IMG/VR virus record: IMGVR_UViG_3300032893_000011
Span: 49,741 to 113,740 of that record
Strand: one strand, 5' to 3'
Source of the DNA: a virus
Length of the DNA stretch: 64,000 bases
The translations under genes were made by a program, and so were the position numbers. This document shows positions 1 to 64,000 of the stretch, in pieces. Numbering within the stretch: position 1 is the stretch's first letter; every line of letters starts with the position of its first letter. A model generated the notes under the pieces. It was not told the origin of the DNA and made no database searches. It saw only the letters and a program-made list of their open reading frames with translations.

Positions 1-165
1 AACACCGGGGTCACCGAAACCATCACCGACCAGGCTGTCTGGTCGTCAAGCTCGGGGGGCACGTTCTACTGGTCGGTGCAGCTGACCCTGTCCAAGGCGT
101 GGGCGTCCGGCGACACGCTGACGCAGAACACCTGCCAGCTAGCCCTTTCGCCGCTGGCCGCCTAA
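1..165 (+). CDS. C-terminal fragment of a virion structural protein (partial)
   Basis: Frame 1 is open from the window edge (NTGVTETITDQAVWSSSSGGTFYWSVQL...SPLAA*) and resembles small actinophage tail-associated proteins. Confidence 0.6.
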   Translation, partial: NTGVTETITDQAVWSSSSGGTFYWSVQLTLSKAWASGDTLTQNTCQLALSPLAA

Positions 166-206
166 GCCGCGCCCGGGGGCACACGGTGGCTGGCTAGGCT
201 CGGCGC

Positions 207-1739
207 ATGACCACAGCACCGCGCGTGCAGGGCCTCATCGGCGCCCTGCAGGTTTGGCTGGCCGCCCACCCGACATCCCCGGAAGCCCCCGACGTGAAGG
301 CGCTCATCCAGGTGTTGGGGACGCCGGCCACGGTGCCCGCGCCGGTCGCGGGCGCGCCGCTGCACGCCCTGGTCGCCGACCTGGCCGCCGTCCTGGACGC
401 CTGGGAAACCAGCCACCCGCTCACCCCGCCACCCCCTCCTCCCCCACCGCCGCCGCCGGTCCCGGTCGTCACGTCGGTCACCCCCAACACGGGCGTCGAC
501 ACCGGCGGCACGACCGTGTCCGTCGCCGGCAGCGGCTTCACCGGGGCCACCGCGGTCGACTTCGGGACCGCCCCGGCCTCGTTCAGCGTCGTGTCCGACG
601 CCGCGGTGTCGGCGGTGTCGCCCGCCGGGGCGGACGCGGCCGTGGACGTGACGGTGACCACCCCGGGCGGCGTGTCCACGACCAGCGCCGTCGACCGGTT
701 CACCTACACCCCGCCCCCACCCCCGCCGCCCCCGCCGCCGCCCGGGCTGCCGCCGCTGTGGAACGCCGCACCGCCCGCCGGGGTGTGCGCGGCACCGAGC
801 GGCCCCTACGTCGGGGTGCCCGGCGACTGGGCGTACGGCATCCAAACCACAACCGAGGTGTTCGACAACTTCGACGGCCCGGCGGGCTCCGCCATCAACC
901 AGACCCTGTGGCAGCTCGACAGCATCAACCAGGGCGGCAACCAGACCTACGACCCGTCCACCGACCGGGTCTACCTCGACGGCGACTCCAACGTGGTCCT
1001 CAAGGCCACCGGCGTCGGCGGCACCTACAGCAACACCAGCTGCGACCATCCCTACATATCGCAGCCCGGCGACACGTGGGCGAGCATCGCCGCGGCGTGG
1101 GGCACCAGCCCCGCGGTCCTGCGGGAGTACGTCAACCAGGGGATCCTCAACGAGGGGGTCACCACGCCGTTCCCGCCGGGCACCGCCATCACCATCCCCA
1201 ACATCAGCGGCCGGTTCACGTCGCGGCAGCGGTTCAACATGGGGCTCGGCTGGTCCGCGGCGCGGGTCAAGTTCCCCAAGTCCGTCGCCCAGACGTCGGG
1301 CCTGTCGTGGTTCCCCGCGGTGTGGCAGCTCTATGTCGCGTACAACCAGCTGCCGGGCAACTATCTCGAAATAGACATGATGGAGATGTTCGGCGACTCC
1401 ACGAAGTACAACACGCACGTCTACCTGCACAAGAACCCGATGACCACGCTGCAGGACGAGCTGCCGGTGCCCAACGGGGTCAACGCCGGCGACGACTTCC
1501 ACACCTACTGGATGCTGCGCACCGCCGACGAGATCCAGATCGGCGTCGACAGCCTGATCATGGGGGCGTGGACGTCGGCTAACGTGCCGGCCGGGGTGTG
1601 GCCCGACACGCAGCAGAGCGTCTATTGGATCATCAACTTCGCCATGGACCCGGGCTACCTGGCGCACCCGAAAGCCAGCGACTTCCCCGCGTACATGCTC
1701 GTCGATTGGGTGTGGTTCAAACCCCTAGCGCTGCTGTGA
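207..1739 (+). CDS. IPT/TIG + LysM + GH16-like glycoside hydrolase, probably virion-associated
   Basis: IPT signature PVVTSVTP..G...GGTTVSVAGSGFTGATAVDFG; LysM-like YISQPGDTWASIAAAWG...ITIP; GH16 motifs WFPAVW, EIDMME, DDFHTYW and MLVDWV; poly-Pro linkers. Confidence 0.8.
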   Translation: MTTAPRVQGLIGALQVWLAAHPTSPEAPDVKALIQVLGTPATVPAPVAGAPLHALVADLAAVLDAWETSHPLTPPPPPPPPPPPVPVVTSVTPNTGVDTGGTTVSVAGSGFTGATAVDFGTAPASFSVVSDAAVSAVSPAGADAAVDVTVTTPGGVSTTSAVDRFTYTPPPPPPPPPPPGLPPLWNAAPPAGVCAAPSGPYVGVPGDWAYGIQTTTEVFDNFDGPAGSAINQTLWQLDSINQGGNQTYDPSTDRVYLDGDSNVVLKATGVGGTYSNTSCDHPYISQPGDTWASIAAAWGTSPAVLREYVNQGILNEGVTTPFPPGTAITIPNISGRFTSRQRFNMGLGWSAARVKFPKSVAQTSGLSWFPAVWQLYVAYNQLPGNYLEIDMMEMFGDSTKYNTHVYLHKNPMTTLQDELPVPNGVNAGDDFHTYWMLRTADEIQIGVDSLIMGAWTSANVPAGVWPDTQQSVYWIINFAMDPGYLAHPKASDFPAYMLVDWVWFKPLALL

Positions 1740-1746
1740 GGTAACC

Positions 1747-2043
1747 GTGGCCGTCGCCTATAGCGCGGTCGGCGCTGGGGCGCACGGCACCAGCATCAAC
1801 GCCCTCGCCTTCACCCACGCTATCGGCGCCTCCGACAACTGCCTGATGGTGGGGGTCGGCGCCTACTACGGCAGCTCCGGCTACTCGAGCTGGACCCGGT
1901 CCTGCGGCATCACGGCAGCGGCCGTTACCTGCGACTCGGTCGGCGCCGGCATCGCCAACGGCAGCTACACCGGCGGCACGGCCCAGACCTGCAGCCACAC
2001 TGTGGTGCACAGCAGCCAGAGCCTACATAGCGACGGGGGATAG
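1747..2043 (+). CDS. Short paralog or remnant of the N-terminal domain of the downstream fibre-like protein
   Basis: AVAYSAVGAG and AVTCDSVGAG resemble MAVIFDAVGAG at the start of the next gene. Confidence 0.5.
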   Translation: MAVAYSAVGAGAHGTSINALAFTHAIGASDNCLMVGVGAYYGSSGYSSWTRSCGITAAAVTCDSVGAGIANGSYTGGTAQTCSHTVVHSSQSLHSDGG

Positions 2044-2046
2044 CCG

Positions 2047-5000
2047 GTGGCTGTCATTTTCGATGCTGTCGGCGCCGGCAACGATGTTTGGGCGCAAACC
2101 ACGGCGACAACCAACATTTCGTGGGCGCATAACGCGGCGTCCGGGGCGTGTGTTATCGCCGGAATGGCCAGCCGCGACACCACAACTTCATCAGCGGCCA
2201 GCACCGACACCAGCGAGTCCTGCAGCTACAACACCGTGGATATGGGCGCGGCGCTGGGCACGTCGAAGCACAACAACTCGAACACCGGCTACGGAAACAC
2301 CACCCTGTTCGGGATGACCGGAGCGCCCAGCGGCTCCAAGACCGTCGCCGCGTCGGTGACCGACACCAACAATGAGGTGACCGGCCTGGCCGGCTGCTCG
2401 GTGTCTTACCTGGGTGTCGGCTCTATCAGCACGTGCTCCACCAACGGCGGCTCGGGCACGACGGCGTCGATTTCGGTGACCGCCCCGGCTGGGGCGATGA
2501 TCGTTGTGGCGTTCGGCGCCCCCAACGGCAGCTTTTCCGCGTTTAACGGCTCAACACGGTACAACCACGCCTCGGCCGGCGGCACCGACGCCGGTTTCAT
2601 GATCGGCGACGTCGCGGCCACCGGTTCGGCGCAAACAATCTCCGCGACAGTCACTAGCGGGTTCTGGTCGGCCATCGCCGTTATTCTGCTGCCGACCATC
2701 CCCGGCGCTGTTTTGAGCCGCGGCACGTCGGTTTCCGGCCCGACCGGCTCCACCTGGACATATACGGGCGGGGCGGCCACCTCCGCCAATGCTTACGACG
2801 GCACTTTCGGCCTGTACCCGGTCACTTACTGCGTGTTCACAACTTCAACCGCCAATGCTGTCGGCACCATCACGCCGGGCGGGTATTTCGGCGCGGCGTC
2901 GGTGCCCACCGACGCCTCTATCACGATCAACGCGGTCTTGCGGGGATATGTCAACACCGTGGCGCGTTGGGCGAGCATCACCGCGCAGTTGTTGGACAGC
3001 GGCGGCTCGGCTATCGGGGCGGCGCAGACGATCACCCTGACCACGGCTGTATCGACGGTCGCGTTCACGCCTAACGTGGCGCCGACGCCGGCGCAGATCA
3101 ACGCTGGGTTGCAGATGCTCGTCACCGCAACTCACGACGGCACGTCGTCGAGCGGCATTTTCCGCCTCGACAACGTCGACATCACGATTTCTTACACGCG
3201 CACGCCCGCCGACGCCGCCCAAACCGTCACAGCCACAGGCGCAGCCACCATCGCCCACAACGCGCCCGTCGACGCCGCCGCAGCCGCCGTCGCATCCCCC
3301 ACGGCCGCCCAGACCGCAGCCCTGCTCGCCAACGCCACCCAGACCGCGACGGCCACGACCGCCGCCACCCTGGTCGGTGCACTGCAAGCGAATGCGGCGC
3401 TGACCGCCACCGCCGCCGCGGCGGCGACCGCTACCCGCGCCGCCGTCTGCGATGCCGCGCAAACCGTCACCGCCGCGCCGACAACAACCCTGACCGCAGC
3501 GCTGTCCGCCAACGCGGCCCAGGCGGCCATCGCCACATCCGCCGCCACCGCGACCCGCGCCGCCGTCTGCGACGCAGCCCAGACGGGCATTGCAACCAGC
3601 GCAGCCACCCTGGCCGCGGCACTGCAAACCAACGCCGCCCAGACGGCCACCGCCGCACCGACCGCGACCCTGACGGCCGCGCTGTCGGCGAACGCGACCC
3701 AGACCGTCGCCGCCAGCCCGGCGGCGCTCGCTGCCGCGGCGCTGCTCTCCAATGCCGCCCAGACGGTGACCGCGGCAGCGGCCGCCGCCGCGACCGCAGC
3801 GCTGCAGGCCAATACGGCGCAGACCGTCACCGCGACCGGGTCGGCTTCGTTAACGGCAGCGCTGCTCGCCAACGGCGCCCAGGCGGTCACGGCAACACCG
3901 GCGGCAACGCTCACCGGGGCGCTTCTGGCCAACGCCGCGCAGGCGGTGACGGCCGCCCCGGCTGCGACCGTCGCGCACAACACGCCAGTCGACGCCGCCG
4001 CAAGCATCGTCGGGTCCGCAGCAGCCACCCTCACCGGGGCGCTTCTGGCCGACGCCGCCCAGGCGGCCACAGCCACCGCGGTAGCCGCCGCCACCAGGGC
4101 GGCGGTCTGCGACGCAACCCAGGCAGTCGTGGCGGCCGCGGCGGCGAGCGCCAACACGGCACTCAACGCAAACGCCGCCCAGACGGCCACGGCAACCGCC
4201 AGTGCCAGCCTGACCGCGGCGCTGCTGGCCAATACGGCGCAGACCGGGATGGCAGCGCCAACCGCCACCCTGGCCGCGGCGCTGTTGAGCAACGCTGCCC
4301 AGACGGCCTCGGCAACCGCGACAGCGACAGCGACCGCCGCGCTGCAGGCCAACGCCGCGCAGGCGGTGACGGCCGCCCCGGCTGCGACCCTGACCGGGGC
4401 CCTGCTCGCCAATGCGGCGCAAACCGCGACGGCCGCGAGTGCCGCCACCCTGGCCGCCGTACTCCTGGGCAACGCCGCACAGGCGGTGACCGCGACCCCA
4501 ACCGCGACCGCGGCCCACAACGCGACCGCCGACACCGCCCAGACCGTCACCGCCACCGGGTTGGCCTCATTGACCGCGGCACTGAAAGCCGACGCCGCCC
4601 AAACCATCACCGCCACCGCCGCGGCCGCCGCCGCCGGAGGCGCCGACGCACCGCAAACCGTTAACGCCACCGCCGCCGCCACCCTGACAGCAGCGCTACT
4701 CGCCAACGCGACACAGACCGTGACCGCAACCGCGGCGACCACCGCCACCCGGGCAGCTGTCTGCGACGCCGCGCAGAGCATCACCGCCGCGCCATCGGCG
4801 AGCGCCACCAGGGCCGCAATATGCGACGCTGCGGCGGCAGTGACAGGCAGCGCCTCGGCAGCACTGACCGCAGCACTGCAAGCCAACGCGGCACAAACGG
4901 GCATAGCCGCTGCGGCTGCCACCCTCGCGCACAACGCTCAACCCGCCGCCGCGCAGACCGTCGCAGCAACCCCGGCCGCAACCCTGACGGCAGGCCTGCT

Positions 5001-6450
5001 GGCCAACACAACCCAGACCATCACAGCCACCGCGGCTGCCAGCGCCACGCGCGCCGCCGTCTGCGACGCAACCCAGGGCATCACAGCGACAGGAGCGGCG
5101 TCGGCGCAGGCCGCGCTGCACGTCGACGCCACGCAAACCGTCAACGCCACCGCGGCTGCCAGCGCCACACGCGCCGCCGTCTGCGCCGACGCCCAGGCGC
5201 TCACTGCCGCCCCAATCGCCGCGCTGGGTGCGGCGCTACTGGCCAACGCCGCGCAGACCGCGGCCGTCGCCCCATCTGCGAGCGTCACCTACGGCGCCCT
5301 GGCCTCCGCCGCGCAAACCGCGACGGCCGCACCCGCCGCCACCGTCAACAAGGCAGCCGCCGCAGACGCCGCCCAAACCGTCAACGCGACAGCCTCGGCG
5401 GCCCTGACCGCGGCCCTGAAAGTCGACGCAGCCCAGAGCATCACTGCGTCCGCCTCGGCCAGCTCGGCGACCGGCCCGCAGGCCACCCAAACCATCGTCG
5501 CGACCCCCTCCGCGAGCCTGACCGCCAACCTGGCGTTGGCCGCCAACCAAACAGTTGGCGCCACCCCGACCGCCGGACTCGCACACAACGCCCCCGCCGA
5601 CGCGGCGCAGGCGCTCACCGCGACCGCGACGGCCACCGCCACCCGATCCGCCACCGCAGACGCCGCCCAAACCGTCAACGCCACCCCGACGGCGAGGGTC
5701 ACCGCGGGCCTGAGGGCCGACGCCAGCCTGACGGTCACCGCCACCACAACAGCTGCCGCCACGACCGGGCCGATGGCAACCCAGGCCGTCACCGCCACCG
5801 CCGCCGCCACCCTGTCCGCAGGGCTGAGAGTCGACGCGACCCAAACCCTCACAGCGACGGGTACAGCGTCGGCGACGCGCGGCGCGCCGCTGGACACCGC
5901 CCTCACCGCCACCGCAACCCCCGCAGCCGCCGCCAGGCTCGATGCCCGAACCGACGCCACCGCAACCGTCAACGCCTCGATAGCGGGAGTGCTCGCCCAG
6001 GGGTTCCACCCCCACCCAACCGACCACGTCGCCATCACCGACGTCTACTACACCTCCGGGGCCGCCACCCCGGCCGACGCCGTCGCGCTCACCGACATCG
6101 CCACCTTCCAACTCGCCCACCGCGTCGCCGCCGCCGACCCCGAAAACCTCATCGACAAGCTCGCGACCCGCCTCGACGCGCAACGCCCCCACACCGACCC
6201 CTTGGCCCTGTCCGACACCGTCGTCGTCAGGCTCTACGGCGGGCCCGCGGTGCTGCACCCCCAGCAGGCCCGGCCCGTGCCCGGCGAACCCAAGCTGCGC
6301 GCACCCGCCCGCGCGCCGCAGCTGTTGACCGTAGCCGCCGAACCCGACCTGCGAGTGCGCCCCAACAGCGAAAAGCTCACCGCCCCCGCCCGGCGCGGCA
6401 CGCTGACCGTGGCGGGGCGCAGCCGGCTGCGCGTCCCCGCCCGCACCTGA
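2047..6450 (+). CDS. Large Ala/Thr-rich repetitive virion (fibre or minor tail) protein
   Basis: 1467 aa; beta-rich N-terminus followed by many approximately 20-aa repeats of consensus NAAQTVTAxxAATLTAALLA. Confidence 0.75.
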   Translation: MAVIFDAVGAGNDVWAQTTATTNISWAHNAASGACVIAGMASRDTTTSSAASTDTSESCSYNTVDMGAALGTSKHNNSNTGYGNTTLFGMTGAPSGSKTVAASVTDTNNEVTGLAGCSVSYLGVGSISTCSTNGGSGTTASISVTAPAGAMIVVAFGAPNGSFSAFNGSTRYNHASAGGTDAGFMIGDVAATGSAQTISATVTSGFWSAIAVILLPTIPGAVLSRGTSVSGPTGSTWTYTGGAATSANAYDGTFGLYPVTYCVFTTSTANAVGTITPGGYFGAASVPTDASITINAVLRGYVNTVARWASITAQLLDSGGSAIGAAQTITLTTAVSTVAFTPNVAPTPAQINAGLQMLVTATHDGTSSSGIFRLDNVDITISYTRTPADAAQTVTATGAATIAHNAPVDAAAAAVASPTAAQTAALLANATQTATATTAATLVGALQANAALTATAAAAATATRAAVCDAAQTVTAAPTTTLTAALSANAAQAAIATSAATATRAAVCDAAQTGIATSAATLAAALQTNAAQTATAAPTATLTAALSANATQTVAASPAALAAAALLSNAAQTVTAAAAAAATAALQANTAQTVTATGSASLTAALLANGAQAVTATPAATLTGALLANAAQAVTAAPAATVAHNTPVDAAASIVGSAAATLTGALLADAAQAATATAVAAATRAAVCDATQAVVAAAAASANTALNANAAQTATATASASLTAALLANTAQTGMAAPTATLAAALLSNAAQTASATATATATAALQANAAQAVTAAPAATLTGALLANAAQTATAASAATLAAVLLGNAAQAVTATPTATAAHNATADTAQTVTATGLASLTAALKADAAQTITATAAAAAAGGADAPQTVNATAAATLTAALLANATQTVTATAATTATRAAVCDAAQSITAAPSASATRAAICDAAAAVTGSASAALTAALQANAAQTGIAAAAATLAHNAQPAAAQTVAATPAATLTAGLLANTTQTITATAAASATRAAVCDATQGITATGAASAQAALHVDATQTVNATAAASATRAAVCADAQALTAAPIAALGAALLANAAQTAAVAPSASVTYGALASAAQTATAAPAATVNKAAAADAAQTVNATASAALTAALKVDAAQSITASASASSATGPQATQTIVATPSASLTANLALAANQTVGATPTAGLAHNAPADAAQALTATATATATRSATADAAQTVNATPTARVTAGLRADASLTVTATTTAAATTGPMATQAVTATAAATLSAGLRVDATQTLTATGTASATRGAPLDTALTATATPAAAARLDARTDATATVNASIAGVLAQGFHPHPTDHVAITDVYYTSGAATPADAVALTDIATFQLAHRVAAADPENLIDKLATRLDAQRPHTDPLALSDTVVVRLYGGPAVLHPQQARPVPGEPKLRAPARAPQLLTVAAEPDLRVRPNSEKLTAPARRGTLTVAGRSRLRVPART
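3190..5990 (+). repeat. Degenerate 60-nt coding tandem repeat
   Basis: A 43-nt exact match at 3927-3969 and 4347-4389 is offset by 420 nt (7 x 60). Confidence 0.8.
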
Positions 6451-6469
6451 GCCGACTACCGTCAAGCCC

Positions 6470-7255
6470 GTGGGACTCCAATGGCCCGTAGATTTGTTCT
6501 GCCTACCGCCGCTGTCGTCGGCCGACGACGAAGGCGCCGCCAACCAGAACGCGGCGATCAACCTGGCGATCACCACCATGTGGGCCCTGTCCGGGCGCCA
6601 GTACGGGCTCGTCGACCAGATCGTGCGGCCCTGCATCCAGACCATGCCGTGGTGGTCGCGGCGCAGCAGCTACGGCTACTCCGGCGACTACGCCGCCGTC
6701 ACCAGCTACCTACTGTCCTGGGAGGGAGACCGCTGGGTCAACTGGTGGTGCGGCTGCGGCTCCATGTGCCGCCTGTCGGGGCCCGGCGCGGTGCACCTAC
6801 CCGGCCCGGCACGCGAGGTCATCGCCGTCACCATCGGCGACACCATCCTCGACGCCGACCAGTACACCCTGGAAGGGGACATGCTGTACCGGGTCCGCGG
6901 AGCCGCCGACGTCGCCCACGGCCCCGAGAGCCGCGGCCACCACTGGCCCCGCCAGGACCTGTCGCGGCCCATGGGCCACCACAACACGTGGTCGGTGGAG
7001 TACCTGTGCGGCAACCCCGTCCCGCCGGAGCTGGCGCATTTGACCGGGGTGCTGGCCAAGGAGTTCCTGGCCGCCTGCCAGGGCGACAAGTGCCGCCTGC
7101 CCCGCAACGTCACCAACGTGAACCGTGCGGGCGTGTCCTACCAGATCGACACCACCCGCATCCTGGAGGCAGGCAAGACGGGGATAGCCGAGATCGACCT
7201 GTGGCTGGCGGCGGTCAACCCCGCCAAGCTGCAATGCGCACCGTCGGTAATCTAA
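6470..7255 (+). CDS. Head-to-tail adaptor-like protein
   Basis: MWALSGRQYG...VRPC and C-terminal LAKEFLAAC..CRLP..V..VNRAGVS...TGIAEIDLWL..VNP are typical of Cluster B-like actinophage adaptors; position fits. Confidence 0.7.
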   Translation: MGLQWPVDLFCLPPLSSADDEGAANQNAAINLAITTMWALSGRQYGLVDQIVRPCIQTMPWWSRRSSYGYSGDYAAVTSYLLSWEGDRWVNWWCGCGSMCRLSGPGAVHLPGPAREVIAVTIGDTILDADQYTLEGDMLYRVRGAADVAHGPESRGHHWPRQDLSRPMGHHNTWSVEYLCGNPVPPELAHLTGVLAKEFLAACQGDKCRLPRNVTNVNRAGVSYQIDTTRILEAGKTGIAEIDLWLAAVNPAKLQCAPSVI

Positions 7256-7786
7256 ATGTCGTCGCCCGCCCCCACCGATCCCGCCATCGAGGCGGTCTCC
7301 ATCGTGATGGGCACCCTGGCCGACGCGTTCGACCCGAACGGCCCCTGGCCCCCGGTGCAGGGCTCCACCGACGTGCACTTCTTCGCCGGGGAGGGGCCCG
7401 CCACCGCGGCGTGGGACGCGCACACGACCCAACCCGGCTGCGACGCCCCGTTCCTGTGGGTGCGGGTCGCGCAGCGCTACCGCACCAAGCGCATCCCCGC
7501 GCCCGTCGTCGACCCCGCCAACTGCCAGCTGCCGCGGGCGATCACCGTGGAGGTGGGGGTGGCGCGCTGCGCGGTCGTCGACGTCGACGCCACCTGGGAC
7601 GACTACGCCGCAGAGGCCGCCACCAGCCTCGACGACTCGTGGCGCATCGAGGCGGCGCTGTGCGCGGCGCGGGGCCGGCTGCTCACCGACTCCTACCTGG
7701 CGGCCACCCACCCGGTCAGCCCGTACGGCCCGGAGGGCGGGTTGTTAGCCTGGAGCGGGATGATCGACATACAGATCGGAGACTGA
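7256..7786 (+). CDS. Head-tail connector / tail completion protein
   Basis: EVGVARC and YGPEGG..AW motifs; follows the adaptor gene. Confidence 0.6.
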   Translation: MSSPAPTDPAIEAVSIVMGTLADAFDPNGPWPPVQGSTDVHFFAGEGPATAAWDAHTTQPGCDAPFLWVRVAQRYRTKRIPAPVVDPANCQLPRAITVEVGVARCAVVDVDATWDDYAAEAATSLDDSWRIEAALCAARGRLLTDSYLAATHPVSPYGPEGGLLAWSGMIDIQIGD

Positions 7787-7790
7787 CGCG

Positions 7791-8060
7791 ATGAGGCTGG
7801 TCACCGTGCGCGGCAGCATCAACCCCTGCGTCGATTTGGCCACCGGCGATGAGATGACCTTCGAGTACAACGAGTGGGTCGACCGAAGAATCCAGCTTGG
7901 CTACTTCGATGTCGTCGAATGGTACGGCGACGAAGACACGCCACTGCCCCCGGAGGAGCCGCAACGCGAGCAGTCCATCGAGGACGACATCACACCGTGG
8001 CCCGTCCCGGTGGCCGAGCCGGCGCCCAAACGCCGCCGCGCCGCCAAAACCGGAGACTGA
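7791..8060 (+). CDS. Small hypothetical virion-region protein
   Basis: ORF with GGAG RBS; GSINPC motif shared with the next gene. Confidence 0.6.
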   Translation: MRLVTVRGSINPCVDLATGDEMTFEYNEWVDRRIQLGYFDVVEWYGDEDTPLPPEEPQREQSIEDDITPWPVPVAEPAPKRRRAAKTGD

Positions 8061-8061
8061 C

Positions 8062-8229
8062 ATGGCCGAGATCGCGCTCATCGAGGGCAGCATCAACCCC
8101 TGCACCGACTTCGAGACCGGGCGGCAATACGTCGTGCCCTACACCGAGCACATCGCCCGCCTCGCCAAACGCGGCTACATCAACATCCTGGCCCGCCAAC
8201 CCATACCGCTAAGCGGACACGTCGACTGA
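8062..8229 (+). CDS. Small hypothetical protein, paralog of 7791-8060
   Basis: MAEIALIEGSINPCTDFETG versus MRLVTVRGSINPCVDLATG. Confidence 0.6.
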   Translation: MAEIALIEGSINPCTDFETGRQYVVPYTEHIARLAKRGYINILARQPIPLSGHVD

Positions 8230-8238
8230 GAACACGAC

Positions 8239-8679
8239 ATGACCAAAGGGATCGTCACCTACACCATCCACATCGACCGGCCCGCAGTGGAGGCCGAGTT
8301 CATCAAGGTCGCCACCAGCCGCGTCGACCACGTCACCGGCGAGATCGCGAAGACCGCGAAGCTGCTGGCACCGTTCCGCACCGGCCGGCTCAAGGCGCGG
8401 ATCGGCGCGACGCACGCCAAGCGCACCGGGCCGTGGCGGGTGCAGGGCGAGGCGGTGTCGCGTGCGAAATACTCCGCGTACGTCCACGACGGCACCCGAC
8501 CCCACATCATCCGGGCCCGGCGCGCCGCCGCGCTGCACTTCTTCTGGCCCAAGGTCGGGCGCGAAGTTTTCTTCCGGCACGTGCACCACCCCGGGACCCG
8601 GCCGAGGCCGTTCATGCTTGAGGCGGCCGAGGAAGTCGCAAGAATACAGCGCGCCAAAGAAGCGCTGTACCATCCCTAA
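8239..8679 (+). CDS. HK97 gp10-like neck protein
   Basis: AKLLAPFRTGRLK...YSAYVHDGTRPH...VHHPGTRPRPFM. Confidence 0.75.
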   Translation: MTKGIVTYTIHIDRPAVEAEFIKVATSRVDHVTGEIAKTAKLLAPFRTGRLKARIGATHAKRTGPWRVQGEAVSRAKYSAYVHDGTRPHIIRARRAAALHFFWPKVGREVFFRHVHHPGTRPRPFMLEAAEEVARIQRAKEALYHP

Positions 8680-8693
8680 AAGGACGCAGCGAG

Positions 8694-9161
8694 ATGAAGG
8701 ACCAGCCCGAACCCATCGAGGTGCTCGACGCCGAACCCGAGGACCCGCCCGCGCCCGCGCCCGCTGCGAAGCCCGGGAAAGCGGCGGTGCTGCTGTCCAA
8801 CATCGAGGGGTGGGAAGACCCCGGCACCGACGGACGCTACGACGTGTGCGTCGAATTCTTCGGCGACAAACTGAGGCTACGTAAACCCAAATCGCAGTCG
8901 TTGAACGCGCTGAGCTGGGCGAGCCTGCCCGGGGTGGACCCAATGACCACCAACCGGGTCACCGGGAACTTCGTGAAACGCCACATGTCCCCCGAATCGT
9001 GGGAACGGCTGTTCGCCGACCGGCTCGTCGACCCCGACGACCCCGACTGCGACGAGGAAACCATCGGGAAACTGATCACCGAACTGTGCGACCTGGCGGT
9101 GCGGGAACTCAACGAGAAACCCGCCAACCGGGCCGAGCGCCGTCACCCGACCGGTCCGTGA
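8694..9161 (+). CDS. Tail assembly chaperone
   Basis: Acidic 155-aa protein immediately upstream of the tape measure gene; RLVDPDDP motif. Confidence 0.6.
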   Translation: MKDQPEPIEVLDAEPEDPPAPAPAAKPGKAAVLLSNIEGWEDPGTDGRYDVCVEFFGDKLRLRKPKSQSLNALSWASLPGVDPMTTNRVTGNFVKRHMSPESWERLFADRLVDPDDPDCDEETIGKLITELCDLAVRELNEKPANRAERRHPTGP

Positions 9162-9190
9162 CCCGGCACCCGCAGCGATAATCTGAGCCG

Positions 9191-12100
9191 GTGGTCGACG
9201 CCGGTCAGGTCCGCATCAACGTAGTTATCGATGCGCGCGACCTCGGCAACGAAGTCAACGCCGCCGTGCGCAGCGCCGTGACGCCCGCCGTCGCCAAGGC
9301 CCAGGCTCAGGTGAACAGCCTCAACACGGCGATGGGCAAGGTCGACGCCACCAAGTTCCAGCAGATGGCAGCCAACGCCATCAACACCAACCAGGCCGTG
9401 CAACGGGCGCGCCTATCGGTGCAGCAGTACGGCACGGCGGTAGCCGACGCGCAGAAGGCCTCACGCAAAGCCGACGCCGAATACCAGAAGGCGATGAACG
9501 CCCGAACCACCGCCTACAAGGCGTGGCAGAAAGTCGTCAAAGACAAAGGCGAGATAGCGGCGATCCTCAACGCCAAGGAAGCCTACGAGGCCACCGCCAA
9601 AGCCGAGCAGAAAGCCGCCGCCGCGAGCCAGAAATCCCACGCCGCCGAGCAGTCGGCCATCTTCAAGGACCAGCAGGCGCGCCTGCGGGCCGCCGCAGCC
9701 GAGCAGGCCGCCGTCACGAAGATGATCACCCTGCAGCAGCGGCTCAACCGTGAACGCGAACGCTATACACGCGGCGGCGGGGGTGGACGTGGTGGCGGCG
9801 GCGGCGGAGGAGGGGGCGGAGGCGGGGGTGCCGTGCCCTTCCGGCTGGAAACCACCGTGCTGCAAATCTTCACCCGGCAGTGGCAGACCCTGGCCGCCAC
9901 GATGGGCTCCGCCACCATCGCCGTGGCCTCCCTGTCGCCGGTCATCGGGGCCCTGGCAGGGGCGCTGGGGGTGCTCGCCGGGGGCATCGGCATCGTCCTC
10001 GGCGGCCTCGGGCAGCTGACCACCGGGATCGGGGCGCTGATACCGGCGTTCGGCGGGGCGGTCGCCGCCATCAAAACAGGCCTGAGCGGGCTCGCCGAGG
10101 GCGCCAAAGAATACATGAAGCAGTTCTCCGACGCCCAAACGCAGCTATCCGTGCAGATCGGCAACCTGATGGGCCCCATGCTCAGCGCATGGACAGGGGT
10201 GTCGTCGCGCATCAAACTGGACTTCGCGCAGACCCTGGTGCCCGCGTTCAACAACCTGGCCGCGGTCATCAACAAGGTCGCCCCGGCGCTCGACGCGGTC
10301 GCCACCGCGGCCGGCGGGGTCATCAACGACATCACGGCCACCCTCAACGCGCTCGCCCCCCAGCTCAACGCCGTCCTGGAGGGCTCGCGGGCGCTGATCA
10401 CCACGATCGGCCCAGGTGTGCAGGCCCTGCTCGCCGGCATGGTGAGCCTGTCCGCCGCGGCGCAGCAGTCGATGCCCCTGATCTCGGGGGCGATCCGCGA
10501 TGCCCTGTCGGCGATCGGCGCGGCCATGAGGGAGGTCGCCGCCAGCCCCGAGCTGCAGGCCGCGCTGGCGTCGTTCGCGCAGGGCGTGAAAGTGCTGGGC
10601 GACCAGCTCGCCGGGTTCGGCAAAGAAATGGTCCACCTGGCGGCCGTGGCGGGCCCCGTCGCCAACCAACTGGGTGTCGTGTTCGGGCAGATGGTCCACC
10701 AGGTCGCCGACGCGTTCGCCGACCTGGCCACCAAGGTCGGGCCGATATTCAACCAGTTCGTCGCCGCGACCGGGCCTGGGCTGTCGCGGCTGATAGGCGA
10801 CTTCGGGCGGCTCGGCCAGATCGTCGGCCCCACACTGATCCCGCTGTTCACCGCGCTGGGCAACGCCATCCACAGCATCATCGAACCGCTCGGCGCGCTG
10901 GGTAAACAGTTCGTGCAGGGCCTGACCTCGATACTGCCCGACCTGGCGCAGGCCATCAAATCGGTGATGATCCCCATGGAGCAGCTGCTGCCCACCTTCG
11001 GCACCCTGCTCAAGGGCGCGCTGGACACCGTGATCGCGCTGGGCCCGGCGATCAACGCCGTCGCGGGCGGCATCGGCGACCTCGCGCAGGGCATCATGAC
11101 GGCGCTGCACCCGGTGCTGCCGACGGTCCGCGAGCTCGCGGAAACACTGGCGCCGACCCTGAAGCAGATCGGCGACGCCGCCGCGCAGCTCCTCCCGACG
11201 CTCGGCCCGGTCATCGCGTCGCTGGTGGCTGCGCTGACACCGGTCGCGCAGATCCTCGGGCAGGTCATCGTCTTAAGCCTCAAAAACCTCGCCACCATCA
11301 TTTCGGCGATCACCCCGGCGCTGACGACGTTCTTCACGATGGTCGCGCAGGGATTCAACGAGATAGCGCCGCAGCTTGACCAGCTGCTGGGCGAGCTTGC
11401 CCAGCAGATGCCGCAGATCATGGCCACCCTGGCGCCCGTGCTCAACGACCTGGCGGCCGGGCTGGGGCAGGTGGCCATAGAGGTGATCAAGCTGCTACCC
11501 CCGCTGCTGACCATCGCGCCGAAATTCCTGGAAACCGCCGCCAACATCGGTGGGCGCCTGGTGCCGACGATGATTCCGCTGCTGGATGTCCTGGGCAAAG
11601 TGCTGTCGATAATGCAGCCCCTGATCGACGCCATGACTCGCCTCAAGGCGCCGATTGATCTGATCAACCTGGCGCTGGACCACATGAGCGGCGTGGTGAA
11701 CGCGCTGGTCGGGCCCTTGGGGCGGCTGATCGGGACGATACCCGGGCACGGCCAGGGTGCTGGCGCCCCCCCGCCGTCGGGTCAGCTGCCGGCCGGGCCG
11801 CCCCTGTGGGACTACCTGCCGTACCAGCCCAACGTTCAAGGGCAGATGACCAAGCCGCGACAGTTCGTCCCCGGCGTGACACCGGGGGCCACACCCGCCA
11901 TCCCCTACCTGCAGGCGGGACCGCAGCCGTTCACACCGGTCACAGGCGCGGCCGGGGCTGGCGCCAAACCACCCCAACCCCCCGAGCTGCCCATCCAGGA
12001 GGTGCCGCTGGGCCTGCTGCCCCAAACCGCGGCGCAAACCGACCTGCTCAAACAGATCCGCGACCTGCTCAACGGCACCGGCAACGCCAACGCCCCCTTG

Positions 12101-15100
12101 AACAATTTGAAGGATCTGCACGACGCCGTGCGCCAGATCGGCACCGACCTGAAGAAATCCCTGCCCGCCAGCCGGCTCCCGCCGGGGGCCATCCCCGGCC
12201 GCATAGGGCCGTGGGGCACGCCCATCCCGCCGCAGAACCCGCCCGGCTACCAGGTGGCCGCCGCCGTGATCCAAGCGCTGGGCGGCAACGTCGAAGCCGC
12301 TATCGGCGAATCCCCGATCCAGTACGCGCAGGAGCAGTGGGAGCAGGACGTCGACCGGTGGGTGGACAAGGCGGATCAGCAGATCAGCCAGTGGGAGCAG
12401 ATGCTGCAGGAGATGCAGCAGTGGAACGCCTACCAGCAGGAGTATCTGGACTGGCTGCAGGGGCAGTCGCAGCAGAAGCCGATACCGGGGATGCCGTGGA
12501 CCGCCCCCAACATTCCGCCGCCCGCGACGGGGCCGCGGCTGCCGCAGTTCGGACCGCCACCGGGCTGGCCACCCGGATCAGCCCCGCCGCAGCAGCCGGG
12601 CTGGCCATCCGCGACACCCGGCTGGCCCTCGGCGCAAGGTTACGCGCAGATGGCGCCACCGGTCACCCTCCAGCCGGCTGCCGGCGCCCACGCCGTCATA
12701 CCGCCCAACCCCACCAAGGACCAGGTGATCGCCGCGATCATCGCCGAAGGCCGGGCGCGCGGACTCAGCGACCAGGAGATCGCCGGTGTGCTGTCGGTGG
12801 CGCAGCAGGAAAGCGGCTTCAACCTTGAGGGGTTCATGGGGTTCGCGACGAAAACCACCGACACCGGCTACACCGGCGGGGCCGCCTACGCCAACCAGTG
12901 GAACCCGGCCCTGCAGAAGTTCTACGACAACTACATGGCCGGTGGGTACGGGGCCGCCGGTGGCCCCCAAGCCAAGGCCGCGGCGCTGCAGGCCCTCCAA
13001 AGCGGCAACCCGCAGCCGTTCCTGAACTGGCTTCAGTCCGGTGTGCAGGGCATACCGAACACGGTGGGACTCAACGCCTCGTTCGGCCCCAATATCGCCG
13101 CCAACTATCCGCTGTGGCTGTCTAGGCTGTCCACGACATCCACCATCGGTGTCCCCCACCTGGGCACCGGACTGCCGCCCGGACCGACAGCACCCGGGCT
13201 GCCCGGAGCCAACATCGCCACCGCAGGTAGCCCCATCCCGGTGTGGGTCGTCGGCAGCGGCCCGATGACCGGCGCCGGGTTCGGCCCGATGCCTGGAGCC
13301 GGGTTCGGCCCGCCAGGAGGCCTCGGCGGCCTCCCAGCGCCGCCGCAAGGCTCCAGCTTCGCCGGTGCCGCAGCCAGCAGTGCCGGTGTCCAAGCCGCGA
13401 TCCAGCTGGCACAGCAGGCGGCGGGCGGTCAATACCAGTGGGGCGGCGTGGGACCGCTCTACGACTGCAGCGGCCTCATCTCCACGCTGTACGCGGCGAT
13501 CACCGGCAAGCCCTTCGGCGGCGGGCAACGCTACTTCACCACCGACTCCAACTTCGCCTCGCTGGGGTTCGTGCCCGGCTACAACCCCGCGTCGGCGCTG
13601 AACATCTCCACCACCGGGGAGCACATCACCGGGCAACTCGCCGGGGTGCCGGTCGAGGCGCACGCGCCGGGCATTCCCACAAGTGTTGGCCCCGGCGCGA
13701 CCTTCCCGCTGCCCGGCGGCACACCCTACTACCTGCCCATCGACGTCAACGGCCAACCGCTGGGACCCCCAACCGCGGCGCTGACATCCTGGAACGCCCC
13801 GGCCCCGCCGAGCACCGCGAACGCCTCACCGGCCTACTATCCAGGCCTGGGGCAGCCCGGCGGGCTGGGCTCGGTGGGCTCACCGGTGCCCGTGTACGTC
13901 ACCAACTGGCCGTCCAGCGGGCCCGCAGCCCGCGGCGCCCCCCTGCCCGGCAGCACCGCAGCCCAGCAGATCGGCGAAGGGGTCGGGAATGTCGCCGCCA
14001 ACGTCACCGGCAACATCCTCGACGCGATCGGTGGCCTGGGCAACCAGCCGTGGCAGCCATGGAAGCAGCAGCCCGCCGCGTCGGTTTGGCAGCTCGCCAA
14101 CCAGGGCAACCCGCTGGCCATCGCCGCAGCCGCGGGTTTCACCGTCCCGTCGTTCGCCATGTCCGGCTCGGGTATCGGCCCCAACCAGATCGCCGCCCCG
14201 CCGAGCCCCGCGTTCAACGCGCAGGGGCAACTCTTCAGCGACACCGCCGCGCTGCTCGAACGCTCCTTCTCCTCGCTGTCCGCCGAACTCGACGCGATGC
14301 GCAGCCAGCTCGTCGACGTGCTCAACGAGATCAAGCAGATGCTCACCCAGGAGGCCCTGGAGCCGATCATGGAGGCCGCCGTCAAGGCGGCGATCTCCTC
14401 CATCCCCGGGAGCGTGCTGGACACGATCGGCCAGAACATGGGCACAGCCGCCGCCCCGCCGATCGCCGACGCCGTCGACAGCGCCATCAGCACCGCCTCC
14501 CAAAGCGCCACCCCCAACACGAGCCTGGGAGGGGCGGTCACCACGTGGACCAACAGCGCCGAGAACGTGGTGCTGGGCCCGCAGTCCTACGACGAAGGCG
14601 GCCCATGGCCCACCGGCACGCTGGGCATCAACACCTCGGGGGCCACCGAATACGTGCTGACCGCCGCCGAGTACGCCAACCTGGGCCGGTTCCAGGGCAT
14701 GGACCCGGCGACGCTGCAGGGTGCCGGGTGGACATCGGCCGCCCCCGGGACGATCGGCAACGCCAACGTCGGCGCGCAATGGTTCGGGGTGGAAAACATC
14801 CCGATCCTCAACGCGCTGGTCAACATCCTGGTGGAGATCCTGCTGTCCGTGCTGGGTGTGCAAATCCAGGTCAGAGACACCATGATCAATTTGACCCAGC
14901 AATTCCGCCAGTTCCGCGGCGACTCGTTCAAGGCGTTCGACGCGCAGGGAAGGTTGTTGAACGACACGAGCGCGCTGATGGACCGCAGCATCACCTCCGC
15001 GCAGGAGGCCGCCGACCAGCGCATCCAAATCCTGGAGATCGTCCTGGCGGCGCTGATCAAGTACATCGTCGACAACATCATCATCCCCATCGCCGACGCG

Positions 15101-15727
15101 GTCGGCCAGGCGCTGGTCAACGCGGCCGCCTCCGCCGCCGGAGCGGCGACCAGCGCCGGCATCTCCGCGGGCACGGAGGGGGCCGGCGCGATCGGCGGGC
15201 AGATCGCCGGGGCGGTCGTCCAGGCCGCCATCTCCTCGGCCGGGGATGCGGCGATCACGATCGCATCCCAGATCGCCGAGGAGGTCGTCAACGCCGCCAC
15301 CCCCGTGATTCTGCAGGCGATCGGCGAACTCTTCCAGTCGGTGTTCCCCGGCGTAGCGACGGGCATATTCGGCGGCGGCCTGCTGGAGGCGATCACCAAC
15401 CCCATCGGCACGCTGCTGTCCGACGCACTCGGCGCGATTCTTGGAATTCTCACCGTGGCGTTCGGCGGGCTCACCAACGTCGGCGGTGGGTTGTTCAACT
15501 TCGACGACGGCGGCATGGCCTACGGGACCGGCATGATGCCCAAGGCGGTCATCGAACCCGAGCGGGTCCTGTCCCCCGCCGACACCGACCGCTTCGAGCG
15601 GATGGTGTCGGCGCTGGAGGGCGGCCAGCTCGCGCGTGTCACCCACGTCAACGCCCCGTTCACGGTGCTCGGCGGCCAGCACGCCGGGGCGGCCGCCCGC
15701 AACCAACTCCTAGCGTTGCTGTCCTAG
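9191..15727 (+). CDS. Tape measure protein with embedded lytic-transglycosylase-like and NlpC/P60-like domains
   Basis: 2178 aa with amphipathic helical repeats; IIAEGRARG...VAQQESGFN; GGQYQWGG..YDCSGL; C-terminal FDDGG..G...KAVIEPERVLSP. Confidence 0.93.
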   Translation: MVDAGQVRINVVIDARDLGNEVNAAVRSAVTPAVAKAQAQVNSLNTAMGKVDATKFQQMAANAINTNQAVQRARLSVQQYGTAVADAQKASRKADAEYQKAMNARTTAYKAWQKVVKDKGEIAAILNAKEAYEATAKAEQKAAAASQKSHAAEQSAIFKDQQARLRAAAAEQAAVTKMITLQQRLNRERERYTRGGGGGRGGGGGGGGGGGGGAVPFRLETTVLQIFTRQWQTLAATMGSATIAVASLSPVIGALAGALGVLAGGIGIVLGGLGQLTTGIGALIPAFGGAVAAIKTGLSGLAEGAKEYMKQFSDAQTQLSVQIGNLMGPMLSAWTGVSSRIKLDFAQTLVPAFNNLAAVINKVAPALDAVATAAGGVINDITATLNALAPQLNAVLEGSRALITTIGPGVQALLAGMVSLSAAAQQSMPLISGAIRDALSAIGAAMREVAASPELQAALASFAQGVKVLGDQLAGFGKEMVHLAAVAGPVANQLGVVFGQMVHQVADAFADLATKVGPIFNQFVAATGPGLSRLIGDFGRLGQIVGPTLIPLFTALGNAIHSIIEPLGALGKQFVQGLTSILPDLAQAIKSVMIPMEQLLPTFGTLLKGALDTVIALGPAINAVAGGIGDLAQGIMTALHPVLPTVRELAETLAPTLKQIGDAAAQLLPTLGPVIASLVAALTPVAQILGQVIVLSLKNLATIISAITPALTTFFTMVAQGFNEIAPQLDQLLGELAQQMPQIMATLAPVLNDLAAGLGQVAIEVIKLLPPLLTIAPKFLETAANIGGRLVPTMIPLLDVLGKVLSIMQPLIDAMTRLKAPIDLINLALDHMSGVVNALVGPLGRLIGTIPGHGQGAGAPPPSGQLPAGPPLWDYLPYQPNVQGQMTKPRQFVPGVTPGATPAIPYLQAGPQPFTPVTGAAGAGAKPPQPPELPIQEVPLGLLPQTAAQTDLLKQIRDLLNGTGNANAPLNNLKDLHDAVRQIGTDLKKSLPASRLPPGAIPGRIGPWGTPIPPQNPPGYQVAAAVIQALGGNVEAAIGESPIQYAQEQWEQDVDRWVDKADQQISQWEQMLQEMQQWNAYQQEYLDWLQGQSQQKPIPGMPWTAPNIPPPATGPRLPQFGPPPGWPPGSAPPQQPGWPSATPGWPSAQGYAQMAPPVTLQPAAGAHAVIPPNPTKDQVIAAIIAEGRARGLSDQEIAGVLSVAQQESGFNLEGFMGFATKTTDTGYTGGAAYANQWNPALQKFYDNYMAGGYGAAGGPQAKAAALQALQSGNPQPFLNWLQSGVQGIPNTVGLNASFGPNIAANYPLWLSRLSTTSTIGVPHLGTGLPPGPTAPGLPGANIATAGSPIPVWVVGSGPMTGAGFGPMPGAGFGPPGGLGGLPAPPQGSSFAGAAASSAGVQAAIQLAQQAAGGQYQWGGVGPLYDCSGLISTLYAAITGKPFGGGQRYFTTDSNFASLGFVPGYNPASALNISTTGEHITGQLAGVPVEAHAPGIPTSVGPGATFPLPGGTPYYLPIDVNGQPLGPPTAALTSWNAPAPPSTANASPAYYPGLGQPGGLGSVGSPVPVYVTNWPSSGPAARGAPLPGSTAAQQIGEGVGNVAANVTGNILDAIGGLGNQPWQPWKQQPAASVWQLANQGNPLAIAAAAGFTVPSFAMSGSGIGPNQIAAPPSPAFNAQGQLFSDTAALLERSFSSLSAELDAMRSQLVDVLNEIKQMLTQEALEPIMEAAVKAAISSIPGSVLDTIGQNMGTAAAPPIADAVDSAISTASQSATPNTSLGGAVTTWTNSAENVVLGPQSYDEGGPWPTGTLGINTSGATEYVLTAAEYANLGRFQGMDPATLQGAGWTSAAPGTIGNANVGAQWFGVENIPILNALVNILVEILLSVLGVQIQVRDTMINLTQQFRQFRGDSFKAFDAQGRLLNDTSALMDRSITSAQEAADQRIQILEIVLAALIKYIVDNIIIPIADAVGQALVNAAASAAGAATSAGISAGTEGAGAIGGQIAGAVVQAAISSAGDAAITIASQIAEEVVNAATPVILQAIGELFQSVFPGVATGIFGGGLLEAITNPIGTLLSDALGAILGILTVAFGGLTNVGGGLFNFDDGGMAYGTGMMPKAVIEPERVLSPADTDRFERMVSALEGGQLARVTHVNAPFTVLGGQHAGAAARNQLLALLS

Positions 15728-15744
15728 AAGGGGGTGGTATCCGA

Positions 15745-17172
15745 ATGCCTTACGCCGGATGGTTCGTGCTTGACGGAACGGAGATAGCGAACAGCGCCCG
15801 GGTGATAGCCCACATGGGCGCAGACACGCCCGTCTCGGACTCGATAATCTTCGGCACGCCCGGGGACTGCTCCCTGCGGCCGCTGCCCACCGACTCCGGG
15901 CTGGCGCCGATGCCCGCCGACTCGTCGATCGTGACGACCGGTCTGGCGTCGCCGCCCAACGGCAGCGCCCTCTACGACGCCGGGCTGGCCGTGATCGGGC
16001 CGTGCTGGACGGCCTCGAACCTGTGCGGGAACTGCCGCCCGTGGGTCACCTACGACGACTCCTGGTCCGGGCTGCAGGCCTTCCTCGGCGACACGATCTA
16101 CCGCCCAGAGCTGGCGCCGTGGTACTCGGTCGGCACGCCGCAGTCGGGCGAGTTCGGCGGCGTGTGGCCGCTGAGCGTCACCGGGCTGGGCCCGGCGCCG
16201 GTGCAGCGCGAGGTCACCGAGCTGGTCGGTTCGGGGGCGTCGGCGGGGCCTGCGCGCGACACGAGCCGCGTCGTCACGTTCACCGCGCTGCTGATCGCCT
16301 GCACCAACGCCGGGCTGATGTACGGGCTGGAGTGGCTGGCGTGCCAGCTGCGGGAAACCAACGAGCGCACCGACGCGGTGCTGCGCTACCTGGCCGCCCA
16401 CCCGGGCGGGTCGACGGCCTACCCGATACAGCTGGTGCGGGAGCTGCACGGGGTGGTGCTCACCAAGTCGCCGCAGATCACCAACGAGTACCAGGGGCAT
16501 CTCATCCCCAACAGGTCATCCACGATGTGTCAGGTGACATGGGAGCTGACGGCGCTGATGCCCTACGCCTACACCCCCATGGAGAGCTACGACGTGGTGT
16601 GGGACTCGATCACCCTGCAGCCGATCCAGTGGGTGCACGCCACCGACTGCACCGCCCCCGCCTCCTGTGACCCGATGCCGACGCTGTTCTCCGCCGAGTG
16701 CACACCGGCGCAGGTCGTCGTGGTCACCCAGCCGCCGCCGGTGTGCGGCGGGTGCCTGCCGCTGTGCGAGATGGACGTCTACACCTACGAGATCCCGGTG
16801 CCGTCGTACGCGCTGGTGTGCAGCCAGTCGGCGGTGTCGCTGACCCTCACCAACAACGGCGGCTCCGATCTGACCCTGCAGGCCTACTTCCAGGTGTGCG
16901 ACAGCAACGAGGCCTGCCAGCAGAACCAGTACCCGATACAGGTGTCGGGGCTGCCGCCCACGGCGCAGCTGGTCGTCGACGCGATCAACTCCCGGTTCTG
17001 GGTCTACTACCAGCGGCAGAACCGCCGGCCGGTGGGGATCGTGTCGACCCCGGGCGGGTCGCCGTGGGAACCGGCGATCCTGGACAGGAGCATGTGCTGG
17101 GAGTTCGTGGTCATCGCTCCCGGTGGCAGCGTGTTCGACGTGACGCTGAACATCGCCGACCGGGAGGCGTAG
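15745..17172 (+). CDS. Minor tail protein (distal-tail-like)
   Basis: MPYAGWFVLDGTEIANSAR start inside track ORF 13243-17172; Cys-rich; directly after the tape measure. Confidence 0.8.
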   Translation: MPYAGWFVLDGTEIANSARVIAHMGADTPVSDSIIFGTPGDCSLRPLPTDSGLAPMPADSSIVTTGLASPPNGSALYDAGLAVIGPCWTASNLCGNCRPWVTYDDSWSGLQAFLGDTIYRPELAPWYSVGTPQSGEFGGVWPLSVTGLGPAPVQREVTELVGSGASAGPARDTSRVVTFTALLIACTNAGLMYGLEWLACQLRETNERTDAVLRYLAAHPGGSTAYPIQLVRELHGVVLTKSPQITNEYQGHLIPNRSSTMCQVTWELTALMPYAYTPMESYDVVWDSITLQPIQWVHATDCTAPASCDPMPTLFSAECTPAQVVVVTQPPPVCGGCLPLCEMDVYTYEIPVPSYALVCSQSAVSLTLTNNGGSDLTLQAYFQVCDSNEACQQNQYPIQVSGLPPTAQLVVDAINSRFWVYYQRQNRRPVGIVSTPGGSPWEPAILDRSMCWEFVVIAPGGSVFDVTLNIADREA

Positions 17173-17173
17173 G

Positions 17174-18850
17174 TTGACCGCCTACACGTGCAACTCGGCG
17201 CAGACCGCCGTCGCGGCACCGGCAGCCACAGCGAAGGCGGCGCTGCACACCAACTCGGCGCAGACCGCCGTCGCCATCGCCTCGGCGTCGCTGACCGCCA
17301 GGCTTTTGGCCAACGCCGCCCAAACCATCACCGCCGGCCCGGCCGCATCGGGTATCCGCGCCGCCGTCTGCAACTGCGCGCTGACCGTCACCGCGACCGG
17401 GGCGGTGACACTGGCGCACAACGCGACCGCCAACACCGCCCAGGTGATCACCGCGACGGCGTCCGCGGGCATGAAGGCAACGCTGCAGGCCAACGCCGCC
17501 CAAACGGTCACACTCGCCGCGGGCTCGGCCCTGGCGCATCACGCCGCCCTCGACGCCGCGCAGGCACTGGCCGCGACCGGGCGGGCCGCGCTGGGGATAG
17601 CGGGGCGGGTCGACGCCGCGCAAACGGTCACCGCCGCCGCAGCAGCAGGCCTGAAAGGGCTGCGCACCACAGACCCCATCGCGCTAACCGACGCCCTGTC
17701 CGTCGTGCTGATACCGGGCACCCTGACCCGCTGGAACAGCCTGCCGCCCGCCCTGCCAGCCCGGGCGCTGCGGCACATAGTCGTCATCTCCGGCATCGAC
17801 GGCGTCGCGCTCTACCAAATCAACCAAACCCAAACCAACCAACTGACCTGGGGGCGGCAGCTGCGCGACGTGTCCACCTGCACGCTCACCATCCCGCCGC
17901 TGGTCACCGCCGACCAGAAGCTGCCCGACATCGTGCCGTGGCTGCACTGGGTCCACGTCTACGACGCCCCCACCGCCGCGCTGCTGTGGTCGGGGCCCAT
18001 CCAGAACCTGTCCACCACACGGACCGCCGCCACCATCACAGCCAAGGACGTGGCCGCGTTGATGACCCGCACCCGCAACCCGATCACCAAAAGCTACGAC
18101 AACACCGACCCGGTCGTCCCCGCGGCCGACATGTGGAACGCGCTCATCGAGCAGCACAACCTGCCGATCACGCCGATCGTCAACTACGACCCGTACGGCG
18201 GGCGCTACGAGTACGCCGTGACCGCCGACTCGGCGATGATGGACCAGGCGATCTCCGACCTGGTCGGCATGGGCCTGTACTGGACGGTCGTCGCCGGGAC
18301 ACCGATACTGGGGCCCGCCCCCAAAGCCCCCATCATGACGCTCGGCGAGAACGACTTCATCGGCTCGGGCATCGAATGGGTGCGCGACGGCGCGTCGGTG
18401 TACAACGACATCCTGCTGCGGGGCCCCGACAACCTGGCCCGGGCCCGGGTCACCCTCTACGGGCTGGAGCTGCAGCAGATCGTCAAAGTCGACTCCATGT
18501 TCGGGGTGAGCAACGTGAACACGGCCACCGCACAATATGCCACCTACTACGGGGCGATCCGCGACGCCATCCAACTGCCCAACGACACGGTCGTCAACCC
18601 GCAGACCCCGCTGGCCGTCGCAGACCTGATCCCCTCGACGCGGTTCACCATCTCCGCGTTCGGCATGAACGTGAAGATGGAGCTGGAAGCGATGACCGTG
18701 GACTGCGCCGCCGGCACGGCGAACCTGTCTGTGAGCCTCGAATCGGTGATCGACCCGCCCGATCTGCCCGAGCTGGCGCAGGTCACGTCCGCGCAGTCCG
18801 TCGGGGCCACCACCACCACCCAAACCACCCCCGCCATCATCGGAGGCTGA
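17174..18850 (+). CDS. Minor tail protein (hub-like) with N-terminal Ala-rich repeats
   Basis: LTWGRQLRDVSTC...IVPWLHWV...LLWSGPI core, preceded by NAAQTxTA repeats. Confidence 0.75.
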   Translation: MTAYTCNSAQTAVAAPAATAKAALHTNSAQTAVAIASASLTARLLANAAQTITAGPAASGIRAAVCNCALTVTATGAVTLAHNATANTAQVITATASAGMKATLQANAAQTVTLAAGSALAHHAALDAAQALAATGRAALGIAGRVDAAQTVTAAAAAGLKGLRTTDPIALTDALSVVLIPGTLTRWNSLPPALPARALRHIVVISGIDGVALYQINQTQTNQLTWGRQLRDVSTCTLTIPPLVTADQKLPDIVPWLHWVHVYDAPTAALLWSGPIQNLSTTRTAATITAKDVAALMTRTRNPITKSYDNTDPVVPAADMWNALIEQHNLPITPIVNYDPYGGRYEYAVTADSAMMDQAISDLVGMGLYWTVVAGTPILGPAPKAPIMTLGENDFIGSGIEWVRDGASVYNDILLRGPDNLARARVTLYGLELQQIVKVDSMFGVSNVNTATAQYATYYGAIRDAIQLPNDTVVNPQTPLAVADLIPSTRFTISAFGMNVKMELEAMTVDCAAGTANLSVSLESVIDPPDLPELAQVTSAQSVGATTTTQTTPAIIGG

Positions 18851-18959
18851 AAAATGGGCGCGAAACCTTACCACGGTCCATACGACTTGTGCGCTGCCGC
18901 ACTTCCCGTTCCTCACGTTGTTCCCCTCGCGGCAGGGGTCGCTGAAGGGAGGCAATGAT

Positions 18960-21155
18960 ATGAGCGGATCGCAGACCGGCAAATCCCCGCGCAGCGACGC
19001 CGAATGGGCGCGGGAAGTCAACCAGCGGCTGCGCTCCCTGGAACAGTCGGTCGTCGCCCGGATAGGGCAGTGGACCCTCTACAACACGGGCACGTCGCTG
19101 CTGGCCGCCCGCCCCGGGCAGGTCGTGGCCCTGGACACCACCGCGCAGCAATCCGACCTGTCCGCGGCGACGGCCCAGCTCAACAAGGGCATCACCGCCG
19201 CCTCACGCGCCGCGGCCGCCGCGCAGTCCACCGCCAACACCGCCCTGGCCGACGCCACATCCGGCAACAACCTTTGGACCGAGCTGCTCGCCGCCCTGGG
19301 CCTAAGTGATGTGCCCGGCCTGAGCGCCTGGCTGAGCACCGCAGAAACCGACGCCGCCAACGCCATCGACAACTGGACCAGCTTCTTGGCGACCATCGCG
19401 CAGGGCACGGCCGAGGAGGCAGCAGATCTGATCAATACCATAGAAACCGACGCCTCCACCGCGCTGGCCAACTGGACCAGTTTCCTGGCGGCCGTCGCGG
19501 CGGCGACGGTAGCCGACGCGGCCACCCTAATCACCGACGCGCAGGCGTGGCTGGCCCGGCTGATACAGGACGTGATCGTCCTGCTCGACGTGTTCCACCT
19601 GACGTACCAGCTCGGCTCCCCCAGCGACTCGATCACGCAGACCGGCAGCAACGGCAAACTGACGTGGCACGCCGCCTGGAACAACCTGATGGACCTGTTC
19701 GGCCTGGCCTTCTCGCAGTCCGCATTGACGGACCCGACGCCGACGACCGGCGACGTGATCAACACCAAACTGGACTCCACGTCGAACCTCGACGCCTCGA
19801 AGCTGACGAACATGGCCAACCACCCGACCCTGTCCGGGTCGAAGGTGACCGGCATCGCCAACGACATCGTCACGGACCTCCAGGACCACCTGGACAATGT
19901 GGTGTCGAAGTTCCTGAACGTGTCCGTGTCGGGATCGAGCCTGGCGGACGCCGCGACCGCCATGTCGGGAATCCAGGACACGGTCGCCTCCACCGCGCGG
20001 GCCGTGCAGGCCCTTCTGACGACGCAGCAGGCGGGCGGGTCGTCGGGACGCAACTACCAGGTCGACTTCACCACCTACCCGGCGGGCTCGTTCAGCCAGT
20101 GCCCGTTCGACGTGTCCTACACGGGCCTCGGCACCGGCTACATCGAGATAGCCAACAACGAGGCCTACTGGTACAAGGTCGCCAACGGCGACTGCATAGC
20201 ATTCGCCCTGTACGACGACGGCACCAACACCACCACCGACACCGACTACCAGTGGGCGCAGGCCACGGTGGCGGCGCCGATGGACTACAGCAACGGCGTC
20301 AGCGCCAGCAACAGCCTGGTCCTGCGGTGCGATGCGACCGGCCAGAACTACGTCTACGCCAGGGGTTACCGGGCGGGGCTCTTCGGCGCCGGGTTCTACG
20401 CCGAGCTGGGCTGCGTGGTCGGCGGTGTCACGACCGTCTTCGACACCGGCGTGCCCGCCGGCTACAACCTGAACCTCGGATTCAAGGCCGGGGTGGCGGG
20501 CGTGGCGAACCGCTTCCAGGTGTTCTCCGGCGACACCCCCGTCATCGACTACACCGACAGCGGCAACGTCTCCCAGATCGGCGCCAACTACCGCCGCTGG
20601 GGGTTCATCTCGTCCACCGGCAACAACGGCAACGCGGCACCGGCACCGGCGACGTACATCGGCTGCGCGGACACTGCCACACCATCAGTCACGGGCACCA
20701 CGTTCCGCCGGTGCCGCACCGGCACGGGTGTCGTGACGTTCACTTCTGGCAACAACCTGCTGGGAGGAACGTTCTTCGACTCACCCGACTACATCACCGA
20801 CAACATGGCCTTCGACACAGGTGCCGGGAAATTGACGGTCGGTAAGCAGGGCAACCTGCACATCGACGTCGCGGTCCTCGGCAACGGCGGCAATCCGACC
20901 TCCGCGCAGCAGGTCAGGTTGCTGCTGTACAAGAACAACGGGATCTTCCGCAGCGGCCGCACCGTCTGCTTGGTGCCCTCCTCCACCGCTGGGGCCCTCG
21001 GGGCCTTCTGGGGCTTCCAGGAGACGTTCATGATCCCCGTGGCCGCCAACGACTACCTGCAGCTGGGGTACAACTCGACTGCGACGATATCAACGCCGGG
21101 GATGACCGGGGAGGCGTCGGGCACCCAGACATGGTGGGACGCCGTCTATCTGTGA
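18960..21155 (+). CDS. Minor tail protein
   Basis: PRSDAEWAREVNQRLRSLE N-terminus and beta-rich C-terminus with GANYRRWGF; GGAGG RBS. Confidence 0.75.
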   Translation: MSGSQTGKSPRSDAEWAREVNQRLRSLEQSVVARIGQWTLYNTGTSLLAARPGQVVALDTTAQQSDLSAATAQLNKGITAASRAAAAAQSTANTALADATSGNNLWTELLAALGLSDVPGLSAWLSTAETDAANAIDNWTSFLATIAQGTAEEAADLINTIETDASTALANWTSFLAAVAAATVADAATLITDAQAWLARLIQDVIVLLDVFHLTYQLGSPSDSITQTGSNGKLTWHAAWNNLMDLFGLAFSQSALTDPTPTTGDVINTKLDSTSNLDASKLTNMANHPTLSGSKVTGIANDIVTDLQDHLDNVVSKFLNVSVSGSSLADAATAMSGIQDTVASTARAVQALLTTQQAGGSSGRNYQVDFTTYPAGSFSQCPFDVSYTGLGTGYIEIANNEAYWYKVANGDCIAFALYDDGTNTTTDTDYQWAQATVAAPMDYSNGVSASNSLVLRCDATGQNYVYARGYRAGLFGAGFYAELGCVVGGVTTVFDTGVPAGYNLNLGFKAGVAGVANRFQVFSGDTPVIDYTDSGNVSQIGANYRRWGFISSTGNNGNAAPAPATYIGCADTATPSVTGTTFRRCRTGTGVVTFTSGNNLLGGTFFDSPDYITDNMAFDTGAGKLTVGKQGNLHIDVAVLGNGGNPTSAQQVRLLLYKNNGIFRSGRTVCLVPSSTAGALGAFWGFQETFMIPVAANDYLQLGYNSTATISTPGMTGEASGTQTWWDAVYL

Positions 21156-21187
21156 GCGGGCGCAGGGCGCGGCGATAAGCTCCCGCC

Positions 21188-21874
21188 GTGACCACCGGAG
21201 GCAGTGGCTACGGCCCTCAGGGCGCGGCGACGATGACACCCGTCAGCGTATGCGTCGGCCAGCAGCTCACCACCGTCTGGGACGACGAGCAGCAGATCTA
21301 CGTGCTGCAGATGGCGCCGTGCTCGGTCCCGCAGCTGGTCGCCGACGCCCGGTTCGACTCCGGCGCCGACGGCAACATCACCGAAACCACCACAGCCCCC
21401 GGCAAGCTCCTCATCGACGGGCAGCTGTCGTGGCGCAACAACACGCCCGTGGTGCACAACGTCGTGATCCGGGTGACGCGCCGCTACCGGCACTGGATCA
21501 CGTCAAACCCCAACGCCGTGCAGTTCAGGGACCGCTGGACGTGGGGCATCGACACCGCCGCGCTCACCGAGCCGATCACCACCAGCATCTACAACGGGCA
21601 GGTCGGGTCCGCCAACGACATCGGCACCAACACCGTCGCCGAACCCAACCAGGGCCTGTACGAGCAGTGGTGGGGCACCGGCTGCAACGACGAATGGGTC
21701 GGGCCGATCAACCCCGGCTCGATACTGCAGGTGTGGTACCGCTGCTACGTGTGGACCCCGCCGCCATGGTCGGATAATGCCAACCTCAACAACCCCAAGC
21801 ACCTGGCCGAGGCTGGGTGGACCCGCGTGCAGCTGATCGCCTACCCCAACCAAGGAGCACTGGTCTCCGGATGA
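21188..21874 (+). CDS. Minor tail protein
   Basis: Located in the tail operon; coupled to the next gene by an ATGA overlap. Confidence 0.65.
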   Translation: MTTGGSGYGPQGAATMTPVSVCVGQQLTTVWDDEQQIYVLQMAPCSVPQLVADARFDSGADGNITETTTAPGKLLIDGQLSWRNNTPVVHNVVIRVTRRYRHWITSNPNAVQFRDRWTWGIDTAALTEPITTSIYNGQVGSANDIGTNTVAEPNQGLYEQWWGTGCNDEWVGPINPGSILQVWYRCYVWTPPPWSDNANLNNPKHLAEAGWTRVQLIAYPNQGALVSG

Positions 21875-22515
21875 GCAGCCTCAAGGTGTTGTGCGCCGAG
21901 TTCATGTTGAGCGACAACAACGGCCTGGGGGTGCGCCGCTCGTGGTTGCTGCGCAAGGTCGCCGAGTCCTTCACCGGCTCCACGAAGGACGGGCCGATCC
22001 AAATCAGCCCCGACCCGGTCACCATGATCGACGCCGACCTGTACTGGTACAACGACACCCCCGACCCGCAGGACATCTGGGTGATCGTGTCGCGGGCGCC
22101 GCGCTCGGTGGTGGTGCAATCGCCCTGCACCGTCATCATCCTGGAGGGCTCCAGCTCCCAGATCGGTGAGAACCCGCAGGCCGACTACCCCAGCATGGTC
22201 GACGACGCGTTCGGCGGCGGCATCGCCATCGACCGCCTCGAAGTCTCCTCCGGGTCGCTGCAGTACGGGCGGTTCTTCTTCGACGGCGACGACACCCAGT
22301 CCTACAAGCACGTGGGCATCGTCCCGCCGGGGCAGGCGTTCCACTTCTGGTACATAAGCGCCGTGCAAACCCCCGGCCTGTGGACCGAGGCAACAGACTT
22401 CGTCACCGACTGGGAGGCCGACGCCCGCTGGGTGCGGCTGATCGCGATGGCGATGCCCGTCGACGTGGCCACCGCCCTGATCGTGGCACCCGGCTCGGGG
22501 GGCAGCGGCTCGTGA
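21871..22515 (+). CDS. Minor tail protein
   Basis: ATGA overlap; WYNDTP.PQ motif echoes WRNNTP and WINLSP in the neighbouring genes. Confidence 0.65.
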   Translation: MSSLKVLCAEFMLSDNNGLGVRRSWLLRKVAESFTGSTKDGPIQISPDPVTMIDADLYWYNDTPDPQDIWVIVSRAPRSVVVQSPCTVIILEGSSSQIGENPQADYPSMVDDAFGGGIAIDRLEVSSGSLQYGRFFFDGDDTQSYKHVGIVPPGQAFHFWYISAVQTPGLWTEATDFVTDWEADARWVRLIAMAMPVDVATALIVAPGSGGSGS

Positions 22516-24707
22516 CCGTGTCGGTGCTGTGCGTGCCGGGCCTGTTCGAAACGGCGGCGTCGATGAAGAACCTGCTCGCCGGGACCGCCGTCGCGGGAAA
22601 CACGCAAGTCAACTGTCCCTACAACAACTGGGCGCCGCTGGACGGCAACGTCGACAACGGGGTGACCGCGTTCGACGCGCTCGCCAACTCCACCGGCGGC
22701 GTGAAAATCGCGTTCGGCGACGGCCTGGGGGCGTGCGTGCTGACGCGGTGGCTCGCGCAGAAGGGCCCCACGTCGGGCATCCCGCCAGCCGATTTGACGT
22801 TCGTGCTGATCCGCAACCCCGACCGCACCTACGGCGGGCTGCTGCACTCCACCACCTACGACGGCACGTTCGTCGACCCGGCGGGCAACTCGTGGCTGCT
22901 CACCCCCGACACGGTGCCCGCAGGCACCCCCTACACCGTCGCGGACCTGGCGGTGCAGTACGACGGGTGGTGCGACTGGCCCGACATCACCACCTCCCAC
23001 TGGTACTGGCTCGCCGAGCTGAACGCCCTGGCCGGGATAACCGACGCGAACTACAAGACCCCCACCCTCGGCGACGTCAACAACACCGAACTTATTGAGG
23101 GCAACATCACCTGGCTGCTGGCCCCGACCGTCCCGGTGCCGCTGCTGGGCACCCTCGACAACCCGGCCACCGAGGCGATCGACAAGAAGCTGCGGCCCCT
23201 GATCGAGTCGTGCTACAGCCGCGAATACACCCCCATCGGCTACACGCCCCCGTCGACGATCCCCTACCCGGCGGTGGCCACCGTCGCCTGCGCCGACCCG
23301 GCCCACTTCTACGTCCACAACGGCGGCCTGACCCCGCAGCCGTGGATGCAGCTGCAGAGGGTCACCGGCGCAACGTTCCCCGCGCAGACCGTCAAGTTCC
23401 CGATCACCAACACCGGCACCAACTACGACAAGCTCCTACAGACCGCCGGGGCGACGTGGATCAACCTGTCACCCGTCGCACAGTGGGTGTACGGGCTGGT
23501 CACCTGCGGCCCCAACCGGGTCACCCTGCAGGCCCGCAGCAAGGGCTACATCGCCGTGTGGACGGCCATCGACTACGGCTACAACACCAGCCCCACCCTG
23601 GTGGAGGCCAGCCGGTTCGGCATCGGCGCCGACGACGGGTTCGCCGGGGTCATCTCCACGGGCATCGCCTACTGCGAAGCCGAGGTCCGTGCCAACACCA
23701 GGACGTTCACCGTGGCGCCCGAAGAGACCGGATGGATGAGGGTCGAGCCGGGGCAGGCCGTCACCGCGATGGTGCACACCCGTTTCACGTCGACGAACTG
23801 GGAGACCAGCGACATCGACGGCGGCGACACCGAATGCGTGTCGTCCATCGACTGCGGCGAACTGACGCTGGACATGTTCGCGACACCGGTGATCGAACCC
23901 GCCCCGCCCACACTCGGCGTGCTGGGGGCCCCGGCGATCACCGTCATCGAGGTGTACGGCGGCAAGGTCTCGGGCTACAAACACGCGCCGTACACCCCGA
24001 CACCGACAACCGACTGGCTGAACACGGCGCTGGACCCGTCGGTGTTCATCTGGACGGCCGTCGACTTCCCGACGACCGTGTTCCCGCTGTCGGCGGCGAT
24101 CGCCGCGGGTGTCGCCGACACGGTAGCGGTGATCAACGCGGTCAGCGGGCCGTTCATCCTCGTCGGCCACGGGGTCGGCGCGTCGGTGATATCGGGGGTC
24201 TACGACCAGATCCGCAGCGGCTCCCTGACCGCGCGACGCGCCGACCTGCTCGCCGGTGTCACATTCGGCAACCCGCGGCGCCAAAAGGACCACCTGTGGC
24301 CGGGCGTCGCCAACCCCGACCCCGGTGCGGCCGGGATCGACCCCAGCCCGCTATCAGGCACGGAAGGCCTGTGGTGGGACTTCGTCAACGCCAGGGACCC
24401 CCTGGCTGACGTGCAGGCCTCCACCCAGGCCGGGGGGTGGGCCGCCAACGTGTGGGCGATCCTCACCAACCGGATCGCCGACGGCACATGGGCCTCGGTC
24501 ACCGCATGGCTTGGCAGCGTGTCGGAGGCCGAAACGGACCTGGCGCAGCAGATCTGGAACTGCATATACGGCGCGCCACTGGCCGGCGCCAACCCAAACC
24601 TGACGTACAACACCACCAAGCCGCTGGCCCCGCACGACAAACGCACCAGCCTCAACATAGCCCTGGACTACATCACAGGCTTCGCGGGCAGCAACTGGGG
24701 CCCCTGA
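22512..24707 (+). CDS. Minor tail protein with PE-PPE-type and LysB/cutinase-type alpha/beta-hydrolase domains, both lacking the nucleophile Ser
   Basis: FGDGLGA..., FVLIRNPDR.YGG and QYDGWCDWP (PE-PPE fold); LVGHGVGA... and GVTFGNPRR (LysB fold). Confidence 0.7.
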   Translation: MTVSVLCVPGLFETAASMKNLLAGTAVAGNTQVNCPYNNWAPLDGNVDNGVTAFDALANSTGGVKIAFGDGLGACVLTRWLAQKGPTSGIPPADLTFVLIRNPDRTYGGLLHSTTYDGTFVDPAGNSWLLTPDTVPAGTPYTVADLAVQYDGWCDWPDITTSHWYWLAELNALAGITDANYKTPTLGDVNNTELIEGNITWLLAPTVPVPLLGTLDNPATEAIDKKLRPLIESCYSREYTPIGYTPPSTIPYPAVATVACADPAHFYVHNGGLTPQPWMQLQRVTGATFPAQTVKFPITNTGTNYDKLLQTAGATWINLSPVAQWVYGLVTCGPNRVTLQARSKGYIAVWTAIDYGYNTSPTLVEASRFGIGADDGFAGVISTGIAYCEAEVRANTRTFTVAPEETGWMRVEPGQAVTAMVHTRFTSTNWETSDIDGGDTECVSSIDCGELTLDMFATPVIEPAPPTLGVLGAPAITVIEVYGGKVSGYKHAPYTPTPTTDWLNTALDPSVFIWTAVDFPTTVFPLSAAIAAGVADTVAVINAVSGPFILVGHGVGASVISGVYDQIRSGSLTARRADLLAGVTFGNPRRQKDHLWPGVANPDPGAAGIDPSPLSGTEGLWWDFVNARDPLADVQASTQAGGWAANVWAILTNRIADGTWASVTAWLGSVSEAETDLAQQIWNCIYGAPLAGANPNLTYNTTKPLAPHDKRTSLNIALDYITGFAGSNWGP

Positions 24708-25360
24708 TGCTGAAGGTGCCGCCGGGCTACGACGACCTGCTCGGCGACGCCGCCGCCGCGCCGATCCGCGGCGAACTGCACAAACTCGACGTCGAAGGGG
24801 TGGCGGCGCTGCTGGCGCGCCGACCGCAGCCGCGCTCGACAGCCGCACTCGCGGCCGCCACCCAGCGCGGCAGCCCCCCGGCCGAGAAAGTCAAACACCT
24901 GCACACATTCGTGTGCGACCACCTGGAGCCCGGCGGGTTCGATGCGCTGCTGATCGGGATGAGCCTCGACGAGCTGCCCGCCGACACGTTCGGACTGGTC
25001 ACCCGGGCGCTGGTCACGTGGGGCACCGCCCGGCCCTACACCGCGGCGGCCACCCTCGCGTCGATGACCGGGCACCACTGGCGCACAGTGCGCGCACACC
25101 TGATCAACCACGGCATCGCCGACCCGATGGGCCTGCCTTCGATGCACGCCCTCCTAGACATCACCGAGACGATGGTGATCGAGGCCATCCAGGAGGACAA
25201 GCCCGAGAAGACCAGGCTCAAGCGGGAGCAGTTCTACAACCAGCTCTACGTCCCCGACCGGGTCGCCGTGTCGGTCGACGGCAAGACCAAACCCGCGCTG
25301 GCGGAGCCGGAGGTGGCCGAGGAGGCGTTCGACCAGTTCGCTCGCGCGCTCGGCGGATAG
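24707..25360 (+). CDS. Hypothetical protein, possibly tail-assembly-chaperone-like
   Basis: TGATG coupling; RPY...HWRTVRAHL..GIADPM..P..H.LLD resembles actinophage chaperone C-terminal regions. Confidence 0.5.
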   Translation: MLKVPPGYDDLLGDAAAAPIRGELHKLDVEGVAALLARRPQPRSTAALAAATQRGSPPAEKVKHLHTFVCDHLEPGGFDALLIGMSLDELPADTFGLVTRALVTWGTARPYTAAATLASMTGHHWRTVRAHLINHGIADPMGLPSMHALLDITETMVIEAIQEDKPEKTRLKREQFYNQLYVPDRVAVSVDGKTKPALAEPEVAEEAFDQFARALGG

Positions 25361-25369
25361 CATCACGCC

Positions 25370-25786
25370 ATGCCCCTGTGCTACGTGCTTTTCGACCCCG
25401 ACCAGCCGCAAGGCAGCCAGTTCGAGTCACCGGCGGTGCGCGCCGAACTGGGCTACCTCGCCCCGACGTTCGTGGCGCCCGGCTCGGTCGGGCCGGTGCA
25501 GCTGGCGCCCGGCGCCGTCACCAACACCGCCCTGGCGGCCGGGGCGGTCACCAGCGACAAGATCGCCGCCAGCGGCGTCGACAGCGCCAACTTGGCCCTG
25601 GCGTGCGTCGAATCCGCCAACATCGCCGACGGGGCGGTGGGCCCCACCCAGGCGGGCATCGGGATACTCACGGTGGTCAACTCGGCGGGCAACCCCACAA
25701 CCCTGCAGGCGATGATCCTGTCCGCAGCCCAGTACGCGGCGATCAGCAGCCCCAGCCCCAACATCCTCTACCTGATCACACCCTGA
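25370..25786 (+). CDS. Small virion protein with GAVTxxK(I/L)A repeats
   Basis: GSVGPVQLAPGAVTNTALAAGAVTSDKIA repeats; C-terminal QYAAI..P.PNILYLI. Confidence 0.65.
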   Translation: MPLCYVLFDPDQPQGSQFESPAVRAELGYLAPTFVAPGSVGPVQLAPGAVTNTALAAGAVTSDKIAASGVDSANLALACVESANIADGAVGPTQAGIGILTVVNSAGNPTTLQAMILSAAQYAAISSPSPNILYLITP

Positions 25787-26610
25787 TGTCCGGGCCGTTC
25801 GGCATCCCCTGGCACTACAAGCTCAAAGCGGAGCAGGTCATCACCGCGCAGGCCAGCGCCGCGCTGGAAGTCTCCGAGCTGCCCCAGGTGTCGGCGGTCG
25901 GGTCGACCCAGCTCGCAGACATCCGCATCGGCCCGACACGGCTGATACTGGTGTGCATCGGCTCGCAAATCGTGTGGCAACCCCAGACGATCTCCGCCCT
26001 TTTCAACCTGTACACCGACGCAGACTCGCTGCCCGACCCGTGGATCAACGAAATCCCCTACAACATCCTCGACCCGACCACCTGGTACACGGCCGGGGTG
26101 ACCGGCGGGGCTATGCGCTTCGAGATGCCCCAAGGCCTGGTGGGCTGGCCCGCGATATTCTCCTCCCGCTACCGCAACTCCAACCAGACGTTCGGCGACG
26201 ACGGATGGATCGAAATCCAAGTCGCCAACGCCGGGAGCGCCCCCAGCTACGGCAACACGTTCAACACGCAGGTGTACCGGCGCTACAGCAACGACGGCTC
26301 CTACGACAACGGGGTGGGCATCGACCTGTCGGTGGGGGAGATCAGCATCGTCACCCGCGTCGGGGGCACCGAAACCCTGCAGCAGGACTGCGGCCCGTTC
26401 GTCAACGGCGACGTGATCCGACAAACCCAGGCCGGCAACGAGTTCGCCGTCATCGTCAACGGCGAGCAGACCGGCGCGTGGACCGACGAGGGCGGCATCA
26501 CCGCCTCGGGCCCCGCCGAACGCTCGGTCGGGATCTACGTGTCGGGCACCAAAGACTTCCTCGGGCCGCGCCGCTTCTCCCCGTCGCTGTCCTACATCGA
26601 AGCGGTCTGA
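25786..26610 (+). CDS. Minor tail / structural protein
   Basis: TGATG coupling; beta-rich; ends GPAERSVG...RRFSPSL. Confidence 0.6.
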   Translation: MSGPFGIPWHYKLKAEQVITAQASAALEVSELPQVSAVGSTQLADIRIGPTRLILVCIGSQIVWQPQTISALFNLYTDADSLPDPWINEIPYNILDPTTWYTAGVTGGAMRFEMPQGLVGWPAIFSSRYRNSNQTFGDDGWIEIQVANAGSAPSYGNTFNTQVYRRYSNDGSYDNGVGIDLSVGEISIVTRVGGTETLQQDCGPFVNGDVIRQTQAGNEFAVIVNGEQTGAWTDEGGITASGPAERSVGIYVSGTKDFLGPRRFSPSLSYIEAV

Positions 26611-26630
26611 CGGGGGGGTAGGTTCGTGTC

Positions 26631-27623
26631 GTGACGATCTTCTATCCCGACGTGTCCAACAACAACTGGGGCGGCCCGGGTCTGACAGACGGCGGGGCCA
26701 ACAGCCTGTACAGCTTCCTGACGCCGCTGCTGGCGCAGGGGTTCGCCGGGGTGTGCCACAAGATGAGCCAGGGCGGCGGCGCGAACGCCTACGTCGACCC
26801 CTACGGCGCCCTGTGTCAGGCGTGGTGCGCCCAGAACGGGGTGCCGTTTCTGGGGTACCACTGGGTCACCTGCGACCCCGCGCAGGCGCAGGCCGACAAC
26901 TGGCGCGCCGCGGGCGGCGGCGAGTGCGCGATGCTCGACTGGGAGGCCGGCGGCGGGCCCGGGGCGGACGACTTCAGTGGCGACATCGACAACTTCTGGG
27001 CGGTCACAAACGCGTTCAACGCCGCCAACGTCAACGTGGCCGTAGGCTACAACCCGCGGTGGTACCTGGAGGGCGCCGGGTCGGGTGCGGGCACCGACCT
27101 GTCGGCGTTCGCCACGGCCGGGATAGCGCTGGTCTCCTCGGGCTACCCGGCCGGGTCGACAGCCGACTACGCCTGGAGCCTGTACTTCAACCAGTGCGGC
27201 GGCGACGGCGGGGAGGGCTGGGCGCCCTACGACGGCGCCACCCCCGCCGCGTGGCAGTTCACGTCGTCGGCGATCGTGTCCGGCGTAGGAGGTGTCGACG
27301 TCAACGCCTACAAGGGCGCAGACATCAACACCCTGTTCGGCACCGCCGCCCCGCCGAAGCCGCCGCCGGCCGGGCCGCCCGACAGTGTCGTCGTCAACGG
27401 TGTCACCCTGTACGTGTCGCGGTCCAAGTACCGCGACCGCACCGCGCAGCCGTCCTACAGCCTGGTCGACCTGGCACGCAACGACGACGCCATGATCCAC
27501 GAATCCGACGTGATCCGGCGCGCGATCGAAGGCGACACCGCCTGCCAGGCCGTCATCAAGACGGTCGCCACCCAGTACGGCGACCCCGAATCGGCGCTGC
27601 TCGTCAAAAAGTACGGATGGTGA
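26631..27623 (+). CDS. lysA: Lysin A, GH25 muramidase
   Basis: PDVSNNN, K.SQG, GYHW, MLDWE (DxE), WQFTS and DVNAYKG motifs. Confidence 0.85.
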   Translation: MTIFYPDVSNNNWGGPGLTDGGANSLYSFLTPLLAQGFAGVCHKMSQGGGANAYVDPYGALCQAWCAQNGVPFLGYHWVTCDPAQAQADNWRAAGGGECAMLDWEAGGGPGADDFSGDIDNFWAVTNAFNAANVNVAVGYNPRWYLEGAGSGAGTDLSAFATAGIALVSSGYPAGSTADYAWSLYFNQCGGDGGEGWAPYDGATPAAWQFTSSAIVSGVGGVDVNAYKGADINTLFGTAAPPKPPPAGPPDSVVVNGVTLYVSRSKYRDRTAQPSYSLVDLARNDDAMIHESDVIRRAIEGDTACQAVIKTVATQYGDPESALLVKKYGW

Positions 27624-27627
27624 AGAA

Positions 27628-28563
27628 ATGGCCAAGCATGTCGTGATCTGCGCGCAGGGCACCGGGGTGTCCATGTGGGACGCCGACGCCCCCCAACCCT
27701 ACGGGGTCGCGATGGCGCTCGACTCCAACCGCTGCTACCCCCAGCCGCTGGGCAACTACCCCGCGTCGGTCGTCAACCCGCAGATGGGCGAATCCGTCCA
27801 GGACGGCGTCAACGAGATCGTGCGCCTCCTCACCGACGTGTACTACCCGGGCTGCACCAAGGACGGCTCCGGCGGGGCCGGGTCGAGCATCATCCTGCTC
27901 GGATACAGCCAGGGCGCGTGGGTGGTGAGCGCGTTCATGGCCAACGAGTGCCACAGCCCCGTCGGGCGCTGCCACCAGCGCTGGCTGGGCGGCGACATCG
28001 TGTGCGTCGCCGTGTGGGGCAACCCGCTGAGATGCCCCGGGTACGCCTCCGGCAACCAGTTCGCCGGCTGGCCGATGCCTGCCCCGCTGGACGGGTTGAC
28101 CACCGGCGGCATCGGCGGCCCCGAGGACCTGCAGCCCGCTGTGATGGCCTGCCAAAACCCCCACCAGCGCCACTACTGGGGCGAGTTCGTCAACACCCTG
28201 TCCACGTCGGCGCGATCCATCTACGAGGACTGCCCCGTCGGCCCGCCCGCCGGGCAACCATCCGGGGCGGCGATCAACACCGCCGGGCCGCCGTGGACGA
28301 ACGAGCCCGACGAGGGCATGTGGTCCACCCAGATCTTCGACCTCGTCCAGGCATGGTTCCCGGCCCTGTTCACGTTCATCCTCAAGGTCGTCGAAATCTT
28401 CGGGCCGGGCCTGCTGCCCCACCTGATCGGCATCGGCGAGGCGGTGTGGAACGCGGGCATGTTCGCCGCCGCCGGGCCCAACGCGTCGCACTACACCTAC
28501 CAGACGGGCCCGATCATCGCGTTCGTCGGGCTGGCCGCCAACGAGGTCGAGCCTAGGGGCTGA
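27628..28563 (+). CDS. lysB: Lysin B (cutinase-like esterase)
   Basis: GTG, NYPAS, GYSQGA nucleophile elbow, WGNPLR and C-terminal His; follows lysin A. Confidence 0.85.
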   Translation: MAKHVVICAQGTGVSMWDADAPQPYGVAMALDSNRCYPQPLGNYPASVVNPQMGESVQDGVNEIVRLLTDVYYPGCTKDGSGGAGSSIILLGYSQGAWVVSAFMANECHSPVGRCHQRWLGGDIVCVAVWGNPLRCPGYASGNQFAGWPMPAPLDGLTTGGIGGPEDLQPAVMACQNPHQRHYWGEFVNTLSTSARSIYEDCPVGPPAGQPSGAAINTAGPPWTNEPDEGMWSTQIFDLVQAWFPALFTFILKVVEIFGPGLLPHLIGIGEAVWNAGMFAAAGPNASHYTYQTGPIIAFVGLAANEVEPRG

Positions 28564-28566
28564 ATG

Positions 28567-28884
28567 CTACGCGGGAGGCGCGGGCGGGTCCGGGTCGGCG
28601 ACCTGAAGGGCCTCCAGCCGCAGCCGGTCCCGCAGCGTCTCAGCGACCGCCCGCAGCGTCTCAGCGACCGCGATCCTGGAAACGTCGCACTCGAACACGC
28701 CCTCCGGCTTGCCGCGGATCGTCTGCGCCACGTCGTCGCACCACCGCGCGGCGCCCTCCAACCCGTCCTTGACGCCCTCCACGTAGGACTGCCGGATGAG
28801 GTGGGTGGTCCACGAGCTGATCAGCTCGGCGGACGCCTGCATGGCCGCCCACCGCCCCGGCTGCTCGTCCGGGCGCACCGTCAC
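28567..28884 (-). CDS. Hypothetical phage protein
   Basis: GTGA overlap with the upstream gene; contains a 21-nt tandem duplication (AVAETLR x2). Confidence 0.55.
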   Translation of the reverse strand: MTVRPDEQPGRWAAMQASAELISSWTTHLIRQSYVEGVKDGLEGAARWCDDVAQTIRGKPEGVFECDVSRIAVAETLRAVAETLRDRLRLEALQVADPDPPAPPA

Positions 28885-29246
28885 GGCTGGTCCCGAACCA
28901 TCGCCTCGGCGGCTGCCAGGCTGCGGCGCGCCGAGGCGATCGGGTCCAGGCGGGCCCGCAGCGACGGCCGCGGGTCGCACCCCGGCAGCTCGGTCGACAG
29001 GAGCAGCTGCTCGTGGTCGTAGACGTGTCGGGTCTCCTCGTTGCGGGCCCGCACAAGGATCGGCCGCCACCCGTCGGTGTCGGCGGGGAAGTCCACGCGG
29101 TCGTGGTAGATGACAAACCAGTAGGCGGCGCAGCGCTCCCGGGTGGTCCAATCGTAGGGGTAGGGCGGCGGGTCGGGCGCGGCCTTCATGTTGCCCGCCG
29201 CCTGTATCGCCCGCTGGCGTTCGTGCCACTCGTCGCTGCCGCTCAC
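28881..29246 (-). CDS. Hypothetical phage protein
   Basis: Coupled ORF in the leftward operon. Confidence 0.6.
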   Translation of the reverse strand: MSGSDEWHERQRAIQAAGNMKAAPDPPPYPYDWTTRERCAAYWFVIYHDRVDFPADTDGWRPILVRARNEETRHVYDHEQLLLSTELPGCDPRPSLRARLDPIASARRSLAAAEAMVRDQP

Positions 29247-29509
29247 AACGCCACCCCCTCCTCGGTGCCCGACGTGGCGCGCAGCCGGCGCACCGCCTCC
29301 CGGACTGCCTCCGCGGCGGCGTGCTCCCCCAACTCGGCCAGCAGCGCAGCATCCCGCTCAAGCGCCGCGAGCCTGTCCACACCCACCGGGCCGTTTGTGC
29401 GGGCCTGGCGCGGTGACCCGCGCGAGCCGGTGATCCTCTGTCTCATCGCAGCTGCCTCTCTTTTGAAGACGTATTCGGTTGCAGGCCGAGGCGCCATGAA
29501 CCCGTCCAC
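29243..29509 (-). CDS. Hypothetical phage protein
   Basis: 4-nt overlap with the next gene; start uncertain. Confidence 0.45.
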   Translation of the reverse strand: MDGFMAPRPATEYVFKREAAAMRQRITGSRGSPRQARTNGPVGVDRLAALERDAALLAELGEHAAAEAVREAVRRLRATSGTEEGVAL

Positions 29510-29712
29510 GGCGGCGACCCAGAATCGCAGGCCTCATGCCACGTAAACACTTCCCACGACTGCCCCGGGTCGTCCTCGGCCAGCCAAGGGAACCGCTCCC
29601 GGGTCAATACGTAGATCGTCTCGCCCTCGCCGACCGCGACGCCGCACGCCCCGCACGCCAGCGGCCCGGCCTCCTCGCCGACATGGGTGGTTAGCAGAAC
29701 GGTCTCACTCAC
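29443..29712 (-). CDS. Hypothetical Zn-binding protein
   Basis: CGAC...WHEAC motif. Confidence 0.55.
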   Translation of the reverse strand: MSETVLLTTHVGEEAGPLACGACGVAVGEGETIYVLTRERFPWLAEDDPGQSWEVFTWHEACDSGSPPWTGSWRLGLQPNTSSKERQLR

Positions 29713-29917
29713 CGACGATGTCTTTCATGAGGGCGGCCAGGGCCTCCTGCGTGGGCGTCACGGTGGCGCGCTGATATTCGACTTGCTCGGCTCGCATGCG
29801 GACAGCCCGCACGAACTGGCGGGCAGCATCCACCGCATCCACGGTCGCGTCTTCATCCGGCCACTCGACATAGGCGGCGACAGCGCGTTCGAGACTGTCG
29901 TACGGGTCAGTACTCAT
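29705..29917 (-). CDS. Hypothetical phage protein
   Basis: MSTDPYDSLER...; overlapping operon arrangement. Confidence 0.55.
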   Translation of the reverse strand: MSTDPYDSLERAVAAYVEWPDEDATVDAVDAARQFVRAVRMRAEQVEYQRATVTPTQEALAALMKDIVGE

Positions 29918-30230
29918 AGCTGCTTGCGACAACGATAGTGCTGTTGCCGCCACGTAGATCGCGAATCCAGTCCGCGAAACTCACACCCGCCGGGCATCGG
30001 GCCGTGATGTGGGACTCCTCGTCAAAGCGGCGGATCGTCTCCAGGCTTTTGGCGGCGCAGCACGGTCCATAGCCGCTGCCAGCGAAGATGTAGCCACCGG
30101 AGCGCGGGTCGTCGGTGAGGTCGGCGTCGCAGATGTCGCACAGCACCATTCGGCCGATGTCGATCACCCCCTCGCCGGTTTCGAGCGCGGCCAGGCACTC
30201 GGCGCGGATGCGGTCACGTTCACTGCTCAT
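29907..30230 (-). CDS. Hypothetical Zn-finger protein
   Basis: CDIC...PCC motifs. Confidence 0.6.
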   Translation of the reverse strand: MSSERDRIRAECLAALETGEGVIDIGRMVLCDICDADLTDDPRSGGYIFAGSGYGPCCAAKSLETIRRFDEESHITARCPAGVSFADWIRDLRGGNSTIVVASSYEY

Positions 30231-30385
30231 CGGCAATGGCCTCCCTCGGGTTGTCCAACAACCACCTCATAACGCCACATGTCGGCGTCGACAAATTGGG
30301 TGACCAGCTCGTAGTCGTCGGTGACCAGCACCAGATGCCCGCAGTCCGGGCTGGGCGACAGCCGGTCGTACACGCGAAACGTCAC
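30227..30385 (-). CDS. Small hypothetical protein (not in the ORF track)
   Basis: 52-aa ORF VTFRVYDRL...HCR with 4-nt overlaps at both ends. Confidence 0.5.
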   Translation of the reverse strand: MTFRVYDRLSPSPDCGHLVLVTDDYELVTQFVDADMWRYEVVVGQPEGGHCR

Positions 30386-30792
30386 GGTTCACCGGCCCTC
30401 GGGTGGTGGACGCACGGCATCCCGGCCAGGAGGGCCATCCAGCATGCGGGGGGCAACTTGCCCGGGTCGCGCGGGTCGATGCAGCCGTCGTCGTCGAGCA
30501 GCACCAGATGCCCCCGGTACAGCACGGGTACCTCGGCGGGGTCGGCGTCCTGTGACACGAGCAGCCCGGCGTCGAGCGCGGCCGCGCGGTCCGTCTCCGC
30601 TGCGCGGTGGTCACAGGCGCACAGCAGGACCCCGTTGGATGCGCGGCTGGACCCGGGACGGTCGGTGCCGCCCATCCCCCGCGGCCGGCGGTGGTGGATG
30701 TGCTCGCCGGGGTGGGAGTAGTTCACCGCGCACCGGGAGCCCTCCCTCTCGATGATGAGCCGGCGCGTGGCGGGCGTGAACTCGGCGGTCAC
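30382..30792 (-). CDS. HNH endonuclease-like protein
   Basis: IHHRRPRGMGG...SNGVLLCACDH..E and GLLVSQ..DP..VPV. Confidence 0.8.
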   Translation of the reverse strand: MTAEFTPATRRLIIEREGSRCAVNYSHPGEHIHHRRPRGMGGTDRPGSSRASNGVLLCACDHRAAETDRAAALDAGLLVSQDADPAEVPVLYRGHLVLLDDDGCIDPRDPGKLPPACWMALLAGMPCVHHPRAGEP

Positions 30793-31070
30793 GAAGAACG
30801 CCGACGCCTCGCCGCCGTCGGCTTCTTGGGGCTATCCGGTAGGCGAAGGCCGCTGTCGGCGCCTTCGAGCATCCGCAGAAGCGCCGCCGTCGGGACACGG
30901 ATACGGTGGGTGCCGAGCCTGATCGTCGGCAGCTGACCCTCCCGGGCCATTTGGTAGGCGAAAGCGCGTGAAACCCCCAAGTACTGGCTCGCGCGTCCGA
31001 TGCTTATCGTTGCGCCCTCACGCCGAAGAGCGTCCAAAGTGGGTACCTTGCTGTGTCGTGTCGTCGCCAT
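30789..31070 (-). CDS. Excisionase/MerR-like HTH DNA-binding protein
   Basis: TISIGRASQYLGVSRAFAYQMAREGQLPTIRLG..RIRVP. Confidence 0.8.
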   Translation of the reverse strand: MATTRHSKVPTLDALRREGATISIGRASQYLGVSRAFAYQMAREGQLPTIRLGTHRIRVPTAALLRMLEGADSGLRLPDSPKKPTAARRRRSS

Positions 31071-31077
31071 GTGCTGA

Positions 31078-31108
31078 AGTGTGTGCCGGTATTGACACAT
31101 TTGTCAAT
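31078..31108 (-). promoter_or_regulatory. Putative promoter with palindromic operator
   Basis: ATTGACA-CATT-TGTCAAT palindrome at 31091-31108; minus-strand TTGACA-N18-CACACT just upstream of the ATG at 31070. Confidence 0.55.
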
Positions 31109-31110
31109 CC

Positions 31111-31476
31111 CTACATGCGGTCATCGTCGCCGGGCTGCTCGTCGTCGCGGATCGACCCGACTGGTGGCGCCTGATCCCACAGGGTGCCCTGATTGGCGTC
31201 GACGGGCTCCGGCTGCCCTGGGAGCCACGCCCCGACCAGGCGGCACCGCTTGAAGTGCACGTCCTCGCCCTCGGTGGTCAGATGCACGCAGTCGTCGACG
31301 ACCTGGAGTTTGACCATCAGCGTGACCGTGCCGCCGCGGTGGGGCGGGTTGGCGAGCACGACGAGCGTCTTGTTGCCCATGCGGATCTCCGCGGGAATGT
31401 TGTCGGCGGCGTCGAACCTGTCGAGTTCGTTACCGCTGGGCAGCCTGGCCGGCCTGGTCGTTATCTCCGCCATCAC
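31111..31476 (-). CDS. Hypothetical phage protein
   Basis: ORF with AAGGAAAG RBS. Confidence 0.6.
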   Translation of the reverse strand: MMAEITTRPARLPSGNELDRFDAADNIPAEIRMGNKTLVVLANPPHRGGTVTLMVKLQVVDDCVHLTTEGEDVHFKRCRLVGAWLPGQPEPVDANQGTLWDQAPPVGSIRDDEQPGDDDRM

Positions 31477-32500
31477 TTTCCTTCTTCTCTGCTGTCGGGA
31501 GTTTCTTCAGCGTGTTATACAGCAGCCGGTACTGGTCGGCGGTGAGGTGTTTACGGCTGTCGACGTTGGCGTCCAGCGACATGGAGCACCAGTTGAGGTG
31601 CTCCTCGCGGTCGGCGGTCCCCAGGACGCGGGTCAACTCGCGGACCAGGAACGTGATTTGGCCCTGGGTGATCATCTTCACCTCGCTAGTCGTGGTGGGC
31701 TCGGTCGCGGGTGCGGCTTGACCCTCCTCGACCAGTCGGTCGGTGAACGCCCTGAGCGCATCGGTGTCCAACGTGTCCATCAAATTCTGGACACCGTCGC
31801 GGGTGGTGATGAGGCCCTTCTGGCAGTCGCCGAAGAAGCGGTGCATCAGGCGCTCCTTCGTCCAGCCCAGCGGATCGGTCCGCTTCTTCATGTCCCTCAA
31901 GGCGTCATTGGCGTCGGCCCTGAGCCGACGCTCCTCCGGGCTGGGCGCCCCCGCGGCATACTCATGCTCTCGGCCATCATCCTGGGTTGTTGCGTCGTGC
32001 AGGTCACCCTTGTGCCACAGCTCCAACGCCCACCCGAACCTCATACCGCTGTTCCTCAGTGCATCGCCAATTGCCTCCTTGACGGCGTTGGGCCCTCTTT
32101 TGCCCCCCGAGTCACCGTAGCCGATGCGAGTAACTCCACAGATGGTCAGCTTGATCCACAGGCCCCCATCCCTGTCGAACAGAGGCAGTCCGTTGTCGTC
32201 GACCGCCATCGGCTCCCAGTTCCACTCCGGGTCGGCGTCAAGGAAAGCATCGGTCGTCGCGGCGTGCCCCACATAGTCCAGGTGAATGGTGTTGGACGAC
32301 GGGTGATAGCCGCCGCAGATGTTGCAGCGCTGCTTAGGCTGGTTGTCCCACGCGTCCTTGAAAGTAGGCTGCGGCTTCTTGGCGATCAAGTTGTCAGGGA
32401 CGGGCTGGCGCAACTTCTCCAACCCTGTCACCACCGCCTCGGGGGCGGCCGGTTGCGCGGCGGCCTTGTTGTCGGCGGCGGGTTTAGTAGCGGTCATCAT
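31430..32500 (-). CDS. Rad52/Sak-like single-strand annealing protein
   Basis: LDYVGHA..T...LDADPEWNWEP...LWIKLTICGVTRIGYG...KEAIGDALRN..MRFG.AL.LW.K. Confidence 0.8.
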   Translation of the reverse strand: MMTATKPAADNKAAAQPAAPEAVVTGLEKLRQPVPDNLIAKKPQPTFKDAWDNQPKQRCNICGGYHPSSNTIHLDYVGHAATTDAFLDADPEWNWEPMAVDDNGLPLFDRDGGLWIKLTICGVTRIGYGDSGGKRGPNAVKEAIGDALRNSGMRFGWALELWHKGDLHDATTQDDGREHEYAAGAPSPEERRLRADANDALRDMKKRTDPLGWTKERLMHRFFGDCQKGLITTRDGVQNLMDTLDTDALRAFTDRLVEEGQAAPATEPTTTSEVKMITQGQITFLVRELTRVLGTADREEHLNWCSMSLDANVDSRKHLTADQYRLLYNTLKKLPTAEKKESDGGDNDQAGQAAQR

Positions 32501-32653
32501 GTGTTCCTTCGGTTGCGGTTGACGAAGATTGGCGGTGGGATTGGCTTGGGCAGTCCTTGCCGCAGCCCCAGTCGGCGCAGATGTGCCCTCCGGTGCCGTA
32601 CTGCTCGGAGGTGCACGAGTATCGCTCCGGCGCGTAGCCGTCGCCCATAATGG

Positions 32654-33010
32654 TCATTGCAGCTCAACCCTCACGCTGCCGCCCTGCGGTATCGCGCGCC
32701 GCTGCGCCCACTCCAGGAAATCCGGCACAGGGAAACAGTAGGACCGGCAGATCACGTGGTCGTCGGGTGACCATAGCGCGATGTGCTGCGCATGACACTG
32801 TGGCACATCCTCGAACAGGATCACCCCATCGGCCGATACTGGCGTGCGGGCGATCTCGGGTATCGACTGATCCTCGATCAACGAGCCACCGGAGTCGAGT
32901 TCAAAGTCCCCGTCATGCAGGGTGGCGTAGGCGGCCATACCCAACACGGCCTCGACGAACGACTCGTCGACAGCTTTGACGAACGATCTATTGGGGGAGT
33001 GGGCCATCAT
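32654..33010 (-). CDS. Hypothetical phage protein
   Basis: ORF with AGGAG RBS. Confidence 0.6.
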   Translation of the reverse strand: MMAHSPNRSFVKAVDESFVEAVLGMAAYATLHDGDFELDSGGSLIEDQSIPEIARTPVSADGVILFEDVPQCHAQHIALWSPDDHVICRSYCFPVPDFLEWAQRRAIPQGGSVRVELQ

Positions 33011-33016
33011 TTCTCC

Positions 33017-33814
33017 TTAGCGAAATGCCCATGGGGGCAAGGTCATGTCGTACATCTGGTCGTAGCCAGGCCACTGGTCGGTGACACGGCACTGGTGGTA
33101 GAGGTTGATGGCCTGGCGCATCCGCGTCGCCCCCAGCAGCAGCTCGTCGCCGCGCTGGTTGATGACGCTCACCAGGTAAGGGGAGGCCTTCTCCACGGCG
33201 ACGAAACGCACGATCGGGTCGAGGGCCAGGCCCATCAGCCGCGCCAGGGCGTGATACCACGCCCCCGCAATGTGGTAGCCCAAATCGAAGGCCTTGCGGC
33301 TGAACGCCCGATACTCGGCGGTGGACGACGTTTTCAGGTCCGCCAGCACGAGGCGGTCACCCTCGAACGTGATCCAGTCCACCCTGCCGGTGAGAAGCAC
33401 ACCAGTGTCCGGGTCGACGAACTCCAGCGGGACCTCGGGCTTGCCCTGCTCGAACAGCGGGCCCGCGAGGGGATGCGACCGCACGGCGGCGACCATCGCC
33501 GCCGCCTGCTCGTACTCGGCGGGCGTGAACACCAACGCCCCGCGGTCCCGTACTTCTTTCTCGGCGGCCTTCCACGCCGCGCAGGCCTTCGGGTTATCGG
33601 AGACCGTGCCGTCGCGTTTACGGCCGTGCACGGCCGGGTCGAGGACCTCGTACTCCTCGCCGACGCCCAGAAGCAGTGTGTGCACCAACTGTCCGAACTC
33701 CATCGCGGGCGTCGACTCGACCGGGGTGTCGATGGCCTCCTTGAACAGGCGGGGGCAGTTGGGCGGCAGCAGCAGCGGCGCCCTGCTCGCCGACAGCCTC
33801 CACGGGTCGCTCAA
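33017..33814 (-). CDS. RecE/Cas4-like PD-(D/E)xK exonuclease
   Basis: LSAS, FGQLVH, PEV, GRVDW, DLKTS, GYHI..AWY and FVAVEK.SPY motifs; probable TTG start. Confidence 0.85.
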   Translation of the reverse strand: MSDPWRLSASRAPLLLPPNCPRLFKEAIDTPVESTPAMEFGQLVHTLLLGVGEEYEVLDPAVHGRKRDGTVSDNPKACAAWKAAEKEVRDRGALVFTPAEYEQAAAMVAAVRSHPLAGPLFEQGKPEVPLEFVDPDTGVLLTGRVDWITFEGDRLVLADLKTSSTAEYRAFSRKAFDLGYHIAGAWYHALARLMGLALDPIVRFVAVEKASPYLVSVINQRGDELLLGATRMRQAINLYHQCRVTDQWPGYDQMYDMTLPPWAFR

Positions 33815-33953
33815 CGCTTCGCCTCCCTGGTCAGCCGGACCGAAATGCCGATCCGGGTGTTGTGCTCGGCGGTGCGGGCGTGCTTGCGGTAGGTGCAGCC
33901 CGGCGCGCACGGCCGGGTCAACGCGGGGTGCCACATGGGGATTGCTCCGCCTC

Positions 33954-34106
33954 TCATCGGTCGAGGTCCGCGACGCAGTCGGGGCACAACACGCCGTCGT
34001 CGCGCCGCTGGGGTGTGAACAGTTCGAGGCAGCGCGCGCAGCGTCGCCACCGCCTCGGCTTGGGCGGTCGACCGCTACGCAGACAGATCACGGAGAACCC
34101 GCTCAC
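33954..34106 (-). CDS. Small Zn-finger protein
   Basis: CARC...CPDC; GTGA overlap. Confidence 0.5.
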   Translation of the reverse strand: MSGFSVICLRSGRPPKPRRWRRCARCLELFTPQRRDDGVLCPDCVADLDR

Positions 34107-34471
34107 GGCTGGGCCCAGCCCTGGGTCCAGCCGAACGCCTGAGACTCGCTCAAATTCTCGCGAATCGCGGCCAGGGCCAGCATCATCAACGTCTCCAGCT
34201 CCGGGCGGGGGGTTCGGGCGATCCACGCCAGGACACGGTTGGGGTCCTCGTCGCGCAGAACCTGCGCCCAGTGCAGCACGGTCCGGCTGCGTATGCGCAG
34301 CCACGTCGCCGCCAGCTCCTCCTCGGTGACGAGCTGGCCCGAGCGTACGCACTGCGGGCCGGTCGGATAAGTGGAGTGGCGCACCAGCTTGCGGCGGCAG
34401 ATACGGCGCATCTGCCCGCACTCCGAGCACTCGACCAGCTCGGGCATGACCTGCTGGGTTACCGCCGTCAC
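34103..34471 (-). CDS. Hypothetical protein with a Zn-ribbon N-terminus
   Basis: CSECG...H...C motif. Confidence 0.6.
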   Translation of the reverse strand: MTAVTQQVMPELVECSECGQMRRICRRKLVRHSTYPTGPQCVRSGQLVTEEELAATWLRIRSRTVLHWAQVLRDEDPNRVLAWIARTPRPELETLMMLALAAIRENLSESQAFGWTQGWAQP

Positions 34472-34623
34472 GGCCGGCGCCTACGTGCCCGGCGGGCGGC
34501 CAGGTCGACAACCGTGGCGTCCTCGACGATGACGGCTCGGCCATCTCGTAAGTGCGCTGCAAGATCTTCGAGGGTCTGGGCTGCGTCCAGGGGTGTCCAG
34601 ACAGGCTTGGGGCGAGGCGGCAT
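34468..34623 (-). CDS. Small hypothetical protein, first gene of the leftward operon
   Basis: MPPRPKPVWTPLDAAQTLEDLAAHL...; AAGGA RBS. Confidence 0.5.
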   Translation of the reverse strand: MPPRPKPVWTPLDAAQTLEDLAAHLRDGRAVIVEDATVVDLAARRARRRRP

Positions 34624-34665
34624 GGCGGTCCTTGGTTCGTAGCGGACGACGGGGACTAACGGCTA

Positions 34666-34817
34666 ATTATATACCACAACGCCTACATCGCGAGGGGGTT
34701 CTTTAATGGGCGTGGCCCCGGGTGCCGCTACTCACCCGGGGCCACCATCACCGATACCACCCGAACACCATGCCGTCGTGGTAGCCCACACGATACCACA
34801 ACCCCTACACTGAGGGG
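34666..34817. promoter_or_regulatory. Divergent promoter/operator region
   Basis: Minus-strand TATAAT at 34666-34671; direct repeats ATACCACAAC(G/C)CCTACA at 34671 and 34793. Confidence 0.6.
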
Positions 34818-34818
34818 C

Positions 34819-35286
34819 GTGGTAACGAAGCCTAGCTCAACGAAAGTCGTCATCGACCCGCGCGAGGTCGAGGCACGCCCGGTGCTGTGTTTCTTGAACG
34901 GGGCGCAGGTCGCGTCGCGGCTCGGGCGGACCCGGGGGTGGCTGGCGACGGTGGAGCTGCCGACCCACGACGCGCAGATCGGCGACCGCAAAGGCTGGGC
35001 GGCCGAAACCGTAGATGCCTGGGGCGCGCACCAGCCGCTGGGGCGCCGCGACGAGAAGCTGGTGCTGCGGTTCCTGAGCCGCACGGAGGTGGCGAAGTAC
35101 CTGGGTATGCGGGGCTACCACTCCCTGTCGGGGGTGGAGCTGCCCGCGCCCGACGCGCTGATCGGCGACTGCAAGGGCTGGACGCCGGCCACCATCGACG
35201 CGTGGCAGGCCGCCAGGCCCGGCCGGGGCCGGTGGGGTGCGCGCACCGGGCAGACCCGCGCCGGGCTGTCCGCGGCGCGCGCCTAG
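34819..35286 (+). CDS. Tandem-duplicated MerR/AlpA-like HTH protein
   Basis: Two copies of FL...(Q/E)VA..LG...ELP..DA.IGD.KGW...T.DAW. Confidence 0.7.
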   Translation: MVTKPSSTKVVIDPREVEARPVLCFLNGAQVASRLGRTRGWLATVELPTHDAQIGDRKGWAAETVDAWGAHQPLGRRDEKLVLRFLSRTEVAKYLGMRGYHSLSGVELPAPDALIGDCKGWTPATIDAWQAARPGRGRWGARTGQTRAGLSAARA

Positions 35287-35525
35287 GGCGTCTTGTGCAG
35301 CAGGGCGTCGGCGGCCTTCAGCGTGGAGACGACGATGTTCAAGTCGTCGACCACCTCGGTGAAAAACTCCTGCTGCTGCTCGGACAGGATCAGCTTCAAG
35401 ATCGGGTTGTTCTCGGCGCCGTTGGCGACGCCGTCGATGAGCTGGGCGGCGGTGGTGACCGGGTCGAGCACCTTGGCGATGGCGGCTTCGATGTCGGCGA
35501 AACTGAAACCTGACAGGTCGGGCAT
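35283..35525 (-). CDS. Small hypothetical protein
   Basis: GAGGAG RBS; helical 80-aa product. Confidence 0.6.
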   Translation of the reverse strand: MPDLSGFSFADIEAAIAKVLDPVTTAAQLIDGVANGAENNPILKLILSEQQQEFFTEVVDDLNIVVSTLKAADALLHKTP

Positions 35526-35665
35526 GGGGGGCTCCTCGGGGTGGGGGTGGGTCCGCCGCCCGATACTACGCCGGCACCGTTAACGGTCGCCAGCATTAAA
35601 AACGCCGGAAGGATGTGCGGTTGGAGCCAAGTCGGCGGCGGTGAGCTAAAGTAGGCCGTTAAAGC

Positions 35666-36050
35666 GGAAACCCCGGGCGGGTGGCCCGGGGGTTTCCAAT
35701 ATCTCAGCGCTCCATGCGAGATAGGAGGAGTCTAGCAGACCGATCGAGTCTGCACCCACCCATTGCGCTATCGGCGAGTCCGCTCCACCCCCTAGACCGA
35801 CCGCCCCGGTGTTGTCAAGTCCATGAACCGGCATGGGCGACCCGCGGCCGAAGGCCAAGGCTCGGGCAAGAATCCTCGCCGCAGATGGTCCGTCTGGGGT
35901 GATGACAGCTTGCCCACCACCTGGTTTCCCGTGGTTTCGACCGCGGCGGTGGCGCGTTTTTTTGGGGGGCCCGAGCTATGCCCACCGACAGGTGGGCAAG
36001 ACAACCTCGACGAGTGCCACCCCCCCGGAGCAAGTTCCTAAAAAAAAAAG
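35666..36050. other. Hairpin-rich intergenic region (candidate structured RNA or origin)
   Basis: Several inverted repeats, T7G6 and A10 tracts, and no convincing ORF. Confidence 0.4.
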
Positions 36051-36100
36051 CGGGGCATCGCGTTGTTGGCCCCGGTTGAGAAGGAAGGACATCGAGATCG

Positions 36101-36565
36101 ATGAGCGTGAAAGGTCGGCGTACGGTGTCGCGTGCGGGCTACGCGGCCTACATTCAGAGCGACGCCTGGCGCGCCGTGCGTAGAAGGTTCTGGGCGTCTA
36201 AGTTGCCGAAGACTTGTTTCATTTGCGGCGCGGATCCAATGCCGGGAATGCACCTGCACCATCGGACGTATAAGAACCTCGGCAACGAGATGCTGAAGGA
36301 CATTGTGCCTACGTGTCCTGGTTGCCATGAGGAGATTCACCGGTTGTACGAAAGTGATCCCAAGTGGAGAGCGCAGGGGCTGTGGGGTGTGACGAAAGCC
36401 CTGCGGAAGCGCCGCGGTGGGGGCAGGGTTGGGATGGCTAAGCAGTATAAGGCGAAGGGTCACCAGTTGCCGCGGAAGTTCATTGAGAAGTACGGCGAGG
36501 ATGGTCGCGACCGGCCGAATAGACGCCGCCGCGCTCCGCAGGCACAACCCCGTCATGGGGCGTAG
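36101..36565 (+). CDS. HNH endonuclease
   Basis: YIQS..W...R, CFICG, LHHRTY.NLG.E...D...CPGCHEEIH. Confidence 0.85.
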   Translation: MSVKGRRTVSRAGYAAYIQSDAWRAVRRRFWASKLPKTCFICGADPMPGMHLHHRTYKNLGNEMLKDIVPTCPGCHEEIHRLYESDPKWRAQGLWGVTKALRKRRGGGRVGMAKQYKAKGHQLPRKFIEKYGEDGRDRPNRRRRAPQAQPRHGA

Positions 36566-36568
36566 GAT

Positions 36569-36784
36569 GTGCCGATGGCTAACAGGCCGCCCAACCCCTA
36601 CCGCTCCGCTGTCGTGTTCACCGACGCGCGCACCGGTTTGCAGGAGCGCCGGCTGGTGATCCGGTGCAGGGGGTGCGGCGAGAAGTGCGTCACGTCGCCC
36701 CTGTCGCTGCTGGACCGCACCCGCCGCTGCATCCTGTGCCGCGCCGCGCCGAATGCGGGTGTTGTGCCACACTCTGCTCTGTGA
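36569..36784 (+). CDS. Small Zn-ribbon protein
   Basis: CRGC...CILC. Confidence 0.55.
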   Translation: MPMANRPPNPYRSAVVFTDARTGLQERRLVIRCRGCGEKCVTSPLSLLDRTRRCILCRAAPNAGVVPHSAL

Positions 36785-37290
36785 GCAGATGGTCTGACGC
36801 GGCCCGCTACCGGGCGAAACCGGAGCTCGCCGCGCGGCGCGGCAAGGCGCTGACGATGCGCAACGCCGGGGCGACGTGGGAGGCGATCGCCGAGGCGCTG
36901 GGCGTGTCCACGGAGACCGCCCGCAAGGATGTTGCGCAGATGATCCGCGAGGCGGTGCGGATACCGGCGGAGCAGATGGTGGACCGGCAGCGCGCCATCC
37001 TCCTGGACATCGTGCGCACCGAGTACCCGACCGCGATGGACAAGAACGCGGCGCCGGAGGCCCGGCACGGTGCGCAGGGCAGGATCCTGGACTGTTTGGC
37101 GCACGAGGCGAAGCTGTTCGGCCTGTACGCGCCGACCCGGGTGGCGGTGGCGCCGACCGAGGCCGAGTTCGCCACCCGGGCGCTGGAGCTGTTGGCGGTG
37201 GTGGGGGTGGAGCCTTTGGCCGAGCTGGCGCGCGCGAACGTCGGCGAGGCGCAGGTCGTCGAGGAGGACGACGATTGGAGCAACTTGTGA
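36781..37290 (+). CDS. HTH protein, terminase small subunit-like
   Basis: RRGKALTMRNAGATWEAIAEALGVS..TARKDV...AKLFGLYAP. Confidence 0.6.
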   Translation: MSRWSDAARYRAKPELAARRGKALTMRNAGATWEAIAEALGVSTETARKDVAQMIREAVRIPAEQMVDRQRAILLDIVRTEYPTAMDKNAAPEARHGAQGRILDCLAHEAKLFGLYAPTRVAVAPTEAEFATRALELLAVVGVEPLAELARANVGEAQVVEEDDDWSNL

Positions 37291-37315
37291 CACGGCTGGC
37301 CCCTATACTTGAGCC

Positions 37316-37516
37316 GTGAGCGCGCAGGTTACACAGACCCGCGACCGGGTGAAGGTCCGCTACGGGCGGGCCATCGTGTCGTGGCACGTGCGCAAGACCA
37401 CCCCGAACGTGACCGTGGGCGCCATCCTCGCCACCGCCCCTCCCGGCTGTTTTGAGGAGTTGTCCCGCGCAGTGGCCGCGGCCCGCGACGTCTACGCTTG
37501 CCATGCCGCAGCCTAG
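37316..37516 (+). CDS. Hypothetical protein
   Basis: ORF in the rightward run. Confidence 0.45.
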   Translation: MSAQVTQTRDRVKVRYGRAIVSWHVRKTTPNVTVGAILATAPPGCFEELSRAVAAARDVYACHAAA

Positions 37517-37730
37517 CTGCGACGGCGGGATCGACCTGTGGGCGCACGCCGCGCGCCTGGCGTCCCGGTTCAAGGTCCCTGTCAGCGTCGAGCGGGTGTC
37601 GGCGGACCTGCCTGCGATTCAGTGGATGGTGCGCATCGGCGGCCGGACCGTGGGCCCGTTGACGACACGCGACACGCTGCTGGCCCTAGACATCCTGAAC
37701 GCCGGGTTCGCCGCGAGTAGGAGGGACTGA
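37503..37730 (+). CDS. Hypothetical protein
   Basis: ORF coupled by TGATG to the next gene. Confidence 0.5.
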   Translation: MPQPSCDGGIDLWAHAARLASRFKVPVSVERVSADLPAIQWMVRIGGRTVGPLTTRDTLLALDILNAGFAASRRD

Positions 37731-37933
37731 TGTCGAAGCGAAGCAAGCCCCGCGACCGCTGGGTGCAGGTCAACGCCTCCAGCCACACCCGGCCGGCCGA
37801 CTTTTGCGCAGGTTGTGGATATTTTCGTGTTGTCTACGGGGTTCACCGAGACGATTGCACGCGCCTCAGGACAGTGACTCGCCGCAGCCGAAAAACCAAC
37901 CAACTCCGTGGGGAGAACGCCTGCATGGCCTAG
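37730..37933 (+). CDS. Small Zn-binding protein
   Basis: AGGAGG RBS; CAGC...HRDDC. Confidence 0.55.
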   Translation: MSKRSKPRDRWVQVNASSHTRPADFCAGCGYFRVVYGVHRDDCTRLRTVTRRSRKTNQLRGENACMA

Positions 37934-37964
37934 AATAGATCTTGGCGCGGGTTTAGCGCCACTT

Positions 37965-38115
37965 CAGGGCGAGGCTAGGCTGGGCTGGGCGGGGTTGGGC
38001 GGGGCTAGGCTAGGCAGGGCTACCTCAGGGCAGGGCGTGGCTGGGCCCGGCTGGGCGCGGCTTGGCAGGGCGCGGCAGGGCGCGGCCTGGCTCGGCGAGG
38101 CGAGGCAGGGCAGGG
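37965..38115 (+). repeat. Degenerate pentanucleotide (NNGGC) tandem array
   Basis: Roughly 28 units such as GAGGC TAGGC TGGGC CAGGG CGCGG. Confidence 0.85.
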
Positions 38116-38117
38116 TG

Positions 38118-38154
38118 GCTGAGGTGAGCGGGTTGAAACGCCGCTCACCTCAGC
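38118..38154 (+). terminator. Perfect 14-bp hairpin (terminator or RNA structure)
   Basis: GCTGAGGTGAGCGG-N9-CCGCTCACCTCAGC; no U-tract follows. Confidence 0.5.
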
Positions 38155-38180
38155 TCTGCCTGCGGGTAGGATTCAGGGTC

Positions 38181-38336
38181 ATGCTGGGAGCCCCGGTCAC
38201 ATGGGACATCACCCCCGAGGGTCAGGTGGTGTGCCGCTGGTGCAGGCGGCCCATCCACATGTGCGGGATAGGCACCCCCCGGCGCGGCGAGTCCTGCCGA
38301 GGCCGCCTCGAATACTGGCGGCGCGCCACCGCCTAA
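38181..38336 (+). CDS. Small Cys-rich protein
   Basis: CRWC...C...C; AGGA upstream. Confidence 0.4.
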   Translation: MLGAPVTWDITPEGQVVCRWCRRPIHMCGIGTPRRGESCRGRLEYWRRATA

Positions 38337-38343
38337 CACTAAT

Positions 38344-38372
38344 CCGTTAACCGTTAACGTATAATTCGGGTC
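38344..38372 (+). promoter_or_regulatory. Leaderless promoter with tandem CCGTTAA sites
   Basis: CCGTTAA x2 at 38344-38357, TATAAT at 38360-38365, ATG at 38373. Confidence 0.65.
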
Positions 38373-38624
38373 ATGCCGCGAGGGGACCCCCACGTAACCA
38401 TCGGGCTGCGGCTGCACCCCGACATCATCACCGAACTCGACAAGTGGGCCGAGGGCCGCAACCTGTCGCGCTCCGACGCGTTGAAGGCGCTGCTGCGCTA
38501 CGCGTGGGCCCGCCGCGACGCGGTCGCCCTCGCCCAGGGCCTCGGGCTGGAGACCATGCCAGCCGAACGATCCACACAACGACGCGGCTCCTACCAGAAA
38601 ACAGACAAACCGAAAGGCGGATAG
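38373..38624 (+). CDS. Ribbon-helix-helix (CopG-like) regulator
   Basis: VTIGLRLHPDIITELDKWAEGRNLSRSDALKALL. Confidence 0.8.
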   Translation: MPRGDPHVTIGLRLHPDIITELDKWAEGRNLSRSDALKALLRYAWARRDAVALAQGLGLETMPAERSTQRRGSYQKTDKPKGG

Positions 38625-39724
38625 TGGACGGGCAACGACAGGCTGAGCTTCGCGAGATACCCATCGACGAGCTTTACCCGCACCCCGACAATCCCCGGCT
38701 GATGCTGCGCGAGGACGTCGTGGAGCAGATCGCCGAGCAGCTGCGCGAGCAAGGCGCGTTCGGTCGCGAGCACGCCCCGATAGTGCGGGAGTTCAACGGC
38801 GGCTACCAGATCGCTTCGGGGCACACCCGGCGGGTGGCCGCCGAGCGCGCCGGCGTCCGGGCCATCCCCTGCTGGGTGAAGGACATGGACGACGACGAGG
38901 CATTCATGATGCTTGTCCTGTCGAACGCGCAGGGCGAACTGTCTCCGCTGGAGATCGGCGTCCACGCGCTGCGCGCTGTGCCGCTCGGCAAGCGAGGGCG
39001 AGGCAATATCGGTGACGGATTGAAGTCATATGCCAAGCGCATCGGCCGGTCGGAACAACAGGTCGGTCATTTACGGTCGGCTGCCGAGGTGCTTAAAAAT
39101 TGTATGGTTGACCATACAATTTCTGACTTTCTCACCCGTTCCGAGCACCTTTACGAAGTCTCGCGAGCTCCGCGCGAGTTGTGGCCCCAACTAGTTGATC
39201 GGCTACTCAAGCAGAAATGGACTGTTGCCGACATAGCCGCCGAGGTCAACAGGATCAACAATGCCGAGAAGTTGCGGCAGGCCGAGGAGGCACGCCTGGC
39301 CGGCGAGGAAACCGAGGCCCAGAAGTTCATCGAGGAGCACGCCCCGGACCTCGCTGCGGCTGTTGGTGGTGACATCAAAACCTACGTCGAGGCGCTGGCG
39401 GTGTGGGAGAAACGTAACCGCGAAGAGGCCAAGCGAATCCAGGACGAGAAGGACGAGCGCGACCGCGCCATACGACACGCATTCCTAGCGGTCGCCAGGC
39501 TGGAAACCTCTTTCATGTCCGACGTCGCGTCAATACTTGAGGGTTATCACTACGGCGCCAAAGTGGACTTGGCCAAAATTCATGCGCTGCTGATGCGCGG
39601 CGCCGACGCTATCAAGGAGGTTGGACGTGTCGGAGAAAGAACCGAAACCGCGGACGAAGAAGGCCAGGTCGAGTACGCAGGCGGAGCTTCTGGCTCAGTG
39701 CATGGCGAGGCTGCCTCTCGATGA
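38624..39724 (+). CDS. ParB/Srx N-terminal domain protein
   Basis: IPIDELYPHPDNPR, PIVR, YQIASGHTRRVAA and SNAQGELSPLE motifs. Confidence 0.85.
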   Translation: MDGQRQAELREIPIDELYPHPDNPRLMLREDVVEQIAEQLREQGAFGREHAPIVREFNGGYQIASGHTRRVAAERAGVRAIPCWVKDMDDDEAFMMLVLSNAQGELSPLEIGVHALRAVPLGKRGRGNIGDGLKSYAKRIGRSEQQVGHLRSAAEVLKNCMVDHTISDFLTRSEHLYEVSRAPRELWPQLVDRLLKQKWTVADIAAEVNRINNAEKLRQAEEARLAGEETEAQKFIEEHAPDLAAAVGGDIKTYVEALAVWEKRNREEAKRIQDEKDERDRAIRHAFLAVARLETSFMSDVASILEGYHYGAKVDLAKIHALLMRGADAIKEVGRVGERTETADEEGQVEYAGGASGSVHGEAASR

Positions 39725-40187
39725 GGACGGCGCGGTAAATCAGAAACAGCTTATCGACGAGGTTGCCAAATGCATCGACTTCGATGAGGACGCAGCGCGC
39801 CACGAGAGGGCGCGCAACATTGTTGAGAGCGCGCAGAGGCCGGGCAGGACGGAGCCCGAGGGGCAACTGAAGTTCGAGGGCATGGACGCCTACGACTACG
39901 AGCCGAACCGGCTCGTGCTGGGTTCAGATCAAAGCATCGTGGAAAACCGCAAGGCGAAGCCGACACATAAAGCCGCCGAGGCGCGCCGCACCCAAGACAA
40001 CGCCGTGCGGGCTCAGCTGCAGGCCAACCGGCGCCAGCAGGAAGCCAGCCTCTACAGCGAATGGTTCGTGGAACAAATCCTCGCGGGCCGCCCGAAGAAG
40101 GAGCTGACGTTCGGCGTGTTCGTCAAGGAAACGAAGACCCACCAGCCGCCGCAAGAGCCCGAGCCCGAAGTCGGTCCAATTTCTTGA
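39621..40187 (+). CDS. Hypothetical protein
   Basis: AAGGAGG RBS; overlaps the end of the ParB-like gene. Confidence 0.6.
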   Translation: MDVSEKEPKPRTKKARSSTQAELLAQCMARLPLDEDGAVNQKQLIDEVAKCIDFDEDAARHERARNIVESAQRPGRTEPEGQLKFEGMDAYDYEPNRLVLGSDQSIVENRKAKPTHKAAEARRTQDNAVRAQLQANRRQQEASLYSEWFVEQILAGRPKKELTFGVFVKETKTHQPPQEPEPEVGPIS

Positions 40188-40236
40188 TTCCAATAAATCT
40201 CAGCGTTGAGGCTAAGTGAGAGGCTGAACCCCAAAC

Positions 40237-40611
40237 ATGGCGAAAATGCCCGACCCGGTCTCGGTCTCGGTGCACATCCATTTCGACGACGACACTGTTG
40301 CGACGCTGCGCAGGCTGATCCGCGAGGAGATCTGCAACCACGCCCGCGACAACCTGACCAACGCGGTGGACGCCCGGGACCGCTGCGAACCGCTCGACCT
40401 GGCCCCGAGCAAGGCGCTGGTCTGCCGCCACGGGGTGCGCCGGGCCGGGCCGCCGACGAAGCTCGCATTCGGTAACGCCGTCCACGACTGCGTCTGCTGC
40501 TCCGATCCGTACGCGTCGTTCGCGGTCAACGCGGGCCTGTGCCCGTGGTGCCGCGGCCGCGAAACGGCGAAGCCGGTGGACATCCGCTCCTACGACGAGG
40601 CAGAGTCGTGA
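40237..40611 (+). CDS. Hypothetical Cys-rich protein
   Basis: CVCC...CPWC. Confidence 0.55.
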   Translation: MAKMPDPVSVSVHIHFDDDTVATLRRLIREEICNHARDNLTNAVDARDRCEPLDLAPSKALVCRHGVRRAGPPTKLAFGNAVHDCVCCSDPYASFAVNAGLCPWCRGRETAKPVDIRSYDEAES

Positions 40612-40844
40612 CCCTCGTCGACAAAGTGGCGATGCGGCTGCTTCTGGCCCGCCACGAAGTCCACGGCCTGCAGTTCACGCCGGACGGCACCGGCCGCTCC
40701 GCCCATGGTTTCTGGGTGCCGGTGGCGACGTGCGGGTGCGGGCACACCAGCCCGCCGGAGCGCCGCGCCGACCACCTCGCCGACGTCCTGATCAACAACG
40801 TCGACACGTGGCTCGTGCGCGACCCGACACTGGCCCGAGAGTGA
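40608..40844 (+). CDS. Hypothetical protein
   Basis: GTGA overlaps at both ends; CGCG...H motif. Confidence 0.55.
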   Translation: MTLVDKVAMRLLLARHEVHGLQFTPDGTGRSAHGFWVPVATCGCGHTSPPERRADHLADVLINNVDTWLVRDPTLARE

Positions 40845-41149
40845 ACTGGGAGTGTGGCGACCCCCCGATGGGGGAGCCGTACGACTGGGAAGCCGAAGAG
40901 ACGGACCGGGAGAAAATTATCGGCGACAAGCCCGGACTGCCCGAGCCGGGCCAGTTCCCGCCCGACCCGTACCCCGAACCGAACCCGTACATCCACGACG
41001 AACCACCCGACCCATATCCCGAGCCAGGCGAACCGCAGGCGCCCGGCCGACCAAAGAACACGGCGAAGACGGTCCTGCTGATCGTGGCGGCGGTAGTGTT
41101 CGTGGCGGCTGTGGTGGCCGCGCTCATCTACACGGGAGTGGGGACGTGA
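40841..41149 (+). CDS. Pro-rich small membrane protein
   Basis: PPDPYPEP repeats followed by one C-terminal hydrophobic helix. Confidence 0.6.
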   Translation: MNWECGDPPMGEPYDWEAEETDREKIIGDKPGLPEPGQFPPDPYPEPNPYIHDEPPDPYPEPGEPQAPGRPKNTAKTVLLIVAAVVFVAAVVAALIYTGVGT

Positions 41150-41359
41150 CCGATTGGCCGTACGCCGGGCTTCGTGTGCTGCGGATGAGCATAGCGATGT
41201 AACATCGTGCCAGATAATATCGAGTTGATGTGAGATTATCGACCCGTGATTCAACGTTCATGGCGTTAGTGACACCGTTACCAGAACAGCTGCGGGGCCG
41301 TATCCTCTACCGCAACTCCGGCGCACCCGACACGCGCCGGTAGCCGAACGGGTCGAGCC

Positions 41360-41569
41360 GTGAAACTGCCCGCAATCCCGCACCGCCCCACATGCCAATA
41401 TCCCGGCTGCCGGGGACCGGACGGGCCGAACGGCCGCAAGCCACCCGCCGTGGCCACGCTGCGAAACCTGTCCGGATACAAGCGCAGATACTGCCGATAC
41501 CACTACGACCTGATGGCGGCGAAGCAGCAAGAAATCATCGCCAAATCCCCTGCCGGGCCCTGGCTTTAA
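41360..41569 (+). CDS. Small Zn-finger protein
   Basis: CQYPGC...YCRYH. Confidence 0.5.
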   Translation: MKLPAIPHRPTCQYPGCRGPDGPNGRKPPAVATLRNLSGYKRRYCRYHYDLMAAKQQEIIAKSPAGPWL

Positions 41570-41576
41570 CCCACCG

Positions 41577-44500
41577 CTAACCCAGCCCTAAACCACGCTC
41601 GATCCCGCGCTGCATCTGTTGCTCGTCGTCGGCGAACCGCTCCGCTCGCGCCTGGCGCAGGCGCGCCCGCTCACCCAGAGCCGCCACCACCGAATCGGGC
41701 AGCACCGCCGTGTCGAACCGGGCGGCCTGCACGAGAACCGCGTCGAGGTCGGGGCGTTCGCGGCGCCGCACCGACGCGGCTGCGGACAGCGTCACCGACC
41801 ACGGCAAGTCACGCTCCAGCATCCTCAGCAGCCCTCCCGACGGCCCGTCAAGGCCGTCGTCGAGCAGCACCACCCGCGCCCTGTACCGCTCCGCCCGCTC
41901 CGCCACCTCGCGTATCCGCTGCGGCTCCAGCATGTTCGCGCGCTCGACGACCAACACATCGTCGATGCCCAGCTGCGCGTCCATGTCGGTCACCACGGCC
42001 CGCCCCGATGCCCGCATCGCCGCCGTGAAAACGTCCAGAGCCTCCGCCGCGTCACCGGCCGCGTGCGCCACCGACACCGTGTAGTCGTGGCGGGCCAGCG
42101 ACACCACCGCCCGCGCCGAGGCAAGCCCCAGGTGCGCAACATCGGACTGTGAAACCTCCACGCCGCCGCCGCGGGTCACCCCCGCCGCCAAGTCCAGGAC
42201 CCGCAACTCGGTGTCGACCTCAGCGGTCCGGCCCGCGATGTAGTCCCCGCAGCGATGGTAGGACGCGGCGAACGCCGCCACCGTCGCGGCCTCCGCCGCG
42301 TCAAGCGCCCGCCGGGCCTCGTCACGACGTCGGGCGCACTCGGCGAGCTCGTCGTCGTCGCGGGAGGCCACCGCCCTCCGCGCCGCCTCGACGTCCTCGG
42401 CGTCCACAATGCCAGCCGGTGCCGCGGCGAAACGCGCCGCGACCGCCTCGTCCAACCGGCCCGCGAACCGGGCCGCCGGGTCGCCCATCTGCACCAGCGC
42501 CACCCAGCTGCGGGCCGACGCAACCTGGTCCTCGTCGCCGGACAGCAGCGCTTGATCCAGCGCGGTGCGTGCCGCATCCATGTCCTGCCGGTAGGCGACC
42601 TCGGCGTCGGCCCACTGCGCCACAACCTCCTGCACAGCCATCCGGTACGGGCGGTCCGCGTCGGCGCGGGCCCGTAACTCCAGAAGCCGCGAATCCGCCG
42701 CCAGCATCGCCGGGCCCCGCCCCTGCGTCACCGCCGCCCGCAGCGACGCCAACCGTTTCTCGGCGTCGGCCAGCCCGCGACGCAACGCCCGCACATCGGC
42801 CACCGCCTCCGGCAACGGCACCGGGGCGGCTGCAGTTTCGGCACTAAAATCTTGCACGGTTTCGTGCATGTCGTCGGCCAGCATCTCCTCCTCCTCGATG
42901 CTCAACGGGGCCTCCGCTGCCAGCATCTCCTCCTCCTCCAGGCTGACCGGCGGCACCGTCACCGTCGGCGCCCACTCGTAGCGGTGCGACGTGAACAGGT
43001 CGATCGAGACGGCCAGCAGCCGGGCGTACTCGTCGGGCCGAACAGCCCCCCCGTCGCGCAGCCGCTCGTCGGCCATCGACAACAACTCCCGCGGCCCGCA
43101 CAGGCGATGGTCGGCGGCGGCGACCGCCGCCACCAGGCCGGGGAACGCAGGGTCGGCGGCGATAGTCTCGGCCAGGGCCGACCCGAAAACCGCCTCCAGA
43201 TCGGCCATCCACGGCGGCCGCAGCCGCTGCCCCGACACCTTCAGAACAGCCGGGCCGACCGCCCCGCACAGGCGCCACAGCAGGGCCGCCGCGGGCATCT
43301 CGTCGGGCAGCGGACCAGCCCGGGCCGCGTCGGCGAGGACCGCCCGCACGTCCGTGCCGGTGCGCGCCACATCCGACAGCTTCGCCGCCAACAAAGGCCA
43401 GTAGGCGTCGCGGCGGACCCGGACATCCACATCGTCGACCAGGTCCCGCCACCGCGACACCCGCGCGTCCCCCGCCCCGATCAGCCGGTCGATCGCCTCC
43501 CGCCACATGCCCTGCAGCTTGGCCGCCCGCGGCTGGGACTGGGCGGGCCCGACGATCCGCGAATCGGTGTCGGGCACGCCGTGCGCCGCCCGAAACACGG
43601 CGATCTCGGCCACCATCCTCGGCGCCGACAGCAGCGGGCGCGCCCACACCGGCGCCGACGAAACGTCCCACGCGTAGGCCACCGCCCGCACCTGGTCGGC
43701 CAGGCCGGTCACCACGAACGCCCGCGCCGCCAGATACTCCGCCAGGTCCTTCGGCGCCGAGTCGGGGATCGCCGGGAGCCACTGCAGCGGCCCCACCCCG
43801 CCCGGCTCACCGGACCGCCACACGGCGTCCATGTAGCGGGTCGCCGCGGGTGCCAAACGCTTGAACACGTCGGCCGCATCATGGGCGGCCGACGTCGCGG
43901 ACACCTGCGCGTCGTCGCGCCCCAGGGCCCGCGTCAGCACGTCGATCGCCGTCTCCGGGTGGGTGGCCTTCGGCGACAGGATTCGGTGCGGGTCGGCCTC
44001 GGCGGTCGACAGGTAGACGTGGTTGGCGGCGGTGCCCCGCGACAGACCGGTGGTCACCTGCTGGCGGGTCAACCGGTCCCCGCCCACCATGTGGCAGGTG
44101 CCGGGCCGCTGCCGCGAACCGATCGTGTCGCCCTGCGCGGCGTCGATCGTCGACGCGTAACCCAGGGTGGTGTGGGCCTTCACATAGTCGGCGGGCAGGG
44201 TCACCGTGTGCCGCGTGCCCACCCGCGCGACCCGCAAAGCCCCGCCCCGCAGGACCTTCGTCACCTGCCAGCGGTAGCCGTTGCGGACGTAGTCGCGGCC
44301 GCCGCGCAGCCGCAGGTGCCGCGCGTTGTCGCGGGTCGCGACCAGGTCGCCGACCGAGGCGCGCAACCCGTCCGACAACCCGGCCGTCGCCAGTGCGACC
44401 GGCCCCCCCGAGGCGGCGAGCCGGTGGGCGCGGGCCCGCTCGTTGAGCGCCGCCACCACGTCGTGGGTCGGCGCCAGGAGCAGCGAGTCCCAGCCCTTCT

Positions 44501-46823
44501 CCCTGTCGGCCACCCACGCCGCGAACGCCATGTCCGCGGCGGTCGCGTCGGCCCCGACGTGAATGCGGTGATGGTCGGCGTAGAACCCCAGACCGGCCGG
44601 GTCGCCGTCCCGCAAAGCCAGGACGGCGGCGGCCTCGGCCTGCGAATCGAACCGCATCACCTCGCTCAGGGTGACGGCCCCCACGTCGCGGGCGATGTCG
44701 GTGAGCACCCCGCCCGACGCGATCGACGACAGCTGTTTGTTGTCGCCGACCAGGCGCACACTGGCCCCTCTGTCGAGCGCGAACCCGACCAGGTCCGCCA
44801 GGGCGGCCGTGCCCGAGCGGCCCGCCTCGTCCACGATCAGCACCGTCCTGGGCCCGATCCGGTCGAACCACTTACGCGCCGGGTCCAGCCGTGTCTTGTC
44901 CTTGTTGCGGGTCAGCCACACCAGCTTGTCGACCGTGTCCACCTCGATCTGCACGCCCTGCCCGGCCATGTCGTTGCGCAGCACCGCCGCCGCCCGCGCC
45001 GAGGCCGCCAACCCCACGACATGCCCGCCGTCCTCCCGCCACGCCGACGCCACAGCGGCCATCGCCGTCGTCTTGCCCGCCCCCGGGGGAGCCAAAGCCA
45101 GCGCGAGACGACGTCCCGAACATGTGAAATCTCGGACCAGGGCCTCCTGCCCGGGGTTGAGGGTGCGACCGTTGGCGGTCGCCTCCAGCAGGGCCAACCC
45201 GACCGCCCCGTCCGACACGCGTCGCCCGCCCGTGAGGCGCGCGGCGCCGAGGATGCGGCGCTCCGCCGCCAGCACCGCCTCCGACGTGTACAGCTGCGCC
45301 CCGTGCACCGAATACACACTCGAACCGTCGCGGCGCCGCAGCGACGCCGGCTCCCCCAGCTCGGCGTCAAGGTCGACCGCCCACGTGACACAACGGCCCA
45401 GGGCACTCTCGGTGATACGCTCCGCCAGCCCCTCAACATGGTGCAGGTCGTGGGCCCTCACCTGCCGCTGCGCCTCGGCGAAAACATGCGTCCGCTGCCA
45501 CACCGCCCGGTTCTGCGACACCGTCTCCACCACCCCGGCGGCCTGGCGCGCAACCCACTTGTCGTCGATACGCCGTGATCGTTTGCGGCCCCGCGAAAGC
45601 GCGTCGCCCAGCATCGCCGCCAACTGCGCAGGCCCGCCCAGCACCTGAACCGCCTGCCCGCGCCACACGCCGCGCTGCTGCGCAAGCGAGCGCGGCTCGT
45701 GCTTGGCCTGGCGGGTCTGCAGCGTCGCCGTCTGGTACAGCGCAAGCGACTCCGCGGCGATCGGCTCACGGCCGTGCGCCGCCTGAAACTCGCCCGCCAG
45801 CTGCGCGTAGCGGGCCTCGATCAGCTCGCGGCGCGACGAAAGCCGGGCGCACAGACGCTCCGACACACCCACCACCTCCCGCACCGGACGCTTACCCGCC
45901 CCCATCGCCCGCTCGGCGAAAGACAACCCCAACTCGGCGACCAGGTGCGCCTCCAGGCGCGTGTTGTACACCTCCGAGATCGCCACCTTGGCCTTGAACA
46001 GGACCCGACCGTCCAGGGCCAGCCACCGCCCGTCGAGCGCGCGGACCTTGCCCGACGCCGCGCAGTGCGTGTGCAGGTTGGGGTCCCCGGCGCGGGAGTC
46101 GCGGTGCGTGAAGGCCGCGATGATCACCCCGGCCGTGTCGACCTGCGCCACCCCGCCCGCACCTGTCCGGGCGAAACAGGCATGGTCCTGCATGTAGTCC
46201 AGGGCGTCGGCGACCGCCATGTAGTGGCAGCGCTCGACGGCCTGAGCTATCTGCAGCGGCGCCAGCGCCCACAGCACCGACACGGATTTGACCGGGGTGA
46301 ACGTCAGGTCGTAGCCGGCCACCGAGATAGTCGACTCACGGGACTCCCGGGCGATGAACCCGGCCAGCTCGCGGTCGTCACCGGGCGGTCGGCCGTACTG
46401 CTGCGCGAACAGCCCGGTGGCCACCCGCGTGCGGATCGCGGCCTTCGCGTCGTCTTCGACCGGCTCCGCCCAGTGCCGCCCGTGGGCCACGTTGTGCTCA
46501 CTGAAGGCCACCGCCAGGCGACGATCCAGCTCCGAGGTCTCGTAGACGATGCGAAACGGCCGCCCCAAAGGCTGCGACGAGTTTGGGTGCAGGCCGAAGC
46601 CAAACAAAGCCTCCATCTGCGCCTCGGTGACCTGCGAACCCGCCGCGACGTCGCCCAGCGCAGACAGGCCGCGCCCCATCCACCGCCCCGGCGACTCGCC
46701 CTTCTCGGTGTAGTACGCCGACAGAGACATGCGCCCGGCCTGCGTCGCATCGGCCCGCGCGACCTGCCGCGACAGGTACAGGTAGCCCGAGCCAGCGGTG
46801 ATCTTGTGCACGTCGGCGGTCAT
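41577..46823 (-). CDS. trwC: MOBF (TrwC/TraA-type) conjugative relaxase-helicase
   Basis: N-terminal HKITAGSGYLYL and YYTEKGESPGRWMG, DLTF, HUH motif HRDSRAGDPNLHTH, Walker A APPGAGKTT, VDEAG, LVGD.KQL and LGYASTI..AQG. Confidence 0.93.
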   Translation of the reverse strand: MTADVHKITAGSGYLYLSRQVARADATQAGRMSLSAYYTEKGESPGRWMGRGLSALGDVAAGSQVTEAQMEALFGFGLHPNSSQPLGRPFRIVYETSELDRRLAVAFSEHNVAHGRHWAEPVEDDAKAAIRTRVATGLFAQQYGRPPGDDRELAGFIARESRESTISVAGYDLTFTPVKSVSVLWALAPLQIAQAVERCHYMAVADALDYMQDHACFARTGAGGVAQVDTAGVIIAAFTHRDSRAGDPNLHTHCAASGKVRALDGRWLALDGRVLFKAKVAISEVYNTRLEAHLVAELGLSFAERAMGAGKRPVREVVGVSERLCARLSSRRELIEARYAQLAGEFQAAHGREPIAAESLALYQTATLQTRQAKHEPRSLAQQRGVWRGQAVQVLGGPAQLAAMLGDALSRGRKRSRRIDDKWVARQAAGVVETVSQNRAVWQRTHVFAEAQRQVRAHDLHHVEGLAERITESALGRCVTWAVDLDAELGEPASLRRRDGSSVYSVHGAQLYTSEAVLAAERRILGAARLTGGRRVSDGAVGLALLEATANGRTLNPGQEALVRDFTCSGRRLALALAPPGAGKTTAMAAVASAWREDGGHVVGLAASARAAAVLRNDMAGQGVQIEVDTVDKLVWLTRNKDKTRLDPARKWFDRIGPRTVLIVDEAGRSGTAALADLVGFALDRGASVRLVGDNKQLSSIASGGVLTDIARDVGAVTLSEVMRFDSQAEAAAVLALRDGDPAGLGFYADHHRIHVGADATAADMAFAAWVADREKGWDSLLLAPTHDVVAALNERARAHRLAASGGPVALATAGLSDGLRASVGDLVATRDNARHLRLRGGRDYVRNGYRWQVTKVLRGGALRVARVGTRHTVTLPADYVKAHTTLGYASTIDAAQGDTIGSRQRPGTCHMVGGDRLTRQQVTTGLSRGTAANHVYLSTAEADPHRILSPKATHPETAIDVLTRALGRDDAQVSATSAAHDAADVFKRLAPAATRYMDAVWRSGEPGGVGPLQWLPAIPDSAPKDLAEYLAARAFVVTGLADQVRAVAYAWDVSSAPVWARPLLSAPRMVAEIAVFRAAHGVPDTDSRIVGPAQSQPRAAKLQGMWREAIDRLIGAGDARVSRWRDLVDDVDVRVRRDAYWPLLAAKLSDVARTGTDVRAVLADAARAGPLPDEMPAAALLWRLCGAVGPAVLKVSGQRLRPPWMADLEAVFGSALAETIAADPAFPGLVAAVAAADHRLCGPRELLSMADERLRDGGAVRPDEYARLLAVSIDLFTSHRYEWAPTVTVPPVSLEEEEMLAAEAPLSIEEEEMLADDMHETVQDFSAETAAAPVPLPEAVADVRALRRGLADAEKRLASLRAAVTQGRGPAMLAADSRLLELRARADADRPYRMAVQEVVAQWADAEVAYRQDMDAARTALDQALLSGDEDQVASARSWVALVQMGDPAARFAGRLDEAVAARFAAAPAGIVDAEDVEAARRAVASRDDDELAECARRRDEARRALDAAEAATVAAFAASYHRCGDYIAGRTAEVDTELRVLDLAAGVTRGGGVEVSQSDVAHLGLASARAVVSLARHDYTVSVAHAAGDAAEALDVFTAAMRASGRAVVTDMDAQLGIDDVLVVERANMLEPQRIREVAERAERYRARVVLLDDGLDGPSGGLLRMLERDLPWSVTLSAAASVRRRERPDLDAVLVQAARFDTAVLPDSVVAALGERARLRQARAERFADDEQQMQRGIERGLGLG

Positions 46824-46856
46824 TAACCCCCTCCCTCGGCGCTTATCGGCGGTGCG

Positions 46857-46975
46857 ACACACCTAGGATGAGACACGATCTGCGTCACGTCAACCACCAC
46901 CGGCCGACACGCCCACGGATCACCAGCCCGACCACCGGCGGACACAGTGCACTAGGTGTGTGGTGTGGGGTTGGG
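46857..46975. promoter_or_regulatory. Candidate oriT
   Basis: Upstream of the relaxase; 10-bp inverted repeat ACACACCTAG (46857-46866) / CTAGGTGTGT (46952-46961); GTGCAC palindrome followed by a GT-rich tract. Confidence 0.55.
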
Positions 46976-47083
46976 GCTGAGAAGTGGTTAAGGATTGGTA
47001 ACGGCCAGTATGGGGGTTGCGGGGGTGGCGTGGCGGGGTGCTGTGTGGTCGGTGGGGGGTGTTGACGGGGTGTATTACGATGC

Positions 47084-47683
47084 GTGGTTATGAATCGCAG
47101 GATTGAGCGGGAGGCCCGCGCGCGGGTGGTTGAGGCGCGTCGTGAGGCGGCGTCGCGGCGGGCTGAGCGGGAGCGTGCAAACTCCGCGGCGCTGGTGGAG
47201 TTGGTGTCGCATGTGGTGGCGGCGGATGGGGTGTTGCCGGAGTTGGAGGAGCGGATCGCGGCGTTGCGGTTCGAGGCTCGCGCGCGCCGTGAGGAGCATC
47301 GGTTGTTGGCGGCTGCGGCAGTTGAGGAGTTGCGCGGGCGGGGCGAGTCGGTGGAGGAGATCGCGGAGCAGTCGGGTGTGCCGGTGGCGGTGGTGCGCGA
47401 GTTGGTGAGGGTGGCGCGTCGCCGGTCGGTGGACGGTGAGGCGGTTGCGGGTGAGCCCGAGGCGGTCGCGACACCTGGGGATGCGGCGAAGGCGGACATG
47501 GATGAGATGGCGGCCTTCGCTGCGGAGCGTGAGGCGGCGGAGGAGCCTGACGTGGTGGCTGTGATGCAGACGCCGTCGGGGCGGGTGTGCGGTGAGCTTG
47601 TGATGGCCCGGTCGGTCGGGGATGTCGAGTTAGTCGGTGTGCCCGAGTGGCGCGGTGCACTAGCGGCGGGCGCGCAGCGGTAG
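47084..47683 (+). CDS. Relaxase-adjacent coiled-coil/HTH protein
   Basis: Divergent from the relaxase; LRGRGESVEEIAEQSGVPVAVVRELV. Confidence 0.6.
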   Translation: MVMNRRIEREARARVVEARREAASRRAERERANSAALVELVSHVVAADGVLPELEERIAALRFEARARREEHRLLAAAAVEELRGRGESVEEIAEQSGVPVAVVRELVRVARRRSVDGEAVAGEPEAVATPGDAAKADMDEMAAFAAEREAAEEPDVVAVMQTPSGRVCGELVMARSVGDVELVGVPEWRGALAAGAQR

Positions 47684-48222
47684 CGGTCGTGGGCGGTTCG
47701 GTCGGTGGGCCTGCGCGGCTCGCCAGGCGTGTGCAGGCGAGGCTTCGGGAGTTGGGCTTGTCGGTGTTCGCGGCGTCGAAGCTGGGTCTGGTGTCGCGGT
47801 CGACGCTGATCCGGTTGGGGGTGTCGGAGCCGTCGGGGCGGACATTGGGGCATCTGGACGAGCTGTGCTCGTGGGAGCCCGGTTCGGCGGCGGCTGTGCT
47901 GTTCGGGGGTGAGCCGGCGGCCCGCGAGGAGGATGCGTTGCCGCGCCCGGCGTATGACCCGGACGCCGACGACGACTACGGGTGTTTGATCCGCGCGGTC
48001 GAGGCCCGGCTGCGGGAGCTGGGGATGAGCAAGGTTGCGTTCGCGCGGGAGTCCGGGTTGAGCCGTTCGACGCTGGTGACGCTGGGGCGGCGGGGGTACC
48101 GTCCGACGCCCAGGACGCTGGAGTTGTTGGACACGTACCTGCTGTGGGTGCGGGGGTCGGCGCTGGCGGTGCTGAAGGGCGGGCGCCCGGTTTCGGACGT
48201 CGCCCGCATCGCAGCCCTGTAA
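47647..48222 (+). CDS. Tandem XRE-like HTH regulator
   Basis: Two copies of V.ARLRELG.S.......(V/L)SRSTL..LG....RTL..LD....W..GSA.AVL.GG.P; start uncertain. Confidence 0.7.
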   Translation: MARCTSGGRAAVAVVGGSVGGPARLARRVQARLRELGLSVFAASKLGLVSRSTLIRLGVSEPSGRTLGHLDELCSWEPGSAAAVLFGGEPAAREEDALPRPAYDPDADDDYGCLIRAVEARLRELGMSKVAFARESGLSRSTLVTLGRRGYRPTPRTLELLDTYLLWVRGSALAVLKGGRPVSDVARIAAL

Positions 48223-48231
48223 ATAGCCCCT

Positions 48232-48310
48232 TAGCCTACAATGCCTCCACGGCGTATAATGGGGTAGGCGGGAGAACCACCGCTTAATCACCAGCCCAAG
48301 GAGGGCACCA
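48232..48310 (+). promoter_or_regulatory. Repeated promoter-RBS module, copy 1
   Basis: Contains TATAAT and AGGAGG; near-identical to 48987-49067. Confidence 0.75.
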
Positions 48311-48435
48311 TGAAAAACGCGGTTCTCGGCATGAATTTTCAGGGCAATCTCGGGTACGGCCCGGATCAGGTTGCCTTGACCCGACGCATCGCGGTTGAAA
48401 TACTGCGCGACGCGGACGGGGGCGACGCGCGATGA
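48310..48435 (+). CDS. 41-aa protein (not in the ORF track)
   Basis: MKNAVLGMNFQGNLG...; strong RBS; ATGA overlap with the next gene. Confidence 0.55.
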   Translation: MKNAVLGMNFQGNLGYGPDQVALTRRIAVEILRDADGGDAR

Positions 48436-48809
48436 GCGTCAGGCTGTCCAGAGCGCAGCGCCGGGCAGTGGAGCTCGTGAAAGCCGGTCGCGTCGAGTGG
48501 GGGGCCGAGGATCAGGCGATGGCACGTCGCGGCCACTGCTGGGTGCCCGTGTGGCTTATCGACGGCTACTCCGCCTACGGCAGCGAGCATCGCATTTACC
48601 AGGCGCTGGAGACCCGCGGTGTGATCAGGGTGCGTCACGACTTGGTGCCGTGCCATCGAGTGCCCGAACAGGTGAAGACATACCGGTCGTTGCTGGGCCC
48701 TGAGCAGAGGCGCACCATTCCGGCGCATGACGAACCCGTCGACTCCGGTTGGCGCGCCCGCGTGGAGATTGCCATCGACCTCGACGAGGACGAGGACGAC
48801 GAACGATGA
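48432..48809 (+). CDS. Hypothetical protein
   Basis: Coupled ORF. Confidence 0.6.
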   Translation: MSVRLSRAQRRAVELVKAGRVEWGAEDQAMARRGHCWVPVWLIDGYSAYGSEHRIYQALETRGVIRVRHDLVPCHRVPEQVKTYRSLLGPEQRRTIPAHDEPVDSGWRARVEIAIDLDEDEDDER

Positions 48810-48976
48810 CCGCCGCTCACGACCGCGTTCAGTGTCAACATTGCCCACACTTCCTCCACAAGCAGCGTTTGAGCTTCGAAAAGCGGGGCACCTGGGTAGA
48901 CAACTGGGGGGCAGCTAACGGAGTCGACGGCCACCGCCACAGGCCCTTGCCGCCGGCTCTGCGCCCGCATAGTTGA
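48806..48976 (+). CDS. Small Zn-binding protein
   Basis: ATGA overlap; CQHC...HRH. Confidence 0.5.
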   Translation: MTAAHDRVQCQHCPHFLHKQRLSFEKRGTWVDNWGAANGVDGHRHRPLPPALRPHS

Positions 48977-48986
48977 TAGAAACCAC

Positions 48987-49067
48987 TAGCCCAACAATGC
49001 CTCCATCGCGTATAATGGGGGTAGGCGGGAATCCACCGCTCAACCACCAGCCCAGAGGAGGGCACCA
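48987..49067 (+). promoter_or_regulatory. Repeated promoter-RBS module, copy 2
   Basis: Contains TATAAT and AGGAGG; near-identical to 48232-48310. Confidence 0.75.
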
Positions 49068-49073
49068 AAAATC

Positions 49074-50129
49074 ATGGCCCACGAAATCGACATCACCAAC
49101 GACATCGCCTCCTATGCGGACTCGCGTATGCGCGCGGACGGGCGCACCGACGCCTGGCATCGGCTCGGCCAGACCATCGGCCGCACCATGACCCCTGATG
49201 AGGCGCTGGAGCTGGCCCAAATGAAGGGCTGGGACGTGCGCAAGATCCCGCTTGTCGCGGACATCCGCGATCCGCGCGCGACGGCGGGTCGGCCCGCGTG
49301 GACGCCTGTCCCCGGCAAGCATGTCGTGGTGCGGACCAACCCCATCACCGGCGCTACCGAACCCCTCGGCGTGGTCGGCGACTGGTTCGCCCCGTTCCAG
49401 AACGAGGCGACGGTCGACCTGCTCTACGACATCACCGAGCAGTCCGGCGCGCACATCGAGACGATCGCCGCCCTCGACGGGGGCCGGCGGACGTTCGTGA
49501 CGATGCGCCTGCCCGATCACCTGGAGTTCACCAGCCCGGTCGACGGGTCGAGGGACCGCACCGACCTGTACATCGCGGTGTTCAACCACCACGACGGCGG
49601 CGGCGCCCTGCGGGCCATCGTCAGCCCGGTGCGGGTCGTCTGCGCGAACACGCAGCGTTTGGCCGAGGCCCGGGCGGTGTCCACCGTGAAGCTGCGTCAC
49701 ACCGGCGAGCCGCTGATGCGGCTGTCCGAGGTGCGGCGCCTGCTGGGTTTGACGTTCGCCTACCGCGACGTTTTCGCTGCGGACTGCCAGCGCCTCATCG
49801 ACCGCGAGGTCAGCAACATTGAGGTGATGGACGTCATCGAGCAGGTGTTCACGCCGCAGGACGCGGCCGTCACCGAGTCGGCGCGTGAGCGGCGCGCGAA
49901 AACGTTCGGGGCCGTGATGGACGTGTACGCCGGTTCGCCGACCGTGGCGCCGTTCCGTGGCACGGCGTACGGCGCCTACAACGCGGTGACCGAGTACCTG
50001 GACCACTTCGCCCCGGTTCTACGTAAGGGAGCCGATGCGGAGACGGTTCGGGCTCTGCGCACCATCGGCAGTGTGGACGTGGCGGACCGCAAGGCCCGCG
50101 CGTTCGAGCTACTGCTGCCCACCAACTAG
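49074..50129 (+). CDS. DUF932 (phage/plasmid LGT) family protein
   Basis: MAHEI...AWHRLG...LGVVG....QN...ETIAAL.GG...N.HDG...PVRVVCANT...RHT...GTAYGAYNAVTEY.DH. Confidence 0.85.
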   Translation: MAHEIDITNDIASYADSRMRADGRTDAWHRLGQTIGRTMTPDEALELAQMKGWDVRKIPLVADIRDPRATAGRPAWTPVPGKHVVVRTNPITGATEPLGVVGDWFAPFQNEATVDLLYDITEQSGAHIETIAALDGGRRTFVTMRLPDHLEFTSPVDGSRDRTDLYIAVFNHHDGGGALRAIVSPVRVVCANTQRLAEARAVSTVKLRHTGEPLMRLSEVRRLLGLTFAYRDVFAADCQRLIDREVSNIEVMDVIEQVFTPQDAAVTESARERRAKTFGAVMDVYAGSPTVAPFRGTAYGAYNAVTEYLDHFAPVLRKGADAETVRALRTIGSVDVADRKARAFELLLPTN

Positions 50130-50199
50130 CCGACCCAATGGGGGGGTCCGCCCGCTGCAAGGCGCCGGGCCCCCTGCTAGAGGCAAGGAGCGAAACGAA

Positions 50200-50472
50200 A
50201 TGAGCAAGACACTGATCACCCGCGCCGCCCCGACCCGCTACGTCGCAGACACCCTGCCGTTCGACGAGCTAAGCGACTGGGATGTCAACGGCATCATTGA
50301 CGAAATGGTCGAGCGGTGGCCGGCGCTGGCCCCGGGCCATCATCCCGAGCTTTTGGACGCGCCGATCAGCGCGGTGGACCGCTTCGGCCGGTATCTCGAC
50401 CGCCATGTCGACACCGACGAATACTGGGACATCGTGGCACGCCACCAGCGCGACGTGGTGACAGGAGAATGA
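50200..50472 (+). CDS. Hypothetical protein
   Basis: AAGGAG RBS. Confidence 0.6.
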   Translation: MSKTLITRAAPTRYVADTLPFDELSDWDVNGIIDEMVERWPALAPGHHPELLDAPISAVDRFGRYLDRHVDTDEYWDIVARHQRDVVTGE

Positions 50473-50473
50473 C

Positions 50474-50656
50474 ATGGCCGCCTTCACCAACTACGAGCTT
50501 ATGGCTCTCACCGGCGAACTCGACCTGTACCGCCGCGCGCAACGAGAATGCACCGACAAGCTCACACGCAACGCGTGCGGCTGCGCGAACGCCTGCGACA
50601 TGCTGGCCGATTTAGCGGAGCGGCTGATCGCCCGCCTACTGGAGCCATCGACATGA
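50474..50656 (+). CDS. Hypothetical protein
   Basis: AGGAG RBS; CGC..C motif. Confidence 0.55.
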   Translation: MAAFTNYELMALTGELDLYRRAQRECTDKLTRNACGCANACDMLADLAERLIARLLEPST

Positions 50657-50907
50657 CCGCCACCGTCGTCGAGTTGCCCAACATGTTTCGTGACGATCGC
50701 CTTCGTGCTATCAACCGCCGCCGCCTGGAGTGGTTCGTCTCGGTGGACCCGGTGCACCGCAGCGCGCGCCTGGCCGAGACCGGCGTCGTGTTCTACGACG
50801 AGCATGGCGTGTTTCACTACGCGATTCCCGGGGAGCTGCCCAGCGATGCGGTGCTGCAGGCGTTCTTCAACCAAACACCTGTCCGGTACTGGACGAGGGG
50901 GGTCTGA
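50653..50907 (+). CDS. Hypothetical protein
   Basis: ATGA overlap. Confidence 0.55.
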   Translation: MTATVVELPNMFRDDRLRAINRRRLEWFVSVDPVHRSARLAETGVVFYDEHGVFHYAIPGELPSDAVLQAFFNQTPVRYWTRGV

Positions 50908-50908
50908 C

Positions 50909-51238
50909 ATGGGCAAGTTCAATCCCGGCGACACCGTCATCCTCTCGGGTGTCAACATGCGGGACAGCGAGACGGTCACCGTCACCCGCGTCGGCCACAA
51001 GAACGTGTACGTCGAACGGTACGGCCGCGAGATGGCCTTCGATCTGGAGGACGGCACCGAGAAGGGCTACTACGACCACCATTGCATCTACACCGTGGGG
51101 GAGTGGGCCGAGACCCGCCGCCGCGACGCCGTTATCGACGCGCTGCGCGACCGCGGCGTCTCGCTTGACCGGTCGCGCCGCAACATCGCCACGACCCGGC
51201 TGGAGAGGTTGCTAGCCGTTCTGGACGAGGAGGAGTGA
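50909..51238 (+). CDS. Small beta-barrel hypothetical protein
   Basis: FNPGDTV...VTVTRVGHKNVYV. Confidence 0.6.
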   Translation: MGKFNPGDTVILSGVNMRDSETVTVTRVGHKNVYVERYGREMAFDLEDGTEKGYYDHHCIYTVGEWAETRRRDAVIDALRDRGVSLDRSRRNIATTRLERLLAVLDEEE

Positions 51239-51483
51239 TGACCAAACCAAGGACCACCTATGCGACGCTGGCAGATGCTCAGAGCGACGGCTGGCGCTGC
51301 TGCTCTGAGCCGGGCTACGGCGACCGCGACGTGTCCGGTGTCGGCCTCTTCGGATACGACTTCGAGGCGCTCGACGGCCGCAAGTCGGTCACCATCTGGC
51401 TGACGCTTGAACCGAACAGGCTCGGGAAGCCGGGCGCGTTCCGTCCGATGATCCGCCGCAACCGGTCCGACCGGCCCTCGTAA
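51235..51483 (+). CDS. Hypothetical protein
   Basis: GGAGGAG RBS; overlap with the upstream gene. Confidence 0.55.
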   Translation: MMTKPRTTYATLADAQSDGWRCCSEPGYGDRDVSGVGLFGYDFEALDGRKSVTIWLTLEPNRLGKPGAFRPMIRRNRSDRPS

Positions 51484-51507
51484 GCCCCGCGAGATGAAGG
51501 GACAACT

Positions 51508-51867
51508 ATGAAATCGAGATTGAGAGTGATCACATTGTTCGACCGGCCGCCGGTGCGAATCGACGAGGACCGGTGGCCGGTGATCGCGCAGGCCTACGAC
51601 TGCGACGATCACGACACGCCAGCCGAATCGACCCGGGAGTGGACGTTGAAGATCCGCCGCCGCGGCGGCCAGTATCTCGTGTACGGGGTGGCACGCTCGG
51701 TGCGGCCCGGCGAGCCGGCCCTTCGGCGCGGCGGCTACCTGGTGGACAGCCTTGAGGACGTCGGCCTACTGGTTGTCAGCCTGGTGGAGCGGCTGGGTTT
51801 GTCTGGGTGGTTTCCTGCTCATCTGGGCGATGCGTTGCTCGCCGATCTTCCCTCCGAGGTGCTGTGA
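51508..51867 (+). CDS. Hypothetical protein
   Basis: ITLFDRPPVRIDEDRWPVIA.A. Confidence 0.6.
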   Translation: MKSRLRVITLFDRPPVRIDEDRWPVIAQAYDCDDHDTPAESTREWTLKIRRRGGQYLVYGVARSVRPGEPALRRGGYLVDSLEDVGLLVVSLVERLGLSGWFPAHLGDALLADLPSEVL

Positions 51868-52057
51868 TGAGCGTCTGGCGAAGCGCGGGCGTGGAATGCA
51901 ACCACGATGGTTGCCCCCGAGGGGTGAAAACAGTCAGCTACGTCGGCGGCAAGCCAGTTCGCGCGTCGTACCGTCGCTATCCCTGAGTGGCGCACTGACC
52001 GCTAACGGCTTCTTCGTGCTACATTGACGCAAACCCGCGACAGGGAGGCTTGCTGCA

Positions 52058-52375
52058 ATGACCAACCCGATTAGCCGCGACATCGAGGCCGCTGCGGCCG
52101 CTTCCGCCGATTGGCGGGCGTACGCGGCTGCGCTTGAGGCGCACGGGGCCACGCCGCACGTGCCCCTCTCCGAGGTGGCGGTGATGGTCGGCGACGTGTA
52201 CGCGCCCTACGCCGCGGCTAAGGCGGCCGAGTACGCGGCCCGCGCCGACGCCTACCGCCGGGCCGCCGACCATGCGCGGGCCCACGCCGCGAAGGGCGAC
52301 CACGACAGCGCCGTGCTTTCGCAGGCCGATGCGGACTCCGCGCGGCGGATCACGTCGGCGGTGTCGCTGGTGTGA
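52058..52375 (+). CDS. EspC/WXG100-like type VII secretion substrate
   Basis: About 100-aa helical hairpin, G.VYAP turn, C-terminal LSQADADSARRI; first gene of the ESX cassette, with TTGACG upstream. Confidence 0.55.
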   Translation: MTNPISRDIEAAAAASADWRAYAAALEAHGATPHVPLSEVAVMVGDVYAPYAAAKAAEYAARADAYRRAADHARAHAAKGDHDSAVLSQADADSARRITSAVSLV

Positions 52376-53847
52376 CCGCGATCGCTGTCGAGTCGGAGGG
52401 CCTGACCGCCGCCGGGTGCGGGTTGGCCGGTCTCGCCGCGCCGACCGTCCCGGCGGTGTGCGCCCCACCGGCTGCGGACCCGACATCCATCGGCTTGGCC
52501 GCGGTCCTCAACTCGCACACCGCCGCCGCCACGGCCCTGCTGGCCGACGCCACCGTGGCGCGGGTCGCCGGTGGCGTGGCTGTGGCGGGGACGGCCGACA
52601 CGCTGGCCGCCGCGGATGCTGGCGGCGCCGCAGTGATCAGCGGTAGCGTATCGGCTGCCGGGGCCCCACCCGTTCTCACGGCCGCTCCGACCCCACCCGC
52701 AGTCGCCCCGCCCGTGATCGAAACAGTGGGGCCCCCGGCTCTGATGCCCGGCGAGGCGATCTCCGCGCTGGTGCATGCCGGTCCAGGCTCCTCGGGTCTG
52801 CGCGAGCTGGCCACCCAGCTGCGAGCGCAGGCCGGTGGTGTCGACAGCGCCGCCACAGACACAGGCTCGCAGGCTGGGCTCGTCGACGCGACCTGGCGCG
52901 ACGGGCGCCAGCAGGCCGGTGCCAACATCGCCCGCCACGCCGACTGGCTGCGGGTCATGAGCGCACATCTGGGCGGGTTGGCGGCCGGTGTGGACGCCGC
53001 GGCGGGCCACGTTGATCAGGCGGTGCGCGACACTCCCACCCCGGCCGAGTTCGCCGATTTGCGCGCCCGGGCGGCCGGGGTGAGCGACCCCGCGACCGCG
53101 GCGGCGCTGGCTGCCCGGTGGGCGCAGCTGCAGGAGCAGGCGATCAGGGCGCAGCAGGATTATCACGGCGCGGTGAGCGACACCGTTGACGGGCTGCCGC
53201 ACCCACCAGGGCCTGCGCCGCGTGTCACCCATCCCGGCGACCCCGCACCTGACGGCAAGCCAGCCCCGTCTGGTGATGCGATGCAGGCGTTGAGCGCCGT
53301 GGAGCAGGTCGGCACCCAGGTTGCGGGTGCGGCGACCGGCGCCGCTACGAGTTTGTTGGGGCAGGCCGGTCAGGGCCTCGCCGCGTTGGCGCAGATGCCG
53401 ATGCAGGCGCTGTCGTCGCTGACATCAGGTGCGGCTGGCGGGCCGCATGTGACCGGGTTGGACGTACCCGACATCGGCGGCGGCCCCGGTGGCGTCGGCG
53501 ACTTCGGCAACCCCGGCGGGGGTGGCGACCCGGGCGGCAGCGCAACGACACCGGCCACCGACACGGGGCCCGACGCCGCGCCCGCCGCCACCCCGCTGTC
53601 CGCCGCCTCCCCCGCCACCGCGACCGTCGCAGGTACCTTAGCCTCGCCGCCGGACACGCCCGCCACCGCAGGCGGGGGTGCGGGCATGGGCGGCATGGGC
53701 ATGTTCCCGCCGATGGCGGGCATGCAGGGCGGGCAGGGGGGCGCGAAGCCGCAGCCGGGACGCAAGGTCGTGATCCGGCCCGAACCAAACAGCGAAGCCG
53801 TGTTCGGCGAACTGGACCGGCCACGACGACGAAGGGAGCAGCAATGA
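52372..53847 (+). CDS. PE-like + PPE-like fusion protein
   Basis: AVESEGL..AG..L...CAPPAADPTS (PE-like); PGEAISALVHAGPGSSGL and WRDG (PPE-like); GMGGMGMFPPM tail. Confidence 0.75.
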   Translation: MTAIAVESEGLTAAGCGLAGLAAPTVPAVCAPPAADPTSIGLAAVLNSHTAAATALLADATVARVAGGVAVAGTADTLAAADAGGAAVISGSVSAAGAPPVLTAAPTPPAVAPPVIETVGPPALMPGEAISALVHAGPGSSGLRELATQLRAQAGGVDSAATDTGSQAGLVDATWRDGRQQAGANIARHADWLRVMSAHLGGLAAGVDAAAGHVDQAVRDTPTPAEFADLRARAAGVSDPATAAALAARWAQLQEQAIRAQQDYHGAVSDTVDGLPHPPGPAPRVTHPGDPAPDGKPAPSGDAMQALSAVEQVGTQVAGAATGAATSLLGQAGQGLAALAQMPMQALSSLTSGAAGGPHVTGLDVPDIGGGPGGVGDFGNPGGGGDPGGSATTPATDTGPDAAPAATPLSAASPATATVAGTLASPPDTPATAGGGAGMGGMGMFPPMAGMQGGQGGAKPQPGRKVVIRPEPNSEAVFGELDRPRRRREQQ

Positions 53848-54209
53848 GCAGAGCACAGCGGGCGTCCGACGCGATCGGCGCCATCCTGGCCGCGGTGTAC
53901 GAGTGGGAGGACGACGTCGACAGCTTCTTCGTCACCGGCGGCGAGGACGACGACGTGTGTGTCGCCCACGACGCGACGGGTGCGCTGATCGAATGCGTGC
54001 CGCGGCGCGGTTTGCAGCAGGAGCTGACTTTGCGCGAGCTTGAGGACGCGGTCAACGCCGCGCTTAGGGCGAACGCGGCCCGCGTCCAGGAGGGCCTGGC
54101 GCAGATCATGTCCAGGTTCGGTGAACGCTGCCAGGTCGCCACCGCAGGGCTGGGCGGCCATCCGGTCGGCGCGGACATGGTCGCGGCGCTGAGCGGGTCG
54201 CGGCGGTGA
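53844..54209 (+). CDS. YbaB/EspL-like ESX-associated protein
   Basis: V.VAHDATGALIEC....GL...LT.RELEDAVN.AL. Confidence 0.5.
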   Translation: MSRAQRASDAIGAILAAVYEWEDDVDSFFVTGGEDDDVCVAHDATGALIECVPRRGLQQELTLRELEDAVNAALRANAARVQEGLAQIMSRFGERCQVATAGLGGHPVGADMVAALSGSRR

Positions 54210-54484
54210 GCGAGGTCGCGGTCACACCGGAGGCATTGGCGGCCGCCGCCGGGGAGTTCATCGCGTCCCAGCCTCCACCCGCCGCGCCTCCGCTGCCTCC
54301 ATCCGCCGATGCCGCATGCGCGGTCGTAACGGCCGCGACCGCCTCCTGGCCTGCCATTGCCGCCGCCATGTGGGCGCAGCGCCAAGCATCCGCCACCGGC
54401 ATCGCGTCCGCGGCTGGCTACACCAGTATGGATCTGGCGGCCGCCGACATGGACAACGCCACCATGCTAGGGGCAACATTATGA
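54206..54484 (+). CDS. PE-like small protein
   Basis: VAVTPEALAAAA...PPSAD...; YTSMD (YxxxD) near the C-terminus. Confidence 0.6.
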   Translation: MSEVAVTPEALAAAAGEFIASQPPPAAPPLPPSADAACAVVTAATASWPAIAAAMWAQRQASATGIASAAGYTSMDLAAADMDNATMLGATL

Positions 54485-54999
54485 CCATGACGCTTGAAAC
54501 CCCGACCGTCCCGCAGGCGCCGCCGGTGCCGCGTGCGCGGTGGTGGGTTCGCAACCCGCCACCCGGCTGGGCGTTGATCGTGTTCGCGCTGTCCGCCATG
54601 ATCATCGCCGTGGCCGCTGCGATCGGCTGGCACGACGCGATCGACGGGCCGGCCGAGCAGAAGGTCGTGGGCCCGTCGGCCGCGCAGGTCCGCGCCGAGA
54701 CGGTCGCGGTGTGCTCCGCCTGGGCGACGGCCTACGGCGCCCTGCCCGTCCCGCAGTCGACGGCGATGGACGTCCTCGCCCCCGCCCTCTACGTGCAGGC
54801 GGCCGTGGCAGCCAACCCCGCCGCCGACCCGCAGGTCCTGACGGCCGTCGCCGACCAGGCCCGGCTGATGACCGCGCAGGCCGCAGTCCTGTCCGGGGCG
54901 CGGTCCCGCGGTGCGGTCCAGGTCCCCACCTGGGACTACCGGGAGGCCAACACCTCGGCGGCGCACACCGCCCAGGTCTGCCACGACTACGGTGACTGA
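54481..54999 (+). CDS. Ala/Pro-rich single-pass membrane protein
   Basis: TM helix followed by VCSAW...VC, a pattern seen in ESX-linked mycobacterial membrane proteins. Confidence 0.6.
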   Translation: MTMTLETPTVPQAPPVPRARWWVRNPPPGWALIVFALSAMIIAVAAAIGWHDAIDGPAEQKVVGPSAAQVRAETVAVCSAWATAYGALPVPQSTAMDVLAPALYVQAAVAANPAADPQVLTAVADQARLMTAQAAVLSGARSRGAVQVPTWDYREANTSAAHTAQVCHDYGD

Positions 55000-57199
55000 C
55001 TACTATTCGGTCATCGCCTCCGGCGGCCCCGACCCCACCGAGGCGATCCGCTACACCGCCGAGCTCGCCGAGCACCACAGCGGGCAAGCCTCTCAACTGG
55101 ACCAGGCGCATTCGCAGACGCTCAACGGCTTCCGGCCGCGCTTCAACGTCGCCAACCACCCTTCCGGGCAGGCAGGGGCAGCGCTCGACAGCGCTATCCA
55201 AGGACACGCCCAGCTGCACGCCGAGCACGCCCAAGCCCACCGCCAGGCCGCCGACGCAGCAGATCAGGCCCGCTACACCCTCCTGGACTACTCCGCCGCT
55301 CGCCACGCCATCGCCACCGACGGCGCCGACGCCTGCGACACCGCCGAACAACAGGGCGGCAAGTACGGCCCCATCGAGGCCGCCGACCTCGCCCAGCAGT
55401 ACCAGGCCCAGGTCACTCAGGCGTGGAGCGGCACCGCCCCCGCAACCACGGCTGCCCTGGACTCCAAGTTCACCCCGCCGCCGGGCACTGCGAAGAAACC
55501 GCACAAGCAGGGTGACGACCCCGACGACCCCGACAGCGGCAAACCCGACGCCGGTGACCCCACTGACGACCGAAAGTTCACCCCAACCCCAGTATCAGCC
55601 GCCCCACAACCCGCAAGCGCAGGCGCAGGCGCAGGAGGGTCACCCGCCAGCGGTGGCTTCACCCCGCCAATGCCCGGCTCAACCCCCAAAATGCCCTCAC
55701 TGTCCTCTGCTGCCAAAACATCGCCAGCATCGGCCCCAAGCCCCAAGATCAGCCCACCCCTGACGGGGTTAAGCCCAGCCAGCCCAACCCCGTCGCCGTC
55801 GGGCCTGTCCACCGCGGCGCCGCGTACAGCCGCAGCGCCACCGGCCCAAAGCGCCGGTGTGGGCAACCTGGGCGCGGCGTTCAACTCGGGTCTGGCCTCG
55901 ACGGGGATGCGTGCGACCCCCGCTCCGATCGCCCAATCAGCCCGGCCGTTGGCGCCGTTCTCAGCCCCGCAGCCCGCGACGGCCGCCCCATTAACGGTAG
56001 CGGGGCAGTCAACGCCGGCGGTGCCTGCGGGGGATGTGCACGGCCCCGCCCCTGCTCTCGCCTCGGCCCCGTCCGGTGGCGGTGGTGTGCCGATGATGGG
56101 CGCCCCGATGGGCTCGGGCCCGCTGGCGCCGTACTCCACCCCCGGTGCGGGCAGCGCAATCTCCGCTCCACCGGCCACGTCGCCTGTGTCCACTGCCGCA
56201 ACCGCGGCTTCGGGCTCCGGCTCCGCTGGTGTAGCGCTGGCGCCTCCCGCAGCGGCGTCGACACAAGCGGCCGTGACCACCCGGGACCCGCACCTGTCGA
56301 CGGCCTTGACTGTCCTGGCGGGCCTGGTGCGGGGCACCGACCTGTGCGGCCTGCGTGTGGCCGTCGGCTGGGCCGTGGGCGTGTTTGAGGTGGCCTGCGT
56401 GCAGCACGTCGTCATCGCGTCTTCGGTGGGCGGGGGCGATTGGATACCGGCCACAGTTTTCCCCCCGGCCGGTGTCAAACTCGCGACCCGCGACCCGCTG
56501 CTGATTGCAGGCTGGGCGGGGGAGCGGTTCATGGGCTGGCAGCGGCCGACGGCCATCCTGGAGGCCCACTTCGAGGCGCTTCGGACGGCGCCGGTGTTCG
56601 ACCCGCGGGTGTTGGCGATCGCCACGACGGAGATGTGGCCGCGCCGCCCGGCCTGCGGCGGCGCGTACGAATCGTTAACAGATCGGGAGGTGCTGAGCCG
56701 CCCCGGCATGGCGCCGGTACTGGACGCGGCGCACACCCATCGGCTGGTAGTGCTGGACCCGGTGTTCGCGGCGCACTTGGGCGGGCTGTGCAACTCGGTG
56801 CCGCCGGAGGGTAGGGCCGCCCGGTACCGGGAGTTGGCGGCCGCGGTAACCGACGCCGTGGTGTCGGCAGCCGGGGAGCCGGACGGCACCGGCGAGATGG
56901 TCGCGGCGCCGGCCGACGCGGACATGTGGGCTAAGGCGAAAGCCTCGGCGGCCACCGAGGAGGATTGGCGGGCGTGGCGCGAGGACGTTGACGGCCGAGA
57001 CTTCCCGGAGATGTACGCACCAAGGGACTTGGACGATTCTTCGGCGTCGGCGGCCGCGCGGCTGTTCTACCGGCACCACTACAGCCGGGCCCGCGTCGCC
57101 GAGCTGGTCGGCTGCTGGCGCAGCTCAGGCGGCTTGTTCGACGTCGCCTATTGCGGGATCACCGCCGGCTACGGGCCGCAGCTCGCCGCCGCTGTGTAA
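54992..57199 (+). CDS. EspK-like ESX-associated protein
   Basis: Helical N-terminus with PSGQAG, long Pro/Ser/Ala linker, globular C-terminus with WAVGV...IASS.GGG.WIP..V..P...HRL..LDP. Confidence 0.65.
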   Translation: MTDYYSVIASGGPDPTEAIRYTAELAEHHSGQASQLDQAHSQTLNGFRPRFNVANHPSGQAGAALDSAIQGHAQLHAEHAQAHRQAADAADQARYTLLDYSAARHAIATDGADACDTAEQQGGKYGPIEAADLAQQYQAQVTQAWSGTAPATTAALDSKFTPPPGTAKKPHKQGDDPDDPDSGKPDAGDPTDDRKFTPTPVSAAPQPASAGAGAGGSPASGGFTPPMPGSTPKMPSLSSAAKTSPASAPSPKISPPLTGLSPASPTPSPSGLSTAAPRTAAAPPAQSAGVGNLGAAFNSGLASTGMRATPAPIAQSARPLAPFSAPQPATAAPLTVAGQSTPAVPAGDVHGPAPALASAPSGGGGVPMMGAPMGSGPLAPYSTPGAGSAISAPPATSPVSTAATAASGSGSAGVALAPPAAASTQAAVTTRDPHLSTALTVLAGLVRGTDLCGLRVAVGWAVGVFEVACVQHVVIASSVGGGDWIPATVFPPAGVKLATRDPLLIAGWAGERFMGWQRPTAILEAHFEALRTAPVFDPRVLAIATTEMWPRRPACGGAYESLTDREVLSRPGMAPVLDAAHTHRLVVLDPVFAAHLGGLCNSVPPEGRAARYRELAAAVTDAVVSAAGEPDGTGEMVAAPADADMWAKAKASAATEEDWRAWREDVDGRDFPEMYAPRDLDDSSASAAARLFYRHHYSRARVAELVGCWRSSGGLFDVAYCGITAGYGPQLAAAV

Positions 57200-57229
57200 G
57201 TGAAGGTGTGAGGTGATGGGGGTGAGCCA

Positions 57230-57451
57230 ATGAGCGGGGATATCAGCCTGCGCTGCTGCGACGCCGGGTGCAACGGAAACCACTATGGACTGACGGCCGA
57301 CGAGTTCCACGACTTGGCCGAATACAACGGTTGGCGCTCCTGCGGACTCAACGTCGGTGAACCCTTACGACCCGATGGCGACCTAGACCGAGAGCACCGC
57401 ATGATGCTGCTGCAACACCGCTACGACAGCTACACGTTCGGCGATGAGTGA
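57230..57451 (+). CDS. Small hypothetical protein
   Basis: GAGGTG upstream; Cys-containing. Confidence 0.45.
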   Translation: MSGDISLRCCDAGCNGNHYGLTADEFHDLAEYNGWRSCGLNVGEPLRPDGDLDREHRMMLLQHRYDSYTFGDE

Positions 57452-57482
57452 GATGACGACAAAACACGCCGGTGTGTGCGAA

Positions 57483-57511
57483 TTGACTCACACTGTTGCT
57501 CATGTGAGGAT
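57483..57511 (+). promoter_or_regulatory. Putative promoter
   Basis: TTGACT-N17-GAGGAT with an internal CTCACA/TGTGAG inverted repeat. Confidence 0.4.
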
Positions 57512-57540
57512 GACCATCAGTCGAGCAAGAAGGAGCCACC

Positions 57541-57792
57541 TTGACCACGGTCGACCAGGTCGCTGCTACCGCAGTGTCAGCCCTCGGCACCATTGAAGTG
57601 GAGGTGTCGGCCGCCGGTTTCGTGACCGGCGTGCGCCTGCACCGAGACGAGGCGCGGCGCTGGAGCTCGTGGCTGTTCGGCGACCGGGTGGTCGACGTCG
57701 CCAGGGTGGCCCACGACAGGTTCCGCTGCGCCCAGGTCGGCACACCGTCACCCGGTGAGGTTGCCGCCCGCGAGCAGAAACTGAGGTTCTGA
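57541..57792 (+). CDS. YbaB-fold (EspD/EspH/DUF2694-like) protein
   Basis: AAGGAG RBS; S..GTIEVEVSAAG....VRL......W....GDRVV.VA.VA. Confidence 0.55.
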   Translation: MTTVDQVAATAVSALGTIEVEVSAAGFVTGVRLHRDEARRWSSWLFGDRVVDVARVAHDRFRCAQVGTPSPGEVAAREQKLRF

Positions 57793-57793
57793 A

Positions 57794-58081
57794 ATGCGCA
57801 AGCGGCCCGAGCCGCCCATCGGCGGCCTGCCGGTGCTGCCCGACCCGCTGGAGTGGCACATCCTCGAAGTCGACAACTTATCGGTACCGGGTGAACCGGC
57901 AATCGGGATAGTCATCCGCAACCGGCTGACCCACCTGGACGCCCAGGCGATGTCCCTGAACGTGGCCGGGCTGCGACTGGAGGAGATACCGGGGGCGGTG
58001 GAGCGCGCCGCCCTGGACGTGTGGGAGGCCTACCAGCGCCGACGGGCCATCTCGGAGCTGATCGCAGAAAGGTGGCGGTAG
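57794..58081 (+). CDS. Hypothetical protein
   Basis: ORF abutting both neighbours. Confidence 0.5.
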   Translation: MRKRPEPPIGGLPVLPDPLEWHILEVDNLSVPGEPAIGIVIRNRLTHLDAQAMSLNVAGLRLEEIPGAVERAALDVWEAYQRRRAISELIAERWR

Positions 58082-59509
58082 ATGGACCCGTTCGAGTTCA
58101 TCCGCTCGATGAATTCCCTGTTCAGTCTGCTGTCCGGCAAACCCGACACCCAGCCCGCCCCTACCACCGGGCCCACCGACGGGCCGACACCCCCGCCGGG
58201 CCCGATCTTCGGCCCGGCCGCAGCCCCCCCGCCACCTCCCGCACCGCCCCCGCCCGCCCCTGGTCCCCCGCCCCCTGCGACAGGGCAGGCCGCCGACGCA
58301 GCCGCCGCGGACGCGGCGAAAAGCGGCGTCACCGTCGAGGCTTTGGCTGAGCTTGACCGCGACTCGGCCGACACCCTCGCCAAGATCCAGTCGGCCGGGC
58401 AGGAGGGGCAGCGCCAGCTCGATGCCATCCAAAGCGATTTGAACGCCGAGATCGCCCGCCTGGGCCCGACGCTGAACACCCCGTCCGGGCAGCAGCGGCT
58501 ACGCGAGGTGCTTAAGGACAAGCTGTCCGCCGCTAAGGGCGTGATCGATGCGCATATGGCCGCGGCGTCGGACGCGGCGAAACGCACGCACGACCTGACG
58601 TCCAAGTACGCCGGGACGGGCAACCCCGACGACACCCCGACCACCCCGGCGGCCGCCCCGCCACCGGCCGACGACAACCCGCCACCCGCCCCTGCTCCCA
58701 CCCCGCCGCCGGCACCTGCGGCGGACACGTCGGCAACCCCGGCGGCAGCGCAGCCGACCGGCATGCCGATGGGCGGCGGGATGCCGATGGGCGGCGGGAT
58801 GCCGATGCCGTCGCTGGGTGGCATGGTGCCGTCGTTGAGCGGGCTGCCCGGCATGGGCGGCGGCGGCCCGTCGTTCGGCGACCCCGGAGGCGGCTCGGGT
58901 GACCGACCGCCGTCGTTCCACGACGACACCGGCCCGGCGAACGACAAGCCCAAGGCCACCGCGTTCCACGACGACCCCGACACACCCAAGCCCGCCGCAG
59001 CGCACGACACCACCGACCCGGCGCACCCCGACCAGGCGCACCCCGACCCAACTGCAACTACACCGGCCGCGACGACACCCGCCGCGCCAAACCAGCCCCC
59101 CGACCCCGGCCACGGGACGGACGTGCGCTGGCCGGACGGCACCACGGTCGTGCAGGCCCGCAACCCCGTCGCCGCCGCGGCAGCCAACGCCGCCACGCAC
59201 GGCGCCACCGTCGAGGACGCCTATAAGCGGGCCGGGATCACGCTGCCCCCGCCGGGCACCCCGGTAACCGACCCGCTGCCGCCGACCGACCTGCACGCCG
59301 GTGACATCGGTGTGTACAAGGACCACATGGTGATGGCCCTGGGCAACGGCAAGGTCCTCGTCAACGGGCAGCCGCAGCCGCTGGGCTCGCTCGGGTCGTC
59401 GGATGCGTTCCTCGGATGGATCGACCCGACGAGACACGCCCCGCAGCCCGCATCTGCGCCCACCCCGCCCGCACCTGCGCCGCAGCCGGTGCCCCTGGCG
59501 CTGTCGTAA
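58082..59509 (+). CDS. DUF4226-like ESX-associated protein
   Basis: LD....D.L......G...LDAI..D...L..TPSGQ..L...L.DK; C-terminal AYKRAGITLPPPG...DL.AGDIG...MALGNGK...FLGW. Confidence 0.7.
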   Translation: MDPFEFIRSMNSLFSLLSGKPDTQPAPTTGPTDGPTPPPGPIFGPAAAPPPPPAPPPPAPGPPPPATGQAADAAAADAAKSGVTVEALAELDRDSADTLAKIQSAGQEGQRQLDAIQSDLNAEIARLGPTLNTPSGQQRLREVLKDKLSAAKGVIDAHMAAASDAAKRTHDLTSKYAGTGNPDDTPTTPAAAPPPADDNPPPAPAPTPPPAPAADTSATPAAAQPTGMPMGGGMPMGGGMPMPSLGGMVPSLSGLPGMGGGGPSFGDPGGGSGDRPPSFHDDTGPANDKPKATAFHDDPDTPKPAAAHDTTDPAHPDQAHPDPTATTPAATTPAAPNQPPDPGHGTDVRWPDGTTVVQARNPVAAAAANAATHGATVEDAYKRAGITLPPPGTPVTDPLPPTDLHAGDIGVYKDHMVMALGNGKVLVNGQPQPLGSLGSSDAFLGWIDPTRHAPQPASAPTPPAPAPQPVPLALS

Positions 59510-59521
59510 AAGGGGCGACTG

Positions 59522-60583
59522 GTGGGCCTGGCGGCGTTTGTGCAGTCGGCGGGTGCGGCGATGGGGGCCGCCCGCGACAGCTTCGGCACCGGCGGGGCCG
59601 TGCCGCCCCCGGCCAGTGTGGGCACCCCACCGGGTCCAGCCCCCGCGTCCGGGCAGGCCGCCGCCGCCGCCCTCGCCGACGGCAACACCATCCACGGTGT
59701 TGTGGCCACGCTTGAGGGCCACGACCAGGCCGCGGCCGAGCAGCTGATCGCCGCCGCGGCCGCCTCCAACGCCGGGCGTGACGCGATAGACGCCGCGATC
59801 ACGGCGGCCCTGGCCGACATCGCCGCGCTCGGCGAATCCGTCGACACCCCGCAGGGGCAGGCGGACCTGGTGGCGGCGATCAAAACGCACCTGCAGGACG
59901 CCAAAACGGTCGTGGACACGGGCAGCGCCGACGCCTCGACGCGGGCCGCCGCCGCGCACACCATCGCCGCCACCTACGCAACCCCGTCGGCGCCAATGAC
60001 GTCCATGCCGTCCGCGCCGACAGCGCCGCCGACCGCGACGCCGATGAGCTGGGGCCCCGCGCCGACACGCGCCGACGCCAGCCCCGTCTACGGCCCCGCC
60101 GACCCCCCGCTGGACGCCGCCGCCCACCTGCCCGCCGCCTCGGTGTCCGACCCGCCGGTCAGCGGCGACCGGGCCAGCGTCGCCCGCTACATCTACCGCA
60201 CCGCCCGCGCACACGGCTACAGCCCGCACGACGCCCTGGCGATCACCGCCTACGCCGACGGGGAGTCGTCATTCCGTCCGACCGTGAGCCCAGGCGCCCA
60301 GTACGCCGCCGGTTCGGGCGGCGACGCCTACGCCAACACTGTTGTGGGGCTGTTCCAGGAGAAACCCGCCTTCGCCTCCGATGTGGGGATCGACCCTGCG
60401 CTGCGCTACACCGTGGAGGGCAACACGGAGGCCTACCTGCGCCAGCTCGCCGCGCATCCCGGAGGCGACATCTTCGACCGGCTGCTGGCGACCTCGGTGG
60501 GCGGGCCGATGTACACCGGCGGTAGATCGAAGATGCAAGAATTGATGGCCGCGACCCGTCAGCTGATCGGCGAGCCGACGTGA
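59522..60583 (+). CDS. DUF4226-like protein with a lytic-transglycosylase-like C-terminus
   Basis: GRDAIDA.I..A.AD...DTPQGQ; ARAHGYSP..A.AI....GESSF.P...GLFQEKP. Confidence 0.7.
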   Translation: MGLAAFVQSAGAAMGAARDSFGTGGAVPPPASVGTPPGPAPASGQAAAAALADGNTIHGVVATLEGHDQAAAEQLIAAAAASNAGRDAIDAAITAALADIAALGESVDTPQGQADLVAAIKTHLQDAKTVVDTGSADASTRAAAAHTIAATYATPSAPMTSMPSAPTAPPTATPMSWGPAPTRADASPVYGPADPPLDAAAHLPAASVSDPPVSGDRASVARYIYRTARAHGYSPHDALAITAYADGESSFRPTVSPGAQYAAGSGGDAYANTVVGLFQEKPAFASDVGIDPALRYTVEGNTEAYLRQLAAHPGGDIFDRLLATSVGGPMYTGGRSKMQELMAATRQLIGEPT

Positions 60584-61650
60584 GCGGCCTGGCGGCGTTT
60601 GTGCAGTCGGCGGGTGCGGCGATGGGCTTCGCCCGCGACAGCTTCGGCACCGGCACCCCCGCCGGGCCCGACCCTGCGCCGCCGCCCGCGCCCCCGGCTG
60701 CCATACCCGGCGCCTCCGGGCAGGCCGCCGACGGGTTCACTGGAGAGTCCGACAACATCGGCGGGCAGGTCGACGGGTTAGACGCCAACGACACTGCCGC
60801 CGCCGCGCAGCTGGCGGCCGCCGCGCAGGCCTCCGGCGCCGGCCGGGGACGCATGGAGGCGGTGATCGCCGCCGCCGTCGCCGACGTGCACGCCCTGGGG
60901 TTCGCCACCAACACCCCCGCCGGGCAGGCCGCCCTGATCGCCGCGATCAAGACACACCTGCAGCAGACCCAAACCAACCTGGACGCGGGCAGCGCCGACG
61001 CGGGCACCCACGCAGCCGCGTCGGGCGCCACCGCCGCCGCCTACCGCGGCGCCACGACACCGGCCGCTTCGGGCGCCGCGATGCCGCAGATGGGGCAGCT
61101 GGTCTCCGGGATCACACCGCTGGCGTCGGCCGCTGGCGCCCCCCTGCAGGCCCTGTCCGGGCTGGGCGGTTCGATGCCGCAGATGATGGCACCGCTGGCG
61201 TCCATGAGCAGCCCCGCCGCGCCGCACTACGGCAAGGCTGAGGACGCTGCGGCGATGCCCGAACTGGCGGGTGAGCCGCTGGCCACCGGGCAGCCGACCG
61301 CCGCGACAGAGGCCGCCCGCCGCGCGCTGTCGCAGCTCGGGAAGCCCTACGGGTGGGGCTCCGCCGGACCGTCGTCCTACGACTGCTCCGGCCTGTGCCA
61401 GTGGAGCTACCGGGGCGTCGGGGTGAACCTGCCGCGGGAAACCTACGACATGGTCCACGTCGGGCAGACCGTGCCCCGCGACCAGGTACGCGCCGGGGAT
61501 CTGGTGTTCTCCAACTTCTCGGCCCGCGGTCCCGAGCATGTGCAGATGGCGATAAGCCCGACACAGGTGGTCGAGGCTCCCACACCCGGCGGGCACGTAC
61601 AAGTAAGCTCGATACCCAATAGCGTCATTGTCAAGCGGGTGGTGGTGTGA
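60580..61650 (+). CDS. DUF4226-like protein with an NlpC/P60 peptidase domain
   Basis: LGKPYGWG..GP..YDCSGL..WSY..GV.LPR...GDLVF...HV.M. Confidence 0.85.
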   Translation: MSGLAAFVQSAGAAMGFARDSFGTGTPAGPDPAPPPAPPAAIPGASGQAADGFTGESDNIGGQVDGLDANDTAAAAQLAAAAQASGAGRGRMEAVIAAAVADVHALGFATNTPAGQAALIAAIKTHLQQTQTNLDAGSADAGTHAAASGATAAAYRGATTPAASGAAMPQMGQLVSGITPLASAAGAPLQALSGLGGSMPQMMAPLASMSSPAAPHYGKAEDAAAMPELAGEPLATGQPTAATEAARRALSQLGKPYGWGSAGPSSYDCSGLCQWSYRGVGVNLPRETYDMVHVGQTVPRDQVRAGDLVFSNFSARGPEHVQMAISPTQVVEAPTPGGHVQVSSIPNSVIVKRVVV

Positions 61651-61762
61651 TGGGCGGGTTCCTGTCGCGGCTCGTCAGGGTGATCGTGTGCGTGCCGACG
61701 TTCGGCGACAAGCACATCAGCGTCACCGTGAACATCACGGTCCTCGGCCGCTCGGAGCTGAG

Positions 61763-61900
61763 ATGCTGCCGGGACTGATCCGTCTACTGAGGTCGTGGCG
61801 GCACTACTACCACCACGGGCCCGTCTGCCATCCCTGCCCGTTCTGCTGCTGCCCCACCTGCTGGGGATGCGACGAGCTGGAGGCGCGATGCCGGGGCTGA
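61763..61900 (+). CDS. Small His/Cys-rich peptide
   Basis: GGAG RBS; HYYHH..CHPCPFCCCPTCWGC. Confidence 0.4.
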   Translation: MLPGLIRLLRSWRHYYHHGPVCHPCPFCCCPTCWGCDELEARCRG

Positions 61901-63381
61901 ACTACGCCAGCTGGGAGCAGGTGCAGGGCTGGCGGTTCCTGGCGCACCGCGGCGCCGTCGCGATCGGCCGCCGCAACGTGCGCCTCGTGCACGACCCGAG
62001 CAAGAACGCGGGCGCGTCCCTGCTCGTCGGCACCGTCCTGTCCGTGTTCGTCGTCGGCCTGTGCTTCCTGCTGGCGGTGCTCAAACCGATGGGGCTTGTC
62101 GGGCACAACCGCATCGTGTCGGACCGGGCCAGCGCAGCCCTCTACGTCGACATCGACGGCGTGATGCACCCCGCCCTCAATCTGGCTTCGGCGCGGCTGA
62201 TCACCGGCTCGCCCGACGATCCGAAAGCCGCCCCGATCAGCGAAATCCACCAGCTGCCGATCGGCCCCACCGTGGGCATACCCGGCGCCCCCACCGACCT
62301 GGCCGTGCGCGGCCCCGCCGACACCGACTGGGGGATCTGCGACACGCTCGGCTCGACCGGCTCGCAGGTCACCCCCCGCACCACCGTGCTCGGCGGCCGC
62401 CCAGTCCTGCAGGACTGGGCCAGCGTCCTGCAGGCCCCGCGGGCGGTGCTGATGACCTACGGTGCCGACAACTACGTCGTGACCGGCGGGCAGCGCTCAC
62501 AGATCGATTTGACCGACCGGGCGGTCACCCTGGCCTTGGGCCTGCCGGTCGGGGACCTGCACCCCGCGCCGATGTCGCAGGCCCTCTACGAGGCCCTTAC
62601 CCCGTCGCCGCCCATGCGGGTGCCCGACATCCCCGGCCCCGGCGGGCCCGTGGGCTACGCGATGCCCGATGCCCCGGTGGTGTCGGGCACGGTGCTGCGC
62701 ACCGACGACGTCGGCACGGTGCAGTGGTTCGCGGCGCTGCCCGCCGGTGTGCAGCGCATCCCAGCCACCGCCGCGGAGATGATCGCCAACTCCGGTGGTC
62801 AGGTGATGAACGTCCACTCGCGGGTGGTCGCGGCGATGCCGCAGGCGGTCGGGTTCGACACGTCGGTCTACCCTCCGGGCCATTTGCAGCTCGCAGACAA
62901 GGGCGACGAGCCGGTCACGTGCGTGGCGTGGCGCAAAACGTCGGGGGAGCCCCGCGCGCAGATCAGTGTGGTGAGCGGGCGGCGCCTGCCGATCCCGATG
63001 GGCGACGAACGCCGCGTCATCAGTCTGGTGCAGGCCGGGCAGGGCGCCGCGGACGCAGTGTGGCTGGCCCCTGACTCGGCGAACTGGGTGCAGGTCACCG
63101 GCGTCGAACCCGCCTCGGGCCGGGCGGAGAGCCTGTGGTTCGTCAGCGACACCGGGGTGCGGTTCGGCGTCCCCGCGGGCCGCAACGACCAGACACGCCG
63201 GGCGTTGGGCCTGGAGGATGCGCCGACACCGGCGCCGTGGACGGTGCTGCGATGGCTGCCCGCCGGGCCCGCCCTGACGAAGTCGGCGGCCCTGTCCGAG
63301 CACGACACCCTGCCCCTCGACCCGACCGCGCAGGGGGCGTCGTCTTCGGTGCTCGGAACAACCGTGGCTGGCCTAGCCTAG
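61888..63381 (+). CDS. eccB: Type VII secretion membrane component EccB
   Basis: QV.GWRF...HDP, TM helix, KP.G, LYV.IDG..HPALNLASARL, GIPGAP, W.ICD, PVTCV.W, GVRFGV, PAPW, GP.L...AL.EHDTL. Confidence 0.92.
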   Translation: MPGLNYASWEQVQGWRFLAHRGAVAIGRRNVRLVHDPSKNAGASLLVGTVLSVFVVGLCFLLAVLKPMGLVGHNRIVSDRASAALYVDIDGVMHPALNLASARLITGSPDDPKAAPISEIHQLPIGPTVGIPGAPTDLAVRGPADTDWGICDTLGSTGSQVTPRTTVLGGRPVLQDWASVLQAPRAVLMTYGADNYVVTGGQRSQIDLTDRAVTLALGLPVGDLHPAPMSQALYEALTPSPPMRVPDIPGPGGPVGYAMPDAPVVSGTVLRTDDVGTVQWFAALPAGVQRIPATAAEMIANSGGQVMNVHSRVVAAMPQAVGFDTSVYPPGHLQLADKGDEPVTCVAWRKTSGEPRAQISVVSGRRLPIPMGDERRVISLVQAGQGAADAVWLAPDSANWVQVTGVEPASGRAESLWFVSDTGVRFGVPAGRNDQTRRALGLEDAPTPAPWTVLRWLPAGPALTKSAALSEHDTLPLDPTAQGASSSVLGTTVAGLA

Positions 63382-63561
63382 ATGCGCTACCGCGGCACGG
63401 GTCCGAAATTCTACAAGGTCAGCCAGCGCAAGGTGGTTTACCGCTGGTCAGATATCCGGGCCTACTTGGAGGCCAACATGGTCGAGGCCGACCAGCAGAT
63501 CACCGAAATTCTGAACACCGCAACCATCGTAGAGGCCACAGAAAAGGGCAGCCAGGAATGA
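63350..63561 (+). pseudogene. N-terminally truncated AlpA/excisionase-like HTH gene, in frame with eccB
   Basis: VLGTTVAGLA*MRYRGTGPKFYKVSQRKVVYRWSDIRAYL. Confidence 0.7.
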
Positions 63562-64000
63562 AACCTCAGATAAAACTCGGGCAGCCCCTGACCGGCGAAC
63601 AACTCGAGCGGATACATGAACTACGTGATCAATGGATGGAGACCGGGCTGTCGACCGAACGGTGTGATCGCCCGGCCGCCGAAGCCGCTGTGCGAGCCGT
63701 GTATCGGTCCGCCGGACTGAAAGAACCTGAACTTTTCATTTGGATGGACTCACCGCTCGGAGGCGCTCTCGCCGCTGCGACAGTGCGTCAGCTGCTCTCA
63801 ATGGGCCAGCTCGGCGACCGGCTCGCGGGCCAGCTCACGGAAGAGCTCAGGGGCCAGCTCAGGGGCCAGCTCACGGAAGAGCTCTGGGACCAGCTCAGGG
63901 GCCAGCTCGGGGGCCAGCTCTGGGGCCAGCTCAGGGGCCAGCTCGCGGGCCCGCTCGGGGGCCAGCTCTGGGGCGAGCTCGGGAACCAGCTCACGGAAGA
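63558..64000 (+). CDS. DUF6745-like protein with xxQL tetrapeptide repeats (partial)
   Basis: W...GLSTE..DR..AEAAV..VY..AGL..P....W.DSP followed by GQLRGQLWDQL repeats. Confidence 0.7.
   Translation, partial: MKPQIKLGQPLTGEQLERIHELRDQWMETGLSTERCDRPAAEAAVRAVYRSAGLKEPELFIWMDSPLGGALAAATVRQLLSMGQLGDRLAGQLTEELRGQLRGQLTEELWDQLRGQLGGQLWGQLRGQLAGPLGGQLWGELGNQLTE
63803..64000 (+). repeat. 12-nt coding tandem repeat (GGCCAGCTCNNN)
   Basis: Directly visible; runs to the window end. Confidence 0.85.

Follow-up and report, generated by a model that had tools for sequence, protein, structure and literature searches.

The window, the whole 64-kb stretch of DNA analysed here, forms the last 64 kb of a 113.7-kb contig (IMGVR_UViG_3300032893_000011), a metagenome-type IMG/VR record classed as linear. 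Its left part (positions 1..28563, plus strand) is a late phage arm, assigned with Pfam and PHROGs and collinear with 16.8-32 kb of Gordonia phage Evaa at 35-53% identity. It encodes a TIG/GH16 protein (225-1739), a repetitive minor-tail-like protein of 1467 aa (2047-6450), a head-tail adaptor (6470-7255), a tail assembly chaperone (8694-9161), a tape measure (9191-15727), minor tail proteins (15745-26610), lysin A (26631-27623) and a cutinase-like lysin B (27628-28563). The domain and family assignments agree with a first sequence-only reading of the window, which had found the tail and lysis genes intact-looking; the capsid, portal and TerL genes that it proposed to seek elsewhere are all present in the rest of the contig, which encodes TerL, portal, MuF/protease and two capsid proteins. 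The phage module is complete and collinear with Evaa from 1 to 32 kb, and its TerL and capsid protein are 55-64% identical to those of Cluster B and Gordonia phages. With Evaa and Cluster B mycobacteriophages (Rosebush, Stinger, Cooper and others) it has in common a gene order running from a ParB-like nuclease and TerL through portal, protease, two capsid proteins, tail tube and tape measure to the minor tail proteins.

Leftward phage genes follow (28567..34471, minus strand; Pfam, PHROG 3290), consisting of small ORFs without assignment and a recombination pair, a RecT-type single-strand annealing protein (31430-32500) and a PD-(D/E)XK (DUF3799) exonuclease (33017-33934), both assigned with Pfam/PHROGs and confirming the phage recombination genes noticed earlier. 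The rightward early-type genes (34819..41149, plus strand) include small unknown ORFs, an HTH protein resembling Evaa gp38 (34819-35286), a DNA-binding protein resembling Evaa gp63 at 41-51% identity (36664-37290) and a ParB_N-domain protein (38444-39724), and a G-rich pentamer array with a hairpin lies at 37967-38115. Right-arm genes shared with Evaa and Cluster B are those for the DUF932 protein, the gp63-like DNA-binding protein and an HNH protein, identity being 35-64% overall. Genomes of these phages span 59.6-72 kb and encode Pol I together with a RepA-like and a DNA helicase. The present element lacks all three and has in their place RecT/exonuclease, the ParB_N protein, conjugation genes, a TET/JBP-type DNA modification operon and many glycosyltransferases. 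No homologue of the Pol I, RepA-like helicase, helicase or RecB-like exonuclease of Evaa was found on the contig; in comparison with Evaa, its nearest relative, the phage has lost the replication module with Pol I and helicase.

Next to the early genes lies plasmid block B, with a MobF (TrwC-type) relaxase fused to an AAA_30 helicase (41577..46862, minus strand; Pfam TrwC 280 bits, AAA_30 180 bits). The fusion is about 1748-1761 aa long and carries YY and an HxDxxxxxxHxH block that align to TrwC structures, as well as a GxGKT P-loop invariant in 22 homologues, in keeping with the full relaxase-helicase with intact Tyr, HUH and Walker motifs first read from the letters. It is 52% identical over 1000 aa to the mobF product of a M. 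aubagnense plasmid and 55-64% identical to many Mycobacteriaceae relaxases, close homologues being found on plasmids and on chromosome-sized contigs of 5.9-6.1 Mb. The intergenic region between mobF and its divergent neighbour (46863..47083) shares a motif of ~20 nt and the word GGGCCGTT with the same region of plasmid NZ_CP122995.1 and contains one weak inverted repeat; the oriT announced by the sequence-only reading can thus be retained as a candidate location upstream of mobF, not as an established site. Two plasmid-backbone genes complete the block (47084..48222, plus strand), one of 199 aa that is divergent from mobF and one of 163 aa for an HTH_3 regulator. Their counterparts on NZ_CP122995.1 show 39% and 53% identity, respectively, and that of the 199-aa gene occupies the same position beside mobF.

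The relaxase-helicase might also serve as the replication initiator of the phage, acting by rolling circle like an HUH Rep and taking the place of the lost Pol I/helicase module, with the other plasmid genes as hitch-hiking remnants. The ancestral replication module is indeed absent, this protein is the only helicase found, and its place past the lysis and recombination genes is that of the replication genes in relatives. Against this, the protein is a complete plasmid MobF of the typical kind, flanked by the customary neighbour and a candidate oriT, and ~18 kb of other intact transfer-associated genes have been kept, which makes such a role very improbable. To our knowledge no tailed phage has been described that relies on a MobF relaxase for its replication.

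Beyond block B, self-BLAST and alignment identified two copies of a ~90-bp promoter/leader/RBS cassette (48224-48316 and 48980-49073, within 48224..49073, plus strand). They are followed by a phage-derived segment with small unknown ORFs (49074..51867, plus strand). The ~4 kb between the mobF neighbours and the eccB block hold a DUF932 gene (49074-50129) and a ProQ-C-like phage gene (50909-51238), both recognised with Pfam. For the DUF932 gene the label of a leading-region gene is not specific here, as it matches right-arm genes of phages (57-59% identity to Evaa gp80 and Cluster B gp88-93).

Plasmid block C then comprises nine genes upstream of eccB (52058..61650, plus strand; Pfam and tblastn), encoding in order proteins of 105 aa, 491 aa (PPE domain), 121 aa, 227 aa, 762 aa, 83 aa, 475 aa (DUF4226), 353 aa (DUF4226 and lysozyme-like) and 356 aa (NlpC/P60), and as its last gene a full-length eccB (61795..63381, plus strand; T7SS_ESX1_EccB 443 bits, profile positions 4-473 of 474) that is 62% identical to plasmid eccB and has no eccC behind it. 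By tblastn the block is collinear gene by gene with NZ_CP122995.1 from 122 to 111 kb. An EccC/FtsK-family gene is absent from the contig, and a tblastn search using ORFs from two ESX plasmids revealed no EccD, EccE, MycP, EccA or esx pair. From the ESX cassette of the sequence-only reading there remains the full-length EccB and not a secretion system: the presumed type VII cassette is the 10-gene block that precedes eccC on pRAW-type plasmids, cut off after eccB. We considered whether the ESX part was a secretion system or an acquired cargo cassette and rejected both in favour of a truncated backbone remnant. The last stretch (63382..64000, plus strand) is a rearrangement junction and the contig end. 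Instead of the phage-type genes first read past 63.4 kb, it holds the C-terminal half of a Xis/AlpA-like HTH protein (63382-63561, 59 aa); the N-terminal counterpart would lie on the other side of a TAG, overlapping the end of eccB. The 147 N-terminal residues of a DUF6745 protein follow, a family that many bacterial genomes encode, and lead into a tandem repeat at which the assembly breaks off.

At the other end of the contig, block A encodes TcpC, a small protein with two TM segments, VirB4 with a Walker A motif and a VirB6-like protein. Compared with two pRAW-type plasmids, NZ_CP122995.1 of Mycolicibacterium aubagnense and pSMC-4_4 (NZ_CP079872.1), identity is 48-54% for TcpC, 54-57% for VirB4 and 41-45% for the VirB6-like protein; MobF, EccB and nine further collinear genes match the same two plasmids with order and orientation kept. 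A 729-aa protein has at least seven hydrophobic segments. The proposed search of the rest of the contig therefore yielded VirB4, and with it TcpC and the VirB6-like gene, and returned no integrase, EccC or VirD4; neither a replication initiator nor ParA was recognised. The plasmid share amounts to ~25 kb in three blocks standing in plasmid cyclic order with phage genes between them. The circle leads from mobF, its divergent neighbour and the HTH regulator to the block ending in eccB, on to TcpC, the 2-TM protein, VirB4 and the VirB6-like gene, and back to mobF, which converges on the TcpC block. The ~84 kb between the VirB6-like gene and mobF holds a complete siphovirus module of Evaa/Cluster B type that also carries the DNA-modification operon, lysins A and B, RecT, exonuclease and early genes.

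Mycobacterial conjugative plasmids of the pRAW type (pRAW, pMAH135, pMyong1; the core is described in PMC4173767) likewise possess a MobF/TraA relaxase, an operon for TcpC, a small protein, VirB4 and a ~700-aa membrane protein, and a block with DUF4226 proteins, hydrolases, NlpC/P60 and eccB, in the same cyclic order and orientation and with 41-62% protein identity. The present record differs in being devoid of eccC, eccD, eccE, mycP, eccA, the esx pair, espG, VirD4 and ParA, and in having ~88 kb of phage DNA where those plasmids hold accessory genes. The frame of the element is a conserved conjugative plasmid backbone of the pRAW type (type IV-like plus ESX), the variable segments of which are occupied by phage DNA. 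A plasmid backbone that took in a phage fits at least as well as a phage that took in a relaxase. With the coupling protein and ESX core absent from the record and a rearrangement scar behind eccB, what is left of the transfer system may be in decay.

Signs of a shared history are present in both parts. A third copy of the promoter cassette was located by an exact 27-mer scan in the phage/cargo part (contig 18.46-18.57 kb, minus strand), and scans of IMG/VR and JGI metagenomes did not reveal the cassette. For the palindrome CGTTAACG, 15 occurrences were counted where ~0.9 would be expected, scattered over the contig from 5.4 to 88 kb; two overlapping sites lie in the promoter region of the ParB_N gene, and four copies, built with rare codons, lie inside the plasmid-derived VirB6-like gene, whose homologues have none at those places. 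The two kinds of DNA are also interleaved (INTERLEAVING), with orthologues of Evaa gp63, gp80 and gp70 flanking plasmid blocks B and C/A on both sides.

The contig opens mid-operon at TcpC, and the element extends past it. A second contig, from ENA (126,132 bp), encodes a capsid protein differing at two residues, and it is recorded as carrying nine proteins from both the phage and the plasmid parts and a further three from the plasmid blocks. As the JGI and ENA contigs may come from one sample or from related ones, the independence of the second is limited. A metagenome-type record classed as linear could in principle result from the joining of a phage contig to plasmid contigs of one sample. 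This would however require at least four false joins, all restoring plasmid gene order and orientation, in the face of an element-specific 8-mer within a plasmid-derived gene and of junctions without repeats. Because the same phage and plasmid proteins recur on a differently sized contig with a two-residue capsid variant, a chimeric assembly is unlikely, and an accident of this kind seems to us scarcely credible. The earlier claim of one contiguous element, uniting virion/lysis and conjugation genes without host genes between them, is accordingly upheld by the second assembly and by the lack of junction repeats.

Within the sets searched, the joining of a phage particle/lysis set to pieces of a conjugative plasmid is unmatched: searches of 50,697 phage records, 72,556 plasmids, IMG/VR relatives and 401 Mycobacteriaceae genomes gave nothing similar. 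A related terminase is found in no mycobacterial plasmid of PLSDB, and phage-plasmids were not found among 72 mycobacterial plasmids (PMC7969092). Matches to both EccB and the relaxase, as in the present element, occur in the phage database only under 'Mycobacterium phage Adler' (KF981876, KC960489). We rejected this precedent as a plasmid filed as a phage, the record being flagged UNVERIFIED_ORG and its first 50 kb being annotated with EccB, EccC, EccD, VirD4 and relaxase and with no virion gene.

The contig could also be the island portion of a chromosome carrying a pRAW-type conjugative element with a prophage inside or beside it. Both contig ends are open, relaxase homologues reside on chromosome-sized contigs as well as plasmids, and tandem accretion of phages and ICEs is described for Streptococcus (PMC13651849). 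Against this, the 113.7 kb contain no chromosomal gene, tRNA, integrase or att repeat, and the phage genes fall into two or more segments between plasmid blocks, unlike a site-specific tandem, so that we regard chromosomal residence as improbable. Housekeeping genes were seen nowhere on the contig, nor was a tyrosine or large serine recombinase, and with no att-like direct repeats flanking any block or at any junction, the separate att-bounded integrative element that the sequence-only reading had named as a counter-case finds no support. The contig ends show no terminal overlap, and a circular form of the element is putative.

That the entire element is packaged in its own virions and in addition transferred by its relaxase is doubtful. 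Its virion, lysis and packaging genes are all intact, it has no integrase, and the interleaving, the common promoter cassette and the scattered sites, including those before the ParB_N gene, would suit such a dual route. The element however spans no less than 113.7 kb and probably 126 kb or more, no replicon, ParA or phage replication module was found, and no immunity repressor was recognised. Every capsid and terminase relative whose genome size is known, or whose viral record is near-complete, falls at 57-76 kb, and since the element reaches at least 114 kb, whole-element packaging appears doubtful. Phage-plasmids such as P1, N15 and SSU5, and mycobacterial Cluster A phages with parABS, also combine a tailed-phage set lacking an integrase with plasmid-type genes, but they are defined by plasmid replication and partition genes, whereas the plasmid share here consists of transfer genes. 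As neither replicon nor ParA was identified, the phage-plasmid label is unproven. Of the mobilisable phage or phage-plasmid first proposed, a single element with virion and pRAW-type genes is what stands.

Our preferred reading, which as a whole, mechanism included, we hold with a probability of roughly 55%, is that the contig represents one genuine mosaic mobile element from a high-GC bacterium of the Mycobacteriaceae. The host is mycobacterium-like, and the element is probably plasmid-borne and at least mobilisable. It would be maintained as a plasmid and nicked by MobF at an oriT within the 220 bp that precede the mobF gene, and its DNA would move through a pRAW-type apparatus to which it would contribute TcpC, VirB4, the polytopic membrane protein, cell-wall hydrolases and EccB, while the coupling protein and ESX core would have to be encoded past either end of the contig or supplied by a co-resident plasmid. 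The phage module seems fit for expression and might form particles and lyse the cell, particles that are probably too small for the whole element.

The window, bases 49,741-113,740 of its contig, opens with the late half of a siphovirus genome (1-28.6 kb), encoding a head-tail adaptor, a tail chaperone, a tape measure protein of 2178 aa, minor tail proteins and lysins A and B. It is followed on the minus strand by genes for a RecT-type annealing protein and a PD-(D/E)XK exonuclease (28.6-34.5 kb) and on the plus strand by HTH and DNA-binding genes and a gene for a ParB_N-domain protein (34.8-41.1 kb). When the remainder of the 113,740-bp contig was searched for the TerL, portal and capsid genes expected of such a module, all were found upstream of the window. 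TerL is joined to a TET/JBP, amino-acid:DNA transferase and kinase operon, and downstream of it lie the genes for the portal, a 1383-aa MuF/protease, capsid hexamer and pentamer proteins and the tail tube. With the adaptor, chaperone, tape measure, minor tail proteins and both lysins, these complete the morphogenesis, packaging and lysis set by which a phage-plasmid is recognized, and judging from this gene content the module appears capable of forming particles and lysing its host. With the Gordonia phage Evaa, our closest phage comparison, and with Cluster B mycobacteriophages, the element shares 55-64% identity in TerL and the capsid protein. The first 32 kb of Evaa (1-32 kb) are collinear with the contig from a ParB-like nuclease gene (18.6 kb) to the minor tail genes (76 kb). 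The contig lacks counterparts of the Evaa Pol I, RepA-like helicase, DNA helicase and RecB-like exonuclease.

Several features of the phage part were recorded in passing. The portal (916 aa) and the MuF/protease are longer than their Evaa equivalents (609 and 802 aa, respectively; contig 33057-39962), and in both proteins the PHROG matches are split into separate stretches, a pattern that would fit intein insertions. The operon directly before TerL (contig 18585-24465) encodes the ParB-like nuclease, the TET/JBP oxygenase, the amino-acid:DNA transferase, an Asp/Asn-hydroxylase-like protein and a P-loop nucleotide kinase, and likely constitutes a DNA hypermodification pathway. The phage part contains at least six dispersed genes for sugar modification (contig 9047-13575, 24535-26151 and 46651-49309), which include a methyltransferase gene, several glycosyltransferase genes and an epimerase/dehydratase-methyltransferase fusion; they come after the gene of a 729-aa membrane protein and suggest virion glycosylation. 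A 731-aa tail protein (window 22512-24707) combines a PE-PPE-type hydrolase domain with DUF7172, and is followed by a second tail-chaperone paralogue (window 24707-25360; Phage_TAC_16 and DUF7240) 15 kb from the first. An ORF of 1467 aa (window 2047-6450), missed by GC3-based gene calling, has strongly skewed composition and internal repeats at the 120-bp scale; its match to a minor tail protein family is confined to the first 216 aa.

Beyond the ParB_N region, a full TrwC plus AAA_30 relaxase-helicase is encoded on the minus strand (window 41,577-46,862; TrwC 280 bits). It is 52% identical to plasmid mobF and thus belongs with the MobF/TraA relaxases of pRAW-type plasmids, the mycobacterial conjugative plasmids that combine type IV-like and ESX genes. 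The impression that its motifs are intact was borne out, since the YY motif and histidine triad align with TrwC crystal structures and the P-loop is invariant across 22 homologues. The relaxase gene is followed by two small genes, a promoter cassette in two copies, a DUF932 gene and a ProQ-C-like gene; a minus-strand ORF of 468 aa in this region (window 46885-48291) was discarded as spurious, as the plus-strand genes that it overlaps have plasmid homologues. A second block (window 52,058-63,381) encodes a PPE-domain protein, two DUF4226 proteins, an NlpC/P60 hydrolase and full-length EccB. The third block lies at the 5' end of the contig (14-6,996) and encodes a TcpC-like protein, a 90-aa protein with two transmembrane segments, a 924-aa VirB4-like ATPase and the 729-aa polytopic membrane protein, which is VirB6-like. 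A VirB4 gene, sought in the rest of the contig, is thus present together with TcpC (VirB8-like) at contig 14-4124, and the two proteins are 48-57% identical to plasmid proteins annotated as 'conjugal transfer protein' and 'ATP-binding protein'. The VirB4-like protein carries Pfam AAA_10 and a Walker A motif, and its closest relatives (54-57% identity) are on mycobacterial plasmids.

We compared this backbone with two plasmids, the 168-kb NZ_CP122995.1 of Mycolicibacterium aubagnense and pSMC-4_4 (NZ_CP079872.1). Both run from the DUF4226/hydrolase block through eccB, eccC to eccA and VirD4 to TcpC, a small protein, VirB4 and a membrane protein of ~700 aa, then ~7 kb of other genes and mobF, which converges on the TcpC-VirB4 block. 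The ten genes of the second block match the first part of this order gene for gene (EccB 62%), the 5' block matches the TcpC-VirB4 part, and mobF and the gene beside it correspond to the relaxase and its divergent neighbour. If the contig is closed end to end, all three blocks retain the cyclic order and orientation of the plasmids. Three counterparts of genes from the right arm of Evaa flank these blocks on both sides: a gp63-like gene sits before the relaxase, a gp80-like DUF932 gene (58%) sits between the relaxase and ESX blocks, and a gp70-like HNH gene sits directly after the VirB6-like gene. Phage and plasmid segments are therefore interleaved, an arrangement that, on gene order, is not one clean insertion of a phage into a plasmid or of a plasmid into a phage.

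The sequence-only reading had described a type VII secretion cassette followed by resumed phage-type genes after 63.4 kb, and neither description held. EccB is the only ESX component on the contig, which lacks the remainder of a complete locus (EccC, EccD, EccE and MycP) and has no WXG100 pair or membrane core set. Searches of the entire contig with FtsK_SpoIIIE and with the ORFs of the two plasmids, VirD4 included, detected neither an EccC/FtsK-family gene, nor the genes eccC to eccA, nor VirD4. The supposed cassette is the plasmid segment upstream of eccC. In the last 620 bp of the window, half an Xis-like HTH gene is followed by the beginning of a DUF6745 gene. The TAG that closes the eccB frame falls within a would-be Xis/AlpA-like HTH gene (window 63331-63561), of which only the C-terminal half has its own ATG; this looks like a recombination scar that removed eccC and later genes. 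Transfer of pRAW requires both virB4 and eccC, the latter having been shown to be essential (PMC4173767), and the scheme for Mycobacteriaceae requires a relaxase, TcpC, VirB4, a coupling protein and a T7SS (PMC8190616). Applied to the genes predicted here, such published criteria class the record as mobilisable, not conjugative. Absence of VirD4 from the record is not absence from the element, because the contig begins at TcpC and on both reference plasmids VirD4 lies 8-9 kb upstream of that gene; it may lie past the 5' end of the contig.

An assembly that falsely joined a phage to a plasmid would also place both gene sets on a single contig. The record is a single contig of ~69% GC which IMG/VR classes as 'linear' with a CheckV completeness of 100%. 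There is no overlap between its ends, and on the 3' side it breaks off within a tandem repeat, so both ends are open. GC content is 71-73% in the plasmid blocks and 66-69% in the phage parts, but comparison of blocks by tetranucleotides and GC was a check that did not DISCRIMINATE, every block being mycobacterial in look. Exact-sequence look-up identified an ENA contig of 126,132 bp that carries the VirB4, TerL, portal, adaptor, tail tube, relaxase, DUF932 and EccB proteins together with three more plasmid-block proteins, and a capsid protein differing at two residues. The only difference in JGI copies of the proteins is V for M at residue 1. A second ENA contig, of 109,033 bp, encodes near-identical TerL and adaptor proteins with one substitution each, and no plasmid-block protein variants were traced to it. 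To arise as a chimera, the contig would require four or more false joins that by coincidence restored the plasmid order. We conclude that the element is a real, unusual phage-plasmid hybrid mosaic; the claim of one molecule with a virion arm and a relaxase largely stands, both parts recurring on a second contig, and the type VII label is dropped.

Two sequence features link the phage and plasmid parts. The 8-bp palindrome CGTTAACG occurs 15 times on the contig against ~0.9 copies expected (~16-fold enriched), palindromes of the same composition averaging 0.7 with a maximum of 4. Its copies span contig 5415-88099, with window sites at 3848, 4659, 35578 and 38352, and it is absent from all related plasmid and phage loci compared. 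Four copies fall within the plasmid-derived VirB6-like gene, where homologues use other codons. Coding copies are read as Val-Asn (GTT AAC) or Leu-Thr (TTA ACG) with the rare codons GTT and TTA, GTT making up ~5% of Val codons on the contig, and two overlapping copies lie at the promoter region of the ParB_N operon. The palindrome is probably a protein-binding or modification site. The second feature is the promoter-leader cassette of 90 bp, which comprises a TATAAT promoter, a leader and AGGAGG and is present in three copies (window 48224-48316 and 48980-49073, that is contig 98.0 and 98.7 kb, and contig 18460-18573 on the minus strand). Short leader ORFs of 15 and 41 codons follow two of the three. 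The copy at 18.5 kb precedes, and is the predicted driver of, a signal-peptide-bearing PE-PPE-domain hydrolase gene. No match to the cassette was found in IMG/VR or the JGI metagenomes.

A separate integrative element with its own att sites, inserted in a prophage, could also bring plasmid genes next to phage genes. Searches of the whole contig with the Phage_integrase and Recombinase families detected no tyrosine or large serine recombinase, and the junctions have no direct repeats above chance. One ParB_N-domain protein is encoded, and neither homologues of the ParA or Rep proteins of the reference plasmids nor another replicon were recognised among the assigned ORFs of the contig, which also has many small ORFs that carry no assignment; the window has no tRNA. 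Lack of an integrase suggests that the mosaic would be kept as a plasmid, despite the absence of a recognised replicon. Non-coding DNA that precedes the ParB_N gene holds ~150 nt of G-rich pentamers (GGCNN) and then a perfect 14-bp hairpin (window 37967-38160), which could act as an origin, as a centromere-like site or as some structured element; a 15-mer common to this array and to contig 14.56 kb was dismissed as chance.

For transfer, MobF would nick in the 220 bp lying upstream of its gene, a region that has a motif of ~20 nt in common with the related plasmid, and DNA would pass through a pRAW-type apparatus whose missing components would be supplied from sequence outside the contig or by a helper plasmid. 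At 114 kb or more, the element is probably too large to be packaged in full, since phages related to it and near-complete viral records measure 57-76 kb; a particle of ancestral size might accommodate about the 18.5-91 kb stretch. Mobility both in virions and by conjugation or mobilisation is plausible from the predicted gene sets. We regard as unlikely the stronger proposal of a non-integrated, conjugative tailed phage of mycobacteria that exchanged its replication module for a relaxase-helicase and a partial type IV/VII apparatus and moves both ways; were it correct, the relaxase may also start rolling-circle replication feeding packaging.

Precedents were sought in several collections. Among the phage records searched, EccB and the relaxase matched together only in 'Mycobacterium phage Adler' (KF981876 / KC960489, locus L004), an UNVERIFIED_ORG record whose first 50 kb are annotated with EccB, EccC, EccD, VirD4, a relaxase and a P450 and contain no virion gene. 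Adler is a pRAW-like plasmid filed in phage databases, so the co-occurrence search yielded one dual record and no true precedent phage. The record will yield false matches of the type 'phage with ESX'. Megablast matches of the window to phages and plasmids were limited to patches of 50-1100 bp. No related terminase was found on mycobacterial plasmids in PLSDB, and TrwC was absent from five IMG/VR relatives of the terminase. A related capsid gene is present in 11 of 401 Mycobacteriaceae genomes; the best four of these were checked, and none encodes a relaxase on the contig that bears the capsid gene. The relaxase and EccB were each used to scan IMG/VR, EccB to scan JGI metagenomes and ten backbone proteins to search NCBIfam, in every case without a match. 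According to surveys, phage-plasmids almost never carry relaxases, and no phage-plasmid was found among mycobacterial plasmids (PMC7969092, PMC10879196).

Because the virion set and the relaxase, VirB4 and TcpC set are intact, the segments interleaved and the promoter cassettes shared, the element is a natural test case for whether one DNA molecule can use both routes of gene flow. Phages and conjugative plasmids are usually treated as separate routes. It is equally a test case for how phage-plasmid hybrids arise and for what limits them, capsid size being an obvious candidate, and it bears on the movement of ESX and type IV-like conjugation genes among mycobacteria. Even if it were only a plasmid that swallowed a phage, it would still be a product of phage-plasmid recombination, none of which was previously known in this group.
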